From Gammaproteobacteria bacterium (GTDB taxonomy: Bacteria; Pseudomonadota; Gammaproteobacteria; JAJFKG01), in NCBI GenBank assembly GCA_965116795.1, contig OZ220716.1:224001-288000 (forward strand): a stretch of DNA of 64,000 nt, written 5' to 3'. This document shows, one piece after another, positions 1 to 64,000 of the stretch. How positions within the stretch are numbered: position 1 is the stretch's first letter; every line of letters starts with the position of its first letter. The notes beneath the pieces were generated by a model that ran no database searches, was not told where the DNA came from, and was given only the letters and a program-made list of their open reading frames with translations. The position numbers and the translations under genes were made by a program.

Positions 1-47
1 TTGGACTCGACTTCACATTAACTGCAATCATGTTAGGAGGCTGGTAA
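1..47 (+). CDS. mlaE: 3' end of MlaE lipid asymmetry ABC permease (partial)
   Basis: Frame 3 reads GLDFTLTAIMLGGW*, the typical MlaE C-terminus; the stop overlaps the mlaD ATG. Confidence 0.8.
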   Translation, partial: GLDFTLTAIMLGGW

Positions 48-517
48 TGGTGCGTGAAAAATACATTGAAACTGCAGTTGGTTTATTTATGTTAGCTGCA
101 ATCATTGCCATGTTAGTTCTGGCATTTAAAGTTAGTGGATTAAATTTATCATTAGGTAGAAGCAGTTATAGCGTAACAGCTAGCTTTGCTAATATCGGTA
201 ATTTAAAACCCCGTGCTGAAGTATCATTAGCTGGTGTTAAAATTGGTGAAGTTCAATACATTGAACTTGATACTAATGATTACATGGCAAAGATTACCAT
301 GGTTATCGATGCAAATGCTGATGCCATTCCAACAGACTCCACAGCAAGCATCCTAACATCTGGTTTAATAGGTGCAAATTATGTGAGTTTAACCCCTGGG
401 TTTGAAGATGCTTATTTAAAAAATGGAGATCATATTAGTAATACTAACCAAGCATTAATTTTAGAAAATCTAATTGGTCAATTGCTATTTAGCTTAAAAG
501 ATAAATCATCAAAGTGA
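47..517 (+). CDS. mlaD: MCE-domain lipid asymmetry protein MlaD
   Basis: N-terminal TM helix, MCE motifs (FANIGNLKPRAEVSLAGVKIGEV, ILTSGLIGANY), mla operon context. Confidence 0.95.
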   Translation: MVREKYIETAVGLFMLAAIIAMLVLAFKVSGLNLSLGRSSYSVTASFANIGNLKPRAEVSLAGVKIGEVQYIELDTNDYMAKITMVIDANADAIPTDSTASILTSGLIGANYVSLTPGFEDAYLKNGDHISNTNQALILENLIGQLLFSLKDKSSK

Positions 518-527
518 GGATATAATT

Positions 528-1189
528 ATGACACCATATACTACTACCCGACGTTTACCACTATCACGTTATCTTGCATTAGTTATTAGTGTCATTTTAG
601 CGGGAATCATGCTGCAATCTCATGCTGCCACATCAGGTACAACAACAAATTCAACAGATTCACCAGAAGAAATTGTTAAAAACACCTCGGATGAAGTCAT
701 TTCACAATTATGCAAAGAACCGAATATCGCTAATAATATTCCGACAGCTTACGCTATCATTAAAAAGTATGCTGCACCTTATATGGATAATGTTGGTATG
801 GCACGCTCAGTACTTGGGCGTCAACGGTGGAAAGCAACTAGTGCGTCTCAACAACGACGTTTTACTGACACATTTAAAGTAACTGTGATGCGTACGTATG
901 CAGTTGCCTTGTCTCAATACACCAACGAAACCGTACGTGTGTTACCACTACGTGGCAACCAACAACAATCTCGTGTTATTGTTAAAACCCAGATTTTAGG
1001 CAATGGACCTACTGTTGCGGTTAATTACCGCTTGGTTCGTAAAAATGATGGTTGGAAAGTGTATGACTTTGATGTGGAAGGCGTTAGTATGTTACGCAGT
1101 TTTCGCAGTCAATTTGCTGAGGAACTTGCTAGAAATAATAGCCTAGATGCATTAATTAATACGCTACAGCAACATAATCGTGACGTCAA

Positions 1190-1193
<4 letters not shown>
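528..1193 (+). CDS. mlaC: Periplasmic phospholipid shuttle MlaC
   Basis: Signal peptide, WKVYDFDVEGVSMLRSFRSQF motif, position after mlaD. Confidence 0.93.
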
Positions 1194-2784
<1,591 letters not shown>

Positions 2785-2824
2785 TAGTGAAGTACTATTC
2801 GGGAAAACGTCAAAGGAAAGATAC

Positions 2825-3586
2825 ATGACAACAACGTTAACTGAATTAGTTAAATACTGTGATCGTTTATTGGAAAGCGATAGCTTTCATGATTATTGTC
2901 CGAATGGTTTACAAGTACAAGGTAAACAAAACATTACTACGATTGTATCCGGAGTAACTGCATCGCAAGCCTTACTCGATGCGGCTGTGACACTACATGC
3001 TGATTTAGTATTGGTACATCACGGTTTCTTTTGGCGTGGTGAACAACCGCAAGTCACTGGGATGAAACGTAACCGTCTACATACATTATTGCAACACGAC
3101 ATCAGTTTGCTGGCTTATCATATTCCCTTAGATGCCCATCCTAAATTAGGTAATAACGTACAATTAGCCAAACAATTAGGGATACGCGTTACTGATACAT
3201 TTCCCACTGAATTCACCCCAAGCATTGGTTTTGTCGGCAAATTAACTGAACCCATGCCAGCAGAACAATTTGCTGAACACATTGCAACGGTACTACAACG
3301 TAAACCGTTACATATTAAAACTCATCAGCGTCCGCTGCAAACCATTGCCTGGTGTAGTGGCGGTGCCCAAGATTATATTGAAACAGCAGCAAATTATGGT
3401 ATCGATGCTTACTTGTCTGGTGAAATATCAGAACGCACCACACACAGTGCACGTGAATTAACTATTGATTATTTTAGTGCTGGGCACCATGCGACTGAAC
3501 GTTATGGGATAAAAGCATTAGGTAAACATCTAGCAAGTAAATTTGATCTAACTTGTGAGTTTATAGATATTGACAATCCAGTCTAG
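2825..3586 (+). CDS. Nif3-like dinuclear metal centre protein (YbgI family)
   Basis: DYCPNGLQVQG, VHHG, HIPLDAH, GHHATERYG motifs. Confidence 0.93.
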   Translation: MTTTLTELVKYCDRLLESDSFHDYCPNGLQVQGKQNITTIVSGVTASQALLDAAVTLHADLVLVHHGFFWRGEQPQVTGMKRNRLHTLLQHDISLLAYHIPLDAHPKLGNNVQLAKQLGIRVTDTFPTEFTPSIGFVGKLTEPMPAEQFAEHIATVLQRKPLHIKTHQRPLQTIAWCSGGAQDYIETAANYGIDAYLSGEISERTTHSARELTIDYFSAGHHATERYGIKALGKHLASKFDLTCEFIDIDNPV

Positions 3587-3588
3587 CA

Positions 3589-3649
3589 TATACTCTGCGC
3601 CCTTGAATTGTAGGCTTTGTTGGCTACAATCCAATTGCTTGAGTCTATA
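3589..3649. repeat. Short (core-deleted) ERIC-like palindromic element
   Basis: TATACTC...GAGTCTATA ends; shares ttgtaggctttgttggct and caatccaattgcttgagtcta with copies at 18351 and 27624. Confidence 0.85.
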
Positions 3650-3661
3650 CTTCGTTATAAA

Positions 3662-4432
3662 TCAAATGTACTTTAACTTTTCTAGTTTAGCATGTTGCGC
3701 TGATACCACACCATGTTGCGACACCCTCCAATTGTTATCGATAAATCCAACCTGTGTTAATTGTTTTAATACGATCAGTAACCGTTTTTTAAAGTTACCA
3801 CGACGTTTTTCGTTAGTTCCACAATATAACTGTAAGCTATCCAATTCAGTAACGGGAATAGTTTTATATGTTGACCAAAAACCATGTAACCAACGTGCCA
3901 ACCCTCTTGGTAATGCCATACGTTGTGATAAATTAAGCACAACTGCTGCCGTTGTATTAATAAACTGAACATACTCTGGGTTAAATACAAATACAATTTG
4001 TTTACCTGCACGCTCTAAACATAATGTTGTAAAAAACTGTCCATGGAAATGTTGCTTACCATAATAAATACAACATTCCACATTAGCTAAACGGTTTACG
4101 ACTGTCTGTACTAGTTGATAATCAGTACGGCCGTAATGTCGATTGTTTAAGACAGCAAATAATTGGCTAAGTGATATTCGGCAAGTTAGATCGGTTGGTA
4201 ATTGAATTGAATACGTGTGAACTGTTAGTAATGTTGTTAAATAATGCAATGCCAATACTATATCACCATCATATTGTGACAAATATGCACCGCGATATCC
4301 GATGTGTTGTGCTGTTAAACTCGCGACTGTATGCGTAGTTATTCGCTGATCTCGACGTGCCATACCAAACAGAGATGAACGCAGTAATGCCACATTAGCA
4401 CACCCTGGGGACTGCCATGGGTTGCTAATCAT
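3662..4432 (-). CDS. TrfA-family (plasmid replication initiator-like) protein, solitary
   Basis: LRSSLFG, IGYRGAYLSQYDGD, LARWLHGFWST, LYCGT..FKKRL..L..L..VGFI..W motifs resemble TrfA-family initiators. Confidence 0.72.
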   Translation of the reverse strand: MISNPWQSPGCANVALLRSSLFGMARRDQRITTHTVASLTAQHIGYRGAYLSQYDGDIVLALHYLTTLLTVHTYSIQLPTDLTCRISLSQLFAVLNNRHYGRTDYQLVQTVVNRLANVECCIYYGKQHFHGQFFTTLCLERAGKQIVFVFNPEYVQFINTTAAVVLNLSQRMALPRGLARWLHGFWSTYKTIPVTELDSLQLYCGTNEKRRGNFKKRLLIVLKQLTQVGFIDNNWRVSQHGVVSAQHAKLEKLKYI

Positions 4433-4509
4433 TTTGTTACCTTGCTATTACTGCATTGATGAGTTTATTCTAACATATTGATTTTGATTGCAAATATGAT
4501 TATTCTATA

Positions 4510-4536
4510 CGTCACCAAAAAATGTCAGCTTTGAGT
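4510..4536. repeat. Fragment of the GTAAC-ended palindromic element (left arm)
   Basis: cgtcaccaaaaaatgtcagctttgag matches cgttactaaaaaacgtcagctttga at 47699. Confidence 0.6.
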
Positions 4537-4585
4537 ATACACTAAAAAAATAAAAACCAATTTCTGCATTTTGCAAGTTAAATTG

Positions 4586-5947
4586 TTATACCCCAGCAAC
4601 TGTCATCTGCTCTAATAAAATAGATCCGGAATGAATACGCCCACGTCGATCGACATCGTTGGCAACAGCCACTAAATTTAACCATAAATCAGCTAAATTG
4701 CCTGCAATAGTAATTTCAGCAACTGGGTATTGGATGGTACCATTCTCTACCCAAAAACCAACAGCACCACGTGAATAATCGCCAGTAACAATATTAACTC
4801 CTTGCCCAATTAATTCAGTAACTAGCAATCCTGTACCCATTTGTTGACATAATTGCGGCAATGTTAAGTCACTATGGTTAATCATTAAATTATTAACGCC
4901 ACCTGCATTCCCCGTTGTTTGTCTATTTAACTTACGAGCACTGTAGCTACTTAATACATACGATTGTAATTCACCTTGCTCGACAAATGTCTTAGTACGA
5001 GTCGCCACACCATCACCATCAAATGCACGACTACCCATTGCTTTGGGTAAATGCGGCTGCTCACTGATTGAAATGTGTTTTGCACATACAGACTGTTGCA
5101 ATTTATCTAACAAGAAACTGGCTTGGCGGTATTGGCTAAGGCCACTAATTGCTGACACTAAATGGCCAACAAATCCTCTGGCTATCTCAGCTTGTAAAAT
5201 AACCGGGACTTGAGTTGTCACAATCGGCTTTGCATGTAAACGCGCAACTGCACGTTGCCCTGCTTGCTTTCCAATAATAGCTGCATTGTCTAATTCATTT
5301 GGATCACGCGCGACGGTATAACTATAATCACGTTGCATATCATCTTGTTCACTGGCAACTGGCACACAATGTAAGCTGTGTGATGAACTGGCATACGTAC
5401 CTACAAAACCATGACTATTGGCATACAAACGTATACCATTACTCGTTGACACACTGGCACCATCTGAATTAGTAATACGTTGATCAACATCACGTGCTGC
5501 TTGTTCGGCATTACAGGCTAATTCAATTGCTTGCGGTAATTCAATTGACCAAGGATGATATAAGTCTAGTTCCAGAACATTGGTAGCCATTAAGTCACGA
5601 TCAGCTAACCCTGCATACGGATCATCTGTTGCATACTGTGCAAATTGACAAGCTGCCTCAACCGCCGAATCAATTGCAGCAGTGGTTAAATCCGTTGTCG
5701 ATGCACTGCCCTTACGTTTACCAAAATAAACCGTGATCCCAATCCCATTATCACGCTGATATTCAACTATTTCCACATCACCTAAACGTACATTTACTGA
5801 AAAACCATTATCAATGCTTGCTGATACCTCAACAGCAGTCGCACCACGTTGTTTTGCCTGTGCTAACACACGTTGTGCCAATATGGTTAATCGGTCGGTT
5901 ATTTGTTGTGGATTATCAATTAAATGAATTAAATTAGTTGTTGACAC
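4586..5947 (-). CDS. pmbA: Metalloprotease PmbA (TldE)
   Basis: FDGDGVAT, GQGVNIVTGDYSRGA, EITIAGNL motifs; GTG start. Confidence 0.95.
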   Translation of the reverse strand: MSTTNLIHLIDNPQQITDRLTILAQRVLAQAKQRGATAVEVSASIDNGFSVNVRLGDVEIVEYQRDNGIGITVYFGKRKGSASTTDLTTAAIDSAVEAACQFAQYATDDPYAGLADRDLMATNVLELDLYHPWSIELPQAIELACNAEQAARDVDQRITNSDGASVSTSNGIRLYANSHGFVGTYASSSHSLHCVPVASEQDDMQRDYSYTVARDPNELDNAAIIGKQAGQRAVARLHAKPIVTTQVPVILQAEIARGFVGHLVSAISGLSQYRQASFLLDKLQQSVCAKHISISEQPHLPKAMGSRAFDGDGVATRTKTFVEQGELQSYVLSSYSARKLNRQTTGNAGGVNNLMINHSDLTLPQLCQQMGTGLLVTELIGQGVNIVTGDYSRGAVGFWVENGTIQYPVAEITIAGNLADLWLNLVAVANDVDRRGRIHSGSILLEQMTVAGV

Positions 5948-6040
5948 GTATTACCTCATTTTAAAAACCATTATTATTTGCGTAGAACGGTTATGCTAGG
6001 GTATATTAACAGCCGCCAGTTTAGCGTGGGTTCGGACCAA

Positions 6041-6201
6041 TATACTCAAAGCGTTTTGAATTTAGGCGAGGCGGCAACCCTGGATAATCTCCGATTTCCA
6101 GGGCAAGGCTGCTCTTCGAATCAAAAGGAGTGTATTGAAATACATGACTTTTGTGAGAAAGCGCAGCCAACAAAGCATAAATTTAAAACGTGAAGAGTAT
6201 A
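6041..6201. mobile_element. ERIC-like MITE, full length, with a nested hairpin at 6078-6107
   Basis: TATACTC...GAGTATA termini; internal AGGCGGCAA, GGAGTGTAT..ATACATGAC and GCAGCCAAC motifs as in the ERIC consensus; copies at 8510 and 56820. Confidence 0.88.
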
Positions 6202-6227
6202 GCAATGTTAAGCCAGTCGGAGCAAAT

Positions 6228-6893
6228 ATGAAAACACAGGATATTTTACATCAACCAACCCAATTTTCTAACTTCTTTACCGTACACCATCCACTGCTAT
6301 TACATAAGTTATCTCTGCTACGCGATAAACGTACACCTAACAAACAATTCCGCGAATTAGTCAAAGAAATTACCATCTTGTTGGTATATGAAGTAACACG
6401 CAATTTAACCACGCAGTCCACAACCATTGAAACACCAATAACAACGATGCAAGCACCTCAACTATCTGGCAAACAACCGGTGATCTTACCCATTTTGCGT
6501 GCTGGGCTTGGCATGGTTGATGGAATTTTATCGTTAATGCCTATGGCTAAAATAGGTCATATTGGCTTATACCGTGATGAAAAAACATTAAAGCCCGTAT
6601 CCTATTATTTTAAAATTCCTGATGACAGTGCTGATAGGCAATGTTATGTATGCGATCCGATGCTCGCCACTGGCGGATCGGCTGTCGCTACGATTAAGCA
6701 ATTAACACAACGTAATATTAGTGATATTACCTTTGTCTGTTTAGTTGCATCTCCTGAGGGAGTTGAACAATTTTGCAAAGCGCACCCAACTATTCCTGTT
6801 TATGCTGCAGCATTAGACGAACGGTTAAATGAAAATGGTTATATCGTTCCTGGTTTAGGGGATGCAGGTGATCGGTTATTTGGAACACATTAG
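6228..6893 (+). CDS. upp: Uracil phosphoribosyltransferase
   Basis: [34 protein letters not shown]; start set at ATG 6228 because the longer ORF begins inside the repeat. Confidence 0.97.
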
Positions 6894-6915
6894 TGACACA
6901 GTGCACAAACTATAA

Positions 6916-7689
6916 TTAATCACTGTATCGATAATTCAGATTAATTGACAGCGGTAATTCATTGCACTTATTGACACGCTGAATATGCTTTTTTAAATAC
7001 TGATTAAAAAAATAAATAAACAATTTACGAGCACACTTAGAGAGTTGAGCCTTGATCAAGTATGCTTGTACCGATATAGTAATTTCTTGTGTAGTCTTCG
7101 CTGGCGTGTTGCTCTCTATTTTACCTTTAACTGAATGAGTCAACAGATAACATACTGCACGTGCACGAGAGCGAGCAGTTACTAAAAACTTGGTTTTCTC
7201 CATATCAATCAATGCAAACTGTCCATTATCATATAATATGTTACCCGCATGAGCGCTACGACAATTAATACCTCTACTATGAAGCACTTCTAAAAATTCT
7301 ACTGTTTTACACAGCATACGTTGTCGATATGCCTGATCAGTATTTTGACGTAATAAATTATCTATCGATATTCCTGGAACCTTATAATAACTAATCACAT
7401 ACGCCTGTTGCTCTGGGCAGTCATATGCAGCAATTAATTGCATTGTCTTGATGCCACGCTTAGTTAATTTTTGAATAACCATCAGTAATCTTTGTATTCT
7501 AGACCGTAAATGCCGCCATTCATTAGTTTCATATTTTAGACACTTTATTATTTTATCATCAGGCATCAACACAACCTGTTTATTATAATGATTCGGCGAC
7601 ATCAATATTTCACCACCTGATACCATTTTTAAATAATCTTGATGAGTGATTGTCGTCACAGGATACCGTTTTAATTCGCATTTTGTCAT
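6916..7689 (-). CDS. Kinase-fold protein (Kdo/WaaP/toluene-tolerance-like), paralog 1
   Basis: IIKC, YYKVPG, LHSRGINCRSAHAGNILY, FALIDME motifs. Confidence 0.65.
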   Translation of the reverse strand: MTKCELKRYPVTTITHQDYLKMVSGGEILMSPNHYNKQVVLMPDDKIIKCLKYETNEWRHLRSRIQRLLMVIQKLTKRGIKTMQLIAAYDCPEQQAYVISYYKVPGISIDNLLRQNTDQAYRQRMLCKTVEFLEVLHSRGINCRSAHAGNILYDNGQFALIDMEKTKFLVTARSRARAVCYLLTHSVKGKIESNTPAKTTQEITISVQAYLIKAQLSKCARKLFIYFFNQYLKKHIQRVNKCNELPLSINLNYRYSD

Positions 7690-7707
7690 TTTTTCTATCC
7701 TATCTCA

Positions 7708-8484
7708 CTATTCACAGTAGCGATAATTTGCATCAATTAACGGCGATAAAATACCTAGCTGCTTAAATCTCTCAATCTTTTTTCTAATACACTTATTTAA
7801 GTAATAAATAAATTGCTTACGAGTATGCTCAGGGAATTGTGCTTTTGCTAAGTATGTTTGCACTGACACATCAATTTCTTGTATATTATTAACCGGCATT
7901 TTGCGTCCTGCTTTTCCCTCAACTGCATGCATTAGAAAACGGTATACGCCTTCTGCACGATGTTGCGTTGATACAGAAAATTTCGCTTTTTCCATATCGA
8001 TTAAGGCAAACTCGCCTTGATCGTTATATAACACATTACCTGCATGACAACCGCGAAAATTAACGCCTTTTTGATGTAAAGTTGCCAAAAATATTACTGT
8101 TTTAGATAACAGATCTTGCCTGCGTGTATCATCAACACCATATTGCAACAATAAATCACTAACTGCTGTGCCTGGTAATTTGTAATAACAAATGATATGT
8201 GCTTTTTGTTCCGGAAAATCATATGCGGCAACTATTTTCATTGTGTTAACACCACGTGCAGCTAATCCTTGTGCCGCCGTTAAATAGCGTTGTATTCTAA
8301 AGCGTGTACTACGACACGGTTTACTTGCCAAACATTTTATAATTAAGCCATCAGGCATTAACACCACTTGTTTATTACATTTCTCCTCTGCAACAAGCAT
8401 TTTACCACCCGCGACCATATCTAAATATTGTTGATGAGTGATTTTAGTAATTGGATATCGTTTTAGTTCAGGTTTTGTCATCAT
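7708..8484 (-). CDS. Kinase-fold protein (Kdo/WaaP/toluene-tolerance-like), paralog 2
   Basis: IIKC, YYKLPG, LHQKGVNFRGCHAGNVLY, FALIDME; colinear with 6916-7689. Confidence 0.65.
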   Translation of the reverse strand: MMTKPELKRYPITKITHQQYLDMVAGGKMLVAEEKCNKQVVLMPDGLIIKCLASKPCRSTRFRIQRYLTAAQGLAARGVNTMKIVAAYDFPEQKAHIICYYKLPGTAVSDLLLQYGVDDTRRQDLLSKTVIFLATLHQKGVNFRGCHAGNVLYNDQGEFALIDMEKAKFSVSTQHRAEGVYRFLMHAVEGKAGRKMPVNNIQEIDVSVQTYLAKAQFPEHTRKQFIYYLNKCIRKKIERFKQLGILSPLIDANYRYCE

Positions 8485-8509
8485 TTATCGTGTTCCTATT
8501 GCTCTGTTA

Positions 8510-8682
8510 TATACTCAAAGCGTTTTGAATTTAGACGAGGCGGCAAGTCTTCGAATCAAAAGGAGTGTATTAAAATACATGACTTTTGTGAAAAAGCTTG
8601 CCCAGATCCTGAATCGAGTTCAGGACAAGCTTGATCCAGGGACGCAGCCAACAAAGCATAAATTTAAAACGCTTTGAGTATA
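8510..8682. mobile_element. ERIC-like MITE with doubly nested hairpins (8597-8641)
   Basis: Near-perfect TIR tatactcaaagcgtttt..aaaacgctttgagtata; same internal motifs as 6041. Confidence 0.88.
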
Positions 8683-8694
8683 TCATTACAAATG

Positions 8695-10140
8695 CTATTT
8701 AGTTTGTGTACCACCAACAGTTAAACTATCAATTTTCAATGTCGGTTGCCCAACCCCAACCGGTACTGACTGCCCATCTTTGCCGCATACGCCCACGCCG
8801 TTATCCAACGCGAGATCATTACCCACCATCGACACACGGGTTAACACATCAGGACCATTGCCAATTAATGTGGCGCCTTTAACTGGGTATTGCACTTTAC
8901 CATTTTCAACCCAGTAAGCTTCACTGGCAGAAAATACAAATTTTCCAGACGTAATGTCTACAGCGCCACCACCAAAATTGACTGCATACAGTCCTTTATC
9001 AACACTGGCAATGATTTCTTCTGGGGTATGGCTGCCCGCTAACATATAAGTATTTGTCATCCGTGGCATTGGGGTATGTGCATATGATTCACGTCGACCA
9101 TTGCCGGTTGCTGTCATCTTCATTAACTGTGCATTTTGCTTATCTTGCATGTAATTTTTTAAAATACCATTTTCAATGAGTACAGTACATTGTGTGGGCG
9201 TACCTTCATCATCGACATTTAACGAACCACGACGTTTACTTAGCGTGCCATCATCAACGACGGTACAACAATCCGTTGCAATCCGTTCACCTAACCGATC
9301 ACTAAATGCGGATGTTTTTTTACGGTTAAAATCAGCTTCCAGACCATGGCCAATCGCCTCATGCAATAACACAGCTGGCCAACCGGGGCCTAATACTACC
9401 GGCATTGCCCCTGCCGGTGCTGGGCGCGCCTCTAAATTGACTAATGCCTGACGCACTGCTTCATTTGCATAGGTTTGCAGCGTATCATCATTAAACAATG
9501 CGGCATAGGTGTCACGGCCACCACCCCCATAACTCGCTGTTTCAATCCGTCCTTGTTGTTCAACAATAACGGTAACATCAGCACGTACTAATGGGCGAAT
9601 ATCAGCTGCTAACATACCGTCACTGTCCAACATTAAAATAATATCGTATGTGCCAGATAAACTGGCAATTACTTGTTTCACTCGCGAATCAATCGCACGT
9701 GCTGTTTTATCAATGTTTTGTAACAAAGCCACTTTTTCTGCATGGGTTAATGCTGTTAATGGATTATTGGTTGGATATAAATCATGTCCTGTGATTTGAC
9801 GCGCTACGCCAATACGATTATTGCCACCATGCAACACAATTGAACGCGCTGCATTAGCCGCCTGGGTTAATGTCGGTAATTGAATATCATCCGAATAAGC
9901 AAAGCCGGATTTCTCACCACTGAGTGCTCTCACTCCAACACCACGACTGGTATCATAACTGCCTTCTTTTAAAATACCGTCTTCTAATACCCACGACTCA
10001 TGGACTGATGCTTGAAAATATAAATCTGCTGCATCGATAGTAGTCCCCAACATATCACCCAATAAACGTTCTAATTGCTGATCAGTAATACCTGCAGGGA
10101 TAAGTAGTGATTGTTTGGCGATGTCGATCGGAGCACTCAC
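8695..10140 (-). CDS. tldD: Metalloprotease TldD
   Basis: [34 protein letters not shown] motifs. Confidence 0.97.
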
Positions 10141-10146
10141 GTTAGA

Positions 10147-11607
10147 TTATTCCACACTTGTTAGTTTTGCTTTTAACAATTTATTGACTTCAGCCGGATT
10201 GGCTTTGCCTTTAGTTTTCTTCATCATTTGTCCAACAAAAAAACCAAATAATTTTTCTTTACCACCACGATATTGTTGCACTTGTTCAGGATGAGCATTG
10301 ATCACGTCATCGATTAATTGATTGATTACATTAACATCGGTAATTTGTTTTAAACCTTGCTGTTCGATAATACTATCTGCATCACCACCATGTTGCCATA
10401 AATGTTCAAAAACGGTTTTGCCAATTTTGCCAGAAATAGTATTATCAATAATACGATTCAGTAATCCTTGTAATTGTTGACTACTCACTGGCGATTGTTC
10501 AATGGTTAAATTCTCTTTGTTTAAGTATGCTGCCAACTCACCCATCACCCAGTTTGCAGCTAATTTTGCATAAGTCTTTTGATCAGCTACTGTTGGGATC
10601 TCAGCAATCACGGCTTCAAAATACTCAGCTAATTCTTGATTGTTTACCAAGTTTGTCGCATCGTAAGCAGATAAGCCATACGTTTGTTGTAAGCGCGTAC
10701 TTTTCTGTTCAGGCAATTCGGGTAACTGTTGTTTAATTTCATTAATGACGTCTTGAGAAATAACCAATGGCAATAAATCTGGATCGGGGAAATAACGGTA
10801 GTCATTGGCTTCTTCTTTCGCACGCATCGTGCGCGTTACATTACGATCAGCATCATATAAGCGTGTTTCTTGAATCACATGACCGCCGCTGGTTAACACT
10901 TGAATTTGGCGTTCAATTTCATAATTAATCGCTTTTTCAACAAACCGAAATGAATTCACATTCTTGGTTTCTGTACGAGTCCCTAATGTACTTTGCCCTT
11001 TAGGGCGCACCGACACATTGGCATCACAACGAAATGACCCTTCTTGCATATTGCCATCACAAATCCCTAAATAACGCACTAATGTGTGTAATGCTTTTAA
11101 ATAAGCAACCGCTTCTTTAGCCGAACGCATATCTGGTTCAGACACTATTTCCAACAGTGGCGTGCCAGCGCGGTTTAAATCAATCCCCGTCATGCCATGA
11201 AAATCTTCATGCAATGATTTTCCAGCATCTTCTTCTAAATGTGCACGCGTGATCCTTATTGTCTTGCTAGTGTTCTCATCTAACATCACCGTTAACTTGC
11301 CAGACGATACAACTGGCAATTCATATTGACTGATTTGATAGCCTTTGGGCAAATCAGGATAAAAATAATTTTTACGCGCGAATACAGAACGCGTTGCCAC
11401 TGTTGCATTAACCGCTAATCCAAAGCGCACTGCCATCAATACCGCTTGATGGTTTAATACAGGTAATACCCCTGGCATTGCCAAATCGATCATGCATGCT
11501 TGGGTATTCGGTGGTGCACCATAGGCTGTTGCTGCACCTGAAAATAATTTAGATTGTGTGGCTAATTGCGTATGGACTTCTAACCCAATAACTGCTTCCC
11601 ACTCCAT
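10147..11607 (-). CDS. gatB: Asp/Glu-tRNA amidotransferase subunit B
   Basis: [40 protein letters not shown]. Confidence 0.98.
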
Positions 11608-11630
11608 CTTTCACCTCGTATGATTGCGTA

Positions 11631-13082
11631 TTATGACAATGACGGTCGGCGTGTATGCCAATCTGTCACTTGTTGGTATTGATGCGCTACCGTTAATAAT
11701 TGCTGTTCACTAAAATGGTTACCAATTAACTGAGCACCGATCGGCAAGCTATTATGAAAACCAGCAGGCATTGATAACCCAGGCAATCCAGCCAAATTAA
11801 CGGCTAATGTATATTGATCGGATAAATACATGCTGATTGGATCACTGATCTTTTCACCCAGTTTAAATGCGGTGGTAGGCGTGGCCGGTGCTAAGATCAC
11901 ATCCACATTGTTAAATGCAGTTTGAAAGTCTTGATGAATCAAGCGACGACATTGCTGTGCTTTTACATAATAGGCATCGTAATATCCCGCTGATAACGCA
12001 TACGTACCGACCATGATCCGTCGTTTGACTTCTTTGCCAAACCCTTCACCACGACTACGTGCATATAAGTCAGCTAAATTGTGTGGTTCATCACAACGGT
12101 AGCCATAACGTACCCCATCAAAACGCGATAAATTAGACGAGCATTCCGCCGGTGCAATGATGTAATACGTCGGCATACTCAATTCTGTCATGTGCAGATC
12201 AATGTCGACAATGCGTGCACCCTGTTGTGCTAACATGCCTGCAACCGCATGAATGGCATCCGCAATCTCAGGGGCTAATCCATCGACAAAATGTTGTTTC
12301 ACTAATCCAATGCGCATTCCATTTAATGACGTTGATAAATTAGCTACGTAGTCGGGCACGTCACGATCAATACTCGTCGAATCACGTTGATCAAACCCGG
12401 CCATGTGTTGCAACAGATACGCACAATCTTCTGCAGTCATCGCAAAGGGACCACCTTGATCGAGGCTGGATGCATATGCAACCATTCCATAACGCGACAC
12501 GCGACCGTACGTGGGTTTTAATCCTGTAATCCCAGACAATGCTGCCGGTTGACGAATAGAGCCACCCGTATCAGTACCCGTCGCACCTGCTGCAAAACCT
12601 GCAGCCACTGCAGCCGCTGATCCACCGGAAGAACCACCCGGTACACGGTTTCGATCCCATGGGTTTTTAACTGCATCATAAAAGCTGTTTTCATTGGATG
12701 ATCCCATGGCAAATTCATCCATGTTTGCTTTACCTAGCAGCACTGTACCGGCTTGTTGCAAACGCTCGACAACAGTTGCATCATATGGTGCAATAAAGTT
12801 ATCTAACATCTTTGATCCGCAACTGGTTTTAATCCCACGCGTACAAAAGATATCTTTATGGATAATCGGAATACCGGTTAATGGTGTAGCATCACCTTGT
12901 TGCAGTCGTGCATCGGCCGCACGTGCATCTGCTAATGCGCGCTCTTCTGTTAACGTAATCAATGTATTTAAATCTGGATCATGTTGTTTGATGCGCGCCA
13001 AATAGTGTTGAGTCAATTCAACACTGGATACGGTTTTATCTCGCAACAATTGGCTCAGCTCAGCCAGCGTGTGTTGATGCAT
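11631..13082 (-). CDS. gatA: Asp/Glu-tRNA amidotransferase subunit A
   Basis: Amidase signature [26 protein letters not shown]. Confidence 0.98.
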
Positions 13083-13099
13083 GTCACTCCCCTGGTACG

Positions 13100-13414
13100 T
13101 TACTGTGTCTCGTCACTATTATTCTCGATGACGGTTGGCACTAAATATAAATTCGCTTCACTCGACGGTGCGATTGCCATCGCTTGTGCACATTGGTCAG
13201 CCTCAGTCACTCGATCATCACGTAATCGTTGGCTGGTCTGATCACCGAACGGATGTGCCATGGGTAACACATCGGTTGTATCATACGTATTTAACGTCTC
13301 AACCAATGCCAAAATTTTATTCATATCTTGACTGAACTCCGGTATAGCATCGCCTTCAATCGCCAACTGTGCCAGCCGGGCAATATTACGTACATCGTCA
13401 GAGGAAACAGACAT
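13100..13414 (-). CDS. gatC: Asp/Glu-tRNA amidotransferase subunit C
   Basis: [19 protein letters not shown]; upstream of gatA. Confidence 0.93.
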
Positions 13415-13607
13415 GGCTTAACTCCTAAGCTGGATTATTTATGACCGCCAATAGGGGCGTTAGTATATCAGGATGAAAGCATACCACCAAAGCCATACAC
13501 ATTTATTTTTTATTTAATGCCATTTAGTATTGCGCCATGTACATGTTAGTGGCTATATCCGTATCCACGTATGCAAATATAGAGACTATACAAGCCAGAA
13601 TAATTGG

Positions 13608-15044
13608 CTAGCTAGGTTTCAAACGACATTTATCAGGGTCGGTATAACTGTTAGTATTACAAATCCAACTAGTATTAGACTCCTCGCTCCAAACATCTCC
13701 TATAACCTCACTAACATCTATTCGGGTTAATACCAGAGAATTAACTTGGTCAATGTCATCTGCGTACTGAGCGATAGCCTCCGTAGGAAACAACGAGAAG
13801 GTTGTATATATAAGGTGCGTATTAGGCTTTTTAGGATCAAACCCAGGGCTAATGCCTAAGAATGTCCATCCTCCAAAACTACTATTAAGTGGAGGTGTAC
13901 CACTAGCAAAAGCCACTTGAAGCTCCTCTATTGTCAACGGCCTAATGTAGTTAATAATCTCACCACCATCAGCAATGGCCAACACTTCTGTCATGCGTAC
14001 TGCTGGCTCTTGCGTCCAACTTAGCAAACTTTGGCGTTGTTGTTTGGAAAACTCACCGTACTCACGTGATGATGGATCTAACGATATATTTAAACGCCCA
14101 CCACTGGTAAAAAAGCTATGTGCTGTTGCACGGCTATCTACATAATCGGTTGTCCCTTCCAATTCCAATTGCATACCGTTTGGAGACGGCAGCAACCAAC
14201 CAATCCCGCCCCTGTATTCACGCTGCGTTTGTTGTAAGCGCGTCAAAAACTTCACTTTTAATCGTGGCAATAATCGTTGTTCTAGCCGAACATGACCACC
14301 CACACCATTTACCTGTTTGCCATGGCGGTATTTTGTATTGAAACGCACACTGTCATAATCAACTCCACCACTCAAACGATTGTACGGCCATAAACGCAAT
14401 ACAACATCAGCATGCACATTCCCTGCATCAGCACCGGCAATGTGTCGTTGTTCAGCAGTAACTTCTGTCAGACTAGGATCAGATAATGTCTGCCCTTCTG
14501 ATAATGACTTATTCGGCGCATGAGCATAATAACCACCGACATCAAATGATTCGATATAAGGGTTTTCAAATATGAACGCATAAGCGGCACCAATCGCATT
14601 TTGCTCCACCCACGTCGATGCGGTGCTTGCAACAAAATCAAAATCTAACTTCTGTTGCAACCGATCAAATGTCAATTTGAGGCGCTGATTGGCAACAGTC
14701 CCCATACCATAGGTCACATTTGCACGAAACACCTTAGGGCCTGCATTAATTTCCAAGGCTGCTGCATAACGTTCACTACTGCCAAGGTAACTGGCCACCT
14801 TGGCTTCCGCGATAAACCCTAATGTCTTATCCCCATACGCACCCATACTAAACACAGGTGATCGGAACCCACTTGCTTTATTAGATTGATTCGTTTGAGA
14901 TCGGCTAGTTGATTGAGGTGCCGTCCGTGAATGATTGGAAGTATCTGCAAGCAACGCGGCATGTGTTTGATAGGAGAAAAAAGTAACTAATCCGATAACA
15001 ATAGCAAACTTTACACAATGGGGGGTTAGGTAATTTTTGGTCAT
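13608..15044 (-). CDS. Secreted/outer-membrane beta-rich protein, possibly an inverse-autotransporter-like barrel with a short C-terminal passenger
   Basis: Signal peptide (THA-A), Ser/Thr/Gln linker, ~300 aa of amphipathic beta strands, WT..PAV.M..VLAIAD linker, then a ~115-aa domain with two Cys. Confidence 0.5.
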   Translation of the reverse strand: MTKNYLTPHCVKFAIVIGLVTFFSYQTHAALLADTSNHSRTAPQSTSRSQTNQSNKASGFRSPVFSMGAYGDKTLGFIAEAKVASYLGSSERYAAALEINAGPKVFRANVTYGMGTVANQRLKLTFDRLQQKLDFDFVASTASTWVEQNAIGAAYAFIFENPYIESFDVGGYYAHAPNKSLSEGQTLSDPSLTEVTAEQRHIAGADAGNVHADVVLRLWPYNRLSGGVDYDSVRFNTKYRHGKQVNGVGGHVRLEQRLLPRLKVKFLTRLQQTQREYRGGIGWLLPSPNGMQLELEGTTDYVDSRATAHSFFTSGGRLNISLDPSSREYGEFSKQQRQSLLSWTQEPAVRMTEVLAIADGGEIINYIRPLTIEELQVAFASGTPPLNSSFGGWTFLGISPGFDPKKPNTHLIYTTFSLFPTEAIAQYADDIDQVNSLVLTRIDVSEVIGDVWSEESNTSWICNTNSYTDPDKCRLKPS

Positions 15045-15087
15045 TTATACCATCCTTGGTTAACAATAAGTTAAATAATCCTACTAT

Positions 15088-16105
15088 ACGCCATGCTCGA
15101 CTTTTTTGGGATAAAATTGTTTAAAGTTTGACTGGCACAGTGAATTCCAGTAATTTTGGTTTGAAAGAATCGCCCTTACAAGGAGAGTCACCATGCCATT
15201 GGAGGATTTTATCATTACGGTGTTTTGTTTAGTAGCGGAAAGTACCAAAAGTATGGAAGGATTACAGGTGCTACGACATCGAGGTTTCGCACCAAAGTTA
15301 TCAGATGAAGAAGTAATTACCATGGAAGTTGTCGGAGAATTTTTAGGAATTGATACAGATAAAGGCTTATGGTCTTATTTTAAAACTAACTGGCAAATGT
15401 TGTTTCCCGATCTAGGAGCACGTAGTAACTTTGCAAAACAAGCAGCAAACCTGTGGAAAGTAAAACAAGTTATCCAAATGAAAATAGGTGACCAACTGCA
15501 TGCTACTGATGACACATTACATATGGCAGATGGATTTCCGATACCGGTTTGCAAATTCAAACGAGCAAAATATAGTCGTGTATTTAAGGGTGAAGCAGGC
15601 TTTGGATACTGTGCATCCAAAGATGAGACTTATTACGGTTTCAAAGGAAATGTTGTGATTAATTCTGAAGGTGTGATCAGTAGTATAACGGCGACAGCCG
15701 CTAATATCGATGAAAGAGAATCGCTTTGGGATATTATTGGCGGCATTAGTGGATTAATGTTGGCTGACAAGGGATTAATTGGCAAAGATTATCAACAGCA
15801 ACTGGCACGAGAGACAAACGTAAACTTGCAAACACCACTACGCGATAATATGGTTGATACAAGAGGAAAAGATGCAGCATCATGGTTGATATCAACACGG
15901 CGTTTGGTTGAAACGGTTATCGGCCAATTAAGCGAACGGTTTCATATTCAAAAAGTCAGGGCAAGAGATACATGGCATTTCACTAATCGTGTTACCAGAA
16001 AAATATTATCACACACCTTGGCCGTATTTATTAATAAGATAGTGGGTAACAAACCACTTCAGTTTGAAAGGCTCGTCACTGTATGAAAAAAGTCGAGCAT
16101 GGCGT
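15088..16105 (+). mobile_element. IS982-family insertion sequence, intact
   Basis: 20-bp perfect TIR ACGCCATGCTCGACTTTTTT (15088-15107 and 16086-16105), 6-bp direct repeat TACTAT on both flanks, single transposase. Confidence 0.95.
15193..16086 (+). CDS. IS982-family DDE transposase
   Basis: KLSDEEVIT, DGFPIPVC, YYGFK, ADKG, RRLVETVIGQL motifs. Confidence 0.93.
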   Translation: MPLEDFIITVFCLVAESTKSMEGLQVLRHRGFAPKLSDEEVITMEVVGEFLGIDTDKGLWSYFKTNWQMLFPDLGARSNFAKQAANLWKVKQVIQMKIGDQLHATDDTLHMADGFPIPVCKFKRAKYSRVFKGEAGFGYCASKDETYYGFKGNVVINSEGVISSITATAANIDERESLWDIIGGISGLMLADKGLIGKDYQQQLARETNVNLQTPLRDNMVDTRGKDAASWLISTRRLVETVIGQLSERFHIQKVRARDTWHFTNRVTRKILSHTLAVFINKIVGNKPLQFERLVTV

Positions 16106-16324
16106 TACTATATTAAAAAACAGTGATACCTTAGAGTATTTTTTGAAAAGATTCAATGCATATTAACTTACTTTAACGACCATGATTATGCTGCTTACTC
16201 AACACGACAAACACACGCTCAAATCGCGCTAACCAACATCACTGCCCATATCATTTAATACTTGGTGTTCAACGCATTCTGCTTTAGAATTATGCCTGAT
16301 TTACATTCAGATGAGATGACATGA

Positions 16325-17455
<1,131 letters not shown>

Positions 17456-17525
17456 ACGCAATAGTCTAATAGCTTTTTAATTCAAGTTGCCATTGAAAAA
17501 AAGCGAAAGAATAGGAGATTAGGCT

Positions 17526-18368
17526 ATCAAACTATTCAAGCAAGGCTCTCTGCTAGGTTTGCGTTTGTTAATGTTAATTGTATTGTCTATTGTCATGATG
17601 ACATTGGATCACAATCAACAGACCATACGTCCACTACGTACTACACTAAATTGGATCATTACACCATTTCAATATATGGTTAGTTGGCCGATTGATGCAG
17701 CGCATTGGGCACAGCAAACCTGGGTAAACCATCACCAATTAAGTCGAACCAACAAACAATTACGCGAACAACTATTACAACTCCAAGGTCAATTACAACG
17801 CCAACTTAGCTTAGAACAAGAAAATACAACGTTGCGTGCGCTGTTAAATTCAGCTAGCTATGTGCACGGCGATGTGTTAGCTGCACAATTACTCGCAGTT
17901 AACACTGCACCTTTTGTTAATGAAATTATTATCAATAAAGGATCCCAAGCACACGTAGCATTGGGACAACCTGTGATTGATGCTAGCGGGATCATGGGGC
18001 AAGTGATCGAAGTTAATCAATTCACCAGTAGGGTATTGCTGATTGATGACACACGTAGTGCAATCCCAGTACAAGTCCAGCGTAATGGGATCCGTGCTAT
18101 TGCAGACGGCCGCGGCACTGCTAATCAATTGACACTATTGCATATACCAGAAACAGCAGATATTAAAGTTGGCGACTTACTGGTTACCTCAGGACTTGGA
18201 CAACGTTTTCCAATTGGATACCCTGTAGCAACAGTGACTGAAGTCATTCACAGTCACGGAGAAACATTTGCAACAATTATTGCTAAACCACGTGCACAGT
18301 TAAACCGTAGTCGTTATGTATTATTAGTATGGCCAAATTCAAGTTTGGCATATACTCTGCGCAATTGA
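17526..18368 (+). CDS. mreC: Rod shape-determining protein MreC (probable ATC start)
   Basis: TM helix, coiled coil, GDLLVTSGLGQRFPIGYPVA; homology-like N-terminus IKLFKQGSLLGLRL begins at ATC 17526 after AGGAG. Confidence 0.93.
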   Translation: MKLFKQGSLLGLRLLMLIVLSIVMMTLDHNQQTIRPLRTTLNWIITPFQYMVSWPIDAAHWAQQTWVNHHQLSRTNKQLREQLLQLQGQLQRQLSLEQENTTLRALLNSASYVHGDVLAAQLLAVNTAPFVNEIIINKGSQAHVALGQPVIDASGIMGQVIEVNQFTSRVLLIDDTRSAIPVQVQRNGIRAIADGRGTANQLTLLHIPETADIKVGDLLVTSGLGQRFPIGYPVATVTEVIHSHGETFATIIAKPRAQLNRSRYVLLVWPNSSLAYTLRN

Positions 18369-18425
18369 ATTGTAGGTTTTGTTGGCTACGCGATATTGCC
18401 TACAATCCAATTGCTTGAGTCTATA
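18351..18425. repeat. Short ERIC-like element overlapping the mreC 3' end
   Basis: tatactctgcgc..ttgtagg..ttgttggct..caatccaattgcttgagtctata; encodes YTLRN*. Confidence 0.85.
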
Positions 18426-18505
18426 CGTTGTTATAACTTAGCAAAGGTTTTTTAGTAAAGGCGGCATTTGTATTTTTCTGACAAATAAGGATAGATAATA
18501 AACTC

Positions 18506-18994
18506 ATGCAATTGCATTATTTAAAGTATTGGCTAATGGTAATCATTACTATCAGCATTGCACTGTTGTTAACTCAATTACCCTTACCCAGTTGGGCACA
18601 ATGGTACCGCCCACATTGGTTATTGCTCGTTGTATTATATTGGGTAATGACTACACCCAATCAAATTGGGATCATGACTGCCTGGCTGATTGGCTTATTA
18701 CTGGATACAAACCAAGGTACTGTGTTAGGTGAACATGCATTGGCATTTGCCATCACTGCATTTCTTGCAGCTAAATGGTATCGACGCATCAAGATGTTCC
18801 CACTATTTCAACAAGCTTGTACTATCTGTTTACTGACATTAGTCTATTTACTTATTATATTCTTGATACAAGGTATTCAAGGATACAGCTTCCAGCATAT
18901 GGGCTACTGGTTAAGTGCGATTAGCAGCGCGGTACTATGGCCATGGATATTTATCATATTATGTCGTTATCAGCAGCGGTTTAATCCTTATTAG
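18506..18994 (+). CDS. mreD: Rod shape-determining protein MreD
   Basis: Hydrophobic, RPHWLLLVVLYW, GLLLD..GTVLGEHAL. Confidence 0.93.
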   Translation: MQLHYLKYWLMVIITISIALLLTQLPLPSWAQWYRPHWLLLVVLYWVMTTPNQIGIMTAWLIGLLLDTNQGTVLGEHALAFAITAFLAAKWYRRIKMFPLFQQACTICLLTLVYLLIIFLIQGIQGYSFQHMGYWLSAISSAVLWPWIFIILCRYQQRFNPY

Positions 18995-19018
18995 GATAAT
19001 GTCTATGAGTAAGCAACT

Positions 19019-22000
19019 GTGAAAAAATTACTGTCACGTATAACACATGCCGTATTATATACAGTGATCACACTGATTATCAGTGCAGCAATCCTATCCA
19101 GCCTGGCACGTGCAATAACTCCCTATCTAAATACTCATAAAGCTGCATTAGCAACTTGGATAAGTCAATTACTAGGTCCAAATGTAACGTTAGACAGTCT
19201 TGAAATAACCTGGCAAGGCTTATCCCCAAAATTACAATTACATAATGTATCGTTACATAGCCACAATACGTTACTAGTGCATGTTAATACGGTTAACATT
19301 GGCGCCAATATTATTCAATCATTATGGAAATGGGAATTTGAGCCCGGCACAATTGCTTTATCTGGCACCAAATTAACACTATGGCAACAACCAGATGGTA
19401 GTATTAGTACTACTGCTACAGCAACAAAACAATCTAGCCCACAATTTAATTGGGTTATTGACTGGTTAACATCTCAACATCGCATCGCATTGAATAATGT
19501 TCAACTTAATTTGCATCTACATGATAAACGTACAGTAATACTAGATAATTTACATGTACAACTGACTAATCGGCTTGATCAACATCATATAAGTGGTGGC
19601 TTTATTTTACAGCAACCTAACTATTCTCCTGGCCAAATATATTTTACAATGCAACTAGTAGATGATCTTAGCAAAGCTGGTCTGCGTTCTATTCATTCAT
19701 TATCTGATTTGTTTGCTCATATCACTAGCAAATCTTATATAGTTGCTAAAAAATTACAATTATCCCCTTGGTTATCGCAAAAAACTGTGCGCAATTGGCA
19801 ATTAACCCAAGGCACAAGTAATGTAGAACTATGGTTAGACTGGGATGGGAAAAAGCAAGCTATACTAGCCAATGCGAACGTTAATCTAACTGCGATGCAA
19901 CTTAAAAATAATAAAACAAAACAACTTTATCAACAGCCTTACCTGGCTGGCATATTGAAATTATCGATTAATCCTGAACATTGGCAACTGTCTGCTAATC
20001 AAATTCGCTTCAATAACAGTAAGTCTGCTACGACACACGATGTTAGCATTGATGGCGTAATGCAAGCAGGCCATCTCAGTAACATTAAAACCATTTGGCT
20101 ATCAGACTTACACTTAAGCATATTAAATAGTTTGATTAAGTTACAGATACTCACCGAAAATGATATTACTATACCCATTACCAAACATAAATTATCTGGG
20201 CAATTACATAATATTTACTTTCATTTAAATACTGATAAGAATGGTCCTAAATGGCTGTTGCTGGCTGATTTTGATCAATTATACATGCAAGCTTGGCAAC
20301 AAATTCCTGGCATTCAAAGATTCTCAGGGCAATTACAAATAACGCCTTATCATGGTTTTATTACCCTAGACAGCCAACATGCACACATTGATTATCCAAC
20401 TTTATTTAGCAAACAATTTGATTTAAACCAATTACAAGCAGAAATTATGTGGGCAGTGAGTCAACAAGGCTGGTTTGTTGATATTCAACATATTCATGCA
20501 GAAAATCCAATATTCACCTTATATGGTAATACTCATGCATTTATTCCATCAGCAACACAACCGATTAACTTGGATATGGCACTGCATTTTGATATCAATC
20601 AATTAGATAGCTTATCAACAATATACCCAGACAAAATTGCACCTAAGGGTTTAACCAGTTGGTTGACTGACAATCTCCTTAGTGGCGATCAGTTAAGCGG
20701 CAATGTTTTGTTACGTGGACCAATCACGGCATTTCCGTTTGCGAAGCAACAAGGTATCTTTCAAGTCAATGCCACTGCTAAGCACCTGAATTTTACCCCA
20801 ACAACAGATTGGCCAGTCGTACAAAATGTTGATGCAACCTTTGACATTCACCAAGCACATTTTCAATTTAATGTTAGCAAAGCTACGCTATATAAGAATG
20901 TAATCAGTGATGTACAAGGTGACATTACGGCAATCGACCAAGAGACACCATTAATTATTAAGGGAAAAACACAAGGTGATTTACAAGATGTACAACGCTA
21001 CCTATTAGCTACACCACTAGCTAATCAGTTACCATTATTAAAGTTAACCCAAGGTTCGGGGGAAGTAACCAGTCGAATACGATTACAAATCCCACTAGAT
21101 GATGTAACGCCTTATAATACACAAACTTACATGTCGCTAGATAATGCAACACTAACATTACCATATGGCTTGCCACCACTAACACGTATTAAGGGCAACA
21201 TTCTCATCAATGATGATATCATCACAGCAGATGATATCAGTGCGAAATGGTTAAATAATCTGAGTAAGATTACCATTAATACTCGAAAACAAAAACAATT
21301 TAACCTCATTGATGTTGAACTATCTGGTAAATTAAGTAGTGATATATTACAACAGCACTTAAGTAAAACATGGCATGATTACTTTGATGGCAGCAGTGAA
21401 TTTACACTGCATTTTCAGCATTCTACTGATCCAAAACAACCATTACACACAACAGTCAAAACTGATCTGCGTGGTATGCAAATTAATGTGCCACCACCTT
21501 TTTCAAAAACCAAATCACAAACAATGTACTCAGCACTAGCATTATCTTTTTTACAAGACAGATTACAGCAACTGTCTTTCAATTACGGTAGTGAATTGGC
21601 TGGCTTTATTAAATTTAAACCCGATTCGACTGCTATTCAAGCTGGTCATTTCGTATTTGGGAAGCAAACAGCAACTCCACCTACGATTGATGGGATCACA
21701 TTAAGCGGTCACTTGCCCCATCTTGATGCTGATAAATGGCTGTCAACTTATGCTAAACGCACATTACCATTAACTGACGATAACACACCATCAGCACTGT
21801 CTAATTTGTTAACACAATTACACCGCATTGATATTAGCTTTGATACAGTCAACGTATTTGATCAAATCCTATCGCCAATGAAACTTGGTGCCACACTTAA
21901 TCAACAAAATACCCAGCTACAATTAAATAGCCCTCAATTACGTGGTAATTTGACTGTACCAATTGACTTATCAAAACAACCCATTAGTGGCACTCTTGAT

Positions 22001-22939
22001 CATGTAAAATTAATTTTGCCTAAGCAAGATCAACAACAAACTAACATTTCATCGATCAAACCAGCAACGTTGCCCGCACTTGATCTGACTATTCATAAAC
22101 TCGTCATTAACAATGATGACATTGGTGCCCTTGTGCTAAATACACAACCTATTAAGAATGGCATTGGCATTAATAACATTAATCTAGTGAATCGTTATTT
22201 TAAATTGGCAGCTAAAGGAAACTGGTTACAAACTGAAAATGGTGATAGCAGTCAATTAAATGGCTCTATTAGCACCAAACATTTAAATAGATTATTAGCT
22301 TACTGGAATAAAGTACATGATATCAAGGGAACAACTGGCAATATAAACTTTGACGTTGCTTGGCCTGATGATTTATTTAAATTTAAACTTGCTAATACGA
22401 CAGGTACAGCCAATATTACTCTAGGTGAAGGTCGTATTGTTAACATTGGTGCCAATGACACATCACAACAGATGAATTTAGGTCGTTTATTAAATGTATT
22501 TAATCTATCATCACTATCAAGACGATTGAAATTAGACTTTAGTGACATCACTAAAAAAGGATATAGTTTTGATTCTGTCGAAGGCAATTTCGCTTTAGAT
22601 AATGGTAAAGCAACAACAAGAGATACTATAGTGAAAGGATCAATTGCTGATTTACAATTAGCAGGTACTATTAACTTACAGAATAAAGTTTACGACTTAT
22701 TATTAACGGTTATTCCACATTTAACATCCAGTTTGCCAGTAATAGCAACCGTTGCTGGGACTGCAGCATTAGGACCACTAGGTGCTGTAGTTGGCGCTGC
22801 AACGTGGCTAGTTGATAAAGCGATAATCAATCCAAGTCTAGGCAAATTAACAAGTTATACTTATCACATTACTGGTCCATGGGAAAAACCAAAAATGACA
22901 GCAATCACAAAGAAACCGTCTCAACAATCCACACAATAA
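19019..22939 (+). CDS. yhdP: YhdP/AsmA2-family phospholipid transport protein
   Basis: 1306 aa, N-terminal TM anchor, RRLKLDFSD..KGYSFD and YHITGPWEKP C-terminal motifs, after mreD. Confidence 0.88.
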   Translation: MKKLLSRITHAVLYTVITLIISAAILSSLARAITPYLNTHKAALATWISQLLGPNVTLDSLEITWQGLSPKLQLHNVSLHSHNTLLVHVNTVNIGANIIQSLWKWEFEPGTIALSGTKLTLWQQPDGSISTTATATKQSSPQFNWVIDWLTSQHRIALNNVQLNLHLHDKRTVILDNLHVQLTNRLDQHHISGGFILQQPNYSPGQIYFTMQLVDDLSKAGLRSIHSLSDLFAHITSKSYIVAKKLQLSPWLSQKTVRNWQLTQGTSNVELWLDWDGKKQAILANANVNLTAMQLKNNKTKQLYQQPYLAGILKLSINPEHWQLSANQIRFNNSKSATTHDVSIDGVMQAGHLSNIKTIWLSDLHLSILNSLIKLQILTENDITIPITKHKLSGQLHNIYFHLNTDKNGPKWLLLADFDQLYMQAWQQIPGIQRFSGQLQITPYHGFITLDSQHAHIDYPTLFSKQFDLNQLQAEIMWAVSQQGWFVDIQHIHAENPIFTLYGNTHAFIPSATQPINLDMALHFDINQLDSLSTIYPDKIAPKGLTSWLTDNLLSGDQLSGNVLLRGPITAFPFAKQQGIFQVNATAKHLNFTPTTDWPVVQNVDATFDIHQAHFQFNVSKATLYKNVISDVQGDITAIDQETPLIIKGKTQGDLQDVQRYLLATPLANQLPLLKLTQGSGEVTSRIRLQIPLDDVTPYNTQTYMSLDNATLTLPYGLPPLTRIKGNILINDDIITADDISAKWLNNLSKITINTRKQKQFNLIDVELSGKLSSDILQQHLSKTWHDYFDGSSEFTLHFQHSTDPKQPLHTTVKTDLRGMQINVPPPFSKTKSQTMYSALALSFLQDRLQQLSFNYGSELAGFIKFKPDSTAIQAGHFVFGKQTATPPTIDGITLSGHLPHLDADKWLSTYAKRTLPLTDDNTPSALSNLLTQLHRIDISFDTVNVFDQILSPMKLGATLNQQNTQLQLNSPQLRGNLTVPIDLSKQPISGTLDHVKLILPKQDQQQTNISSIKPATLPALDLTIHKLVINNDDIGALVLNTQPIKNGIGINNINLVNRYFKLAAKGNWLQTENGDSSQLNGSISTKHLNRLLAYWNKVHDIKGTTGNINFDVAWPDDLFKFKLANTTGTANITLGEGRIVNIGANDTSQQMNLGRLLNVFNLSSLSRRLKLDFSDITKKGYSFDSVEGNFALDNGKATTRDTIVKGSIADLQLAGTINLQNKVYDLLLTVIPHLTSSLPVIATVAGTAALGPLGAVVGAATWLVDKAIINPSLGKLTSYTYHITGPWEKPKMTAITKKPSQQSTQ

Positions 22940-23408
22940 TATGCAGTAAACCCCACGCATACACACCAGCAACTGCATCATCTAACATAATGCCAAATCC
23001 ACTATGAAAACGACGTTCTAATATTGCGATGGGAAATGGTTTATAAATATCAATTATTCTAAATAATACAAATCCGACAATCATCCACCACCAACCACTC
23101 GGTGCCAACAGCATTGTTATCCAATAACCAACAAATTCATCCCACACAATACTGGGATGATCATCCAAACCAACTGCCTTTGCAGCAATCCCACAACAGA
23201 AAATACCAAAGATAAATGCCAATACTAAACATATTAAATACCCATAAAATGGTAATTGGTTTAAGCCAAGATATATGAATAGTGCTAATAAACTCCCCCA
23301 AGTACCTGGTGCAAATGGCAATAACCCACTTCCAAACCCCACTGCACATAAAATCAATGGTTGGGTTAATACTTGCTTTTTAGTAAATGTGACTGGAATA
23401 TTTGTCAT
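22905..23408 (-). CDS. pgpA: Phosphatidylglycerophosphatase A
   Basis: GFGSGLLPFAPGTWGS, IVWDEFVG, FRIIDIYKP, GIMLDD; start set at ATG 23408. Confidence 0.95.
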   Translation of the reverse strand: MTNIPVTFTKKQVLTQPLILCAVGFGSGLLPFAPGTWGSLLALFIYLGLNQLPFYGYLICLVLAFIFGIFCCGIAAKAVGLDDHPSIVWDEFVGYWITMLLAPSGWWWMIVGFVLFRIIDIYKPFPIAILERRFHSGFGIMLDDAVAGVYAWGLLHIIVWIVETVSL

Positions 23409-23431
23409 GACTTCATTACTGTTCACGCTGA

Positions 23432-23505
23432 TATACTCAGCGCCCTTGAATTGTAGGCTTTGTTGACTACGCGATATTGCCACATTTCTAAATGCGGTGA
23501 GTATA
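23432..23505. repeat. Short ERIC-like element supplying the nusB stop
   Basis: TATACTC...GAGTATA, 74 bp; the last 29 bp are identical to 24442-24470. Confidence 0.88.
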
Positions 23506-23922
23506 TTCTAATGGTCGCCAACGTTGTGCTGCTTTATCTAAAACGCTATTTACAAAACTATAACTATCTTGTGCACCGAATAGTTTAATGATCTTAATTG
23601 CTTCATCAATGATGATAGCATAAGGCACATCAACACGTTCACTTAATTCAAATATGGCTAAACGTAATACGGATAACGTCACTGGATCAAGTTTATTAAT
23701 CGGCCGCGTTAAATCATGAGATAGTTTCGTATCAAGTGCATCAACTTGCTCAATGACCCCTTTGGTTAAGGCATCAAAGTAGACCATGTCTACTTTTGCC
23801 ATGTTATTTTCAGCAAGAAAGTCATCGCGTATTTGTGCCGCTGTTCGCTTAGTAAAATGCCATTGATACAATGCTTGCACAGCAAAACGCCGCGCTTTAT
23901 GTCGTGCACTCGGTTTAATCAT
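23488..23922 (-). CDS. nusB: Transcription antitermination factor NusB
   Basis: [32 protein letters not shown]. Confidence 0.95.
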
Positions 23923-24370
23923 GATCTGCTAATCGCTCTATTTCTTCACGAAATTCATTGATATCTTGAAAACGACGGTACACTGATGCAAAACGTACAT
24001 AAGCAACTTGATCTAAGTTACGTAATTCTGACATGACTGATTCACCCAATGTGTTAGCACTGATTTCACGCTCACCAGAAGCACGTAATAATCGTTTTAT
24101 ATTTGCTATTGCTTCTTCTATTTGTTCAGCACTAACCGGCCGTCTTTCCAGTGCACGTTGCATACCTGCACGTAATTTTTCTTCATTAAATGGTTCACGG
24201 CGTTTATCATTCTTGATCACATGTGGCATGACTAATTCTGCTGCTTCATACGTGGTAAACCGCTCAGCACACTGTACACATTCACGCCGGCGACGGACTT
24301 GCGTACAATCACTAATTAAGCGTGAATCGATAACTTTAGTATCTGGTGCTTGACAAAAAGGACAATGCAT
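23915..24370 (-). CDS. nrdR: Transcriptional repressor NrdR
   Basis: [18 protein letters not shown] cone, [10 protein letters not shown]. Confidence 0.97.
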
Positions 24371-24389
24371 TACTTCAACCTTACTTTGG

Positions 24390-24470
24390 CAATTGCTTGA
24401 GTCTATATTTCGTTATAACCCATATCAAACATCATTTCTATTTGCCACATTTCTAAATGCGGTGAGTATA
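24390..24470. repeat. Composite ERIC-like remnants supplying the glyA stop
   Basis: caattgcttgagtctata plus ttgccacatttctaaatgcggtgagtata. Confidence 0.8.
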
Positions 24471-25715
24471 CACTGGAAATTGATGACATAAAGCAAGTAC
24501 CTTTGTTTTGACCTTAGCAATAACATCAGCATTGTGAATATCATCCAAAATGTCACAAATCCAATCCGCTAATTGAGTTACTGCTTTCTGATTAAAGCCA
24601 CGTGTAGTAACTGCTGGTGTCCCTAAACGCAAACCACTGGTGACAAATGGAGAACGTGGCTCATTCGGCACAGTGTTTTTATTAACAGTAATGTTAGCTG
24701 CACTTAATGCCGCTTCTGCATCTTTACCAGTAATATCTTTGTTAATTAAATCTATTAAAAATAAATGATTATCCGTACCACCTGAGACAATATTAAATCC
24801 GCGATCTAACATCACAGAGACCATTGCCTTTGCATTAGTCACAACTTGCTGTTGGTATTGTTTAAATTCAGGTTGTAATGCTTCTAAGAATGCAACCGCT
24901 TTTGCAGCAATAACATGCATTAATGGCCCTCCTTGGATCCCAGGAAAAATCAGCGAATTGAATTTTTTGGTTAACTCTGAATTATCCTTAGCAAGGATAA
25001 TCCCACCACGCGGACCACGTAATGTTTTATGCGTTGTACTAGTGACAACATCAGCAAAAGGTACTGGGCTTGGATACACACCAGCAGCAACTAAACCAGC
25101 CACATGCGCCATGTCTGCTACCATATATGCACCTACTTCATCAGCAATTTGCCGAAAGCGTGCCCAATCGACTGTTAATGAATAGGCAGAAAAGCCGGTC
25201 ATGATTAATTTAGGTTTATGTTCGCGTGCCAATTGTGCAGCGTGATCATAGTCAATTTCACCGGTTGCTGGGTTTAAACCATACTGAATGGCATTGTATA
25301 ATCGACCTGACATATTCACTTTGGCACCATGAGTCAAATGCCCACCATCAACTAAACTCATACCAAGAATGGTATCACCCGGTTGCAATAACGCCATATA
25401 CACAGCTGCATTAGCTTGGCTGCCTGAATGCGGTTGTACATTAGCATACTCTGCATTAAATAATTGCTTAGCCCGTTCAATGGCTAAACTCTCGGCAACA
25501 TCCACATATTCACAACCGGCATAATAGCGTTTTCCAGGATAACCTTCAGCATATTTGTTTGTTAATACCGATCCTTGTGCAGCCAACACTCGTGGACTTG
25601 CGTAATTCTCCGATGCGATTAATTCAATGTGCTCTTCTTGTCGTTGCTCTTCTTGGCATATCGCTTGCCATAATGCATCATCGAATCCAGCAATCGTCAT
25701 CTCTTGCGTGAACAT
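24453..25715 (-). CDS. glyA: Serine hydroxymethyltransferase
   Basis: [32 protein letters not shown]. Confidence 0.98.
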
Positions 25716-25940
25716 CAATTACTTCTCCCATCAGCAAATAGTGTCCAACAAGGTACTTGAAAAAACCGTGATTTTCAATGTATTTTCTACTCAAAATACT
25801 CTTTAGGTACAGTGGAACCGTATTAAAATGGTACGAAGGTACAACACGTTATCAATTCACTTGCTTTTCACCAAATACTTATGGTTTGATCGGATTGTAT
25901 GCTTTGGAATTAATTGAACTTAATTACGTGAGAGAAAGTA

Positions 25941-27623
25941 ATGGCACAATACATTTATACGATGAACCAAGTCAGCAAACGGGTTGATGGGATGAAGCAT
26001 CCCATTTTAGATCGAATCAATTTATCATTTTTTCCAGGCGCCAAGATTGGTGTACTTGGACTAAATGGTGCAGGTAAATCATCACTATTAAAAATTATGG
26101 CCGGTATCGATCAAACATTTGAAGGTGAAGCACGCCCACAAACCGGGATACAAGTAGGGTATTTACCGCAAGAACCACAATTAGATCTGAAAAAAGATGT
26201 GCGTGGTAATGTAGAAGAAGGCGTTCACAAATTAAAAACACTATTAACCCGCTTTGATGAAATTAGTATGAAATTTGCTGAACCCATGGATGATGCAGCA
26301 ATGAATGCATTATTAGAAGAACAAGCCAATTTACAAAATGCAATCGATGCTGCCGGCGCCTGGGAATTAGATCGCAAATTAGATATTGCAGCAGATGCAC
26401 TGCGCTTGCCACCATGGGATGCTGATGTCACTACCCTATCTGGTGGTGAAAAACGGCGAGTTGCATTGTGTCGGTTATTACTGTCTTCACCCGATATGTT
26501 GTTACTTGATGAACCTACTAACCATCTAGATGCACAAAGCGTCGCGTGGTTAGAACAATTTTTACATGAGTTTAAAGGGACGATTGTCGCGGTAACACAT
26601 GATCGTTATTTCTTGGATAATGTTGCTGGCTGGATCTTAGAACTTGATCGTGGTTGCGGGATCCCTTACGAAGGCAATTACACAGCTTGGCTAGAGCAAA
26701 AAAGTGCGCGTCTTGAAATGGAAGAAAAACAACAAAGTGCCCATCAAAAAGCTTTGAAAAAAGAATTAGAATGGTCACGCACCTCAGCAAAAGGACGCCA
26801 TGCTAAAAGTAAAGCACGTTTAAACCAATTCGAAGAATTAAGTTCGAAAGACTTTCAAAAACGTAATGAAACCCAAGAAATCTATATTCCGCCTGGCCCA
26901 CGTCTAGGAGATATGGTCTTTGAAGTTGATAACATCACTAAACATTTTGATGACAAATTATTATTTACCGATGTTAGTTTTGTTATTCCAAAAGGAGCCA
27001 TCGTTGGGATCATTGGCGCTAATGGTACTGGGAAAACAACACTATTTAAGTTGCTCACGCAGCAACAGCAACCCGATAGTGGGACTATGCGCATGGGTGA
27101 GACTGTAGCATTATCTTATGTCGATCAAATGCGTGATCATTTACGCGACGATTGTACTGTGTGGGAAGAGATTACAGATAAGCAAGATATCTTACGCATT
27201 GGTCAATATGAAATTCCATCGCGTGCGTATGTTAGTCATTTTAATTTCAAAGGGACCGATCAGCAAAAATACATTAACGATCTTTCCGGTGGTGAACGTA
27301 ACCGCGTACATTTAGCTAAATTACTGCGTAGTGGCGGCAATGTATTAATGTTAGATGAGCCGACCAATGATCTGGATGTGGAAACTATGCGCGCACTAGA
27401 AGAAGCCTTATTAGCGTTTCCGGGTACCATTATGATTATTTCACATGACAGGTGGTTTTTAGATCGGATTTGCACACATATGATTGGTTTTGAAGGCGAT
27501 AGCCAAGTGACATTTTATCAAGGAAATTACACGGAATATGCCGCTGATTTAGCAAAGCGTACAGGAAAAGATGCTAATCAACCACATCGTGTTCGATATA
27601 AGCGTTTTGATCGCGCCGTATAA
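25941..27623 (+). CDS. ettA: Energy-dependent translational throttle ABC-F EttA
   Basis: MAQYIYTM, two ABC domains (GLNGAGKS, LSGGE, DEPTN), IPPGPRLG. Confidence 0.96.
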   Translation: MAQYIYTMNQVSKRVDGMKHPILDRINLSFFPGAKIGVLGLNGAGKSSLLKIMAGIDQTFEGEARPQTGIQVGYLPQEPQLDLKKDVRGNVEEGVHKLKTLLTRFDEISMKFAEPMDDAAMNALLEEQANLQNAIDAAGAWELDRKLDIAADALRLPPWDADVTTLSGGEKRRVALCRLLLSSPDMLLLDEPTNHLDAQSVAWLEQFLHEFKGTIVAVTHDRYFLDNVAGWILELDRGCGIPYEGNYTAWLEQKSARLEMEEKQQSAHQKALKKELEWSRTSAKGRHAKSKARLNQFEELSSKDFQKRNETQEIYIPPGPRLGDMVFEVDNITKHFDDKLLFTDVSFVIPKGAIVGIIGANGTGKTTLFKLLTQQQQPDSGTMRMGETVALSYVDQMRDHLRDDCTVWEEITDKQDILRIGQYEIPSRAYVSHFNFKGTDQQKYINDLSGGERNRVHLAKLLRSGGNVLMLDEPTNDLDVETMRALEEALLAFPGTIMIISHDRWFLDRICTHMIGFEGDSQVTFYQGNYTEYAADLAKRTGKDANQPHRVRYKRFDRAV

Positions 27624-27753
27624 CATAGACTCAAGCAATTGGATTGTAGGCTTTGTTGGCTGCATGATTTTGTCACAGTCATGTATGTCAATATACACTC
27701 CTGTGACAAAATCACTTGCCACCTCGCCTACAATCCAATTGCTTGAGTCTATG
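27624..27753. mobile_element. Full-length ERIC-like MITE, second subfamily (~126 bp TA to TA)
   Basis: 28-bp perfect IR (27624-27651 and 27726-27753); the minus strand has AGGTGGCAAG, GGAGTGTAT..ATACATGAC and GCAGCCAAC. Confidence 0.9.
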
Positions 27754-27785
27754 ATCAATATATCTCTTAAAATGCAAAAATATAA

Positions 27786-29141
27786 TTAACACACCAACGC
27801 CAACGCTTCACTTAATGTTTGTACGCCGTGGACTTCAATGTTATCTGGAATCATTTTCGGGACATTGGCTTTAGGGACAATCGCGCGTTTAAAACCGTGT
27901 TTTGCTGCTTCACGCAAACGCTGCTGCCCACTTTGCACTGGGCGAATTTCTCCAGCCAAACCTACTTCACCAAATATAACTAATTGATTGGATAGCACAT
28001 GATTACGCAAGCTAGATAAAATGGCAAACAACAATGCTAAATCAGATGCCGTCTCTAATACTTTCACTCCACCCACAACATTCACAAACACATCTTGATC
28101 ATAGGTTGCCACCCCACCATGGCGATGCAATACAGCTAATAACATCGCTAACCGATTTTGTTCTATCCCCACAGTCACTCGTCGTGGATTGGCTAAATGG
28201 CTTACATCAACTAATGCTTGCACTTCAACTAACATTGGACGACTACCTTCCCAAGTTGCCATCACAACACTGCCAGAAACAGGCTGAGTATAACGTGATA
28301 AAAAGATAGCGGATGGGTTAGTCACTGCCTTTAACCCTTTATCCGTCATTGCAAAAATACCTAATTCGTTGACTGCACCGAAGCGATTTTTGATTGCACG
28401 GATTAACCGAAAACGATTGTCACGTTCTCCTTCAAAGTACAACACACTATCAACCATATGCTCTAATACTCGTGGACCTGCTAATGTACCCTCCTTAGTA
28501 ACATGCCCTACCAAAAAAATCGTTGTCTGTGTTTGTTTAGCAAAACGCACCAAGCTTGCGGCACTTTCACGTAATTGACTCACCGAACCTGGTGCTGAAT
28601 TTAATGTAGGCGTAAATATCGTTTGTACTGAATCGACAACCATAATACGTGGTTTTTCTTGTTTGGCATGCTGCATAATGCTATCAACATTAGTATCAGC
28701 CAATAAACGTAATTTATCGATTGCTAATTCTAAGCGTCTTGCACGCAAACCCACTTGTTGTAACGATTCTTCACCGGTGACATATAATACTGTTTGAGCT
28801 AAGCCGAGATAAGATAATGCTTGTAGTAGTAAAGTAGATTTGCCAATGCCAGGGTCACCGCCTAGTAAAATAACTGAACCAGCAACTAAACCACCACCGA
28901 GTACCCGATCTAACTCATCCATGCCTGTTGGCATACGCTGCACATCGCCAGTCTCAACCTCGGATAACCATAATACTTGCTGCGCTGCCTCACCTGCATA
29001 GCCACGCGCAGTTGCTGCCTGTTGTTGTTCTTCTGCTAAACTGTTCCAAGCACCACAATCACTACACTGCCCTGCCCACTTAGGGGCATGTGCACCACAT
29101 TGCTGACAAACATAAATGAGTTTTGCTTTTGCGACTTTCAC
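27786..29141 (-). CDS. radA: DNA repair protein RadA/Sms
   Basis: C4 zinc finger, GGDPGIGKST, KNRFG, Lon-like C-terminus. Confidence 0.97.
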   Translation of the reverse strand: MKVAKAKLIYVCQQCGAHAPKWAGQCSDCGAWNSLAEEQQQAATARGYAGEAAQQVLWLSEVETGDVQRMPTGMDELDRVLGGGLVAGSVILLGGDPGIGKSTLLLQALSYLGLAQTVLYVTGEESLQQVGLRARRLELAIDKLRLLADTNVDSIMQHAKQEKPRIMVVDSVQTIFTPTLNSAPGSVSQLRESAASLVRFAKQTQTTIFLVGHVTKEGTLAGPRVLEHMVDSVLYFEGERDNRFRLIRAIKNRFGAVNELGIFAMTDKGLKAVTNPSAIFLSRYTQPVSGSVVMATWEGSRPMLVEVQALVDVSHLANPRRVTVGIEQNRLAMLLAVLHRHGGVATYDQDVFVNVVGGVKVLETASDLALLFAILSSLRNHVLSNQLVIFGEVGLAGEIRPVQSGQQRLREAAKHGFKRAIVPKANVPKMIPDNIEVHGVQTLSEALALVC

Positions 29142-29150
29142 TGCTTTAGA

Positions 29151-29570
29151 CTACTGCCAATGGCCAACTAAATCACGACAACCGGTTGTTTGTGCGGTAT
29201 ATTGTCTACCCTGAATAACCGCGGCAATTTGATAATCACGGCATTGGATATCACCTTTTTGGAAAGTGCGATTTGGAGTGATGGTATATTGGTTACCCGA
29301 AATTGGGTTAGCCCAATTAGTGGGTTGATCATCATTTGCATTCTCTAATGCTTGATTTCTTTTAAGTTGATCAACAGGTCCCATCGACTTATTGATCTGA
29401 GTAATGGTCGAAGTAGGCTTAGATTTACGCTGAGGTGGCGCACTGTGCTGCACCTTGGTTGTCTTTTTTGATGCACTAGGAGTTGTCTTGGCCTCATTAG
29501 AGCCTGGGGCAACACAACCACTGTTAACTAACATGGCAACTATCCACACTAACCCGATAATTGTTTTCAT
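29151..29570 (-). CDS. Lipoprotein, 17-kDa surface antigen-like (RT0821/Lpp0805-like)
   Basis: Lipobox-like NSGC, ALE..W.NP.SG, CRDY...GCRD..G.W. Confidence 0.7.
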   Translation of the reverse strand: MKTIIGLVWIVAMLVNSGCVAPGSNEAKTTPSASKKTTKVQHSAPPQRKSKPTSTITQINKSMGPVDQLKRNQALENANDDQPTNWANPISGNQYTITPNRTFQKGDIQCRDYQIAAVIQGRQYTAQTTGCRDLVGHWQ

Positions 29571-29669
29571 TAAGACAACCTATTCACTTCATACTGGTGT
29601 GTTATCGAATTCTAGTCTAAAAAAACGAGTAAACCAAGTCGATTAATTAAAATATTATAAAAAAATATT

Positions 29670-29763
29670 GTAACTACTCAGTCGGTCTTTATGTTACCGA
29701 AAAACATCAGCTTTGAGTGGAGGTTGCCAGAAAAAATCCGCCAAAGATGGCGTTTTCCTTAAT
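29670..29763. repeat. GTAAC-ended palindromic element, core-deleted copy
   Basis: gtaactactcag..aaaaacatcagctttgagtggaggttgccagaaa..ccaaagatggcgttttccttaat matches 47677-47834 without the central hairpin. Confidence 0.82.
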
Positions 29764-29771
29764 CGCACCAT

Positions 29772-32700
29772 TTAATTAAGCCAACGCCGAGCATTGTAAA
29801 ATAAACGAAACCAAGGACTCATATCACCCCACTCCGTTGGTGCCCATGAACACTGTAACCTGCGATGCACCCGCTCTGGATGCGGCATTATGATCGTCAC
29901 CCGCCCATCTGTGGTGGTTACCCCAGCAATACCACCAGGACTACCATTCGGGTTATATGGATATTGCGTCGTCAGCATGCCATGATCATCAACATAACGC
30001 AACGCAACCAATTGATGTTGCTGTAGCTTTGTTTGATCTGTTGCATTTTCCCATTGCGCATATCCTTCTGCATGTGAGACAACAATTGGTAATACAGCAT
30101 CATCCATATCGGTTAATAAAATCGATGGTGAGTGACTGATTTTGGTTAAAATCAACCGCGCTTCATACTGCTGCGATTGATTATGCCGAAAACGTGGCCA
30201 ATGCTGTGCCCCTGGAATAATCGATTGCAATTGCGCTAGCATTTGGCACCCATTACATGCACCGAAGGTAAAGGTATTAGTCCGAGCGAAAAACGTTTGG
30301 AACTGTTCTAGCATAGCTGCATGATCTAAGATCACTCGCGCCCAGCCAACGCCCGCGCCTAATACGTCACCATAGGCAAAGCCACCACAACAAGCTAATC
30401 CATGGAAATCGGTTAAGGTTATCCGTTTTGCTAGTAAGTCCGACATGTGTACATCAACACACTCAAAACCTGCAGCGATAAATGCCGCCGCCATTTCCAT
30501 CTGACTATTCACACCTTGCTCACGCAAAATGGCTACTTTTGGTTTGTGCTGTTGATGTATGTAAGGTACACTTAATTGCTGAGAAAAATCAAATGTAGCT
30601 TGTGTTGCAGTTAGCCCATTGGCATCATCACGCAATAAATCGGCAAATTCAGTATCAGCACAATCTGGATTATCACGTAATCTTTGTAAATGATAACTCG
30701 TCTTTGCCCAACATTGCTGTAAATCACCACGTGTTTGATCATAGAGTAATGTTCCGTGTTGCAAGAAGCGAATACGTTGCTCACTGTTAACAGTACCTAA
30801 AGTATGAGTATAACGCTGCAAATCACCTAAACACGCGCGTACTGCTGCCTCATCTGCTTGTTTGATTTGTACAACCACCCCTAATTCTTCATTAAACAAA
30901 CTAGAAATAGCATTATCACCTAATACTGATAATTCAATATCAATCCCACAACGCCCAGCAAACGCCATTTCGGTTAAGGTTGCTAACAATCCACCATCAC
31001 TGCGATCATGATAACTTAATAATAATCCTTGCTGACGTAAGGTTACCAATGCATTGGTAACCTCTAATAACATTGTTGGATCATCTATATCTGGCGCATC
31101 GCAACCAATGTGATTGTACACTTGTGCTAATGCTGAACCTGCTAACCGTTGTTGTCCTTTAGCTAAATCAATCAATAATAAACTAGTCGGTTCAGCTAGT
31201 CGTTGTAATTGTGGGGTTAATGCATGATTCACATCATTAACCGGTGCAAACGCAGAAATAACAACTGACAATGGCGAACGAACATGTTGTATTTTACCTT
31301 CATTTTGCCATTTGCATTGCATTGATAATGAATCTTTACCAACAGGGATACAAATCCCTAATGCTGGACACAGTTCTAAACCAATTGCCTTCACTGCCGC
31401 ATATAACTTTGCATCTTCACCTGGCTCACCGCAGGCAGCCATCCAGTTTGCCGATAATTTAACATCGCTTAATGTGTTAATTGGTGCACTTAATAAATTG
31501 GTAATCGCTTCACCGACTGCCATACGTGCACTGGCAGCAGCATCGATCAGTGCTAATAGTGGTCGCTCACCAACTGCCATTGCTTCACCACAAGCTTGTT
31601 CAAAATCAGCTAAGGTAATTGCACAATCGGCAACTGGCACTTGCCAAGGCCCAACCAGTTGATCACGATGAGTTAACCCACCCACACTTCTATCACCGAT
31701 CGTAATTAAAAATTGTTTACTGGCAACACTAGGCAATTGCAATACACGTTCAATTGCATCTGCCAAATCGATATGTTTTATATCAATTGGCGGATAAGTA
31801 TGATGAACTGTTGTCACATTGCGCGACATTGCTGGCGTTTTACCAAATAACAATAACATGGGTAAATCAATTGGATTATTGGTAAAATGCGGATCGCTGA
31901 CAGTTAATTGTGGGGTTAATTGCACTTGCCCGACAACAGCATGTGGGCACCGTTCACGTGCAGCAATGTCAGCAAACTGTTGTTGCTTATTTGGATGAAT
32001 TGCCAATACATAACGCTCTTGCGCCTCACAACACCAAATCGCTAATGGTGACATACCCGGTTCATCATTGGGTATCACACGTAAATTGATTTGTCCGCCG
32101 CGGCCATCTGTATCCAATAATTCCGGAATAGCATTGGCAAGCCCACCAGCACCGACATCGTGAATGGATAAAATCGGATTCTCATCAGAAACATGACAAC
32201 ACGACTCAATGACTTGTTGCGCTCGCCGTTGCATTTCTGGATTTGCTCGCTGTACGGAAGCAAAATCCAATGCCTCATCACTTTGACCTGATGCAGTCGA
32301 TGACGCTGCACCACCACCTAAACCAATTAATAATGCTGGGCCACCTAATACAATCACTAACGCTGTATCTGGCAACTCACATTTGTTAACATCAGGTAAA
32401 CGCATACTGCCCATGCCGCCAGCAATCATGATCGGTTTGTGATAGCCATACCACGTGTCATTTAGCTGCTGTTCATAACTACGAAAATAACCGCATAAAT
32501 TAGGTCGTCCAAACTCATTATTATATGCTGCCGCACCAATGGGCCCTTGTAACATAATGTCTAATGCACTCATGATGCGTTCAGATCGCCCTGCGGTTGT
32601 TTCCCACGGTTGGGTTAATGTTGGAATAAATAAATTAGATACGGTAAATCCACATAAGCCCGCTTTGGATCGACCACCACGACCGGTTGCTGCTTCATCA

Positions 32701-33662
32701 CGAATTTCACCACCAGCGCCTGTTGCAGCACCAGCAAACGGTGCTATCGCTGTTGGATGATTATGGGTTTCGACTTTGATCATCATCGCGCTGGGTTCAC
32801 GAGTCACTCGATAATGCTGTGTCTGATTAGACACGCTTAAATGAGCAATGTTGGCATGTGCATTAATCACTGCTGCATTATCAACATAGGCTGATAATAC
32901 ATTTTCAGATTGTTGTTTGTGGGTATAACGAATCATGTTAAACAGTGATTCCGTCTGCTGTTTACCATCGATACACCACTTGGCATTAAAAATTTTATGT
33001 CGACAATGTTCCGAATTGGCTTGGGCGAACATCATTAACTCAACATCGGTTGGATTGCGTTGCAATTGACCAAATGCACGATGCAAATAATCAATCTCGT
33101 CAGCATTTAATGCTAAACCTAGTTCAGCATTAATATTGATTAATGCTTGCTTACCTTGAGTTAATAGTTCAACTGTTTGCAGCGGTTGTGGCGGATGATG
33201 TTGAAAAAGTGCTGTGATGTCATCTAAAGAATATAATATTGACTCTGTCATCAGATCATGACACACATTAGCAATATCAGTTAACTGTGTAGATTGTAGC
33301 GCTTTATCTGCTTGCAAGTGATAGCAGGTAATACGTTCAATCCGTTTAATCTTAGTTAAACCACAATGATGCAAAATGTCAGTTGCCTTAGAACACCAAG
33401 GTGAAATCGTACCTAAGCGTGGGGTAACATAAAATGTATAGTGGCTTGATAATGCTAATGGCTTACCATAGCCATCTTCAGTTAATACGGTTTGCAAATG
33501 TGTTTGTTCAGCAGCAGTTAATGATTGTTCCGCTTCAACAGCATAATAAAATTGTGCGCTAATATCAGTGACGATTGGATGATGTTGTTGTAATCGATTT
33601 CGTAGTGCATGTTGACGAGGAACAGCCAATGCATTTGCACCTTGGCAATGAACAATAGACAA
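29772..33662 (-). CDS. purL: Phosphoribosylformylglycinamidine synthase (large type)
   Basis: [35 protein letters not shown]; TTG start after AGGAGG. Confidence 0.98.
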
Positions 33663-33826
33663 GGGTATTTTCCTCCTAAAATGAGGAGGAGATCATAACA
33701 AAACTATATAGTTACGCATAGCGTTCAAGATGCAACCATTTTATCTGCTACATATTGATAGCATCTTCCGTCTTCATCAATGTTGCCGTAATATAGGTAC
33801 GATGTTGCTCCAGGTAAATATAACAA

Positions 33827-33963
33827 CGTCATTCTGGAGAACGAACAACGTGAGTGAGTCCAGAATCCAGTCTTTTCGTCTTTTCAAATTCTTGAAGCCT
33901 GGATTCTGGATCCTTGGCTACCCAAGGACAAGCTCGCTACTTTGTGAACTCTCCAGAATGACG
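33827..33963. repeat. CGTC-tagged REP-like palindromic element with a nested 22-nt hairpin
   Basis: 14-bp perfect TIR cgtcattctggaga; internal ccagaatccag/ctggattctgg; sister copy at 35711. Confidence 0.85.
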
Positions 33964-33995
33964 ACACTTAACAATCAAATGGCTACAATGTTTAG

Positions 33996-34682
33996 ATGAA
34001 AACACCCTCACTTAAAAAACCATCTGCCCGTTTTGTACGCGACGCTAAGCAAACCTATGATCGTTTGCTAGATACGTATGGTAAACAAGCATGGTGGCCA
34101 GCACAAAGCCGCTTTGAAATTATCATTGGTGCAATCTTGGGACAAAATACCGCATGGGTAAATGTCGAGAAAGCCATCGCTAATTTAACATCACAACACA
34201 TCACTACAGCTTACACTATTTTAGCTACACCAATAGCCAGTTTAGCTGAATTCATTCGGCCATCTGGTTTCTTTAATGTCAAAGCCAAACGCTTACGCGC
34301 GTTTTGCCAATGGTTTTGTGATGTCGGTGGCTTCGATTATTTAGAAACACAATCGACTACTGACTTACGCCAACAATTATTGTCATTGCATGGCATTGGT
34401 GCAGAGACAGCTGATGATATTTTGCTATACTGCTTAGCACGTCCTGTGTTTGTCATCGATGCGTACACGCGACGGATTTTTAGCCGTCTTGGGACTATTG
34501 ACGGTAAAGAACCCTACGAACAATTACGATATTGGTTTGAAAATAGTTTAGCGAGTGATGTCAATGTATATCAACAATATCACGCATTAATTGTTGAACA
34601 TGCGAAACAAAGCTGCCGTACCAAACCAATTTGTGATACGTGTTGTTTAACAAAACGCTGTTATTTTTACAAAAATAGGTAA
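33996..34682 (+). CDS. Endonuclease III-related HhH-GPD DNA glycosylase
   Basis: GAILGQNTAW, GIGAETADDILLY, FVIDAYTRR, C-terminal 4-Cys Fe-S motif. Confidence 0.88.
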   Translation: MKTPSLKKPSARFVRDAKQTYDRLLDTYGKQAWWPAQSRFEIIIGAILGQNTAWVNVEKAIANLTSQHITTAYTILATPIASLAEFIRPSGFFNVKAKRLRAFCQWFCDVGGFDYLETQSTTDLRQQLLSLHGIGAETADDILLYCLARPVFVIDAYTRRIFSRLGTIDGKEPYEQLRYWFENSLASDVNVYQQYHALIVEHAKQSCRTKPICDTCCLTKRCYFYKNR

Positions 34683-34687
34683 TCAAT

Positions 34688-35641
34688 ATGAGAGATCAAC
34701 AACCAACAGATAGTGTAACTGCATTAAAAGACATTGCTATGAGTGCCGTTATCGAGCAACGCCGGCGTAGACGTTGGGGCATTTTTTTTAAGTTAATTAT
34801 ATTAGTTTATTTCTCTGCTTTGTTAGCATTGATGTATTTTCCCAATGCCACATCAACGGGTAAACTCGGGAAAAAACATGCAGCATTGATTGACATTGAT
34901 GGCGCCATTTTACCTGGCACACCAATTAGTGCAGACAATATTGCACGTGGCTTGCAGGCTGCATTTAAAGATAAAAACACCCAAGGCGTAATCTTACGTA
35001 TTAATAGTCCTGGTGGCAGTCCAGTGCAATCAGATTATGTATTTAATGAAATTAAACGGCTGCGTACTAAATATCCCGATATTAAACTGTATGCCGTGTG
35101 CAGTGATATGTGTACATCAGGAGCCTATTACATAGCTGCCGCTGCTGATAAAATTTATGCAAACCCATCGAGCATTGTTGGTTCAATCGGCGTATTAATG
35201 AATGGTTTTGGGTTTGTGGATACGTTAACGAAAGTAGGCATGTCACGGCGTTTAATTACCGCTGGTGATCACAAAGGCATATTAGATCCATTTTCACCAA
35301 TGAAACAATGGGATCAAGATTACGCGAAACGTGTTTTAAATGAAGTCCACCAAACGTTTATCCAACAAGTCAAATCTGGGCGTGGCAACCGATTAAATGT
35401 CAATTATCCTGATCTGTTTTCAGGTTTATTTTGGACAGGGGCTGATGCGAAAAAAATTGGTTTAATTGATAATTTTGCCAGTGCAGGCAGTGTTGCACGT
35501 GATGTCATCAAAAACGAACATATTGTTAACTACACTGTACAACAAAGTTTACTCGAACGACTCACTGAACGTTTTGGTGCATCATTGTCAAAACAAATTG
35601 GCGTGTTATTAGGGATTAGTAAGACTAATCGGTTGAGTTAG
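34688..35641 (+). CDS. S49-family (SppA-like) peptidase
   Basis: RINSPGGSPV, SGAYYIA, GSIGV, FSGLFWTG. Confidence 0.92.
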   Translation: MRDQQPTDSVTALKDIAMSAVIEQRRRRRWGIFFKLIILVYFSALLALMYFPNATSTGKLGKKHAALIDIDGAILPGTPISADNIARGLQAAFKDKNTQGVILRINSPGGSPVQSDYVFNEIKRLRTKYPDIKLYAVCSDMCTSGAYYIAAAADKIYANPSSIVGSIGVLMNGFGFVDTLTKVGMSRRLITAGDHKGILDPFSPMKQWDQDYAKRVLNEVHQTFIQQVKSGRGNRLNVNYPDLFSGLFWTGADAKKIGLIDNFASAGSVARDVIKNEHIVNYTVQQSLLERLTERFGASLSKQIGVLLGISKTNRLS

Positions 35642-35644
35642 TTA

Positions 35645-35861
35645 CGTCATTCCAGCCATCGCATAAAATGCAGTAAGATGGGATCCATCTGCAGAAAATA
35701 TGAAAGAACTCGTCATTCTGGAGAATCCGCGAAGCGGATGAGTCCAGAATCCAGTCTTTCCGTCTTTTCAAGGCTCCTAAAAATTAGATTCTGGACTCGC
35801 CCGCCCTGGACAATCTCCGATTTCCAGGGCTAAAGATTTTATATGAGCTCTCCGAATGACA
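35645..35861. repeat. CGTC-tagged elements (degenerate copy at 35645, full copy at 35711-35861) with a nested hairpin at 35804-35829
   Basis: cgtcattctggagaa..gagtccagaatccagtcttt.cgtcttttcaa shared with 33827. Confidence 0.82.
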
Positions 35862-35883
35862 AAGCTTATTTTATTTGGTCCGT

Positions 35884-36180
35884 CTACTCAGCACTATCTT
35901 CTTTCATCCAAGCGGATAACACATCGATGATTTTGGTTGCTTGATCATTACTAGAAATATTAAAACGAGATTGTTGACGATATTCACCATTGCGTTTTTG
36001 ATACCGACGAATGCTGTAGCGGTATGGGCTATACGCTTGTTTTTGTTTATCCCAATCTTGATATTTATACATGACAGTTGCCCATGCACCTTTGGTTAAT
36101 ACGACTTTGTCCAATTCTTTAATCGTAATTACACCATCATCTTCATATTGAATAGTTAATTCATCAACACTGCTTGCCAT
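35884..36180 (-). CDS. Hypothetical protein (98 aa)
   Basis: GAGG RBS upstream and protein-like composition; no family recognised with certainty. Confidence 0.8.
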   Translation of the reverse strand: MASSVDELTIQYEDDGVITIKELDKVVLTKGAWATVMYKYQDWDKQKQAYSPYRYSIRRYQKRNGEYRQQSRFNISSNDQATKIIDVLSAWMKEDSAE

Positions 36181-36266
36181 ATTGTTTAACCTCGTTAATA
36201 AAAAAAATAGGCCGTACTGAATTTACAGCACAGCTCATTATAGTCTACCTATGAACTGTTGCTCAA

Positions 36267-37889
36267 CTAGAAGAAGTAATCAAGTACAAACGTAACAGTA
36301 TTACTCTGTCTTCCAGTCGGCCTTATCAACGTTTGTGGACCATTTCTAACATTACCGCCAGCAGTATCACTATTGCGATAATTCATATCGTAGCGATATT
36401 CAAGGCTGGCTAAGGTATTACGCCATACGGAATAACTCAATGTAGTTGAGATCCGATCGCGTGGAATACTTAACGCTAATGCTTCCCATGAACGATCGTA
36501 ACCGACTGCAAATGATCCAGGACGATTATAAAAAGCGAAGTTATACGCACCTTCTATGTGCATCGCACCTGGATTTGCACCATGACCATTGTATGTCATA
36601 TCGCTCCTAGAGAATGAACTCAATCCACTCACATAATCACCAATAATCGTAAACGGCCCATAATTAATATTACCTTGAATATCAATACCTGGCACACGGT
36701 GCTTAAGCCGTTCCGTACTCGAGTTAGCACCAAAACCACTAAATTGATTAGAGGTATCGATACCATTGGACTGCATGCCATTAGAGTCAGCAATGTTAGA
36801 GATCACACTCACACTACCTGCTGTTTTAAACGTTCCATTACGATAGCGATAACCAATATTGGCACCACCTTCATCAATGTTACGATCTTTTTGTACACGG
36901 CTATCACCACTAAATGTGTAAACCGATGCATATAACCCAGTGTTATTAGTAATACCATCGTAACCTAACACAGCACCACGTACCTTAGCACGACCAAGCA
37001 CCTTAGTTAACGGACTGCTATACATGTAACTGCTGTATTGACCAAACGGTGCATATAGTTGCCCAAGACTGAAATATATGGGTGATCGCTCTAAGTTACC
37101 CACTGTTAAAAAGCCTTGGCCTAGACCAAAATTCGAATTGCCAGCACGTCGACCGCTACCGGTGGTTGCACCGGGCAAACTGCTATTGTCATATTCCAAC
37201 GTCATGTAACCCAATAACCATGGATAAACTAATGCAGCCACATCTATTTCAGCTGCAGCCAAATCGACATCACTGGTTTTAGTCTTATCATAACCACGTG
37301 AGAATGCCGCTACTCCTTCTAACTCACCACTAAGCGCTAACACTGAATAATGCTCTGCTGGTTTTTGCGCATCATCTACTTCTTTATTAATATTTTTGCG
37401 CATTTGCAGCAATACGATATCCTTATTAACACTAGAAGTATTAACTAACATATCCGATCCATCAAATTGTGGCTGTGGACCAAAGTAAGGCGATGTCACC
37501 ACTGTTGTACCGCGAATATCCATCCAACGTGTGACTTGTTTCGCTGTATCAAGCTGTGAACCCAAGGTACCTTCTGGATTGCTGCGCAACACATCACCCG
37601 AGCCTTTGCCATGATGTTTGCTATGGTGCGATACAGCTTTAGTATGTTTTGTAGATGTGTTAGTTGTCGTCCGTTGCCCAACTAGTTGCGCTTGTTGCTG
37701 TTTTAATTCTCGCAACTGCACTTGTAGAGCGCGCATTTGTTTTTCCAATGCTGCTGTTTGTGTGCTAATGCGCTGTATCGATGCATCCCTATCTTGCTCA
37801 TTTGGTGCACCGCTAGCAGTAGCAAATGATAGTATTGCTATTACTGAAATAAATAATGCAACTAAACAACTGATTTTACGTTGTTGCAT
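36267..37889 (-). CDS. LbtU-like outer-membrane porin
   Basis: Signal peptide, coiled coil, LSGELEG, GQLYAPFGQY, beta strands, terminal aromatic DYFF. Confidence 0.75.
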   Translation of the reverse strand: MQQRKISCLVALFISVIAILSFATASGAPNEQDRDASIQRISTQTAALEKQMRALQVQLRELKQQQAQLVGQRTTTNTSTKHTKAVSHHSKHHGKGSGDVLRSNPEGTLGSQLDTAKQVTRWMDIRGTTVVTSPYFGPQPQFDGSDMLVNTSSVNKDIVLLQMRKNINKEVDDAQKPAEHYSVLALSGELEGVAAFSRGYDKTKTSDVDLAAAEIDVAALVYPWLLGYMTLEYDNSSLPGATTGSGRRAGNSNFGLGQGFLTVGNLERSPIYFSLGQLYAPFGQYSSYMYSSPLTKVLGRAKVRGAVLGYDGITNNTGLYASVYTFSGDSRVQKDRNIDEGGANIGYRYRNGTFKTAGSVSVISNIADSNGMQSNGIDTSNQFSGFGANSSTERLKHRVPGIDIQGNINYGPFTIIGDYVSGLSSFSRSDMTYNGHGANPGAMHIEGAYNFAFYNRPGSFAVGYDRSWEALALSIPRDRISTTLSYSVWRNTLASLEYRYDMNYRNSDTAGGNVRNGPQTLIRPTGRQSNTVTFVLDYFF

Positions 37890-38138
37890 GACATCCCCCT
37901 AATACTTTTCGATTGTATTTTGCCTACAAATTAAGCCATGGCTTAACCAGAAGAGCGATCTTCTACGGAAAGAAAATGAAATGCAAGCTTTGATGCGGTG
38001 TTTAGCTAAATACAAAATGCATAGGTGGCAATTATGGTACCAATGTGCTTGATTTATGGACTAATATTGCGACTTGCATCCACAACCAACTCTGCAGTAG
38101 TCTAATTGTTCGTTCTATCCCACAAAAAGGGTAACCAC

Positions 38139-39197
38139 ATGCAATCCATTTCATTGCAACAGCCAGATGACTGGCACTGCCATTTGCGCGATGGCCATTT
38201 TCTCAATATTACCGTCCCTGCCAGCGCACAACATTTTAATCGGGTTATTGTGATGCCAAACTTAGTGACACCAGTGACCACTTGCGCACAGGCATTAGCC
38301 TATCGAGAACGTATCCTAGCTGCAGCAAAACAGGCTAATACACCATTTGACCCATTGATGACACTTTATTTAACTGATACGACATCGGTAACTGACATCA
38401 TGGAAACCCAACAACACGATAAGATCGTTGCTGCTAAATTATATCCTGCTGGCGCAACCACGTTATCGGATGCCGGTGTGCAGCATGTTCAGCAACTTTA
38501 CCCACTATTTTCTGCTATGCAAGATATCGATATGCCGTTGTTAATACACGGTGAGGTGGTTGATGCTAACATCGATATTTTCGATCGCGAACAACGATTC
38601 ATTGACAGCGTACTAGCACCCATCGTCGATACGTTTCCTAAACTACGGGTTGTGTTAGAACACATTACTACACGCGATGCGGTTCAATTTATTCAACAAG
38701 CCCCAGCAACAGTTGGTGCAACCATTACCATACACCATTTATTGCTAAATCGTAACGACATGTTAGTTGGTGGCATTCGCCCACACTATTATTGCTTACC
38801 CATTTTAAAGGCACAGCAACATCAATATGCCTTACAACAAGCAGCATTAAGTGGTGATCCACATTTCTTTTTAGGAACAGATAGTGCGCCGCATACTAAA
38901 CAACATAAAGAAAGCGCATGCGGTTGTGCTGGGATTTTTACTGCACCAGTGGCAATGGCGTTATACACAGAATTCTTTGCGAAACACAATGCGTTAGACA
39001 AATTAGAAGACTTTTGCAGCCGACTTGGTGCAAACTTTTATAAACTGCCATGTAATCAGCGTTCAATTTGTATTGAACATAAATCGTGGACAGTGCCTAC
39101 CACCTATATCACCGATGATAACGATACGATTATTCCATTTCGTGCGGGTGATACACTAGACTGGCAAGTCCTAAATACTAGGCACGACCAATTGTAA
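38139..39197 (+). CDS. pyrC: Dihydroorotase (homodimeric type)
   Basis: DDWHCHLRD, MPNL, KLYPAGATT, FLGTDSAPH. Confidence 0.97.
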   Translation: MQSISLQQPDDWHCHLRDGHFLNITVPASAQHFNRVIVMPNLVTPVTTCAQALAYRERILAAAKQANTPFDPLMTLYLTDTTSVTDIMETQQHDKIVAAKLYPAGATTLSDAGVQHVQQLYPLFSAMQDIDMPLLIHGEVVDANIDIFDREQRFIDSVLAPIVDTFPKLRVVLEHITTRDAVQFIQQAPATVGATITIHHLLLNRNDMLVGGIRPHYYCLPILKAQQHQYALQQAALSGDPHFFLGTDSAPHTKQHKESACGCAGIFTAPVAMALYTEFFAKHNALDKLEDFCSRLGANFYKLPCNQRSICIEHKSWTVPTTYITDDNDTIIPFRAGDTLDWQVLNTRHDQL

Positions 39198-39965
39198 TTC
39201 GTCATTGACGAAGTGATAGTGTTGCTTATCATGATAAAAATGATCGATTAACGGTTGTCGTGGGCACACATCTTTATCAATGCTAACTAATTCATATCCA
39301 TATTTATCGACCTGTGTACTGCCACGAAATGCGCTTGCTAATGCTTGCTTGGGCAATGTAAGTGCGACATAAGCATCGGTGGTTAGATCACCACGTGCCG
39401 CTAATACTGCTAACATATCGGTTTTGCTCGTATAAATAGGCCGGGCTTGTAATAGTTTGTAGATATTATGCAACTGTGAAATCCAGGTTGTTAATGTATT
39501 ACCTGTTGTTTGATATAAATGTACAAATACCATCACGGTATTGTTGTGTCCTTCTCTTTTTGAATGATAATGTTGCTGCTGTTCAGTATTTTTTGACGCT
39601 AATTTTGGCAATCCAACTGTTGACTCTTGATCGTTTTCTAATGTTTGCAAACGTTGGTATAACGCTTGTAGAAATTTTCCAGGCTGCCATTTCCCTATTT
39701 CGATTACATGTTTGATCACAGTATGAAATTGATGCTGAATATCAATTGCATTGCTAGTGCTATCTAATAGAGTTTCTAACCTTGCAATAGCATTATTAAC
39801 TAACGCAAGATTATGCTGACAACATTCAAGTGTATTCATGTTAATAGTTGTATTAGCACGCTGGTTTTCTAAAGTTGTTACTAAATTTAACAATAATCTA
39901 GCAATATCGGCTAATGCTGCTTTGGCTTGGGCACAGCGATGCAATACTTGATTTATATTAGTCAT
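39171..39965 (-). CDS. icmQ: Dot/Icm protein IcmQ with an N-terminal extension
   Basis: IGKW...FLQ, VFVHLYQTTG..L..W, RPIY, AYVAL, VDKYG match recalled IcmQ motifs; follows icmS. Confidence 0.8.
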   Translation of the reverse strand: MTNINQVLHRCAQAKAALADIARLLLNLVTTLENQRANTTINMNTLECCQHNLALVNNAIARLETLLDSTSNAIDIQHQFHTVIKHVIEIGKWQPGKFLQALYQRLQTLENDQESTVGLPKLASKNTEQQQHYHSKREGHNNTVMVFVHLYQTTGNTLTTWISQLHNIYKLLQARPIYTSKTDMLAVLAARGDLTTDAYVALTLPKQALASAFRGSTQVDKYGYELVSIDKDVCPRQPLIDHFYHDKQHYHFVNDELQLVVPSI

Positions 39966-40299
39966 ACAACAACTCGTCTAAAGCAACTTTATTACGTGCG
40001 GGTGCTGCTTTGACAATTTCATTTAACACATCAATGATGCACAATAAACGCAATACTTCGGGTGTTGAAGTATCAAACTTAACTTGTACCCCTAAACGAC
40101 TGTCAGGAGCTTCATCGAATGTTGCACCAATTCCATAACCCAAACACAATGAACACAATTGATCAGCACGACGTGCTAAGGCAGGTAATAACCCATCATC
40201 TGCAAAAATTTTATCATAACCAATGAATTGGTTATTTAACGTGAAGCTCGCATTCAGTGATTTCGCTAATCGAGTTAATTGTTTTAATCTATCTGACAT
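39958..40299 (-). CDS. icmS: Dot/Icm adaptor IcmS
   Basis: FTLN, GLLPALARRADQLCSLCLGYGIG, LDELLYD. Confidence 0.95.
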   Translation of the reverse strand: MSDRLKQLTRLAKSLNASFTLNNQFIGYDKIFADDGLLPALARRADQLCSLCLGYGIGATFDEAPDSRLGVQVKFDTSTPEVLRLLCIIDVLNEIVKAAPARNKVALDELLYD

Positions 40300-40313
40300 G
40301 GGTTACGATTGCC

Positions 40314-40577
40314 TTATTGATCTAACCACCAAGGAGTGACGACACGACGTTTACCTGCCAACGTTACACGCAACCAACGCCAAAATACATTCACAGTAAA
40401 CCCATAACGCTCTAGTGCTGCAAAAAATAACGTTGCTAACAATGCCAATATGAATGTCCACAGATGAATATGAAATAAAAATAATAGAAATGGAAAGGCA
40501 GCTCGACAATCCAAGAGCCCAAAGCGTGCTGCTCTGGCAGAATCGCGCCAATGTGCATCAGATCGGTAGTTTGTCAT
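40314..40577 (-). CDS. icmT: Dot/Icm protein IcmT
   Basis: AHWRDSAR, AAFPFLLFLFHI, ERYGFT..F.RWLR..LAG. Confidence 0.95.
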   Translation of the reverse strand: MTNYRSDAHWRDSARAARFGLLDCRAAFPFLLFLFHIHLWTFILALLATLFFAALERYGFTVNVFWRWLRVTLAGKRRVVTPWWLDQ

Positions 40578-40644
40578 ATGCGTTTATCTTTTACTCACAA
40601 AATATTATGTTGATTTTAACATAAAATAGCTACATTCACTGTCT

Positions 40645-40824
40645 ATAGCTTTTCAGAACACTAAATTGGCTTTTAGGATTCAGATTGGGTTTAGGTAGAC
40701 GGGTTACGATTGAAAAAAAGCGGAGGAATAGTTGAGCTATTTTGAGTATTTTTTGAAAGAGCAACGTGGCTAGATGAGCTCAAGATGAAATGATAAAAGC
40801 CAATTTAGTGTTCTGAAAAGCTAT
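40645..40824. mobile_element. MITE-like element with a 31-bp perfect terminal inverted repeat
   Basis: atagcttttcagaacactaaattggctttta (40645-40675) is the exact reverse complement of 40794-40824; no ORF inside. Confidence 0.8.
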
Positions 40825-40897
40825 GGATAAACTTGACATTTTGCTGCCCGCTTGCTTCAATGCAAGACAATTAAGATCAGTAAAAAAAGCGGTATTT

Positions 40898-41416
40898 ATG
40901 CAGCATTATTATCAAACAGCACGCTTCCCCTATTATCGCCACATCTGTAACTTTTTGTGCTGTATCCTGTTATTTGGATTAACCAGTTGTGCTACTGATG
41001 AGCCAATTGAACTGAAAACAACCAAAACCGATCACACTGGCAATTATCAATTGGCACAAGCAGCCGTTGCAAGCAGTCAGGCATTGACAATGATGGCTGA
41101 AACTGAACAAGCTGCACTCACCCCTAAACAAACACCGGTAATGCCTGAGCCCAAGGCAAAAGCCATGCAACAGCGCGTTTCTATCGATTGGTCAGGGCCA
41201 ATTGCGCCTTTGCTTGAGCAGATTGCTAAGATGACAGGCTATCAATTGGAAATCATCGGCAAACAGCCGGCAATACCGGTATTAGTTGATGTATACGCAC
41301 ACAACCAACCTGTTGGACATATTCTACGTAATGCAACGTATCAAGCATATAGTCGCGCTACGGTTACCCTTGATCAAAAACGTAAACATATTGAGTTACG
41401 TTATGCTAAGGCGTAA
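40898..41416 (+). CDS. dotD: Dot/Icm lipoprotein DotD
   Basis: Lipobox LTSC, SIDWSGPI, G.QPAIPVLV, IELRYAK; the upstream ATG at 40823 lies in the MITE end. Confidence 0.9.
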   Translation: MQHYYQTARFPYYRHICNFLCCILLFGLTSCATDEPIELKTTKTDHTGNYQLAQAAVASSQALTMMAETEQAALTPKQTPVMPEPKAKAMQQRVSIDWSGPIAPLLEQIAKMTGYQLEIIGKQPAIPVLVDVYAHNQPVGHILRNATYQAYSRATVTLDQKRKHIELRYAKA

Positions 41417-42284
41417 ACAACTAATGTGGCGATTATGGTGTTATGTTTTAGCAGCAAGTACTGCCATTTGTATACTCTCTAGCTGCGCCAATCAAACAGC
41501 ACGCTTATCAACAGATAATGTCGATACAACATCATTGAGTAGTTTACAGAATCTATCGACGAGCAAACTGCCAACAGCAGATAATATTAATAAAATTCGT
41601 CTGCAAGCATTACAACAAACTGCGTTAGAAGTCGGTGCACAAGGTGGTTTAGCTAAGCAATCAAATGACATTAATCATGATCTAGTGGCTAAAGCACGTC
41701 AGTTAGATCAAACCTTTAACTTTCATCCAATGATTCTGCACAATAATGTATTACCGCCAGTTTTAGTCGAAGGCCGTACCTTACTTGATCAAAGTGCACC
41801 CGATACGCTACGCATCGCTGATCATACTTATAAAATCGTTAAGCAAGCCCGTTTTATTACAGCTCCTCCAACGTGGCGCACCTATTTATGGATGGATTAC
41901 AAAAAGCCGGCAGCACCCGATCCGACGCTAATCCCACAAACTGTACAAGAAGAAAAAGTATGGAAACGTTATGTTACCCAAGGTTGGCAACAAGGTATAG
42001 AACAAGCAAATACTATCTTTAACGCTAACTTAGCTCGTTTAAAACAAGATTATGCAGGGATGGTATTATATCGCAAGTTATTAGCATTAAAGATGATCAG
42101 TAAACCGTATGTAGCAACCACTGAGTTGGGTATCACTGGCGATCACAAGCAAATAGCGATTAATGATCAACTATTACGGATAACGGCATTACCACAATTA
42201 CAAACTGATAGTGATAAGTGGCGATCAGCGATTATTGACCCACTTAATGATCCAAAAAAATGGAGGCGAGAGACAGGGAAATGA
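41403..42284 (+). CDS. dotC: Dot/Icm lipoprotein DotC
   Basis: Lipobox LSSC, GAQGGL, NVLPPVLVEG, PPTWRTYLWMDY, GMVLYRKLL. Confidence 0.93.
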   Translation: MLRRKQLMWRLWCYVLAASTAICILSSCANQTARLSTDNVDTTSLSSLQNLSTSKLPTADNINKIRLQALQQTALEVGAQGGLAKQSNDINHDLVAKARQLDQTFNFHPMILHNNVLPPVLVEGRTLLDQSAPDTLRIADHTYKIVKQARFITAPPTWRTYLWMDYKKPAAPDPTLIPQTVQEEKVWKRYVTQGWQQGIEQANTIFNANLARLKQDYAGMVLYRKLLALKMISKPYVATTELGITGDHKQIAINDQLLRITALPQLQTDSDKWRSAIIDPLNDPKKWRRETGK

Positions 42285-43426
42285 GTCAACAACACCCCCC
42301 CAATTCAACATTAATACCTAATGAACCCGTGCGCTTTGATGGTAAAGAACTCGATCAATTACTCGCACATTGTATTGGATTAGATGCATCTGATATTACT
42401 ATCCAAACCAATGAAGTCATTTTTGCAGAAATTCATGGCCGTCAAACTCGGATCACTAAACGTGATATCTCTAATACAGAAGTAGGTGATATTATTAATG
42501 GCATTTACGGTTCGAATGCAACGGCACAATTGCTAGGCGGGAATGATTTAGATACCAATTATGAATACCGTCCTAGCCGTGGCGTACGCCATCGTTTTCG
42601 GGTGAATGCTACCAGCTGTCAAGTTGGTGGACATGATGGTATTCAAATTACGTTGCGCACGATTCCACACCAACCACCCACATTAGATTCGCTTGATTTA
42701 CCACCTGCTATTCTAGAAGCAATTGCACCACATCAAGGGATTGTATATGTCACCGGTGCGACTGGTTCGGGTAAAAGTACATTATTAGCATCGATCATCC
42801 GCGAACTGGTTGAACGTGAAGACAGTCATCGCAAAGTATTAACCTATGAAGCACCGATTGAATTTGTTTACGACATGTTAAACAAACCAACGGCCATCAT
42901 TAGTCAAGCAGAAATCCCTCGTCATTTACCCAGTTTTGCTGCCGGTGTACGCAATGCACTACGACGTAGTCCCGGTCTGATTTTGGTGGGAGAATCGCGT
43001 GATACAGAAACGATTTCGGCATCGATTGAAGCTGCATTAACAGGTCATCCAGTGTATACCACTTTACACAGTAACGGTGTCCCAGAAACGATTCGCCGGT
43101 TAGTCGCCAGCTTTCCTGCTGATGAACGTGTTGGACGGATCATCGATATTTTAGAAACGGTACGTTTGGTTATTTGGCAAAAGCTAGTGCCAACGGTTGA
43201 TGGTAAACGTGTTGCATTGCGTGAATATTTAGTGTTTGATGAGCACGTGCGTGACGAATTGATCAGTGCACCAGCTGATCAAATTATTCAACGTACCCGT
43301 GAATTATTACATTCACATGGACAACCAATGATAGTGGACGCCAAACAAAAATTAGCAGCTGGGATCATCGCACAACGTGAATATAATGTGTTGGCAGCAG
43401 GAGCAAAGTTAGCAGACAAATTATAA
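42281..43426 (+). CDS. dotB: Dot/Icm ATPase DotB
   Basis: ASDITIQT, GATGSGKST, TYEAPIEFVYD, GHPVYTTLH, REYLVF. Confidence 0.96.
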   Translation: MSQQHPPNSTLIPNEPVRFDGKELDQLLAHCIGLDASDITIQTNEVIFAEIHGRQTRITKRDISNTEVGDIINGIYGSNATAQLLGGNDLDTNYEYRPSRGVRHRFRVNATSCQVGGHDGIQITLRTIPHQPPTLDSLDLPPAILEAIAPHQGIVYVTGATGSGKSTLLASIIRELVEREDSHRKVLTYEAPIEFVYDMLNKPTAIISQAEIPRHLPSFAAGVRNALRRSPGLILVGESRDTETISASIEAALTGHPVYTTLHSNGVPETIRRLVASFPADERVGRIIDILETVRLVIWQKLVPTVDGKRVALREYLVFDEHVRDELISAPADQIIQRTRELLHSHGQPMIVDAKQKLAAGIIAQREYNVLAAGAKLADKL

Positions 43427-43461
43427 CGTAAACTCACCCTAAAACTCACCCTAATTACCGG

Positions 43462-46400
43462 TTACTCTGTTTTAACCCCTCCCCCTCCTTTTTTATTACC
43501 AATGTATTTCCCACCTTTTTCTATCAAGGCAGAACCCGCAGTGCCACTACTAGAGAGTTTCTGCAAGCCTTCACCACCTGCTCTACCAAGCGGTTCAGTA
43601 CCCGATTTAACTTCACCAAGTGATTGTTGTTCACCCTGTTCAAAGGTAGCATGTTGTCCACCTATCCAACGCAGCACTCGGTTAGACAATTCTGTCATTA
43701 AGCCAAAACTCTTGTTACATAAAATTGTCATTACTAAACTATATATCATGATAACGCCTAATCCAGATAATAACCCTAACTTACTATTAAATACGCTAGC
43801 TACCATGTTTAGAAATCCCATATTAATCACAGCCGATCCAATGTAAATGGCAATCATCGCAATGACAAACCCAAAAATCATTAACATTGGTCGCATAAAC
43901 AATCCGAACGACAATAAGATAGCGGGTCTGGCTTGACCAAACACATCATGTCCCTCGGGAGCAATGACACCTAACGCAACAATCGGCGCGGCAACCATCA
44001 TTTCGATAACTGATAACACCCAACCAAACACACATAGCAAACTTAATATATACGGCATAAACGGTATCCAAATTGACAGCAAGAACCCCGAACCAAATAT
44101 GATGATCATAAGTGGTGCTGTCATTCCTTGTAACCAAGTTATCATACTACTCATGCCTTTCATAATAACACTTGCACCTTCAGCAAGAGTCCCAAACCCA
44201 GGAACAGCTCCGATAGCTGATGCTACACCACCAGCTATTGTTAATCCTTCAATCAATAGTAGACCATTTATCCAAATATCCATGACGCCAGTTAATTGTG
44301 CCCTGCCTAATTGTTGCAACATCAGGATCGGATTAGCTGGACCAGTATTGTCAGCAGCAGTATTGTCTTCAATTTTGCCCCAAAGAGAGTAAACCAGTGT
44401 TTTATTCCACGATTCAACAAGCGCAGCCATACCAAATGTAAAAATATCAAATAAAGTTCGAGTAAAACCACTCATCATTTTGCTGTCAAAATCATATTTG
44501 ATGTCGTATTTTGGTTTTTTATACTGATCTAGTAATGTTGACTCATCATGATTATAGCTATCGACAGTATACTGATGTACTTGGTCATCGCTAGTTGCAA
44601 TATAATCACTTATCGCTGCTTTTATTGTATCAAAATCTCTTTTGTTATCTTTATCCTCAACAACATACATTTTAGTACTAGATATAGACAATGATCTTTT
44701 TTCGGCATGATCCCACTTGGCAAGTTCATAAAAATATTCACCTGCATCTGCCCAGCCTGCGTGTTTGATATGATTTCGGATTGTTTCAGTTGAGTCAGCA
44801 ACATTATCTGTATCAGTATTACTATTTCCTGAGTACAACAGAGCATTATAATCTTGAATCGATTTCACAACACACCCATATTTAGCAACAACGTTATCCT
44901 TTCCACAAACAGTTTCTCCCTCATCATTTGTTTTCTCTCCGCCTTTACCATCATTAGCTGCCAAGCTACTTGCACCTTTCAAATTGTCGTAGATATTTTT
45001 CATTGTGTTGATGATTTTTTTGTTAAAAACATCATCTATTTCAGTACGATAACCTCCCTGACCATCCGGAATTTTTTTAGTTGGCAATGTCCATTTAAGA
45101 CCACCACAGATTGGTTTTTTTGGATTAGTGGCCTTTTCATTATAGTTAATAATTTTGGAGTTAGGGTCGACTTGAGTCGAAGGCCTGTCTAGAACGCCAC
45201 CAAGATTTATTTGGGTTTTGGGATTATACACTTTAATATAGCCTTCTTTGGTGGTGTGTGGATATTCATGTGGCGTAATCTCTCCATTATCATTTGTGTG
45301 ACTAAGCTTAATTGCACATGCTTGCTGTTCATACATCGCTATGATAACTGGATATATTGCACTCATTGCTGCTGGTTGATTAATCGATAACGCACTCATC
45401 GAGTATATTGTTTTTTCATTCACTAATTTATCTACAGCAGTCGACCACATCATGTTAGCCGCTGCTACTCCAGCTAACACGATATACATTACAAGTTTTT
45501 GCGCTAAACAATAACCACCTGCTTGTGGTACTAACATTGCCACGGCTAATGCGGCACGTAATGGGATCCACAACGACTTCCATTCACCCATGACCTTACC
45601 TTCATGAGCTGTAGTTAATGTCCCGATAAACACGATATACATTAAGATAACAACAGCAAACACTAACATCCAACTGTTAAATACTCTGAATAATTCTCCA
45701 ATCACAGATGCACCAAAACTGTCAGGCACATTCGAATTAAACATGCCATCAAAATCACCAAATAATTGTTTTAAGTAACCCAAAGAATAATCAGTAGCAG
45801 GTAAATAATTCGAAATAACTGATAGTAAACCGTGGTAAGTAGTTTGTGTTGATTCTTGTAAATCCGTACTCAAGTCGTATCCAGATGCACTATCTAATAT
45901 AGAAGAGTCACTTCCTATGCCGAGTTCTGCTATTGCCGCTTCCTCATCTTCAGTAGACATAGACGTTTGTATATCGTAATCCTCGCTTACTGTGAAGTCT
46001 CCAGTGTTTTGGTATGGTTGAGTTGTAAACCCATTGTATGGTGACGATGACCCTCCTGATGCACCATACAACTCGGCGTCAGATAGCGTATTCTGTTGTG
46101 TCTGTTGTGCTGGAGGATCATATTGCATTAGTGGGGATTGGGAAATGCTTTGGTCAAGAGCAGAGCCAAATCCAGAATCAACACTAACTTCGTGTGGTTT
46201 GTATTGCGAGCCAGCTCTTGATCGAGTACCACGTGTAACATCCTGTTGCTCTCCGTACTCAAAACTAGGTACTGAAGTTGATAAACCATCATTTGTGGTA
46301 GTTATACCAGATGTCTGCATGGATGAGGCTGCATCAATACTATCTAATGTTTGTTGTATTTGTTCATCATCAATATCCTGAATCAACTCATCTATTTCAG

Positions 46401-46533
46401 CCTCTTCATCTTGTTGAGACTGTGTATAATATGTTGTCAGCCAATTTGGATTTTCAACAGACGAATTAGTATCTGCCAACGCAATCGATGACGCGAACAG
46501 GATTGACAAATATAATAACTGACTTAGTCTCAC
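43462..46533 (-). CDS. dotA: Dot/Icm inner-membrane protein DotA
   Basis: P.TDYS..L..LFG, TAHEG, WIPLR, GW..AG.YF, AAPIVALG..PEGH, RPMLMIFG; downstream of icmV. Confidence 0.92.
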   Translation of the reverse strand: MRLSQLLYLSILFASSIALADTNSSVENPNWLTTYYTQSQQDEEAEIDELIQDIDDEQIQQTLDSIDAASSMQTSGITTTNDGLSTSVPSFEYGEQQDVTRGTRSRAGSQYKPHEVSVDSGFGSALDQSISQSPLMQYDPPAQQTQQNTLSDAELYGASGGSSSPYNGFTTQPYQNTGDFTVSEDYDIQTSMSTEDEEAAIAELGIGSDSSILDSASGYDLSTDLQESTQTTYHGLLSVISNYLPATDYSLGYLKQLFGDFDGMFNSNVPDSFGASVIGELFRVFNSWMLVFAVVILMYIVFIGTLTTAHEGKVMGEWKSLWIPLRAALAVAMLVPQAGGYCLAQKLVMYIVLAGVAAANMMWSTAVDKLVNEKTIYSMSALSINQPAAMSAIYPVIIAMYEQQACAIKLSHTNDNGEITPHEYPHTTKEGYIKVYNPKTQINLGGVLDRPSTQVDPNSKIINYNEKATNPKKPICGGLKWTLPTKKIPDGQGGYRTEIDDVFNKKIINTMKNIYDNLKGASSLAANDGKGGEKTNDEGETVCGKDNVVAKYGCVVKSIQDYNALLYSGNSNTDTDNVADSTETIRNHIKHAGWADAGEYFYELAKWDHAEKRSLSISSTKMYVVEDKDNKRDFDTIKAAISDYIATSDDQVHQYTVDSYNHDESTLLDQYKKPKYDIKYDFDSKMMSGFTRTLFDIFTFGMAALVESWNKTLVYSLWGKIEDNTAADNTGPANPILMLQQLGRAQLTGVMDIWINGLLLIEGLTIAGGVASAIGAVPGFGTLAEGASVIMKGMSSMITWLQGMTAPLMIIIFGSGFLLSIWIPFMPYILSLLCVFGWVLSVIEMMVAAPIVALGVIAPEGHDVFGQARPAILLSFGLFMRPMLMIFGFVIAMIAIYIGSAVINMGFLNMVASVFNSKLGLLSGLGVIMIYSLVMTILCNKSFGLMTELSNRVLRWIGGQHATFEQGEQQSLGEVKSGTEPLGRAGGEGLQKLSSSGTAGSALIEKGGKYIGNKKGGGGVKTE

Positions 46534-46568
46534 TGTATACTCCGAGTGCTTATTGATAGCTGGCTATT

Positions 46569-47072
46569 TTATTTATTGGTTTTTTTACTGACGTTTTTTT
46601 GTGTTGTCGCCACATCACGACTCTGTGTTGTTTTCACTTCACTATGCCACCACTCTGCTAATGAACAACCTAACTTCTTATGCTTTAATTGAAACGCCCA
46701 AAAGTGATAACGAAATGCATAAGTTAACCCCAAACCGGTAACACCCAAGCCCAATAGAAATGCCATGATTTCACCTTGGAATGCCAAATAGATAGCATAA
46801 GCAAAACATAAAATAGCAATAGCAAAAAAGATCAATGCTATTTGTCCAAAGCTATGTTGACGTTGCTCAATTTCAGCATCGGTTAATTGATAGCGTTTCA
46901 CCGCTTCAGTAAAGTTTTCTTTACGTGTAGCTTCTTCTTTCTTAAAGGTATCTTTACCGATATCTTTGACTAGCTTAGTAGTGTCCTTTAATTCACGAAT
47001 ACCTAAAATACCTTTGATCGGTAACTTAGGTAAAAAGGTTTTACGGAACCCACCAAAAATGGACTTAAACAT
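46569..47072 (-). CDS. icmV: Dot/Icm protein IcmV
   Basis: E.F.EA..R..LT, two TM helices, AFRYHFW.FQ.K.KKLGCS..EW. Confidence 0.93.
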   Translation of the reverse strand: MFKSIFGGFRKTFLPKLPIKGILGIRELKDTTKLVKDIGKDTFKKEEATRKENFTEAVKRYQLTDAEIEQRQHSFGQIALIFFAIAILCFAYAIYLAFQGEIMAFLLGLGVTGLGLTYAFRYHFWAFQLKHKKLGCSLAEWWHSEVKTTQSRDVATTQKNVSKKTNK

Positions 47073-47359
47073 AACACCTGCTCCCTATGTGCCTAATAAT
47101 TTTCACTTACTCTATATAGAAAGACTCGAATTTAAGCAAATTTGCAATGAGAATCAATTCTTTTTTGCATTTATTTGTTCTAAAATATAGCATAACTTAG
47201 TAATTATTTTGAACAAAACCACTATAACTTAATGAAAAAAGCCTGTTTTTATATTTCAGTCATTAAACTGTTAATTTGCCAATAAAATATCCATCCATAT
47301 GCATTATTAGTAGTTGTCCGGTAAAAAAGGTGATTATCAGATTTTTTCTCTTCTTCGGC

Positions 47360-47479
47360 CGTCACTTCGCGGCTTGACCGTGGGATATAGAGAACGGCAC
47401 TCGGGATTAGAAAAATGGGATGGATATCAAAACAATAAGCACGATTCCTTGGATCCCGCGATCAAGTCGCGGGATGACG
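47360..47479. repeat. CGTC-tagged palindromic element (RPE-4/WPE-like)
   Basis: cgtcacttcgcggcttgaccgtggg ... ggatcccgcgatcaagtcgcgggatgacg. Confidence 0.8.
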
Positions 47480-47676
47480 CCCATAGGGAGGAATAGGTGC
47501 ATTACTTGTGTAGAGACCTATGGGGTAGCCACAGGATGATCACTGTCAGGAAACGGTAGAATAATAGAGCCTGACATGGTAGTTGTATATGGACAAGTCA
47601 CAAATGATGAAAGTTAAACAATTAAGATCTCAAATATAACACTATCTGCAGCAAGCCGTTATAATGTATTTTAAAT

Positions 47677-47851
47677 GTAACTATTCAGCCGATCGTTACG
47701 TTACTAAAAAACGTCAGCTTTGATTGGAGGTTGTCAGAAAATGTAACCAAAAAAGCGCAGTGTATTGGGCATACATGAGCACTTTTTAGTTACATTTTCT
47801 GGCAAGATCCACCAAAGATGGCGTTTTCCTTAATAGAGCCTGAGCAGTTAT
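47677..47851. mobile_element. Full-length GTAAC-ended palindromic element
   Basis: gtaactattcag..ctgagcagttat ends; nested IRs; central cagaaaatgtaac.aaaaa..GCAGTGTAT..ATACATGAG..ttttt.gttacattttctg hairpin; partial copies at 4510, 29670, 49786 and 61251. Confidence 0.82.
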
Positions 47852-47869
47852 TAACGTAAGGATATCAAT

Positions 47870-48319
47870 ATGCCGTCATTAGCCATGAAAGATGTTCATC
47901 AATTTTGGAAAAATTACCAAGATCCGACAATTTATCGTGTGATTGCATTTATGGAAAGTGTTGAGAATTGGACACGTGATGGTGAAACAGATTTAGAAAC
48001 CGCGTTAGACCGCTTAGGTCAGCAACTTGACACCATTGGTGACTATGCTGTTGGTGAAGAAGAAAATTTGACTAAGTTGGCTTGTCATGTACGCATGTCA
48101 CGCACGTTACGCTTAATGCAATTGCTTGATAGCGCACACCCTGGTGCCGCATCTAAATTATTAATGTATGCTGAGAAAAACAGTAAACAACGCAGTGATC
48201 CAGCTGGATTATTCTTACGTCGTAATATTGTATTTGAACGATTGCGTTTATTAGGCCGGGTATTTTCTGCTGAACGTTTAGCATTAGCATTACGTGTATT
48301 GGAGGGAGAAGATGCCTAA
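47870..48319 (+). CDS. icmW: Dot/Icm adaptor IcmW
   Basis: FW..Y.DP.IYRVI.FME.VE.WT, HPGAASKLL, FLRRNIVFERLRLL.RVF. Confidence 0.96.
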   Translation: MPSLAMKDVHQFWKNYQDPTIYRVIAFMESVENWTRDGETDLETALDRLGQQLDTIGDYAVGEEENLTKLACHVRMSRTLRLMQLLDSAHPGAASKLLMYAEKNSKQRSDPAGLFLRRNIVFERLRLLGRVFSAERLALALRVLEGEDA

Positions 48320-48731
48320 AACCATTGTTAACATACTTGTTAGTCTTTTATGTTTGATTGGGATAAGTTCTGCATTTGCCGTATCAGCCAAGAATACCAC
48401 ACCGGACTATTCGAAAATACGCCAATATATCACTCAAATTGTTAATAACAGCATCATATTGCAACAACAAAAATCTAATATCAATTTTCCACAAACGCCA
48501 TTTGCCCCATTACACACACTGATGCGACAAGGGCTCCAATCGCAAAAAGACTCAGCATTAGTCACGCCAATCAATACGCAAGTGACTCAACCCGTTCGTC
48601 AACCAATAAGCACACTTCCAACAAAAACAATTATCAAACAAACTGCGCCTGCTAAGCTAAACACAGGCATTGGCAACGTACCTGAAGACAATCAGCAAAA
48701 TGACTCAGATGGAATACAATTTAACTTCTAA
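48312..48731 (+). CDS. Secreted hypothetical protein between icmW and icmX
   Basis: Signal peptide (AFA-V); the ATG overlaps the icmW end. Confidence 0.72.
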   Translation: MPKTIVNILVSLLCLIGISSAFAVSAKNTTPDYSKIRQYITQIVNNSIILQQQKSNINFPQTPFAPLHTLMRQGLQSQKDSALVTPINTQVTQPVRQPISTLPTKTIIKQTAPAKLNTGIGNVPEDNQQNDSDGIQFNF

Positions 48732-48760
48732 TGTAATTGGAGCATGAGGTAGCCAATAAT

Positions 48761-49771
48761 ATGCGTACGTTATTTATTTACTTAAAGCAATGTTTAGTGA
48801 CAATTATTTTATTGTTAACAATCAGTACTGTTAGTATTGCACAGACAGCAAATAATAATACCAATGTTCATCCATCACTCAATTCCACAAATCAATTACT
48901 ATGGATACTACTGGATTATATTAATCGTACAGTCAATGCTTCCGTTAAAACACAAGAAAATTTACTGTATCAACCCACACCTGAACTGGAAAATACAATG
49001 TCATTAGGGACAGGGCAAGTACTTAGCCAACCTGCAACCCAGTCCATTGCCCATCAAGATTTATTAGATAGCTTGAAATTATTGACGACTACCCATAATA
49101 ATTTTAAGATTATCAAAAAAGTATCAAAACAAGTACCGATCAACACTACATTGCTTAATAAACTTGGCAAAGGGTTTGATTTAAATTCACTGATTGGTAC
49201 AACTAATTTAGATGACAAACAAATTAAAATGGCTAGGAATTACATTGCATTTGCTGGTGGTTTGGTCAAACCCTATGAAGTGATTAAACCTAAAGATTTT
49301 AAAGACGATTTGCGCAGTGTACATCGCTATAAAGTACAATTAGGGATTAATCTAGCACGTACTGCTGCTGCAATCAGTACATTATATTATTTTCTAGCTG
49401 AACGCACACCACAAGATAATTTAGGCGTATTAGCACAAATACCTGTTAATCAACAAGGACTCATTGATTTTAATAGTGATAAAGCACTCAGCAAAGTCAG
49501 CCCATTAATGATAGAAAAATATCAAGCAGAAAAACGCGCGGCTAACCCAATGTGGTATCAAAATATGGAACATGCCGAACCTGCTACATTGCAACGTGAA
49601 ACACTACATATTATGGCAAGCATTCAAAAATCATTATTTGATATGCGTATGTTAATGGAACGCCAAACAGCATTGTTAGCTTTAATGACGCTGCAACAGA
49701 ACGAAGAACAACAAGAAGAGTTATTAGAGTCTACACGAAAAGATATTTTTACTGAGAAGGCAAATGGATAA
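48761..49771 (+). CDS. icmX: Dot/Icm periplasmic protein IcmX
   Basis: Signal peptide; C-terminal W...M..A.PATLQRE..MA.I...L...ER resembles IcmX; position after icmW. Confidence 0.72.
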   Translation: MRTLFIYLKQCLVTIILLLTISTVSIAQTANNNTNVHPSLNSTNQLLWILLDYINRTVNASVKTQENLLYQPTPELENTMSLGTGQVLSQPATQSIAHQDLLDSLKLLTTTHNNFKIIKKVSKQVPINTTLLNKLGKGFDLNSLIGTTNLDDKQIKMARNYIAFAGGLVKPYEVIKPKDFKDDLRSVHRYKVQLGINLARTAAAISTLYYFLAERTPQDNLGVLAQIPVNQQGLIDFNSDKALSKVSPLMIEKYQAEKRAANPMWYQNMEHAEPATLQRETLHIMASIQKSLFDMRMLMERQTALLALMTLQQNEEQQEELLESTRKDIFTEKANG

Positions 49772-49785
49772 GCTACATTTCTTCA

Positions 49786-49820
49786 CGTTACCAAAAAACG
49801 TCAGCATTGAGTCAAGGTTA
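49786..49820. repeat. Fragment of the GTAAC-ended element (left arm)
   Basis: cgttaccaaaaaacgtcagcattgagt matches 47699 and 29692. Confidence 0.65.
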
Positions 49821-49832
49821 CATAAGCAACTA

Positions 49833-50777
49833 CTACTGTTGTAACCAACCCATATAACGCGCTACCCCCTCAGCAACTGGGAAAAAATCACTGTCATAAC
49901 CGACTTGACGTAACGCACTAATATCAGCTTGGGTAAAGCTTTGATAACATCCACGTAATCTATCTGGAAAAGGAATATAGTGTACTTTACTTTTACCATG
50001 TGCTTGGATCACCGCCTCAGCAATTGCATTAAATGGCTCAGCACGCCCAGTGCCTACATTGAAAATGCCTGATAGATTGGAGCGCTGCATAAACCACAGA
50101 TTTACATCGACAACATCGCCGACAAATACAAAATCACGTAATTGTTCACCATCACCATAACCATCACAACCAGCAAATAGTTTAGGATTCTCACCTGCAG
50201 TCAGTTGCTGATGCAAATGTAATGCAACGCTCGCCATGCCTTTTTTATGTGCTTCACGTGGACCATATACATTAAAATAACGAAATCCAACAATTTGACT
50301 GCGTGCCTTAGGTAATAATCGTCTTACGTACTGGTCAAACAATAATTTAGAATAACCATAAACATTCAACGGTTTTTCATGTGCAGGCTCTTCTACAAAT
50401 GTTTGCGAACCACCATAAATCGCTGCACTGGATGCGTATAAGAAAGGGATCGATTGATCAAGACAATAATGCAATAGTTGCTTTGAATACTCAAAATTAT
50501 TTTGCATCATATACTGTCCATCCCATTCGGTTGTCGATGAACAAGCACCTTGATGAAAAACTGCCTCAATTGGTTTAGAAGGCTTTTTACCTGACGTTAA
50601 CCAAGCAAGAAAATCGTGTTTATCAATATAATCCATGATGTGGCAATCGACTAGATTACGAAACTTCTCACCTTGTTTTAGATTGTCTACCACAACAATG
50701 TCTGTACGTCCTTGCATATTTAACCCACTGACAATGTTGCTACCAATAAATCCGGCACCACCGGTTACAATAATCAT
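49833..50777 (-). CDS. hldD: ADP-L-glycero-D-manno-heptose 6-epimerase
   Basis: [42 protein letters not shown]. Confidence 0.96.
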
Positions 50778-50790
50778 TACGAACCCCTAT

Positions 50791-52221
50791 TTATTTGCCA
50801 TTATTATTAATCGTTTCCACCATTTTTGTTGTGGAACAACCGTCAATATACGGCAAAATTTTCACTTCGCCACCATGCTCTATCACCACATCAGCACCGG
50901 CCAATTCTTCTGGTTTGTAATCACCACCCTTTACTAAGAAATCAGGTAATATTTCACTAATTAACCGTGCAGGTGTTGCTTCGCTAAACGGTACAACCCA
51001 ATCGACGACACCCAAAGCTGATAATACAGACATGCGTCGTGACAAACTATTAATGGGTCGCCCTACCCCTTTTAATTCTCTAACAGAGTCATCATCATTA
51101 ACCGCCACAATTAAACGATGTCCTAACGCCTTTGCACGCTGTAAATACGCAACGTGTCCTGCATGTAGCAAATCAAAACAACCGTTGGTCATTACGATTT
51201 TTTCACGTTGTGCTTTTGCCTTAGCAACCACATTGAGTAATTGTTCTTCGGTAACCACACCACCATCATGTTCACCGTGTGCACGCATTACCCAACGTAA
51301 TTCCGGTACAGTCACCGTGGCAGCACCTAATTTACTTACGGCAATACTACCCGCTAAATTCGCTAAACTTGCCGCATCAACTAATGAACTACCAGCAGCT
51401 AATGCAGCAGCTAATACGGAAATAACTGTGTCGCCTGCACCCGTCACATCAAATACTTCACGAGCATGTGCCGGCAAGTGCACTGCTGCAGTATGGCGTT
51501 GTACCAATGTCATCCCTTGACTACCACGCGTAATTAATAATGCATCAATATCGTGCGCTTGTAAGACATGCTGTGCTTTGTCAATTAATTCATGATCATT
51601 GTCACATCTACCAACTACTCTTTCAAATTCAGCATAATTTGGTGTGATCACACTAGCCCCACGATAATCCGCAAAATCCGTTGATTTTGGATCAACCAAT
51701 ACAAAACAATTCTGTTTACGCGCTCTACTAATTAAATCACCAATATCTGTTAGTGCACCTTTGCCATAATCAGAAATAATTAACGCGCCTGCTTTTTTCA
51801 ATTGTTTTATTGCTGCTTTAGCTACTTCCCGATGATTGTAATTTGCTTGTTGCGTCTCAAAATCAAGTCGAATCAGCTGTTGCTGTTGTGATAGTACTCG
51901 TAATTTTGTTGTGGTTGGAATAGTTGCATCAGTCACCAAATGACAATCAACATTAGCACTGTTTAATGTGCGTGTTAGATGCTTGCCAGCCTCATCAGTA
52001 CCAATTACACCAACCAAGTGAGTTTGTACGTTTAGCGATACTAAATTTAGTGCAACATTACCAGCACCACCAGGACGTTCATCACAGTCGGTAACATGTA
52101 CAACGGGCACCGGTGCTTCCGGTGAAATGCGCTTTGTGTGGCCACGCCAATAACGATCTAACATCACATCGCCAACTACTAGCACACTGGCTTGATCAAA
52201 TTCAGGGACTGTTAATGACAT
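50791..52221 (-). CDS. hldE: Bifunctional heptose kinase/adenylyltransferase
   Basis: RISPEAPVPV, DVTGAGDT, TNGCFDLLHAGH, KGGDY. Confidence 0.97.
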   Translation of the reverse strand: MSLTVPEFDQASVLVVGDVMLDRYWRGHTKRISPEAPVPVVHVTDCDERPGGAGNVALNLVSLNVQTHLVGVIGTDEAGKHLTRTLNSANVDCHLVTDATIPTTTKLRVLSQQQQLIRLDFETQQANYNHREVAKAAIKQLKKAGALIISDYGKGALTDIGDLISRARKQNCFVLVDPKSTDFADYRGASVITPNYAEFERVVGRCDNDHELIDKAQHVLQAHDIDALLITRGSQGMTLVQRHTAAVHLPAHAREVFDVTGAGDTVISVLAAALAAGSSLVDAASLANLAGSIAVSKLGAATVTVPELRWVMRAHGEHDGGVVTEEQLLNVVAKAKAQREKIVMTNGCFDLLHAGHVAYLQRAKALGHRLIVAVNDDDSVRELKGVGRPINSLSRRMSVLSALGVVDWVVPFSEATPARLISEILPDFLVKGGDYKPEELAGADVVIEHGGEVKILPYIDGCSTTKMVETINNNGK

Positions 52222-53087
52222 TATTGGTTTCCTGTAACTTCTTCGTTGGGTAACTTAATTACACTACCATTAAATATATAGTGAGCATCACCACACATTA
52301 ATATAGATTGGTTCATGCCATCGCATGATACCTGTAATTGCCCACCAGGCAAAGTTACTTGCACTTGTTCGGCTAATTTACCCCAACGCTGGCCTAGTAC
52401 GACAGCAGCACATGCACCACTGCCACACCCTAAGGTACGACCAACACCGCGTTCATACACCACGAGTTCAATATGCTGTGGATCGAGAATACGCATCTGA
52501 CTGATATTAACACCTTGACTAAACAGCGGGTGAGATACTTCATTCAACGCAGCACCGATACGATCTAACTCAGTTGGGTTAACCTGATCAACTAGCATTA
52601 CTGCATGCGGATTACCCATGGAAACAGCACCAAAGTTAATTTGATTATCAAAGATAGTCACGGTGTAATGCGATTGCTCCGTCGGTACATCCAAACCAAT
52701 TGCAGTTGGGATAAAATTAGCAACTCCCATATCTACACTAAATTGGCCATTGCTATCTCGTGTTACCTTTATCATGCCAGCTTGACAGGTTAATGTAAGC
52801 TGATTGCCAGTGATATCATCATGATCAAATAAATAACGTGCAATACAACGTACACCATTACCACATTGTTGAGCTTCACTTCCGTCTGGATTGAAAATCT
52901 TATAATGGCATGTAGTATCACGATGTTGTGCTGGTTCAATCACTAATAGCTGATCACAACCAACCCCCCTGTGTCGATCAGCTAACCAACGACGAGTGGA
53001 TAATGGCAGTGGGTAAGTCATTTGACGTTGATCAAGTAAGACAAAATCATTTCCTAATGTTTGCATTTTAACAAAAGAAAATGGCAT
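52221..53087 (-). CDS. dapF: Diaminopimelate epimerase
   Basis: GNDF, CGNG, SMGNPH, ERGVGRTLGCGSG. Confidence 0.95.
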   Translation of the reverse strand: MPFSFVKMQTLGNDFVLLDQRQMTYPLPLSTRRWLADRHRGVGCDQLLVIEPAQHRDTTCHYKIFNPDGSEAQQCGNGVRCIARYLFDHDDITGNQLTLTCQAGMIKVTRDSNGQFSVDMGVANFIPTAIGLDVPTEQSHYTVTIFDNQINFGAVSMGNPHAVMLVDQVNPTELDRIGAALNEVSHPLFSQGVNISQMRILDPQHIELVVYERGVGRTLGCGSGACAAVVLGQRWGKLAEQVQVTLPGGQLQVSCDGMNQSILMCGDAHYIFNGSVIKLPNEEVTGNQ

Positions 53088-53155
53088 AAGGGATTATTCT
53101 CCATGGATAATACTCTTTGCACTTTAAAACAAGCGTCGAGTATATTAATAATGCG

Positions 53156-54511
53156 CTAGGTTGTCTTAATATGACAGCCAGTTTCTTTAATAAATAACGT
53201 AATCACAGCAGATGCTAATAAACAAATCGGCAACACCAATAATGCAGAATTATAATCACTCAACGAATAAATTCGAGTACCGTGTAATATAGCACCATTA
53301 GAGACTACCCAATGCTTATCTAGTAGGCTGCCAATCAATGGCTGCAATATTGTACCACCCAGCATCACAAACATATTGGTAACCGCAACCGCTGTTCCAG
53401 CAAATCGATTAGGACCAATCTCTCGACCAAGGGCAAACACAATCACCTGCGCACCATAGCAAATGCCAAACAAGATAAGTAATGTATAAATTGCCATGTG
53501 TGACAAGTGTGGCACATATAACACTATACAAATAAACACAGTTGCACCGACTGAACCCCAAAATATTGGCATGCGCCGGCGTTTGATTTTATCGGATAAT
53601 GCACCAATCAACGGGCCCCCAAGAATAAAACCAAAGAAAACTGCATCAACAGCAAGTGCCGCTTGATTAGCTGAAAAACCTCTGACTTCAAAATAGGGTT
53701 TTGCCCATAATTCAGCAAACGCTGAGCTGGGTAAATATAATAAACAACCCACTGCACCCACAAACCACATTTGTGGTTTTTTGATAAAACCCCATAAACC
53801 TAACGACATATTGGACAGATCGGCACGCAATGAATGTGCTTTGGGATGCATGATTTTATCCATCGCCTGACCAACACGTGGATGAGTAAAATGACTTGGT
53901 CGATCACGTACAATAGCCCAAATGGCATAAGTCAAGACAACTCCCAATATTACACACAGAAATGTTGTGGTACGCCATCCCAACACTTCCACTAACACTG
54001 TCATCCCAGATTCACCAAAGATAGCGCCTACGCCGCCTAATGCAGAAGTTAATCCAGCAATCATAGCAAATCGCTCTGGTGGTAACCAAATTGATGCCAG
54101 TTTTAATACGCCAACATACGCAAATGCTGATCCAAAACCCACTAAAAACCGGCCTACTTCGGCAACGCTAAGAATATCACTGATTCCAAATAGTAATGTC
54201 CCACCAACACACACCAGACAGGCAAATATTAATAAACGCCGTGGACCATAACGATCAAATAACGCACCAACCGGCAATTGCATGGGGGTATATGCCCAAT
54301 AATAAAATGCAGACAGTAAACCCAAATGGGTAGCATCAACATGAAATGATTCTCGCAAACTATACGTCATCACCCCAGGAGCAATACGTAATAAATATTC
54401 ATACGTATAAAACAATGCACCAATAGCACAAATTGTCCAAGGCGAAGTAAGAAATTGTCTTAAACGTGATGTAGACATTGGTTGTTGTATATTGATCACC
54501 GTGTAATTCAC
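53156..54511 (-). CDS. MFS transporter, Pht (phagosomal transporter)-like
   Basis: About 12 TM helices; FYTYEYLLRIAP, MQLPVG.L.DRYGPRR. Confidence 0.85.
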   Translation of the reverse strand: MNYTVINIQQPMSTSRLRQFLTSPWTICAIGALFYTYEYLLRIAPGVMTYSLRESFHVDATHLGLLSAFYYWAYTPMQLPVGALFDRYGPRRLLIFACLVCVGGTLLFGISDILSVAEVGRFLVGFGSAFAYVGVLKLASIWLPPERFAMIAGLTSALGGVGAIFGESGMTVLVEVLGWRTTTFLCVILGVVLTYAIWAIVRDRPSHFTHPRVGQAMDKIMHPKAHSLRADLSNMSLGLWGFIKKPQMWFVGAVGCLLYLPSSAFAELWAKPYFEVRGFSANQAALAVDAVFFGFILGGPLIGALSDKIKRRRMPIFWGSVGATVFICIVLYVPHLSHMAIYTLLILFGICYGAQVIVFALGREIGPNRFAGTAVAVTNMFVMLGGTILQPLIGSLLDKHWVVSNGAILHGTRIYSLSDYNSALLVLPICLLASAVITLFIKETGCHIKTT

Positions 54512-54695
54512 CGTATTAGAGTGTTTTCACCCTTGCTTCACTTATAGATGTTAATATGCAAGTTGCAAAGGTTAATATTCGAGTATTAACAAGCGCACTA
54601 TTCTACTACAGATCACTTTGCCGAGAAAATGAAGCACCTTTTCTGACCATGAATGAGATAACTACATTTTTATTAACACATTTTCCGATGCGTTA

Positions 54696-55136
54696 TCATA
54701 CGGAAAATGAGGAACCACAACCGCATGTGGTCGTTGCATTTGGGTTATCGATAATAAATTGTTCACCCTGAACATCGACTTTATAATCGATAGTGGCACT
54801 AACTAAGTAAGGATAACTCGCCGCATCAATGACTAATTTTACTTCGCGTAATCGTTGTGGTTGGTTCGCACCACCCTTACCCTGTTGGCCACCGTCACCA
54901 CCATCATCGTCATCGCTTTCCTCGTCAGCAACAGCTTGTGTAATAACGGTGTCATCCGGGTTAGTCACCGCTTCAAATGCAAAACCATATTGAAAACCAG
55001 AACAACCACCACCAGTAATAAACACGCGCAACATCAGAGTTAAATTCCCTTCTTCTTCAATTAGTTGACGAATCTTGCGGACTGCACTGGGTGTCAGCTT
55101 AACCGATGGGGGAATAACCGTTGTTGGGGTAGCCAT
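54696..55136 (-). CDS. erpA: Fe-S cluster insertion protein ErpA
   Basis: [33 protein letters not shown]. Confidence 0.93.
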
Positions 55137-55253
55137 AATGAGCTCATTAAATTTATATGAATTGGGTGAGAGTATACCACAATCGTTAAAATTCGATATC
55201 CTTTAGCTATAGAACGACTCTGAACTATTAATCAAATACTATCTAGGGTACTC

Positions 55254-55324
55254 TATATTCAAAGCGTTTTAAATTTATGCTTTGTTGCCTGCGCCTCGCC
55301 TAAATTTAAAACGCTTTGAGTATA
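55254..55324. mobile_element. Short (71 bp) core-deleted ERIC-like MITE
   Basis: Same TIRs as 8510; the central GGAG..TGAC hairpin is absent. Confidence 0.88.
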
Positions 55325-55394
55325 TTAGCTATCGTTATTTTAGAATAATATGCTTACAAACCAGATTAAACAACGATTAATTGGCAATAGCAAT

Positions 55395-56039
55395 ATGCAA
55401 CAATTTCTTGATTACATTTTACATATCGATGTTCATTTGCAAAGTTTATTGCAAATCACTGGTGTTTGGACATACTTTATTTTATTTCTAATCATCTTTT
55501 GCGAAACCGGCTTAGTGGTCTTGCCATTACTGCCCGGTGATTCATTATTATTTGCTGCTGGCTCATTAGCTGCTGTTTCTACTTTAAATATTCACTACCT
55601 TGCAATCAGTTTATGTATCGCAGCTATTTTGGGTGACACTGTTAACTATGCTATTGGTAACTGGATAGGACATCGAATCTTTCATCAACCCAAATCTCGG
55701 TTATTTAACCCCGCTCATTTACATAAAACACATAATTTTTACCAACGTTACGGTGGCAAAACCATTATCATTGCGCGCTTTATCCCAATTATTCGTACCT
55801 TTGCACCGTTTGTAGCAGGGATTGGAAAAATGCATTATCGACAATTTGCATTGTATAACATCATCGGTGCCATTTTGTGGGTTTATTCATTCTTATACAT
55901 CAGTTTTTATTTTGGCAACATTCCCATTGTAAAACAACATTTCTCACTTGTTATCATGGCCATCATTATTATTTCTATCATGTTGCCCATTGTGGAATAC
56001 TTACGCAGTGGAAAATTACAGCAATCGAGCACTAAGTAG
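55395..56039 (+). CDS. dedA: DedA-family membrane protein
   Basis: FCETGLVV.PLLPGDSLLF, ARFIPIIRTFAPFVAG. Confidence 0.93.
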   Translation: MQQFLDYILHIDVHLQSLLQITGVWTYFILFLIIFCETGLVVLPLLPGDSLLFAAGSLAAVSTLNIHYLAISLCIAAILGDTVNYAIGNWIGHRIFHQPKSRLFNPAHLHKTHNFYQRYGGKTIIIARFIPIIRTFAPFVAGIGKMHYRQFALYNIIGAILWVYSFLYISFYFGNIPIVKQHFSLVIMAIIIISIMLPIVEYLRSGKLQQSSTK

Positions 56040-56060
56040 TAATAGGAAAAACTAGTTAAC

Positions 56061-56483
56061 ATGCAATGGCTAATCGCAATTCATCTAATTTCTATGGTGA
56101 CCTGGTTCAGTGGTTTATTTTATTTGCCTCGATTATATGTGTACCATACGATGAGTCATGATCAAATTAGTAATGAACGGTTTAAAATCATGGAAAGAAA
56201 ACTGTTTTTTGGGATTGCAACACCTGGTGGCATTGGTACGATTATATTTGGGATGTTAGCACTGCATTTAGATATTGATAAATATTTACATGCTAACTGG
56301 ATGCATGCCAAATTAGCATTAGTATTTTTATTAGTGTTATATCATATTTATTGCGGTAAATTATTATTTGACTTTAAACACGATCGCAATCAACACAGCC
56401 ATGTATTTTACCGTTGGTTAAATGAATTTCCTGTCATCGTATTAGTAGGTGCTATCATATTGGCAATCCTCAAACCGTTTTAA
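56061..56483 (+). CDS. hemJ: Protoporphyrinogen oxidase HemJ
   Basis: HLI..VTWFSGLFYLPRL.VYH, MERKL, WMHAKL, RWLNEFP. Confidence 0.9.
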   Translation: MQWLIAIHLISMVTWFSGLFYLPRLYVYHTMSHDQISNERFKIMERKLFFGIATPGGIGTIIFGMLALHLDIDKYLHANWMHAKLALVFLLVLYHIYCGKLLFDFKHDRNQHSHVFYRWLNEFPVIVLVGAIILAILKPF

Positions 56484-56484
56484 C

Positions 56485-56670
56485 TTAATCAAGCTCCACC
56501 ATATCAAAATCTTGCTTAGTTGCCCCACAATCTGGGCAACACCAATCATCTGGAATATCATCCCAGCGGGTGCCTGGTACAATGCCTTCTTCAGGGCAAC
56601 CTTGTTCTTCATCATAAATAAAACCACATACAACACAAATATAGCGTCGATAATCAGTTGCTGATGACAT
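56485..56670 (-). CDS. Rubredoxin
   Basis: [15 protein letters not shown]. Confidence 0.95.
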
Positions 56671-56819
56671 AACACCTCCGATAGTTATTAGATAGTGTAT
56701 GAGTATAACAACCGATTATTTTTGTTGTAAACGAAATATTATTTACAATGTTTGTTTTTTTTGTTACAACATTGACCCAGTATCGATAATACAGTAACAG
56801 AATTTGATTTTGTCTGATA

Positions 56820-56971
56820 TATACTCAAAGCGTTTTGAATTTAGGCGAGGCGGCAAGCCTTTTTATCAAAGGAGTGTATAGTGACATACATGACTTTGAT
56901 AAAAAAGCTTGTCCTGGACTTGATCCAGGAACGCAGCCAACAAAGCATAAATTTAAAACGCGAAGAGTATA
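56820..56971. mobile_element. ERIC-like MITE with a nested hairpin at 56908-56931
   Basis: TATACTC...GAGTATA; arms near-identical to 6041. Confidence 0.88.
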
Positions 56972-56976
56972 AATAC

Positions 56977-58272
56977 GTGTCACACTCCGATGAACTATAT
57001 CTACAAGCACAACAACTGATGCCTGGTGGGGTAAACTCACCAGTACGTGCTTTTCATGGCGTCGGTGGTAACCCAATTTTTTATAACCAGGCACAAGGTG
57101 CTTATCTTACTGATGTCGATGGTAAACGTTATATTGACTACGTTGGTGGTTGGGGACCAATGATTGTAGGCCATAGCCACCCCGCTGTTATCGATGCAGT
57201 ACAACAATGTGTGCAAGACGGTTGGTGTTTTGGTACATCACATCCGCTAGAAATTACCTTGGCGCAAAAAATTAGTGATCTAATGCCTCACATTGAAATG
57301 ATGCGCATGGTTAATTCAGGCACTGAAGCAACATTGAGTGTATTACGTTTAGCAAGAGGCTATACACATCGTAATAAAATCATTAAATTTGCTGGCTGTT
57401 ATCATGGCCATCACGATGCACTGCTGGTAAGTGCAGGTTCTGGTGGTTTAACCTTTGGTTCACCAACGTCTGCTGGGTTAACTCCTGGTGTCATTCAAGA
57501 TACATTGGTCGCCCAATATAATAATTTGTCTGAAGTCACTGAATTATTTACACAACAAGGTGATGACATTGCGGCTATTATTGTTGAACCGATTGCAGGC
57601 AACATGGGTTGTATTCCACCGGTACCGGGTTTTCTAGCCGGTTTACGCGCTTTATGTGATCAACATGGTAGTCTATTAATCTTTGATGAAGTGATGACAG
57701 GCTTTCGTGTTGCACGTGGTGGTGCACAAGGATTATATGGTATTAAACCTGATTTAACAACATTTGGTAAAGTTATTGGTGGCGGTTTCCCCGTCGGTGC
57801 ATTTGGTGGACGTCGTGATATCATGCAACACTTAGCACCAGTTGGCAATGTTTATCAAGCAGGCACATTATCCGGTAATCCAGTTACCGTCGCCGCTGGA
57901 TTAGCAACGCTTGAACTCATTAGTGCAGCTAACTTTTATGAAAATCTAATTGAAATGACACAATTGCTAACCAATGCTATTTATAGCTGTGCTAATGCAG
58001 CTGGGATCCCCATTATTATTAATCAAGTTGGTGCAATGTTTAGTGTGTTTTTCACTGAACAAACCCAAGTAAACAATTTAACTGATGTTAATGCCTGCGA
58101 TACGAACTATTTTAAACACTATTTTCATCGCATGCTTTCCCAAGGTATTTACTTGGCACCATCTGCGTATGAATCCAACTTTGTATCATCAGCACATGCA
58201 CGTGAAGAAATTGAATTAACCATTACGGCAATATCCAATACCTTTGCCACCGTCACACCCCAAACTGAGTAA
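56977..58272 (+). CDS. hemL: Glutamate-1-semialdehyde 2,1-aminomutase
   Basis: PGGVNSPVRAF, NSGTEA, FDEVMTGFR, GKVIGGG; GTG start at 56977. Confidence 0.97.
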   Translation: MSHSDELYLQAQQLMPGGVNSPVRAFHGVGGNPIFYNQAQGAYLTDVDGKRYIDYVGGWGPMIVGHSHPAVIDAVQQCVQDGWCFGTSHPLEITLAQKISDLMPHIEMMRMVNSGTEATLSVLRLARGYTHRNKIIKFAGCYHGHHDALLVSAGSGGLTFGSPTSAGLTPGVIQDTLVAQYNNLSEVTELFTQQGDDIAAIIVEPIAGNMGCIPPVPGFLAGLRALCDQHGSLLIFDEVMTGFRVARGGAQGLYGIKPDLTTFGKVIGGGFPVGAFGGRRDIMQHLAPVGNVYQAGTLSGNPVTVAAGLATLELISAANFYENLIEMTQLLTNAIYSCANAAGIPIIINQVGAMFSVFFTEQTQVNNLTDVNACDTNYFKHYFHRMLSQGIYLAPSAYESNFVSSAHAREEIELTITAISNTFATVTPQTE

Positions 58273-58280
58273 CACAATCA

Positions 58281-59321
58281 ATGTCACAATCTACATCACC
58301 GTCAAGAACACCTCGTCAATTCCATGTTTATGGATTAGGCAATGCATTAGTCGACACAGCCATTGAAGTCCCTGACGCTATGCTACAACAATTAAATATC
58401 GATAAAGGTGTTATGACATTAATCGATGAACAGACTGCGCTTGATATTGCATTAGCATTACATGATTTCCCGCATACACGTGCATGTGGCGGTTCAGCAG
58501 CTAATACAATGATTGCGCTAGCACAGTTTGGCGGTTGCAGTTTTTATTCTTGTCGTGTTGCTGATGATAAAGATGGTCTATTTTATTTACAAGATTTACA
58601 ACGTGCCGGTGTAGCAACCCAATTAACTAAAACTAATTTAGTAAAAGGAACTGCAACAGGACGTTGTTTTGTCTTAATCACCGCAGATGCACAACGCACG
58701 ATGGTTACTCACTTAGGCGCAACAGCTGAATTTTCACGTATCGAATTAGATCCACAGGCCATTTGCAATGCGGAATATATTTATATTGAAGGGTATTTAG
58801 CAGCGCAAGAAAACGCCAGTACCGCAGCAATAGAAGCATACCAATTGGCTAAACAACACCATATCAAGATCGCATTGACTTTATCTGATCCAAACATGGT
58901 AACCCATTGCAAAACACAATTGTTAGCGATGATCGGTGATGGCGTTGATTTACTATTTTGTAATGAACAAGAAGCATTATTATTTACTGACACAACAACA
59001 TTAACTGATGCGTGTGATGCCTTAAAACGTTACACCAAACAGTTTGCAATCACACTTGGCGCCAAAGGCTCTCTTGTATACGATGGTAATATATATGAGC
59101 ATGTGCCTGGCTATAGGGTTAATGCAATTGATACTGTTGGTGCAGGGGATATGTTTGCAGGCGCATTTTTATATGGGATTACCCATAATAAATCATTAAC
59201 AGTTGCTGCTGATTTAGCAAATTATGCAGCCAGCCATATCGTTACTAAGATCGGGCCTCGTTTAACAACCGATGAAGCAAATGCTATATTGGATATAATA
59301 CATCGATCTAACGTTAGTTAA
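58281..59321 (+). CDS. PfkB-family (adenosine kinase-like) kinase
   Basis: GNALVD, GGSAANT, DTVGAGDMFAGAFLYG. Confidence 0.9.
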   Translation: MSQSTSPSRTPRQFHVYGLGNALVDTAIEVPDAMLQQLNIDKGVMTLIDEQTALDIALALHDFPHTRACGGSAANTMIALAQFGGCSFYSCRVADDKDGLFYLQDLQRAGVATQLTKTNLVKGTATGRCFVLITADAQRTMVTHLGATAEFSRIELDPQAICNAEYIYIEGYLAAQENASTAAIEAYQLAKQHHIKIALTLSDPNMVTHCKTQLLAMIGDGVDLLFCNEQEALLFTDTTTLTDACDALKRYTKQFAITLGAKGSLVYDGNIYEHVPGYRVNAIDTVGAGDMFAGAFLYGITHNKSLTVAADLANYAASHIVTKIGPRLTTDEANAILDIIHRSNVS

Positions 59322-59358
59322 TCATAACTACTCATGCACTATTGAGGAAAACGTAAGA

Positions 59359-59769
59359 TCACTCACCTGCTTGCTCAGTTTGATACTTAGGTACATGCAA
59401 ACGTAACAAACCATCAACTACTTCATCAGTTAATGGTTTAACAACATAGTCAGTCATGCCAGCACGGAATGAGTCTTGTTTTATTCTTTCATCTAAGTGT
59501 GCTGTCAATGCAATAATGGGAATACGACTGGCAATACCCGAAAACGTTTGCCGAATAGTTTCTGTCACTGTTAAACCATCAATATCTGGCAAACCCAAAT
59601 CCATAAAAATGACATCGTAATCCTGATGTTGTTGTACCGCATCAATTGCAGCGGCACCATTATCAACAACATCTACGCGACACCCACATGCTTGTAATGC
59701 ATACAGCGCAATCTTCTGTGCAATTGGTAAATCTTCTACAAGCAGTATTCTTGGTGTATTATCTGTCAT
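59359..59769 (-). CDS. Stand-alone response regulator (receiver domain only)
   Basis: LLVED, FMDLGLPD, ALTAH, VKP. Confidence 0.9.
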   Translation of the reverse strand: MTDNTPRILLVEDLPIAQKIALYALQACGCRVDVVDNGAAAIDAVQQHQDYDVIFMDLGLPDIDGLTVTETIRQTFSGIASRIPIIALTAHLDERIKQDSFRAGMTDYVVKPLTDEVVDGLLRLHVPKYQTEQAGE

Positions 59770-59789
59770 TGGGTGCTCCTTCTCCCTGT

Positions 59790-59981
59790 CTTACCCTTCG
59801 ACTTGCAAGCTGATACTTCGTTGCAAACTTGCCTTCGCTGCTCATGTATGTCTAATACACTCCGCTGCTCGGCTACGTCTGCGCCTCGTCTCAACTTACA
59901 ATCCTTTAGGCCTTACACTTCGACTTGCAAGCTGATACTTCGTTATAGTCTTTTTACAAGTTACAATCAGTCTTAGGGTAC
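59790..59981. repeat. ERIC/RPE-like element followed by a truncated tandem copy
   Basis: 33-bp direct repeat with 1 mismatch (59790-59822 and 59912-59944); minus-strand core GGAGTGTATTAGACATACATGAG. Confidence 0.75.
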
Positions 59982-60006
59982 ACTTTCCATCGTTATACTT
60001 TAAAAC

Positions 60007-61122
60007 TTAACCAGTTTGCCGTTCACGAATTTCATACACGGTCTTACAATCAATACATAATGTTGCTGTCGGCCGTGCTTCTAAACGACGAATACCAATT
60101 TCAATACCACATGCATCACAAAAACCATAATCATCTCGCTTTAGTCGTTCCAACGCTTCATCAATCTTTTTAATTAATTTACGTTCACGATCACGCGTAC
60201 GCAACTCTAAGGTAAATTCTTCTTCTTGAGTTGCACGATCATTTGGATCAGGGAAATTAGCAGCTTCATCTTTCATATGAGATACAGTACGATCAACTGC
60301 TTCCATTAATTGATGTTTCCAATGCTCTAAAATACGACAAAAATGCTCGCGTTGCTTTTCATTCATATACTCTTCATTAGGTGCTGCTTTATAAGGTGGG
60401 ATCCCCATAATACTACTCGATACCGTAGCACCTTTTTCTAATACGCTTCCTAATATAACATTGTCCATAGTTTCTCTTTCCATCCCAGTTGTTATTCTTT
60501 CCGTCTTGACAGACGATCTAGTAATAGTTGTCATGGCTTGCCTTACCTTCTTGGGATGATGTGCCTTTGCTGATTTTTTTACTGTTGAAGACGTTGCGAT
60601 AGTTTTCTTAGAGGCTGCTACTTTTTGCTTAGTATTATTACGACTAGTGTTGGCTGTAGTAATCGATTGATGACTTCGCTTAGTTGAAGACTTTGTGGTT
60701 TTCTTTGCAGTTTTCTTAACTACTTTCTTAGTAGTTTTTGCGTTAGTCACTTTACGGGCTGTTGATTGTTTTGCGACTTTCTTAGCCACTTTCTTAGCCA
60801 CTTTCTTAACAGCTTTCTTTTTTGCTACTGGTTTCTTCTTGGTTGTTGTTCTTCTCACTGTTTTCTTAGCAACCTTCTTCGTTGCTTTCTTTACAGTAGA
60901 TTTACGTGCAGTACGCTTAGCCGTTGCCTTTTTTGCTGCTGTTTTTTTTGCTGTTGTTTTTTTCGTGCGCTGTTGACCGGTTGTGCGTTTTTTAGCAGTT
61001 TTCTTAACTGCTTTACGTTTTTGAGAAGAAACACGTGATCGGGTAGCTGCCTTTTTGCGTGTCGCTGTTTGCTTAGCGACTGTTTTACGCTTTGTACCTG
61101 CCTTTTTTTTTGCCTTGGCCAT
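60007..61122 (-). CDS. dksA: DksA with a long Lys/Ala/Thr-rich N-terminal extension
   Basis: [30 protein letters not shown]4 zinc finger; AGAGGG RBS before ATG 61122. Confidence 0.93.
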
Positions 61123-61250
61123 GTAGTCTTCCCTCTTACCTGAATTAATACAATGTCACTGGCTAGTCTCATTGTTGCACCCAACAACTTACCCAGTGCC
61201 ATCGAGATAGTCGCCAGATGCTAACCCTCTTTTTGTAGAAAAGCAAGCCG

Positions 61251-61302
61251 TTGCTAGATCCATCAAAGATGATGTTTTCCTTTAATAAGCCTAAGTAGTC
61301 AC
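61251..61302. repeat. Right arm of the GTAAC-ended element, containing the prmC stop
   Basis: agatccatcaaagatgatgttttcctttaataagcctaagtagtcac matches 47805-47851. Confidence 0.7.
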
Positions 61303-62165
61303 CGCTTCGCTAAGGTAACTCGCGCCCGTTGTCCCAGATCGTTAATCGATTCGATTTGGCTAAATCCACATTGAGTCAGCAACGCTCTCACAGCAATTGC
61401 TTGCAAGTAACCATGTTCTAAAAATAGCCAACCTTGGGGTCGCAAATACGTTAACGCTTGGGTAATAATCTGCTTAATGGCAGCCAGTCCATTATCAGCG
61501 GCGACTAATGCTTGGCGTGGTTCGTGTTGCAATGCAATTAAATGCGGATCATCTACACTAATATACGGAGGATTACTAACAATAACATCAAATTGTTGAC
61601 CGGCAAATGGCGTTAACCAATCACCTACTATAAAACAAACATTGCGAATGTGGTAATGTTGTGCATTGTATTTTGCAACTTGCAGTGCAGCAACGGATAT
61701 ATCAGTTGCAGTTACCTGCCAATGTACACGCGCATGTGCTAAATTCAACGCCACACTACCACTACCCGTGCCTAGATCAACAATACGCAACGCTAAATCT
61801 GCTGGTAATCGATCAAGACACGCTGCAATTAATGTATCTGTATCGGCACGTGGGATTAATGTATCTGGTGTCACCGATAACGTTAGTTGATAAGACGCCC
61901 ACTCACCGAGCAAATAAGCCGCTGGTGTCCCTTGCTTACGCGCCAAGATCAATTGTGAAAACTGAGTTGCTAATGCTGCTGTTAAACACCTATCAGGCCA
62001 GGCCAGCAGATAACTATGTGGCTTATTTAACACGTGCATTAACAACAATTCACTGTCACGTTGTGCATCTTGTCCAAGTTGCAACTGCTGTACTGCCCAT
62101 TGCAAGCTATATTTAATACTTGGTGTTGTAGATAACGTTAGCAACCCAAGATCACTGTTAGCCAT
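61299..62165 (-). CDS. prmC: Release factor glutamine methyltransferase
   Basis: [23 protein letters not shown]; downstream of prfA. Confidence 0.95.
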
Positions 62166-63258
62166 TATCATCACTGTGTAATTGCGCCAATTGATCAGCT
62201 TGATATTCACGTTGTAACGGCTGGATAATCTGTGCTAAATCACCATTGATGATATCGGTTAATTTATATAAGGTTAAATTGATGCGGTGATCAGTAACTC
62301 TGCCCTGCGGGTAATTATAGGTACGGATCCGTTCGGAGCGATCACCTGAACCCACTAAATCACGCCGGGTTTGTGCCTGCGAAGCACGTTGTGCTTCGCG
62401 TTCTGCGGTTAATAATCGCGCTTGTAATAATGCCATCGCTTTAGCACGGTTTTTATGTTGCGAGCGTTCATCTTGACATTCTACAACGATCCCCGTTGGC
62501 AAATGGGTTACACGAATAGCAGAATCCGTTTTATTAACATGCTGACCACCAGCACCAGAAGCACGATAGGTATCTATTTTCAAATCGCTGGGATTAATAT
62601 CGATATTATCAATAGCATCTACTTCTGGCATCACAGCAACAGTACATGCAGAGGTATGGATCCGCCCTTGCGATTCTGTTTCCGGCACACGTTGTACTCG
62701 ATGTGCCCCTGATTCAAATTTCAATTGTGCATAAACCGATTTGCCACTGACTTTAGTAATCACTTCTTTATAGCCACCATGTTCACCATCACTGGTGCTA
62801 ACAATCTCTACTTGCCAACCTTGAGTTTCTGCATAACGACTATACATACGCAGTAAATCACCGGCAAAAATTGCTGCTTCATCACCACCGGTACCAGCAC
62901 GCACTTCTAAAAACACATTGCGTTCATCATCTGGATCATTTGGGATCAATAGCAACTGTAACGTTTCTAATAAGGTATTCTGTTGTTGTTTAGCAGCGTC
63001 AATTTCTTCTTCAGCCATTGCACGCATAGTTTGATCTTGTTCTGCTTGCAATAGTTCTGTTGCACTGTGTTCAGCAGCTACTGCTGATTGATATTGATGA
63101 AATGCGTTAACTAATGGTTCAAGCTCAGCATATTCTTTAGATAATTGGCGAAAACGATGTTGATCAGAAATCACATCAGGCACGCTTAACAAATGGCTAA
63201 TTTCTTGATGACGCTCGACCAGCACCGTTAATTTTTCGTGTAGCGATGACTTCATCAT
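62158..63258 (-). CDS. prfA: Peptide chain release factor 1
   Basis: [34 protein letters not shown]; start overlaps the hemA stop (ATGA). Confidence 0.97.
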
Positions 63259-64000
63259 GTCGTTATATCTAATCCGAAACAATGTTGCAGTACATCTAAC
63301 ATTTCCCAATCACCTTGTTCAGCTAATTCATTGATTAACGTGGTAGGTGCATGAGTCAATGTGTTACGTAAACGGCGGGTTAATTCAGTTAGTACAGCAT
63401 TGGGATCAACACCATTTGCCAATTGACTACGTGCTTGAGTTAACAGTGTGTCACACAACTGAGTTGCATGATCTCGATACGCACGAACAGTTACGACAGC
63501 ATCTAAACTGCGTAACGTTGCCATAAATGCATTAGCATGTAATTCAATCAATGCATCAGCTTGTTTAGCAGCACCTTGGCGCTCAGCGACATTACGTGCA
63601 ACCACATCAGTTAAGCTGTCAATTGTATGTAACATGATGTTAGGCAAATCTGCACAGTCTGCAGCAATGTTACGTGGCAATGCCAAATCGATTAACAATA
63701 AGGGTGATGTTGTTTGTCGACGCGCAGTAATTAACTGGTTTGAGGTAATCAACGGTTTTCCAGCATTTGTCGCTGTAATTACCACATCTGCTTGGGTCAA
63801 ATGATGTGGGATCGCACCTAAGCATGTACCTTCCCCAGCAAAGCGTTTTGCTAATCGACTAGCCTTAATCACATCACGATTTCCAATGGTTAAATCAGTG
63901 ACGTGTAAATTTTGTAAATAACGTGCAACCAATTCAATGGTGTCCCCTGCACCAACTAATAAAATGCGTGACTTAGTAATATCATTAACAATTTGTTTGG
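63255..64000 (-). CDS. hemA: Glutamyl-tRNA reductase (3' part; runs off the window)
   Basis: [12 protein letters not shown] upstream of the listed [17 protein letters not shown]; hemA-prfA-prmC synteny. Confidence 0.92.

Follow-up and report, generated by a model that had tools for sequence, protein, structure and literature searches.

We identified a probably mobile DNA unit with a fixed leader and a covarying stem, which occurs at filled sites whose sister copies are empty, represents the derived state where the polarity can be read, and is spread across phyla. The core family consists of an AGC(C/T)TG leader followed by a 19-base hairpin with a 7-bp stem and a 4-5-nt loop, and its total length of 24-25 nt likely places it among the smallest mobile DNA elements known. 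The preliminary description, made from the window (the whole 64-kb stretch of DNA analysed), had proposed that a minimal hairpin with a tag inserts itself, leaving no target duplication, and also nests within further copies of itself, and this was borne out. The proposed CTTG tag was conserved throughout the source genome (36 of 45 curated copies, with 42 of 45 ending in TG), but the true tag is AGC(C/T)TG: tag-free searches recovered exactly this leader together with the hairpin body in 30/39 and 24/26 cases, indicating that the unit begins at AG, not at CTTG, and has a leader of six bases.

The first stem base covaried with the base 3′ of the unit (T-A in 46/48 cases of one set; C-G in 24/24 and T-A in 5/5 cases of a further set). 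Two-sided changes were found at stem pairs 1, 4, 5 and 6 among 21 bodies from the source genome, and G-T pairs were tolerated. The leader side is ragged, with extra A's and +3 forms, while the stem side is flush, and the 3′ flank is host sequence. A CCA tail, head-to-head dimers, a GTAG or GTGG guide 5′ of the hairpin, and a CGTC tag with AT after it at the foot of the stem are all absent from the core unit. The unit body equals the CGTC REP stem minus its outer A-T pair, and one REP, led by GTCA and tailed by CCA, carried the identical body. An Rfam scan of the window gave no match, and ARAGORN predicted no tRNA at the tRNA-like site.

The copies within the window and their hosts are collected in Table 1. 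The coordinates and letters of the modules noted earlier all match the sequence, and the original observation is confirmed and wider than first reported. The 22-nt module at 33911-33932 is missing from the sister REP at 35711, and 56908-56931 adds 24 nt that the 6041 copy does not have; the unit as delimited here brings a net gain of 24 nt relative to its empty sisters. An outer module is indeed split at 8607-8629 in the 8510 copy, but this nested case is not the clean insertion it had been taken for, because the host arm is also changed and the net gain is 22 nt. In the whole genome, we counted five such inner-in-outer composites, 10 copies of the GTAG-loop variant inside CGTC-type REPs, and 34 paired ERIC-like copies, of which 18 are 126-128 nt long.

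Table 1. Copies of the unit, of the long-loop module and of their hosts in the window.
Positions	Strand	Feature
56906..56930	+	Core unit of 25 nt (AGCTTG leader, 7-bp stem, 5-nt loop), within an ERIC-like right arm
56820..56971	+	ERIC-like host, 152 nt filled, 127/128 nt when empty
33911..33934	-	Unit variant with a 4-nt GTAG loop, within a CGTC-type REP; net +22 nt
33900..33962	-	REP of the CGTC type that hosts the variant, head-to-head with the empty REP 33827-33869
33827..33869	+	REP of the CGTC type without an insert, paired with the filled REP
35711..35753	+	Empty CGTC-type REP, sister copy used in the preliminary description
8607..8631	-	Inner unit, nested in the loop of the outer unit in opposite orientation
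8595..8641	+	Outer unit, interrupted by the inner one; left arm one base short
8510..8682	+	ERIC-like host with the two-level composite, 173 nt
6041..6201	+	ERIC-like host with an occupied left-arm site and an empty right-arm site
6078..6109	-	Long-loop module led by CTTG, with a body of 26 nt, within an ERIC-like left arm
35804..35835	-	Long-loop module, TTAG in place of CTTG

About 45 hairpin modules were curated in the source genome; these copies are non-independent and fall into about 13 host-site classes. CTTG preceded YCC..GGR hairpins in 43 of 1853 orientations, against 11.45 expected (P 8e-13), and was among the top three of all 256 tetramers preceding perfect stems (6- and 7-bp stems with at least three G/C). 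A genome scan inside and outside repeats, of the kind suggested in the preliminary description, revealed that, after excision, short repeats enclose 34 of 49 C(C/T)TG-led hairpins at a depth of 8 nt or more, compared with 14.8% of non-coding bases (P 1e-17); some of these 49 are chance matches in genes, and among the perfect-stem hairpins the share was 30/35. The suggested preference for other hairpin repeats is upheld; the unit is not confined to repeats and was also found in genes. The tagged strand was the leading strand in 27/45 copies, with no clear bias by simple count.

Comparison of empty and filled copies then defined the insertions. In a RIME/CIR-like host from five genomes, exactly 24 nt were gained in 35/42 filled copies relative to 81 empty copies, and the same exact gain was found in 8/8 filled copies of a second host and in 5/6 of a third. 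Junction gains in the source genome varied from +22 to +26, with 1-3 nt gained or lost at the unit junctions, and no target site duplication appeared at any of the compared sites. The targets carried A at position -2 in 81/103 cases and a purine at -1 in 94/103; beyond this purine bias there was no fixed target tetranucleotide, and GA|CT, seen at the two sites cited earlier, is not a rule that other sites follow. The rejoined junctions folded better than control windows (z < -2 in 37/103 versus 24/206, p 7e-12). Under a strict flank test in the source genome, only 12/49 tagged hairpins had empty sisters, because the hosts vary; spurious automatic 'empty' alignments (ACTG, two M6 copies, CGTC-2b, 58894 and ERIC-B) were dropped. 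Four public runs, whose contigs were near-identical in unique DNA and ended at repeats, yielded no orthologous site that was empty in one strain and filled in another.

Insertions into genes revealed the polarity. IS3-type genes carried an exact +24 in 2/3 filled copies, alongside six intact paralogues, and the unit introduces a stop codon into these conserved genes. A methylase-like gene of a phage has the unit in frame, read as PGSSPGQA, in two of its internal peptide repeats, while at least two lack it, and extra residues are likewise added to conserved phage proteins. Both orientations of the unit occur in genes. Given that the unit interrupts conserved genes, the filled form is derived, and this held wherever the polarity could be read (the IS3-type genes and the phage gene). 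Of the three outcomes named beforehand as refuting the preliminary interpretation, namely no enrichment in repeats, no genome-wide conservation of the tag and an ancestral filled form, none occurred.

The core unit was found at no fewer than 120 loci among the matches listed, in many phyla, including Alpha-, Beta- and Gammaproteobacteria, Desulfobacterota, Chloroflexota, Rhodothermales, Nitrospira, Armatimonadota and Binatia, as assigned from database entry labels. Metagenome loci numbered 71 and viral loci 37. In a survey of the class, 9/401 genomes carried the core unit, and a reversed-pattern control gave none; E. coli genomes gave no match, and the GTAG-loop variant was in no viral contig. 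A looser viral pattern was rejected, its extra matches being chance hits with broken stems, and a loose pattern run on 21 relatives was too unspecific and showed few close relatives. Where distant genomes share identical composites, these could stem from old lineages that moved with their hosts, which would mean fewer independent insertions.

The six modules noted at first had been treated as one family. Five of them do end in GG(A/G)CAAG, the exception being the 35804 copy, and 6078-6103 and 35804-35829 are identical at 25/26 positions as claimed, but the module in these last two copies is a separate, genome-specific element with a long loop. It has 12 copies in the source genome, none in 400 other genomes of the class and none in viral contigs, and it brings net gains of 32-35 nt with rewritten flanks; at 35804, it stands in place of the inner loop in a REP of the CGTC type (35785-35860). 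Capture or template switching without a dedicated enzyme is the likelier story for this module.

Elements of such size and behaviour have already been described in cyanobacteria, and the cyanobacterial SDRs and the CGTC REPs are the closest known systems. SDR1-8 of the Nostocaceae, reportedly described by Elhai et al. in 2008, are said to be hairpin repeats of 21-27 nt that insert precisely, nest in their own copies and in mini-transposons, and are confined to one cyanobacterial group; an RNA intermediate was reportedly proposed for them, and we know of no enzyme that mobilises them. Likened by description, the core unit, with 24-25 nt and both empty and filled sites, falls into the SDR size class and shares the hairpin, precise insertion, self-nesting and mini-transposon hosts, but it is found across phyla and in phages. 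Hairpin insertions in ERIC elements, said to have been described as ERIC variants by De Gregorio in 2005 and Sharp in 1997, are by description similar, being short and structured and lying at fixed positions within ERIC-type MITEs of 127 nt.

SDR5 is also treated in PMC4390886. The CGTC REPs, which Di Nocera et al. 2013 (PMC3733652) describe as lacking a dedicated transposase, carry CGTC and then AT at the foot of an 8-9-bp stem with a 4-5-nt loop. The core unit resembles them in the tag 5′ of the hairpin, the loop size and a common hairpin body, its 7-bp stem being that of the REP less the outer pair, but it has AGC(C/T)TG instead of CGTC and no CCA tail, and is solitary and nested rather than in head-to-head dimers. 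According to the text of Chenal et al. 2025 (PMC11893778), the nuclease SsnA reads three bases before a hairpin and cuts a few bases upstream, the activity demonstrated being cutting and not joining or insertion, and SRM repeats flank their Ssn gene. The unit would likewise be a directional hairpin read on one strand, in which the bases 5′ of the stem matter, with a putative cut upstream, but, unlike SRMs, free units were found beside none of 18 GIY-YIG loci. GTAG REPs with RAYT and IS200/IS605 ends share with the unit a short tag at the hairpin foot and the lack of target duplication, as far as the text of PMC6006769 goes; the unit differs in its tag, which is not GT[AG]G, its lack of an associated Y1 gene or a fixed tetranucleotide, and its imprecise junctions. 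A literature search on the unit's letters, peptides and concept, and on SDRs, returned nothing relevant, and 'CTTG' at the start of a word is absent from the main text of PMC3733652; the repeat consensuses in the figures and supplements of PMC3733652 and PMC11893778 may contain the family.

We then searched for an enzyme that could mobilise the unit. The source genome has no RAYT-like gene, and its two IS200 types have ends unrelated to the unit and their own targets. In five unit-rich genomes, free units flanked 0/20 Y1 loci and 0/18 GIY-YIG loci (some overlapping, five UvrC-sized), and units near either kind of locus sat within CGTC REPs; no Y1 gene was found in two of the unit-rich assemblies, both incomplete genomes. 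The earlier suggestion of handling by HUH/Y1 enzymes is unsupported, since no Y1/RAYT or GIY-YIG gene was found flanked by free units. CGTC hairpins surround two Ssn-sized GIY-YIG genes of the source genome, which lie at genome positions 2162664-2162951 and 2408129-2408410 and encode proteins of the 96-aa class; relatives of the GIY-YIG of this genome occurred in 4/8 unit-bearing versus 90/391 other genomes (p 0.09). RVT_1 was present in 5/5 unit-rich genomes, but in the class sample its frequency was little above background (5/8 unit-bearing versus 137/391 other genomes). Both tallies leave out one genome (G265), and the class tallies count one unpublished genome, on which no claim depends, as background. 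IS110 was present in 2/5 unit-rich genomes, and the surroundings of 45 distinct metagenome copies (127 ORFs, one DUF772 transposase) showed no enrichment of nucleases or transposases. Overall, none of the candidates Y1, GIY-YIG, IS110 and reverse transcriptase is linked to the unit, and the preliminary interpretation as a whole is partly supported.

Given that the unit inserts without target duplication into unrelated hairpin repeats, its own loop and protein genes, we tentatively propose, at somewhat short of an even chance, that the core module is a non-autonomous mobile element of 24-25 bases, moved in trans as ssDNA by a putative hairpin-binding nuclease. A single-strand route is likely, as 25 bases are too short for a double-stranded transposon. 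The 25-mer would join its target with an overlap of 1-2 nt at one end, such that overlap of the last stem base yields +24, and overlap of the leading AG yields +23 or +22. Its targets may be sites rich in purines, located at the feet, bulges and loops of hairpins and exposed in ssDNA, and host repair might, as a guess, seal the insert. Within a genome, most copies were then probably carried along as the host repeat spread. Among enzymes, the best candidate would be a small Ssn-like GIY-YIG nuclease, because the unit shares its hairpin body with the CGTC/SRM repeats, and the position at which SsnA cuts corresponds to the unit's left end.

Alternatively, the hairpin could be excised from host-repeat transcripts and copied into DNA by a borrowed reverse transcriptase, giving junctions precise on the hairpin side and ragged and A-rich on the leader side. 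The flush stem side, the varying leader side, the tolerated G-T pairs and RVT_1 in every unit-rich genome agree with this RNA route, which nevertheless seems unlikely to us in view of the near-background RVT_1 frequency in the class sample, the lack of target duplication and poly(A), and the presence of both orientations in genes. We also think it improbable that fragments of CGTC-type hairpins were captured or copied by template switching or break repair and spread with their hosts without any dedicated enzyme. Units do lie nearly always within other repeats, one ERIC-like element carries symmetric copies in both arms, in the 56820 copy the leader can be paired with the host arm on the other side, and the long-loop junctions are rewritten; unguided capture, however, should produce varied ends, while an identical six-base leader and length recur across phyla and also in unique coding sequence. 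Quite improbable, too, is that the leader serves as a guide tetranucleotide for a RAYT- or IS200-type transposase that excises and inserts a single-strand circle, although a short tag 5′ of the hairpin foot without duplication fits that anatomy (in the text of PMC6006769), and most sites in other genomes show an exact +24. Against it stand the unrelated ends and own targets of the only two IS200 types in the source genome, the absence of Y1 from two unit-rich (incomplete) assemblies, the unflanked Y1 loci, the lack of a fixed target tetranucleotide and the 1-3-nt changes at junctions. Hairpins are prone to deletion and some of the 49 tagged matches are chance ones in genes, but chance hairpins, or an ancestral filled form with empty forms arising by deletion, are hardly credible and are refuted for the core family by both enrichments, by the stop codon and extra residues in conserved IS3-type and phage proteins, and by one unit being common to unrelated hosts.

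This unit bears on the question of how elements of REP size spread. It provides a sharply defined substrate, with a fixed leader and length, junctions mapped for dozens of hosts and unique genes among its insertion sites, so assays of binding, cleavage and insertion should be straightforward. The unit also accounts for a recurring 8-residue protein insert (PGSSPGQA) and, to a large extent, for the mosaic appearance that intergenic repeats have. In its furthest form, which we regard as doubtful, the element would be a cross-phylum 25-base transposon with its own enzyme reading the six-base leader, which inserts at nearly any purine-rich, hairpin-exposed spot of ssDNA, completes its stem with a base of the target, lives as a parasite on all major classes of palindromic repeats in bacteria and adds PGSSPGQA to proteins of bacteria and phages. 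If true, it would represent a minimal system for programmable insertion of single strands.

All coordinates and letter strings of the preliminary description proved correct when we re-read the sequence of the source genome G000 (a single contig of 2.45 Mb, 41% G+C, of which the window is 224001-288000). The fixed leader claimed before the hairpin was upheld, and the proposed CTTG tag had to be widened to six bases: AGC(C/T)TG led 30/39 and 24/26 hairpin bodies in searches made without the tag, most others being one change off. Within genomes, RIME-like hosts (124 rows: 42 filled, 81 empty and 1 with another insert) showed an exact 24-nt difference in 35 of the 42 filled copies, as did 8/8 and 5/6 in two further hosts, and sister-copy comparisons revealed no target duplication at the unit junctions, as had been described. 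The base after the T-type 24-mer was A, pairing with the first stem base, in 46/48 cases, and the corresponding base paired likewise in phage copies (C-G in 24/24, T-A in 5/5), with 7/120 exceptions in the first pattern set among the matches listed. At several T-type sites in G000 the AG that opens the unit falls on an AG already present in the host, which is why these sites grew by just 22-23 nt; others grew by 24-26 nt. We infer that a single 25-mer, overlapping its target by 1-2 nt at one of its ends, would account for all these gains. The suggested target GA|CT is a special case of a purine-rich bias, with A at -2 in 81/103 and a purine at -1 in 94/103 among the matches listed. A different 15-nt mini-hairpin, likewise beginning with AG, occupies the unit's site in one RIME-like host (see table).

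In G000, CTTG preceded YCC..GGR hairpins in 43/1853 orientations against 11.45 expected (P 8e-13); for CCTG the count was 6 against 5 expected. The claimed enrichment inside other repeats was borne out: once the tagged hairpins had been excised, 34/49 junctions lay in short repeats, which make up 14.8% of the non-coding sequence (P 1e-17), and for perfect-stem hairpins the proportion was 30/35. Both P values overstate independence because copies of one host-site class are probably descendants of a single insertion. The 45 copies that we curated fall into roughly 13 host-site classes, and their leaders are CTTG (36), CCTG (2), CATG (2), TTAG (2) and three singletons; among their 21 distinct bodies, four stem pairs were altered on both sides. 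Hosts included CGTC-type REPs (45 rows in the G000 search) and an ERIC-like family of 127/128 nt with 34 paired copies, some of them short (three of 71 nt, one of 72, one of 66); an Rfam scan of the window gave no match. A second ERIC-like family holds the unit at the equivalent right-arm site in its copy at G000 19015, and a further palindromic family carries a unit variant at one site in three copies outside the window (net +23). The two-level composite, a unit nested in another's loop, occurs in four ERIC-like copies and in one different context, which implies at least one move of both levels together. The long-loop module at 6078 and 35804 is real and common to two hosts, as first noted, but is no clean member of the core family, with net gains of 32-35 nt, rewritten flanks and leaders that vary among CTTG, TTAG, CTCG and none; G000 holds 12 copies of it, whereas viral contigs and 400 genomes of the class yielded none.

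Coordinates of features in the window, in G000 and in other loci
Feature	Frame	Positions	Remarks
Second ERIC-like family	window	3588-3660, 18350-18436, 23431-23481, 27624-27764	
Further palindromic family	window	4504-4536, 29669-29763, 47676-47834, 49763-49828	
MITE-like element	window	40642-40827	two 39-nt inverted repeats separated by 108 nt
Short ERIC-like form	window	55254-55324	71 nt; whole inner 56-nt arm absent
DksA (PF21157 + PF01258)	window	60007-61122 (-)	~215-residue lysine/alanine-rich histone-H1-like N-terminal extension
Composite in different context		near 58880-58925	
Three units in a longer repeat's tail	G000	52194, 56501, 1635652	CATG/TATG leaders; empty sister near 189122
GIY-YIG genes (L128, L129)	G000	2162664-2162951, 2408129-2408410	single-domain, Ssn-sized
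Unit in tRNA-like T-arm fragment	L014	201-225	
15-nt mini-hairpin	G022:C8	102643-102683	

The core family is not local to G000. Its 25-letter pattern occurs at no fewer than 120 loci in sequence records, with titles among the matches listed naming Alpha-, Beta- and Gammaproteobacteria, Desulfobacterota, Chloroflexota, Rhodothermales, Nitrospira, Armatimonadota and Binatia; a second variant has 71 metagenome loci, and 37 loci are viral. Within the class it is patchy (9/401 genomes; control pattern 0), and bodies number 40 in one complete genome and 83 in one draft. Rough motif rules assigned 120 of these at least 120 loci, among the matches listed, to 35 CGTC REPs, 23 RIME/CIR-like elements, 17 CCCTCTCC-type REPs, 4 GCTCAG-type, 3 IS3-type genes and 38 others, under family labels (RIME/CIR-like, REP types, IS3-type) that we presume to apply. 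Rejoined junctions folded better than same-locus control windows (37/103 against 24/206, p 7e-12, among the matches listed). One unit lies within a tRNA-like T-arm fragment, and ARAGORN found no tRNA at an equivalent locus.

In two Methylobacterium genomes, the unit adds a stop codon to a conserved IS3-type reading frame that has six intact paralogues. A phage methylase-like gene has two internal peptide repeats with an in-frame unit (PGSSPGQA) and at least two without, and the octapeptide recurs in portal-like, lysozyme-like and helicase-like proteins, as labelled from translations. The unit is thus not limited to repeats, and the stop codon and the unit-free peptide repeats indicate that the filled form is derived in these genes, contrary to an ancestral filled form reduced by deletion; chance hairpins or deletion are a negligible explanation. 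We consider it very probable that the element moves as a unit.

How it moves is a more tentative matter. At a little under even confidence, we favour mobilisation in trans, in which a candidate hairpin-binding nuclease, Ssn-type first, would move the unit as a single strand and host repair would complete the insertion. An Ssn-type enzyme is preferred because a CGTC/SRM hairpin stripped of its outer pair gives the body of the unit (one copy with the identical body is led by GTCA), and because SsnA, according to PMC11893778, recognises the three bases that precede the stem and makes its cut a few bases upstream. The two Ssn-sized genes of G000 each lie between CGTC-type hairpins, as in the Ssn/SRM layout, and no unit was found around them; in five unit-rich genomes, free units flanked 0/18 GIY-YIG loci. 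G000 also has three reverse transcriptases and nine IS110 matches. The neighbours of 45 metagenome copies were ordinary genes. GIY-YIG relatives occur in 4/8 unit-bearing against 90/391 other genomes of the class sample (p 0.09) and reverse transcriptases in 5/8 against 137/391; both co-occurrences are weak. Passage through RNA is an unlikely alternative to this nuclease route, and capture without any enzyme is similarly doubtful. The HUH/Y1 handling first proposed is rather improbable: the seven Y1 genes of G000 (L001-L007) are two IS200 types, in 4 and 3 identical copies placed after TTTAT, with ends unrelated to the unit, and the expected gene flanked by free units was found at 0/20 Y1 loci in the five unit-rich genomes.

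The unit shares its hairpin body, less their outer pair, with the CGTC REPs, a family described in PMC3733652, but differs from them in tag, tail and dimer. Of the features tested for RAYT-associated and IS200/IS605 elements, it shows only the absence of target duplication. Inserts within ERIC elements are already in print. The SDR elements of Nostocaceae, reportedly 21-27 nt long and nested, resemble the unit in their described size and nesting, but the unit falls outside their reported Nostocaceae limit; we know of no enzyme that mobilises them. A search for the unit's letters or peptides, mainly in the running text of freely readable papers, found nothing. The unit is real, mobile and widespread, apparently a family undescribed so far of a kind of element already known.
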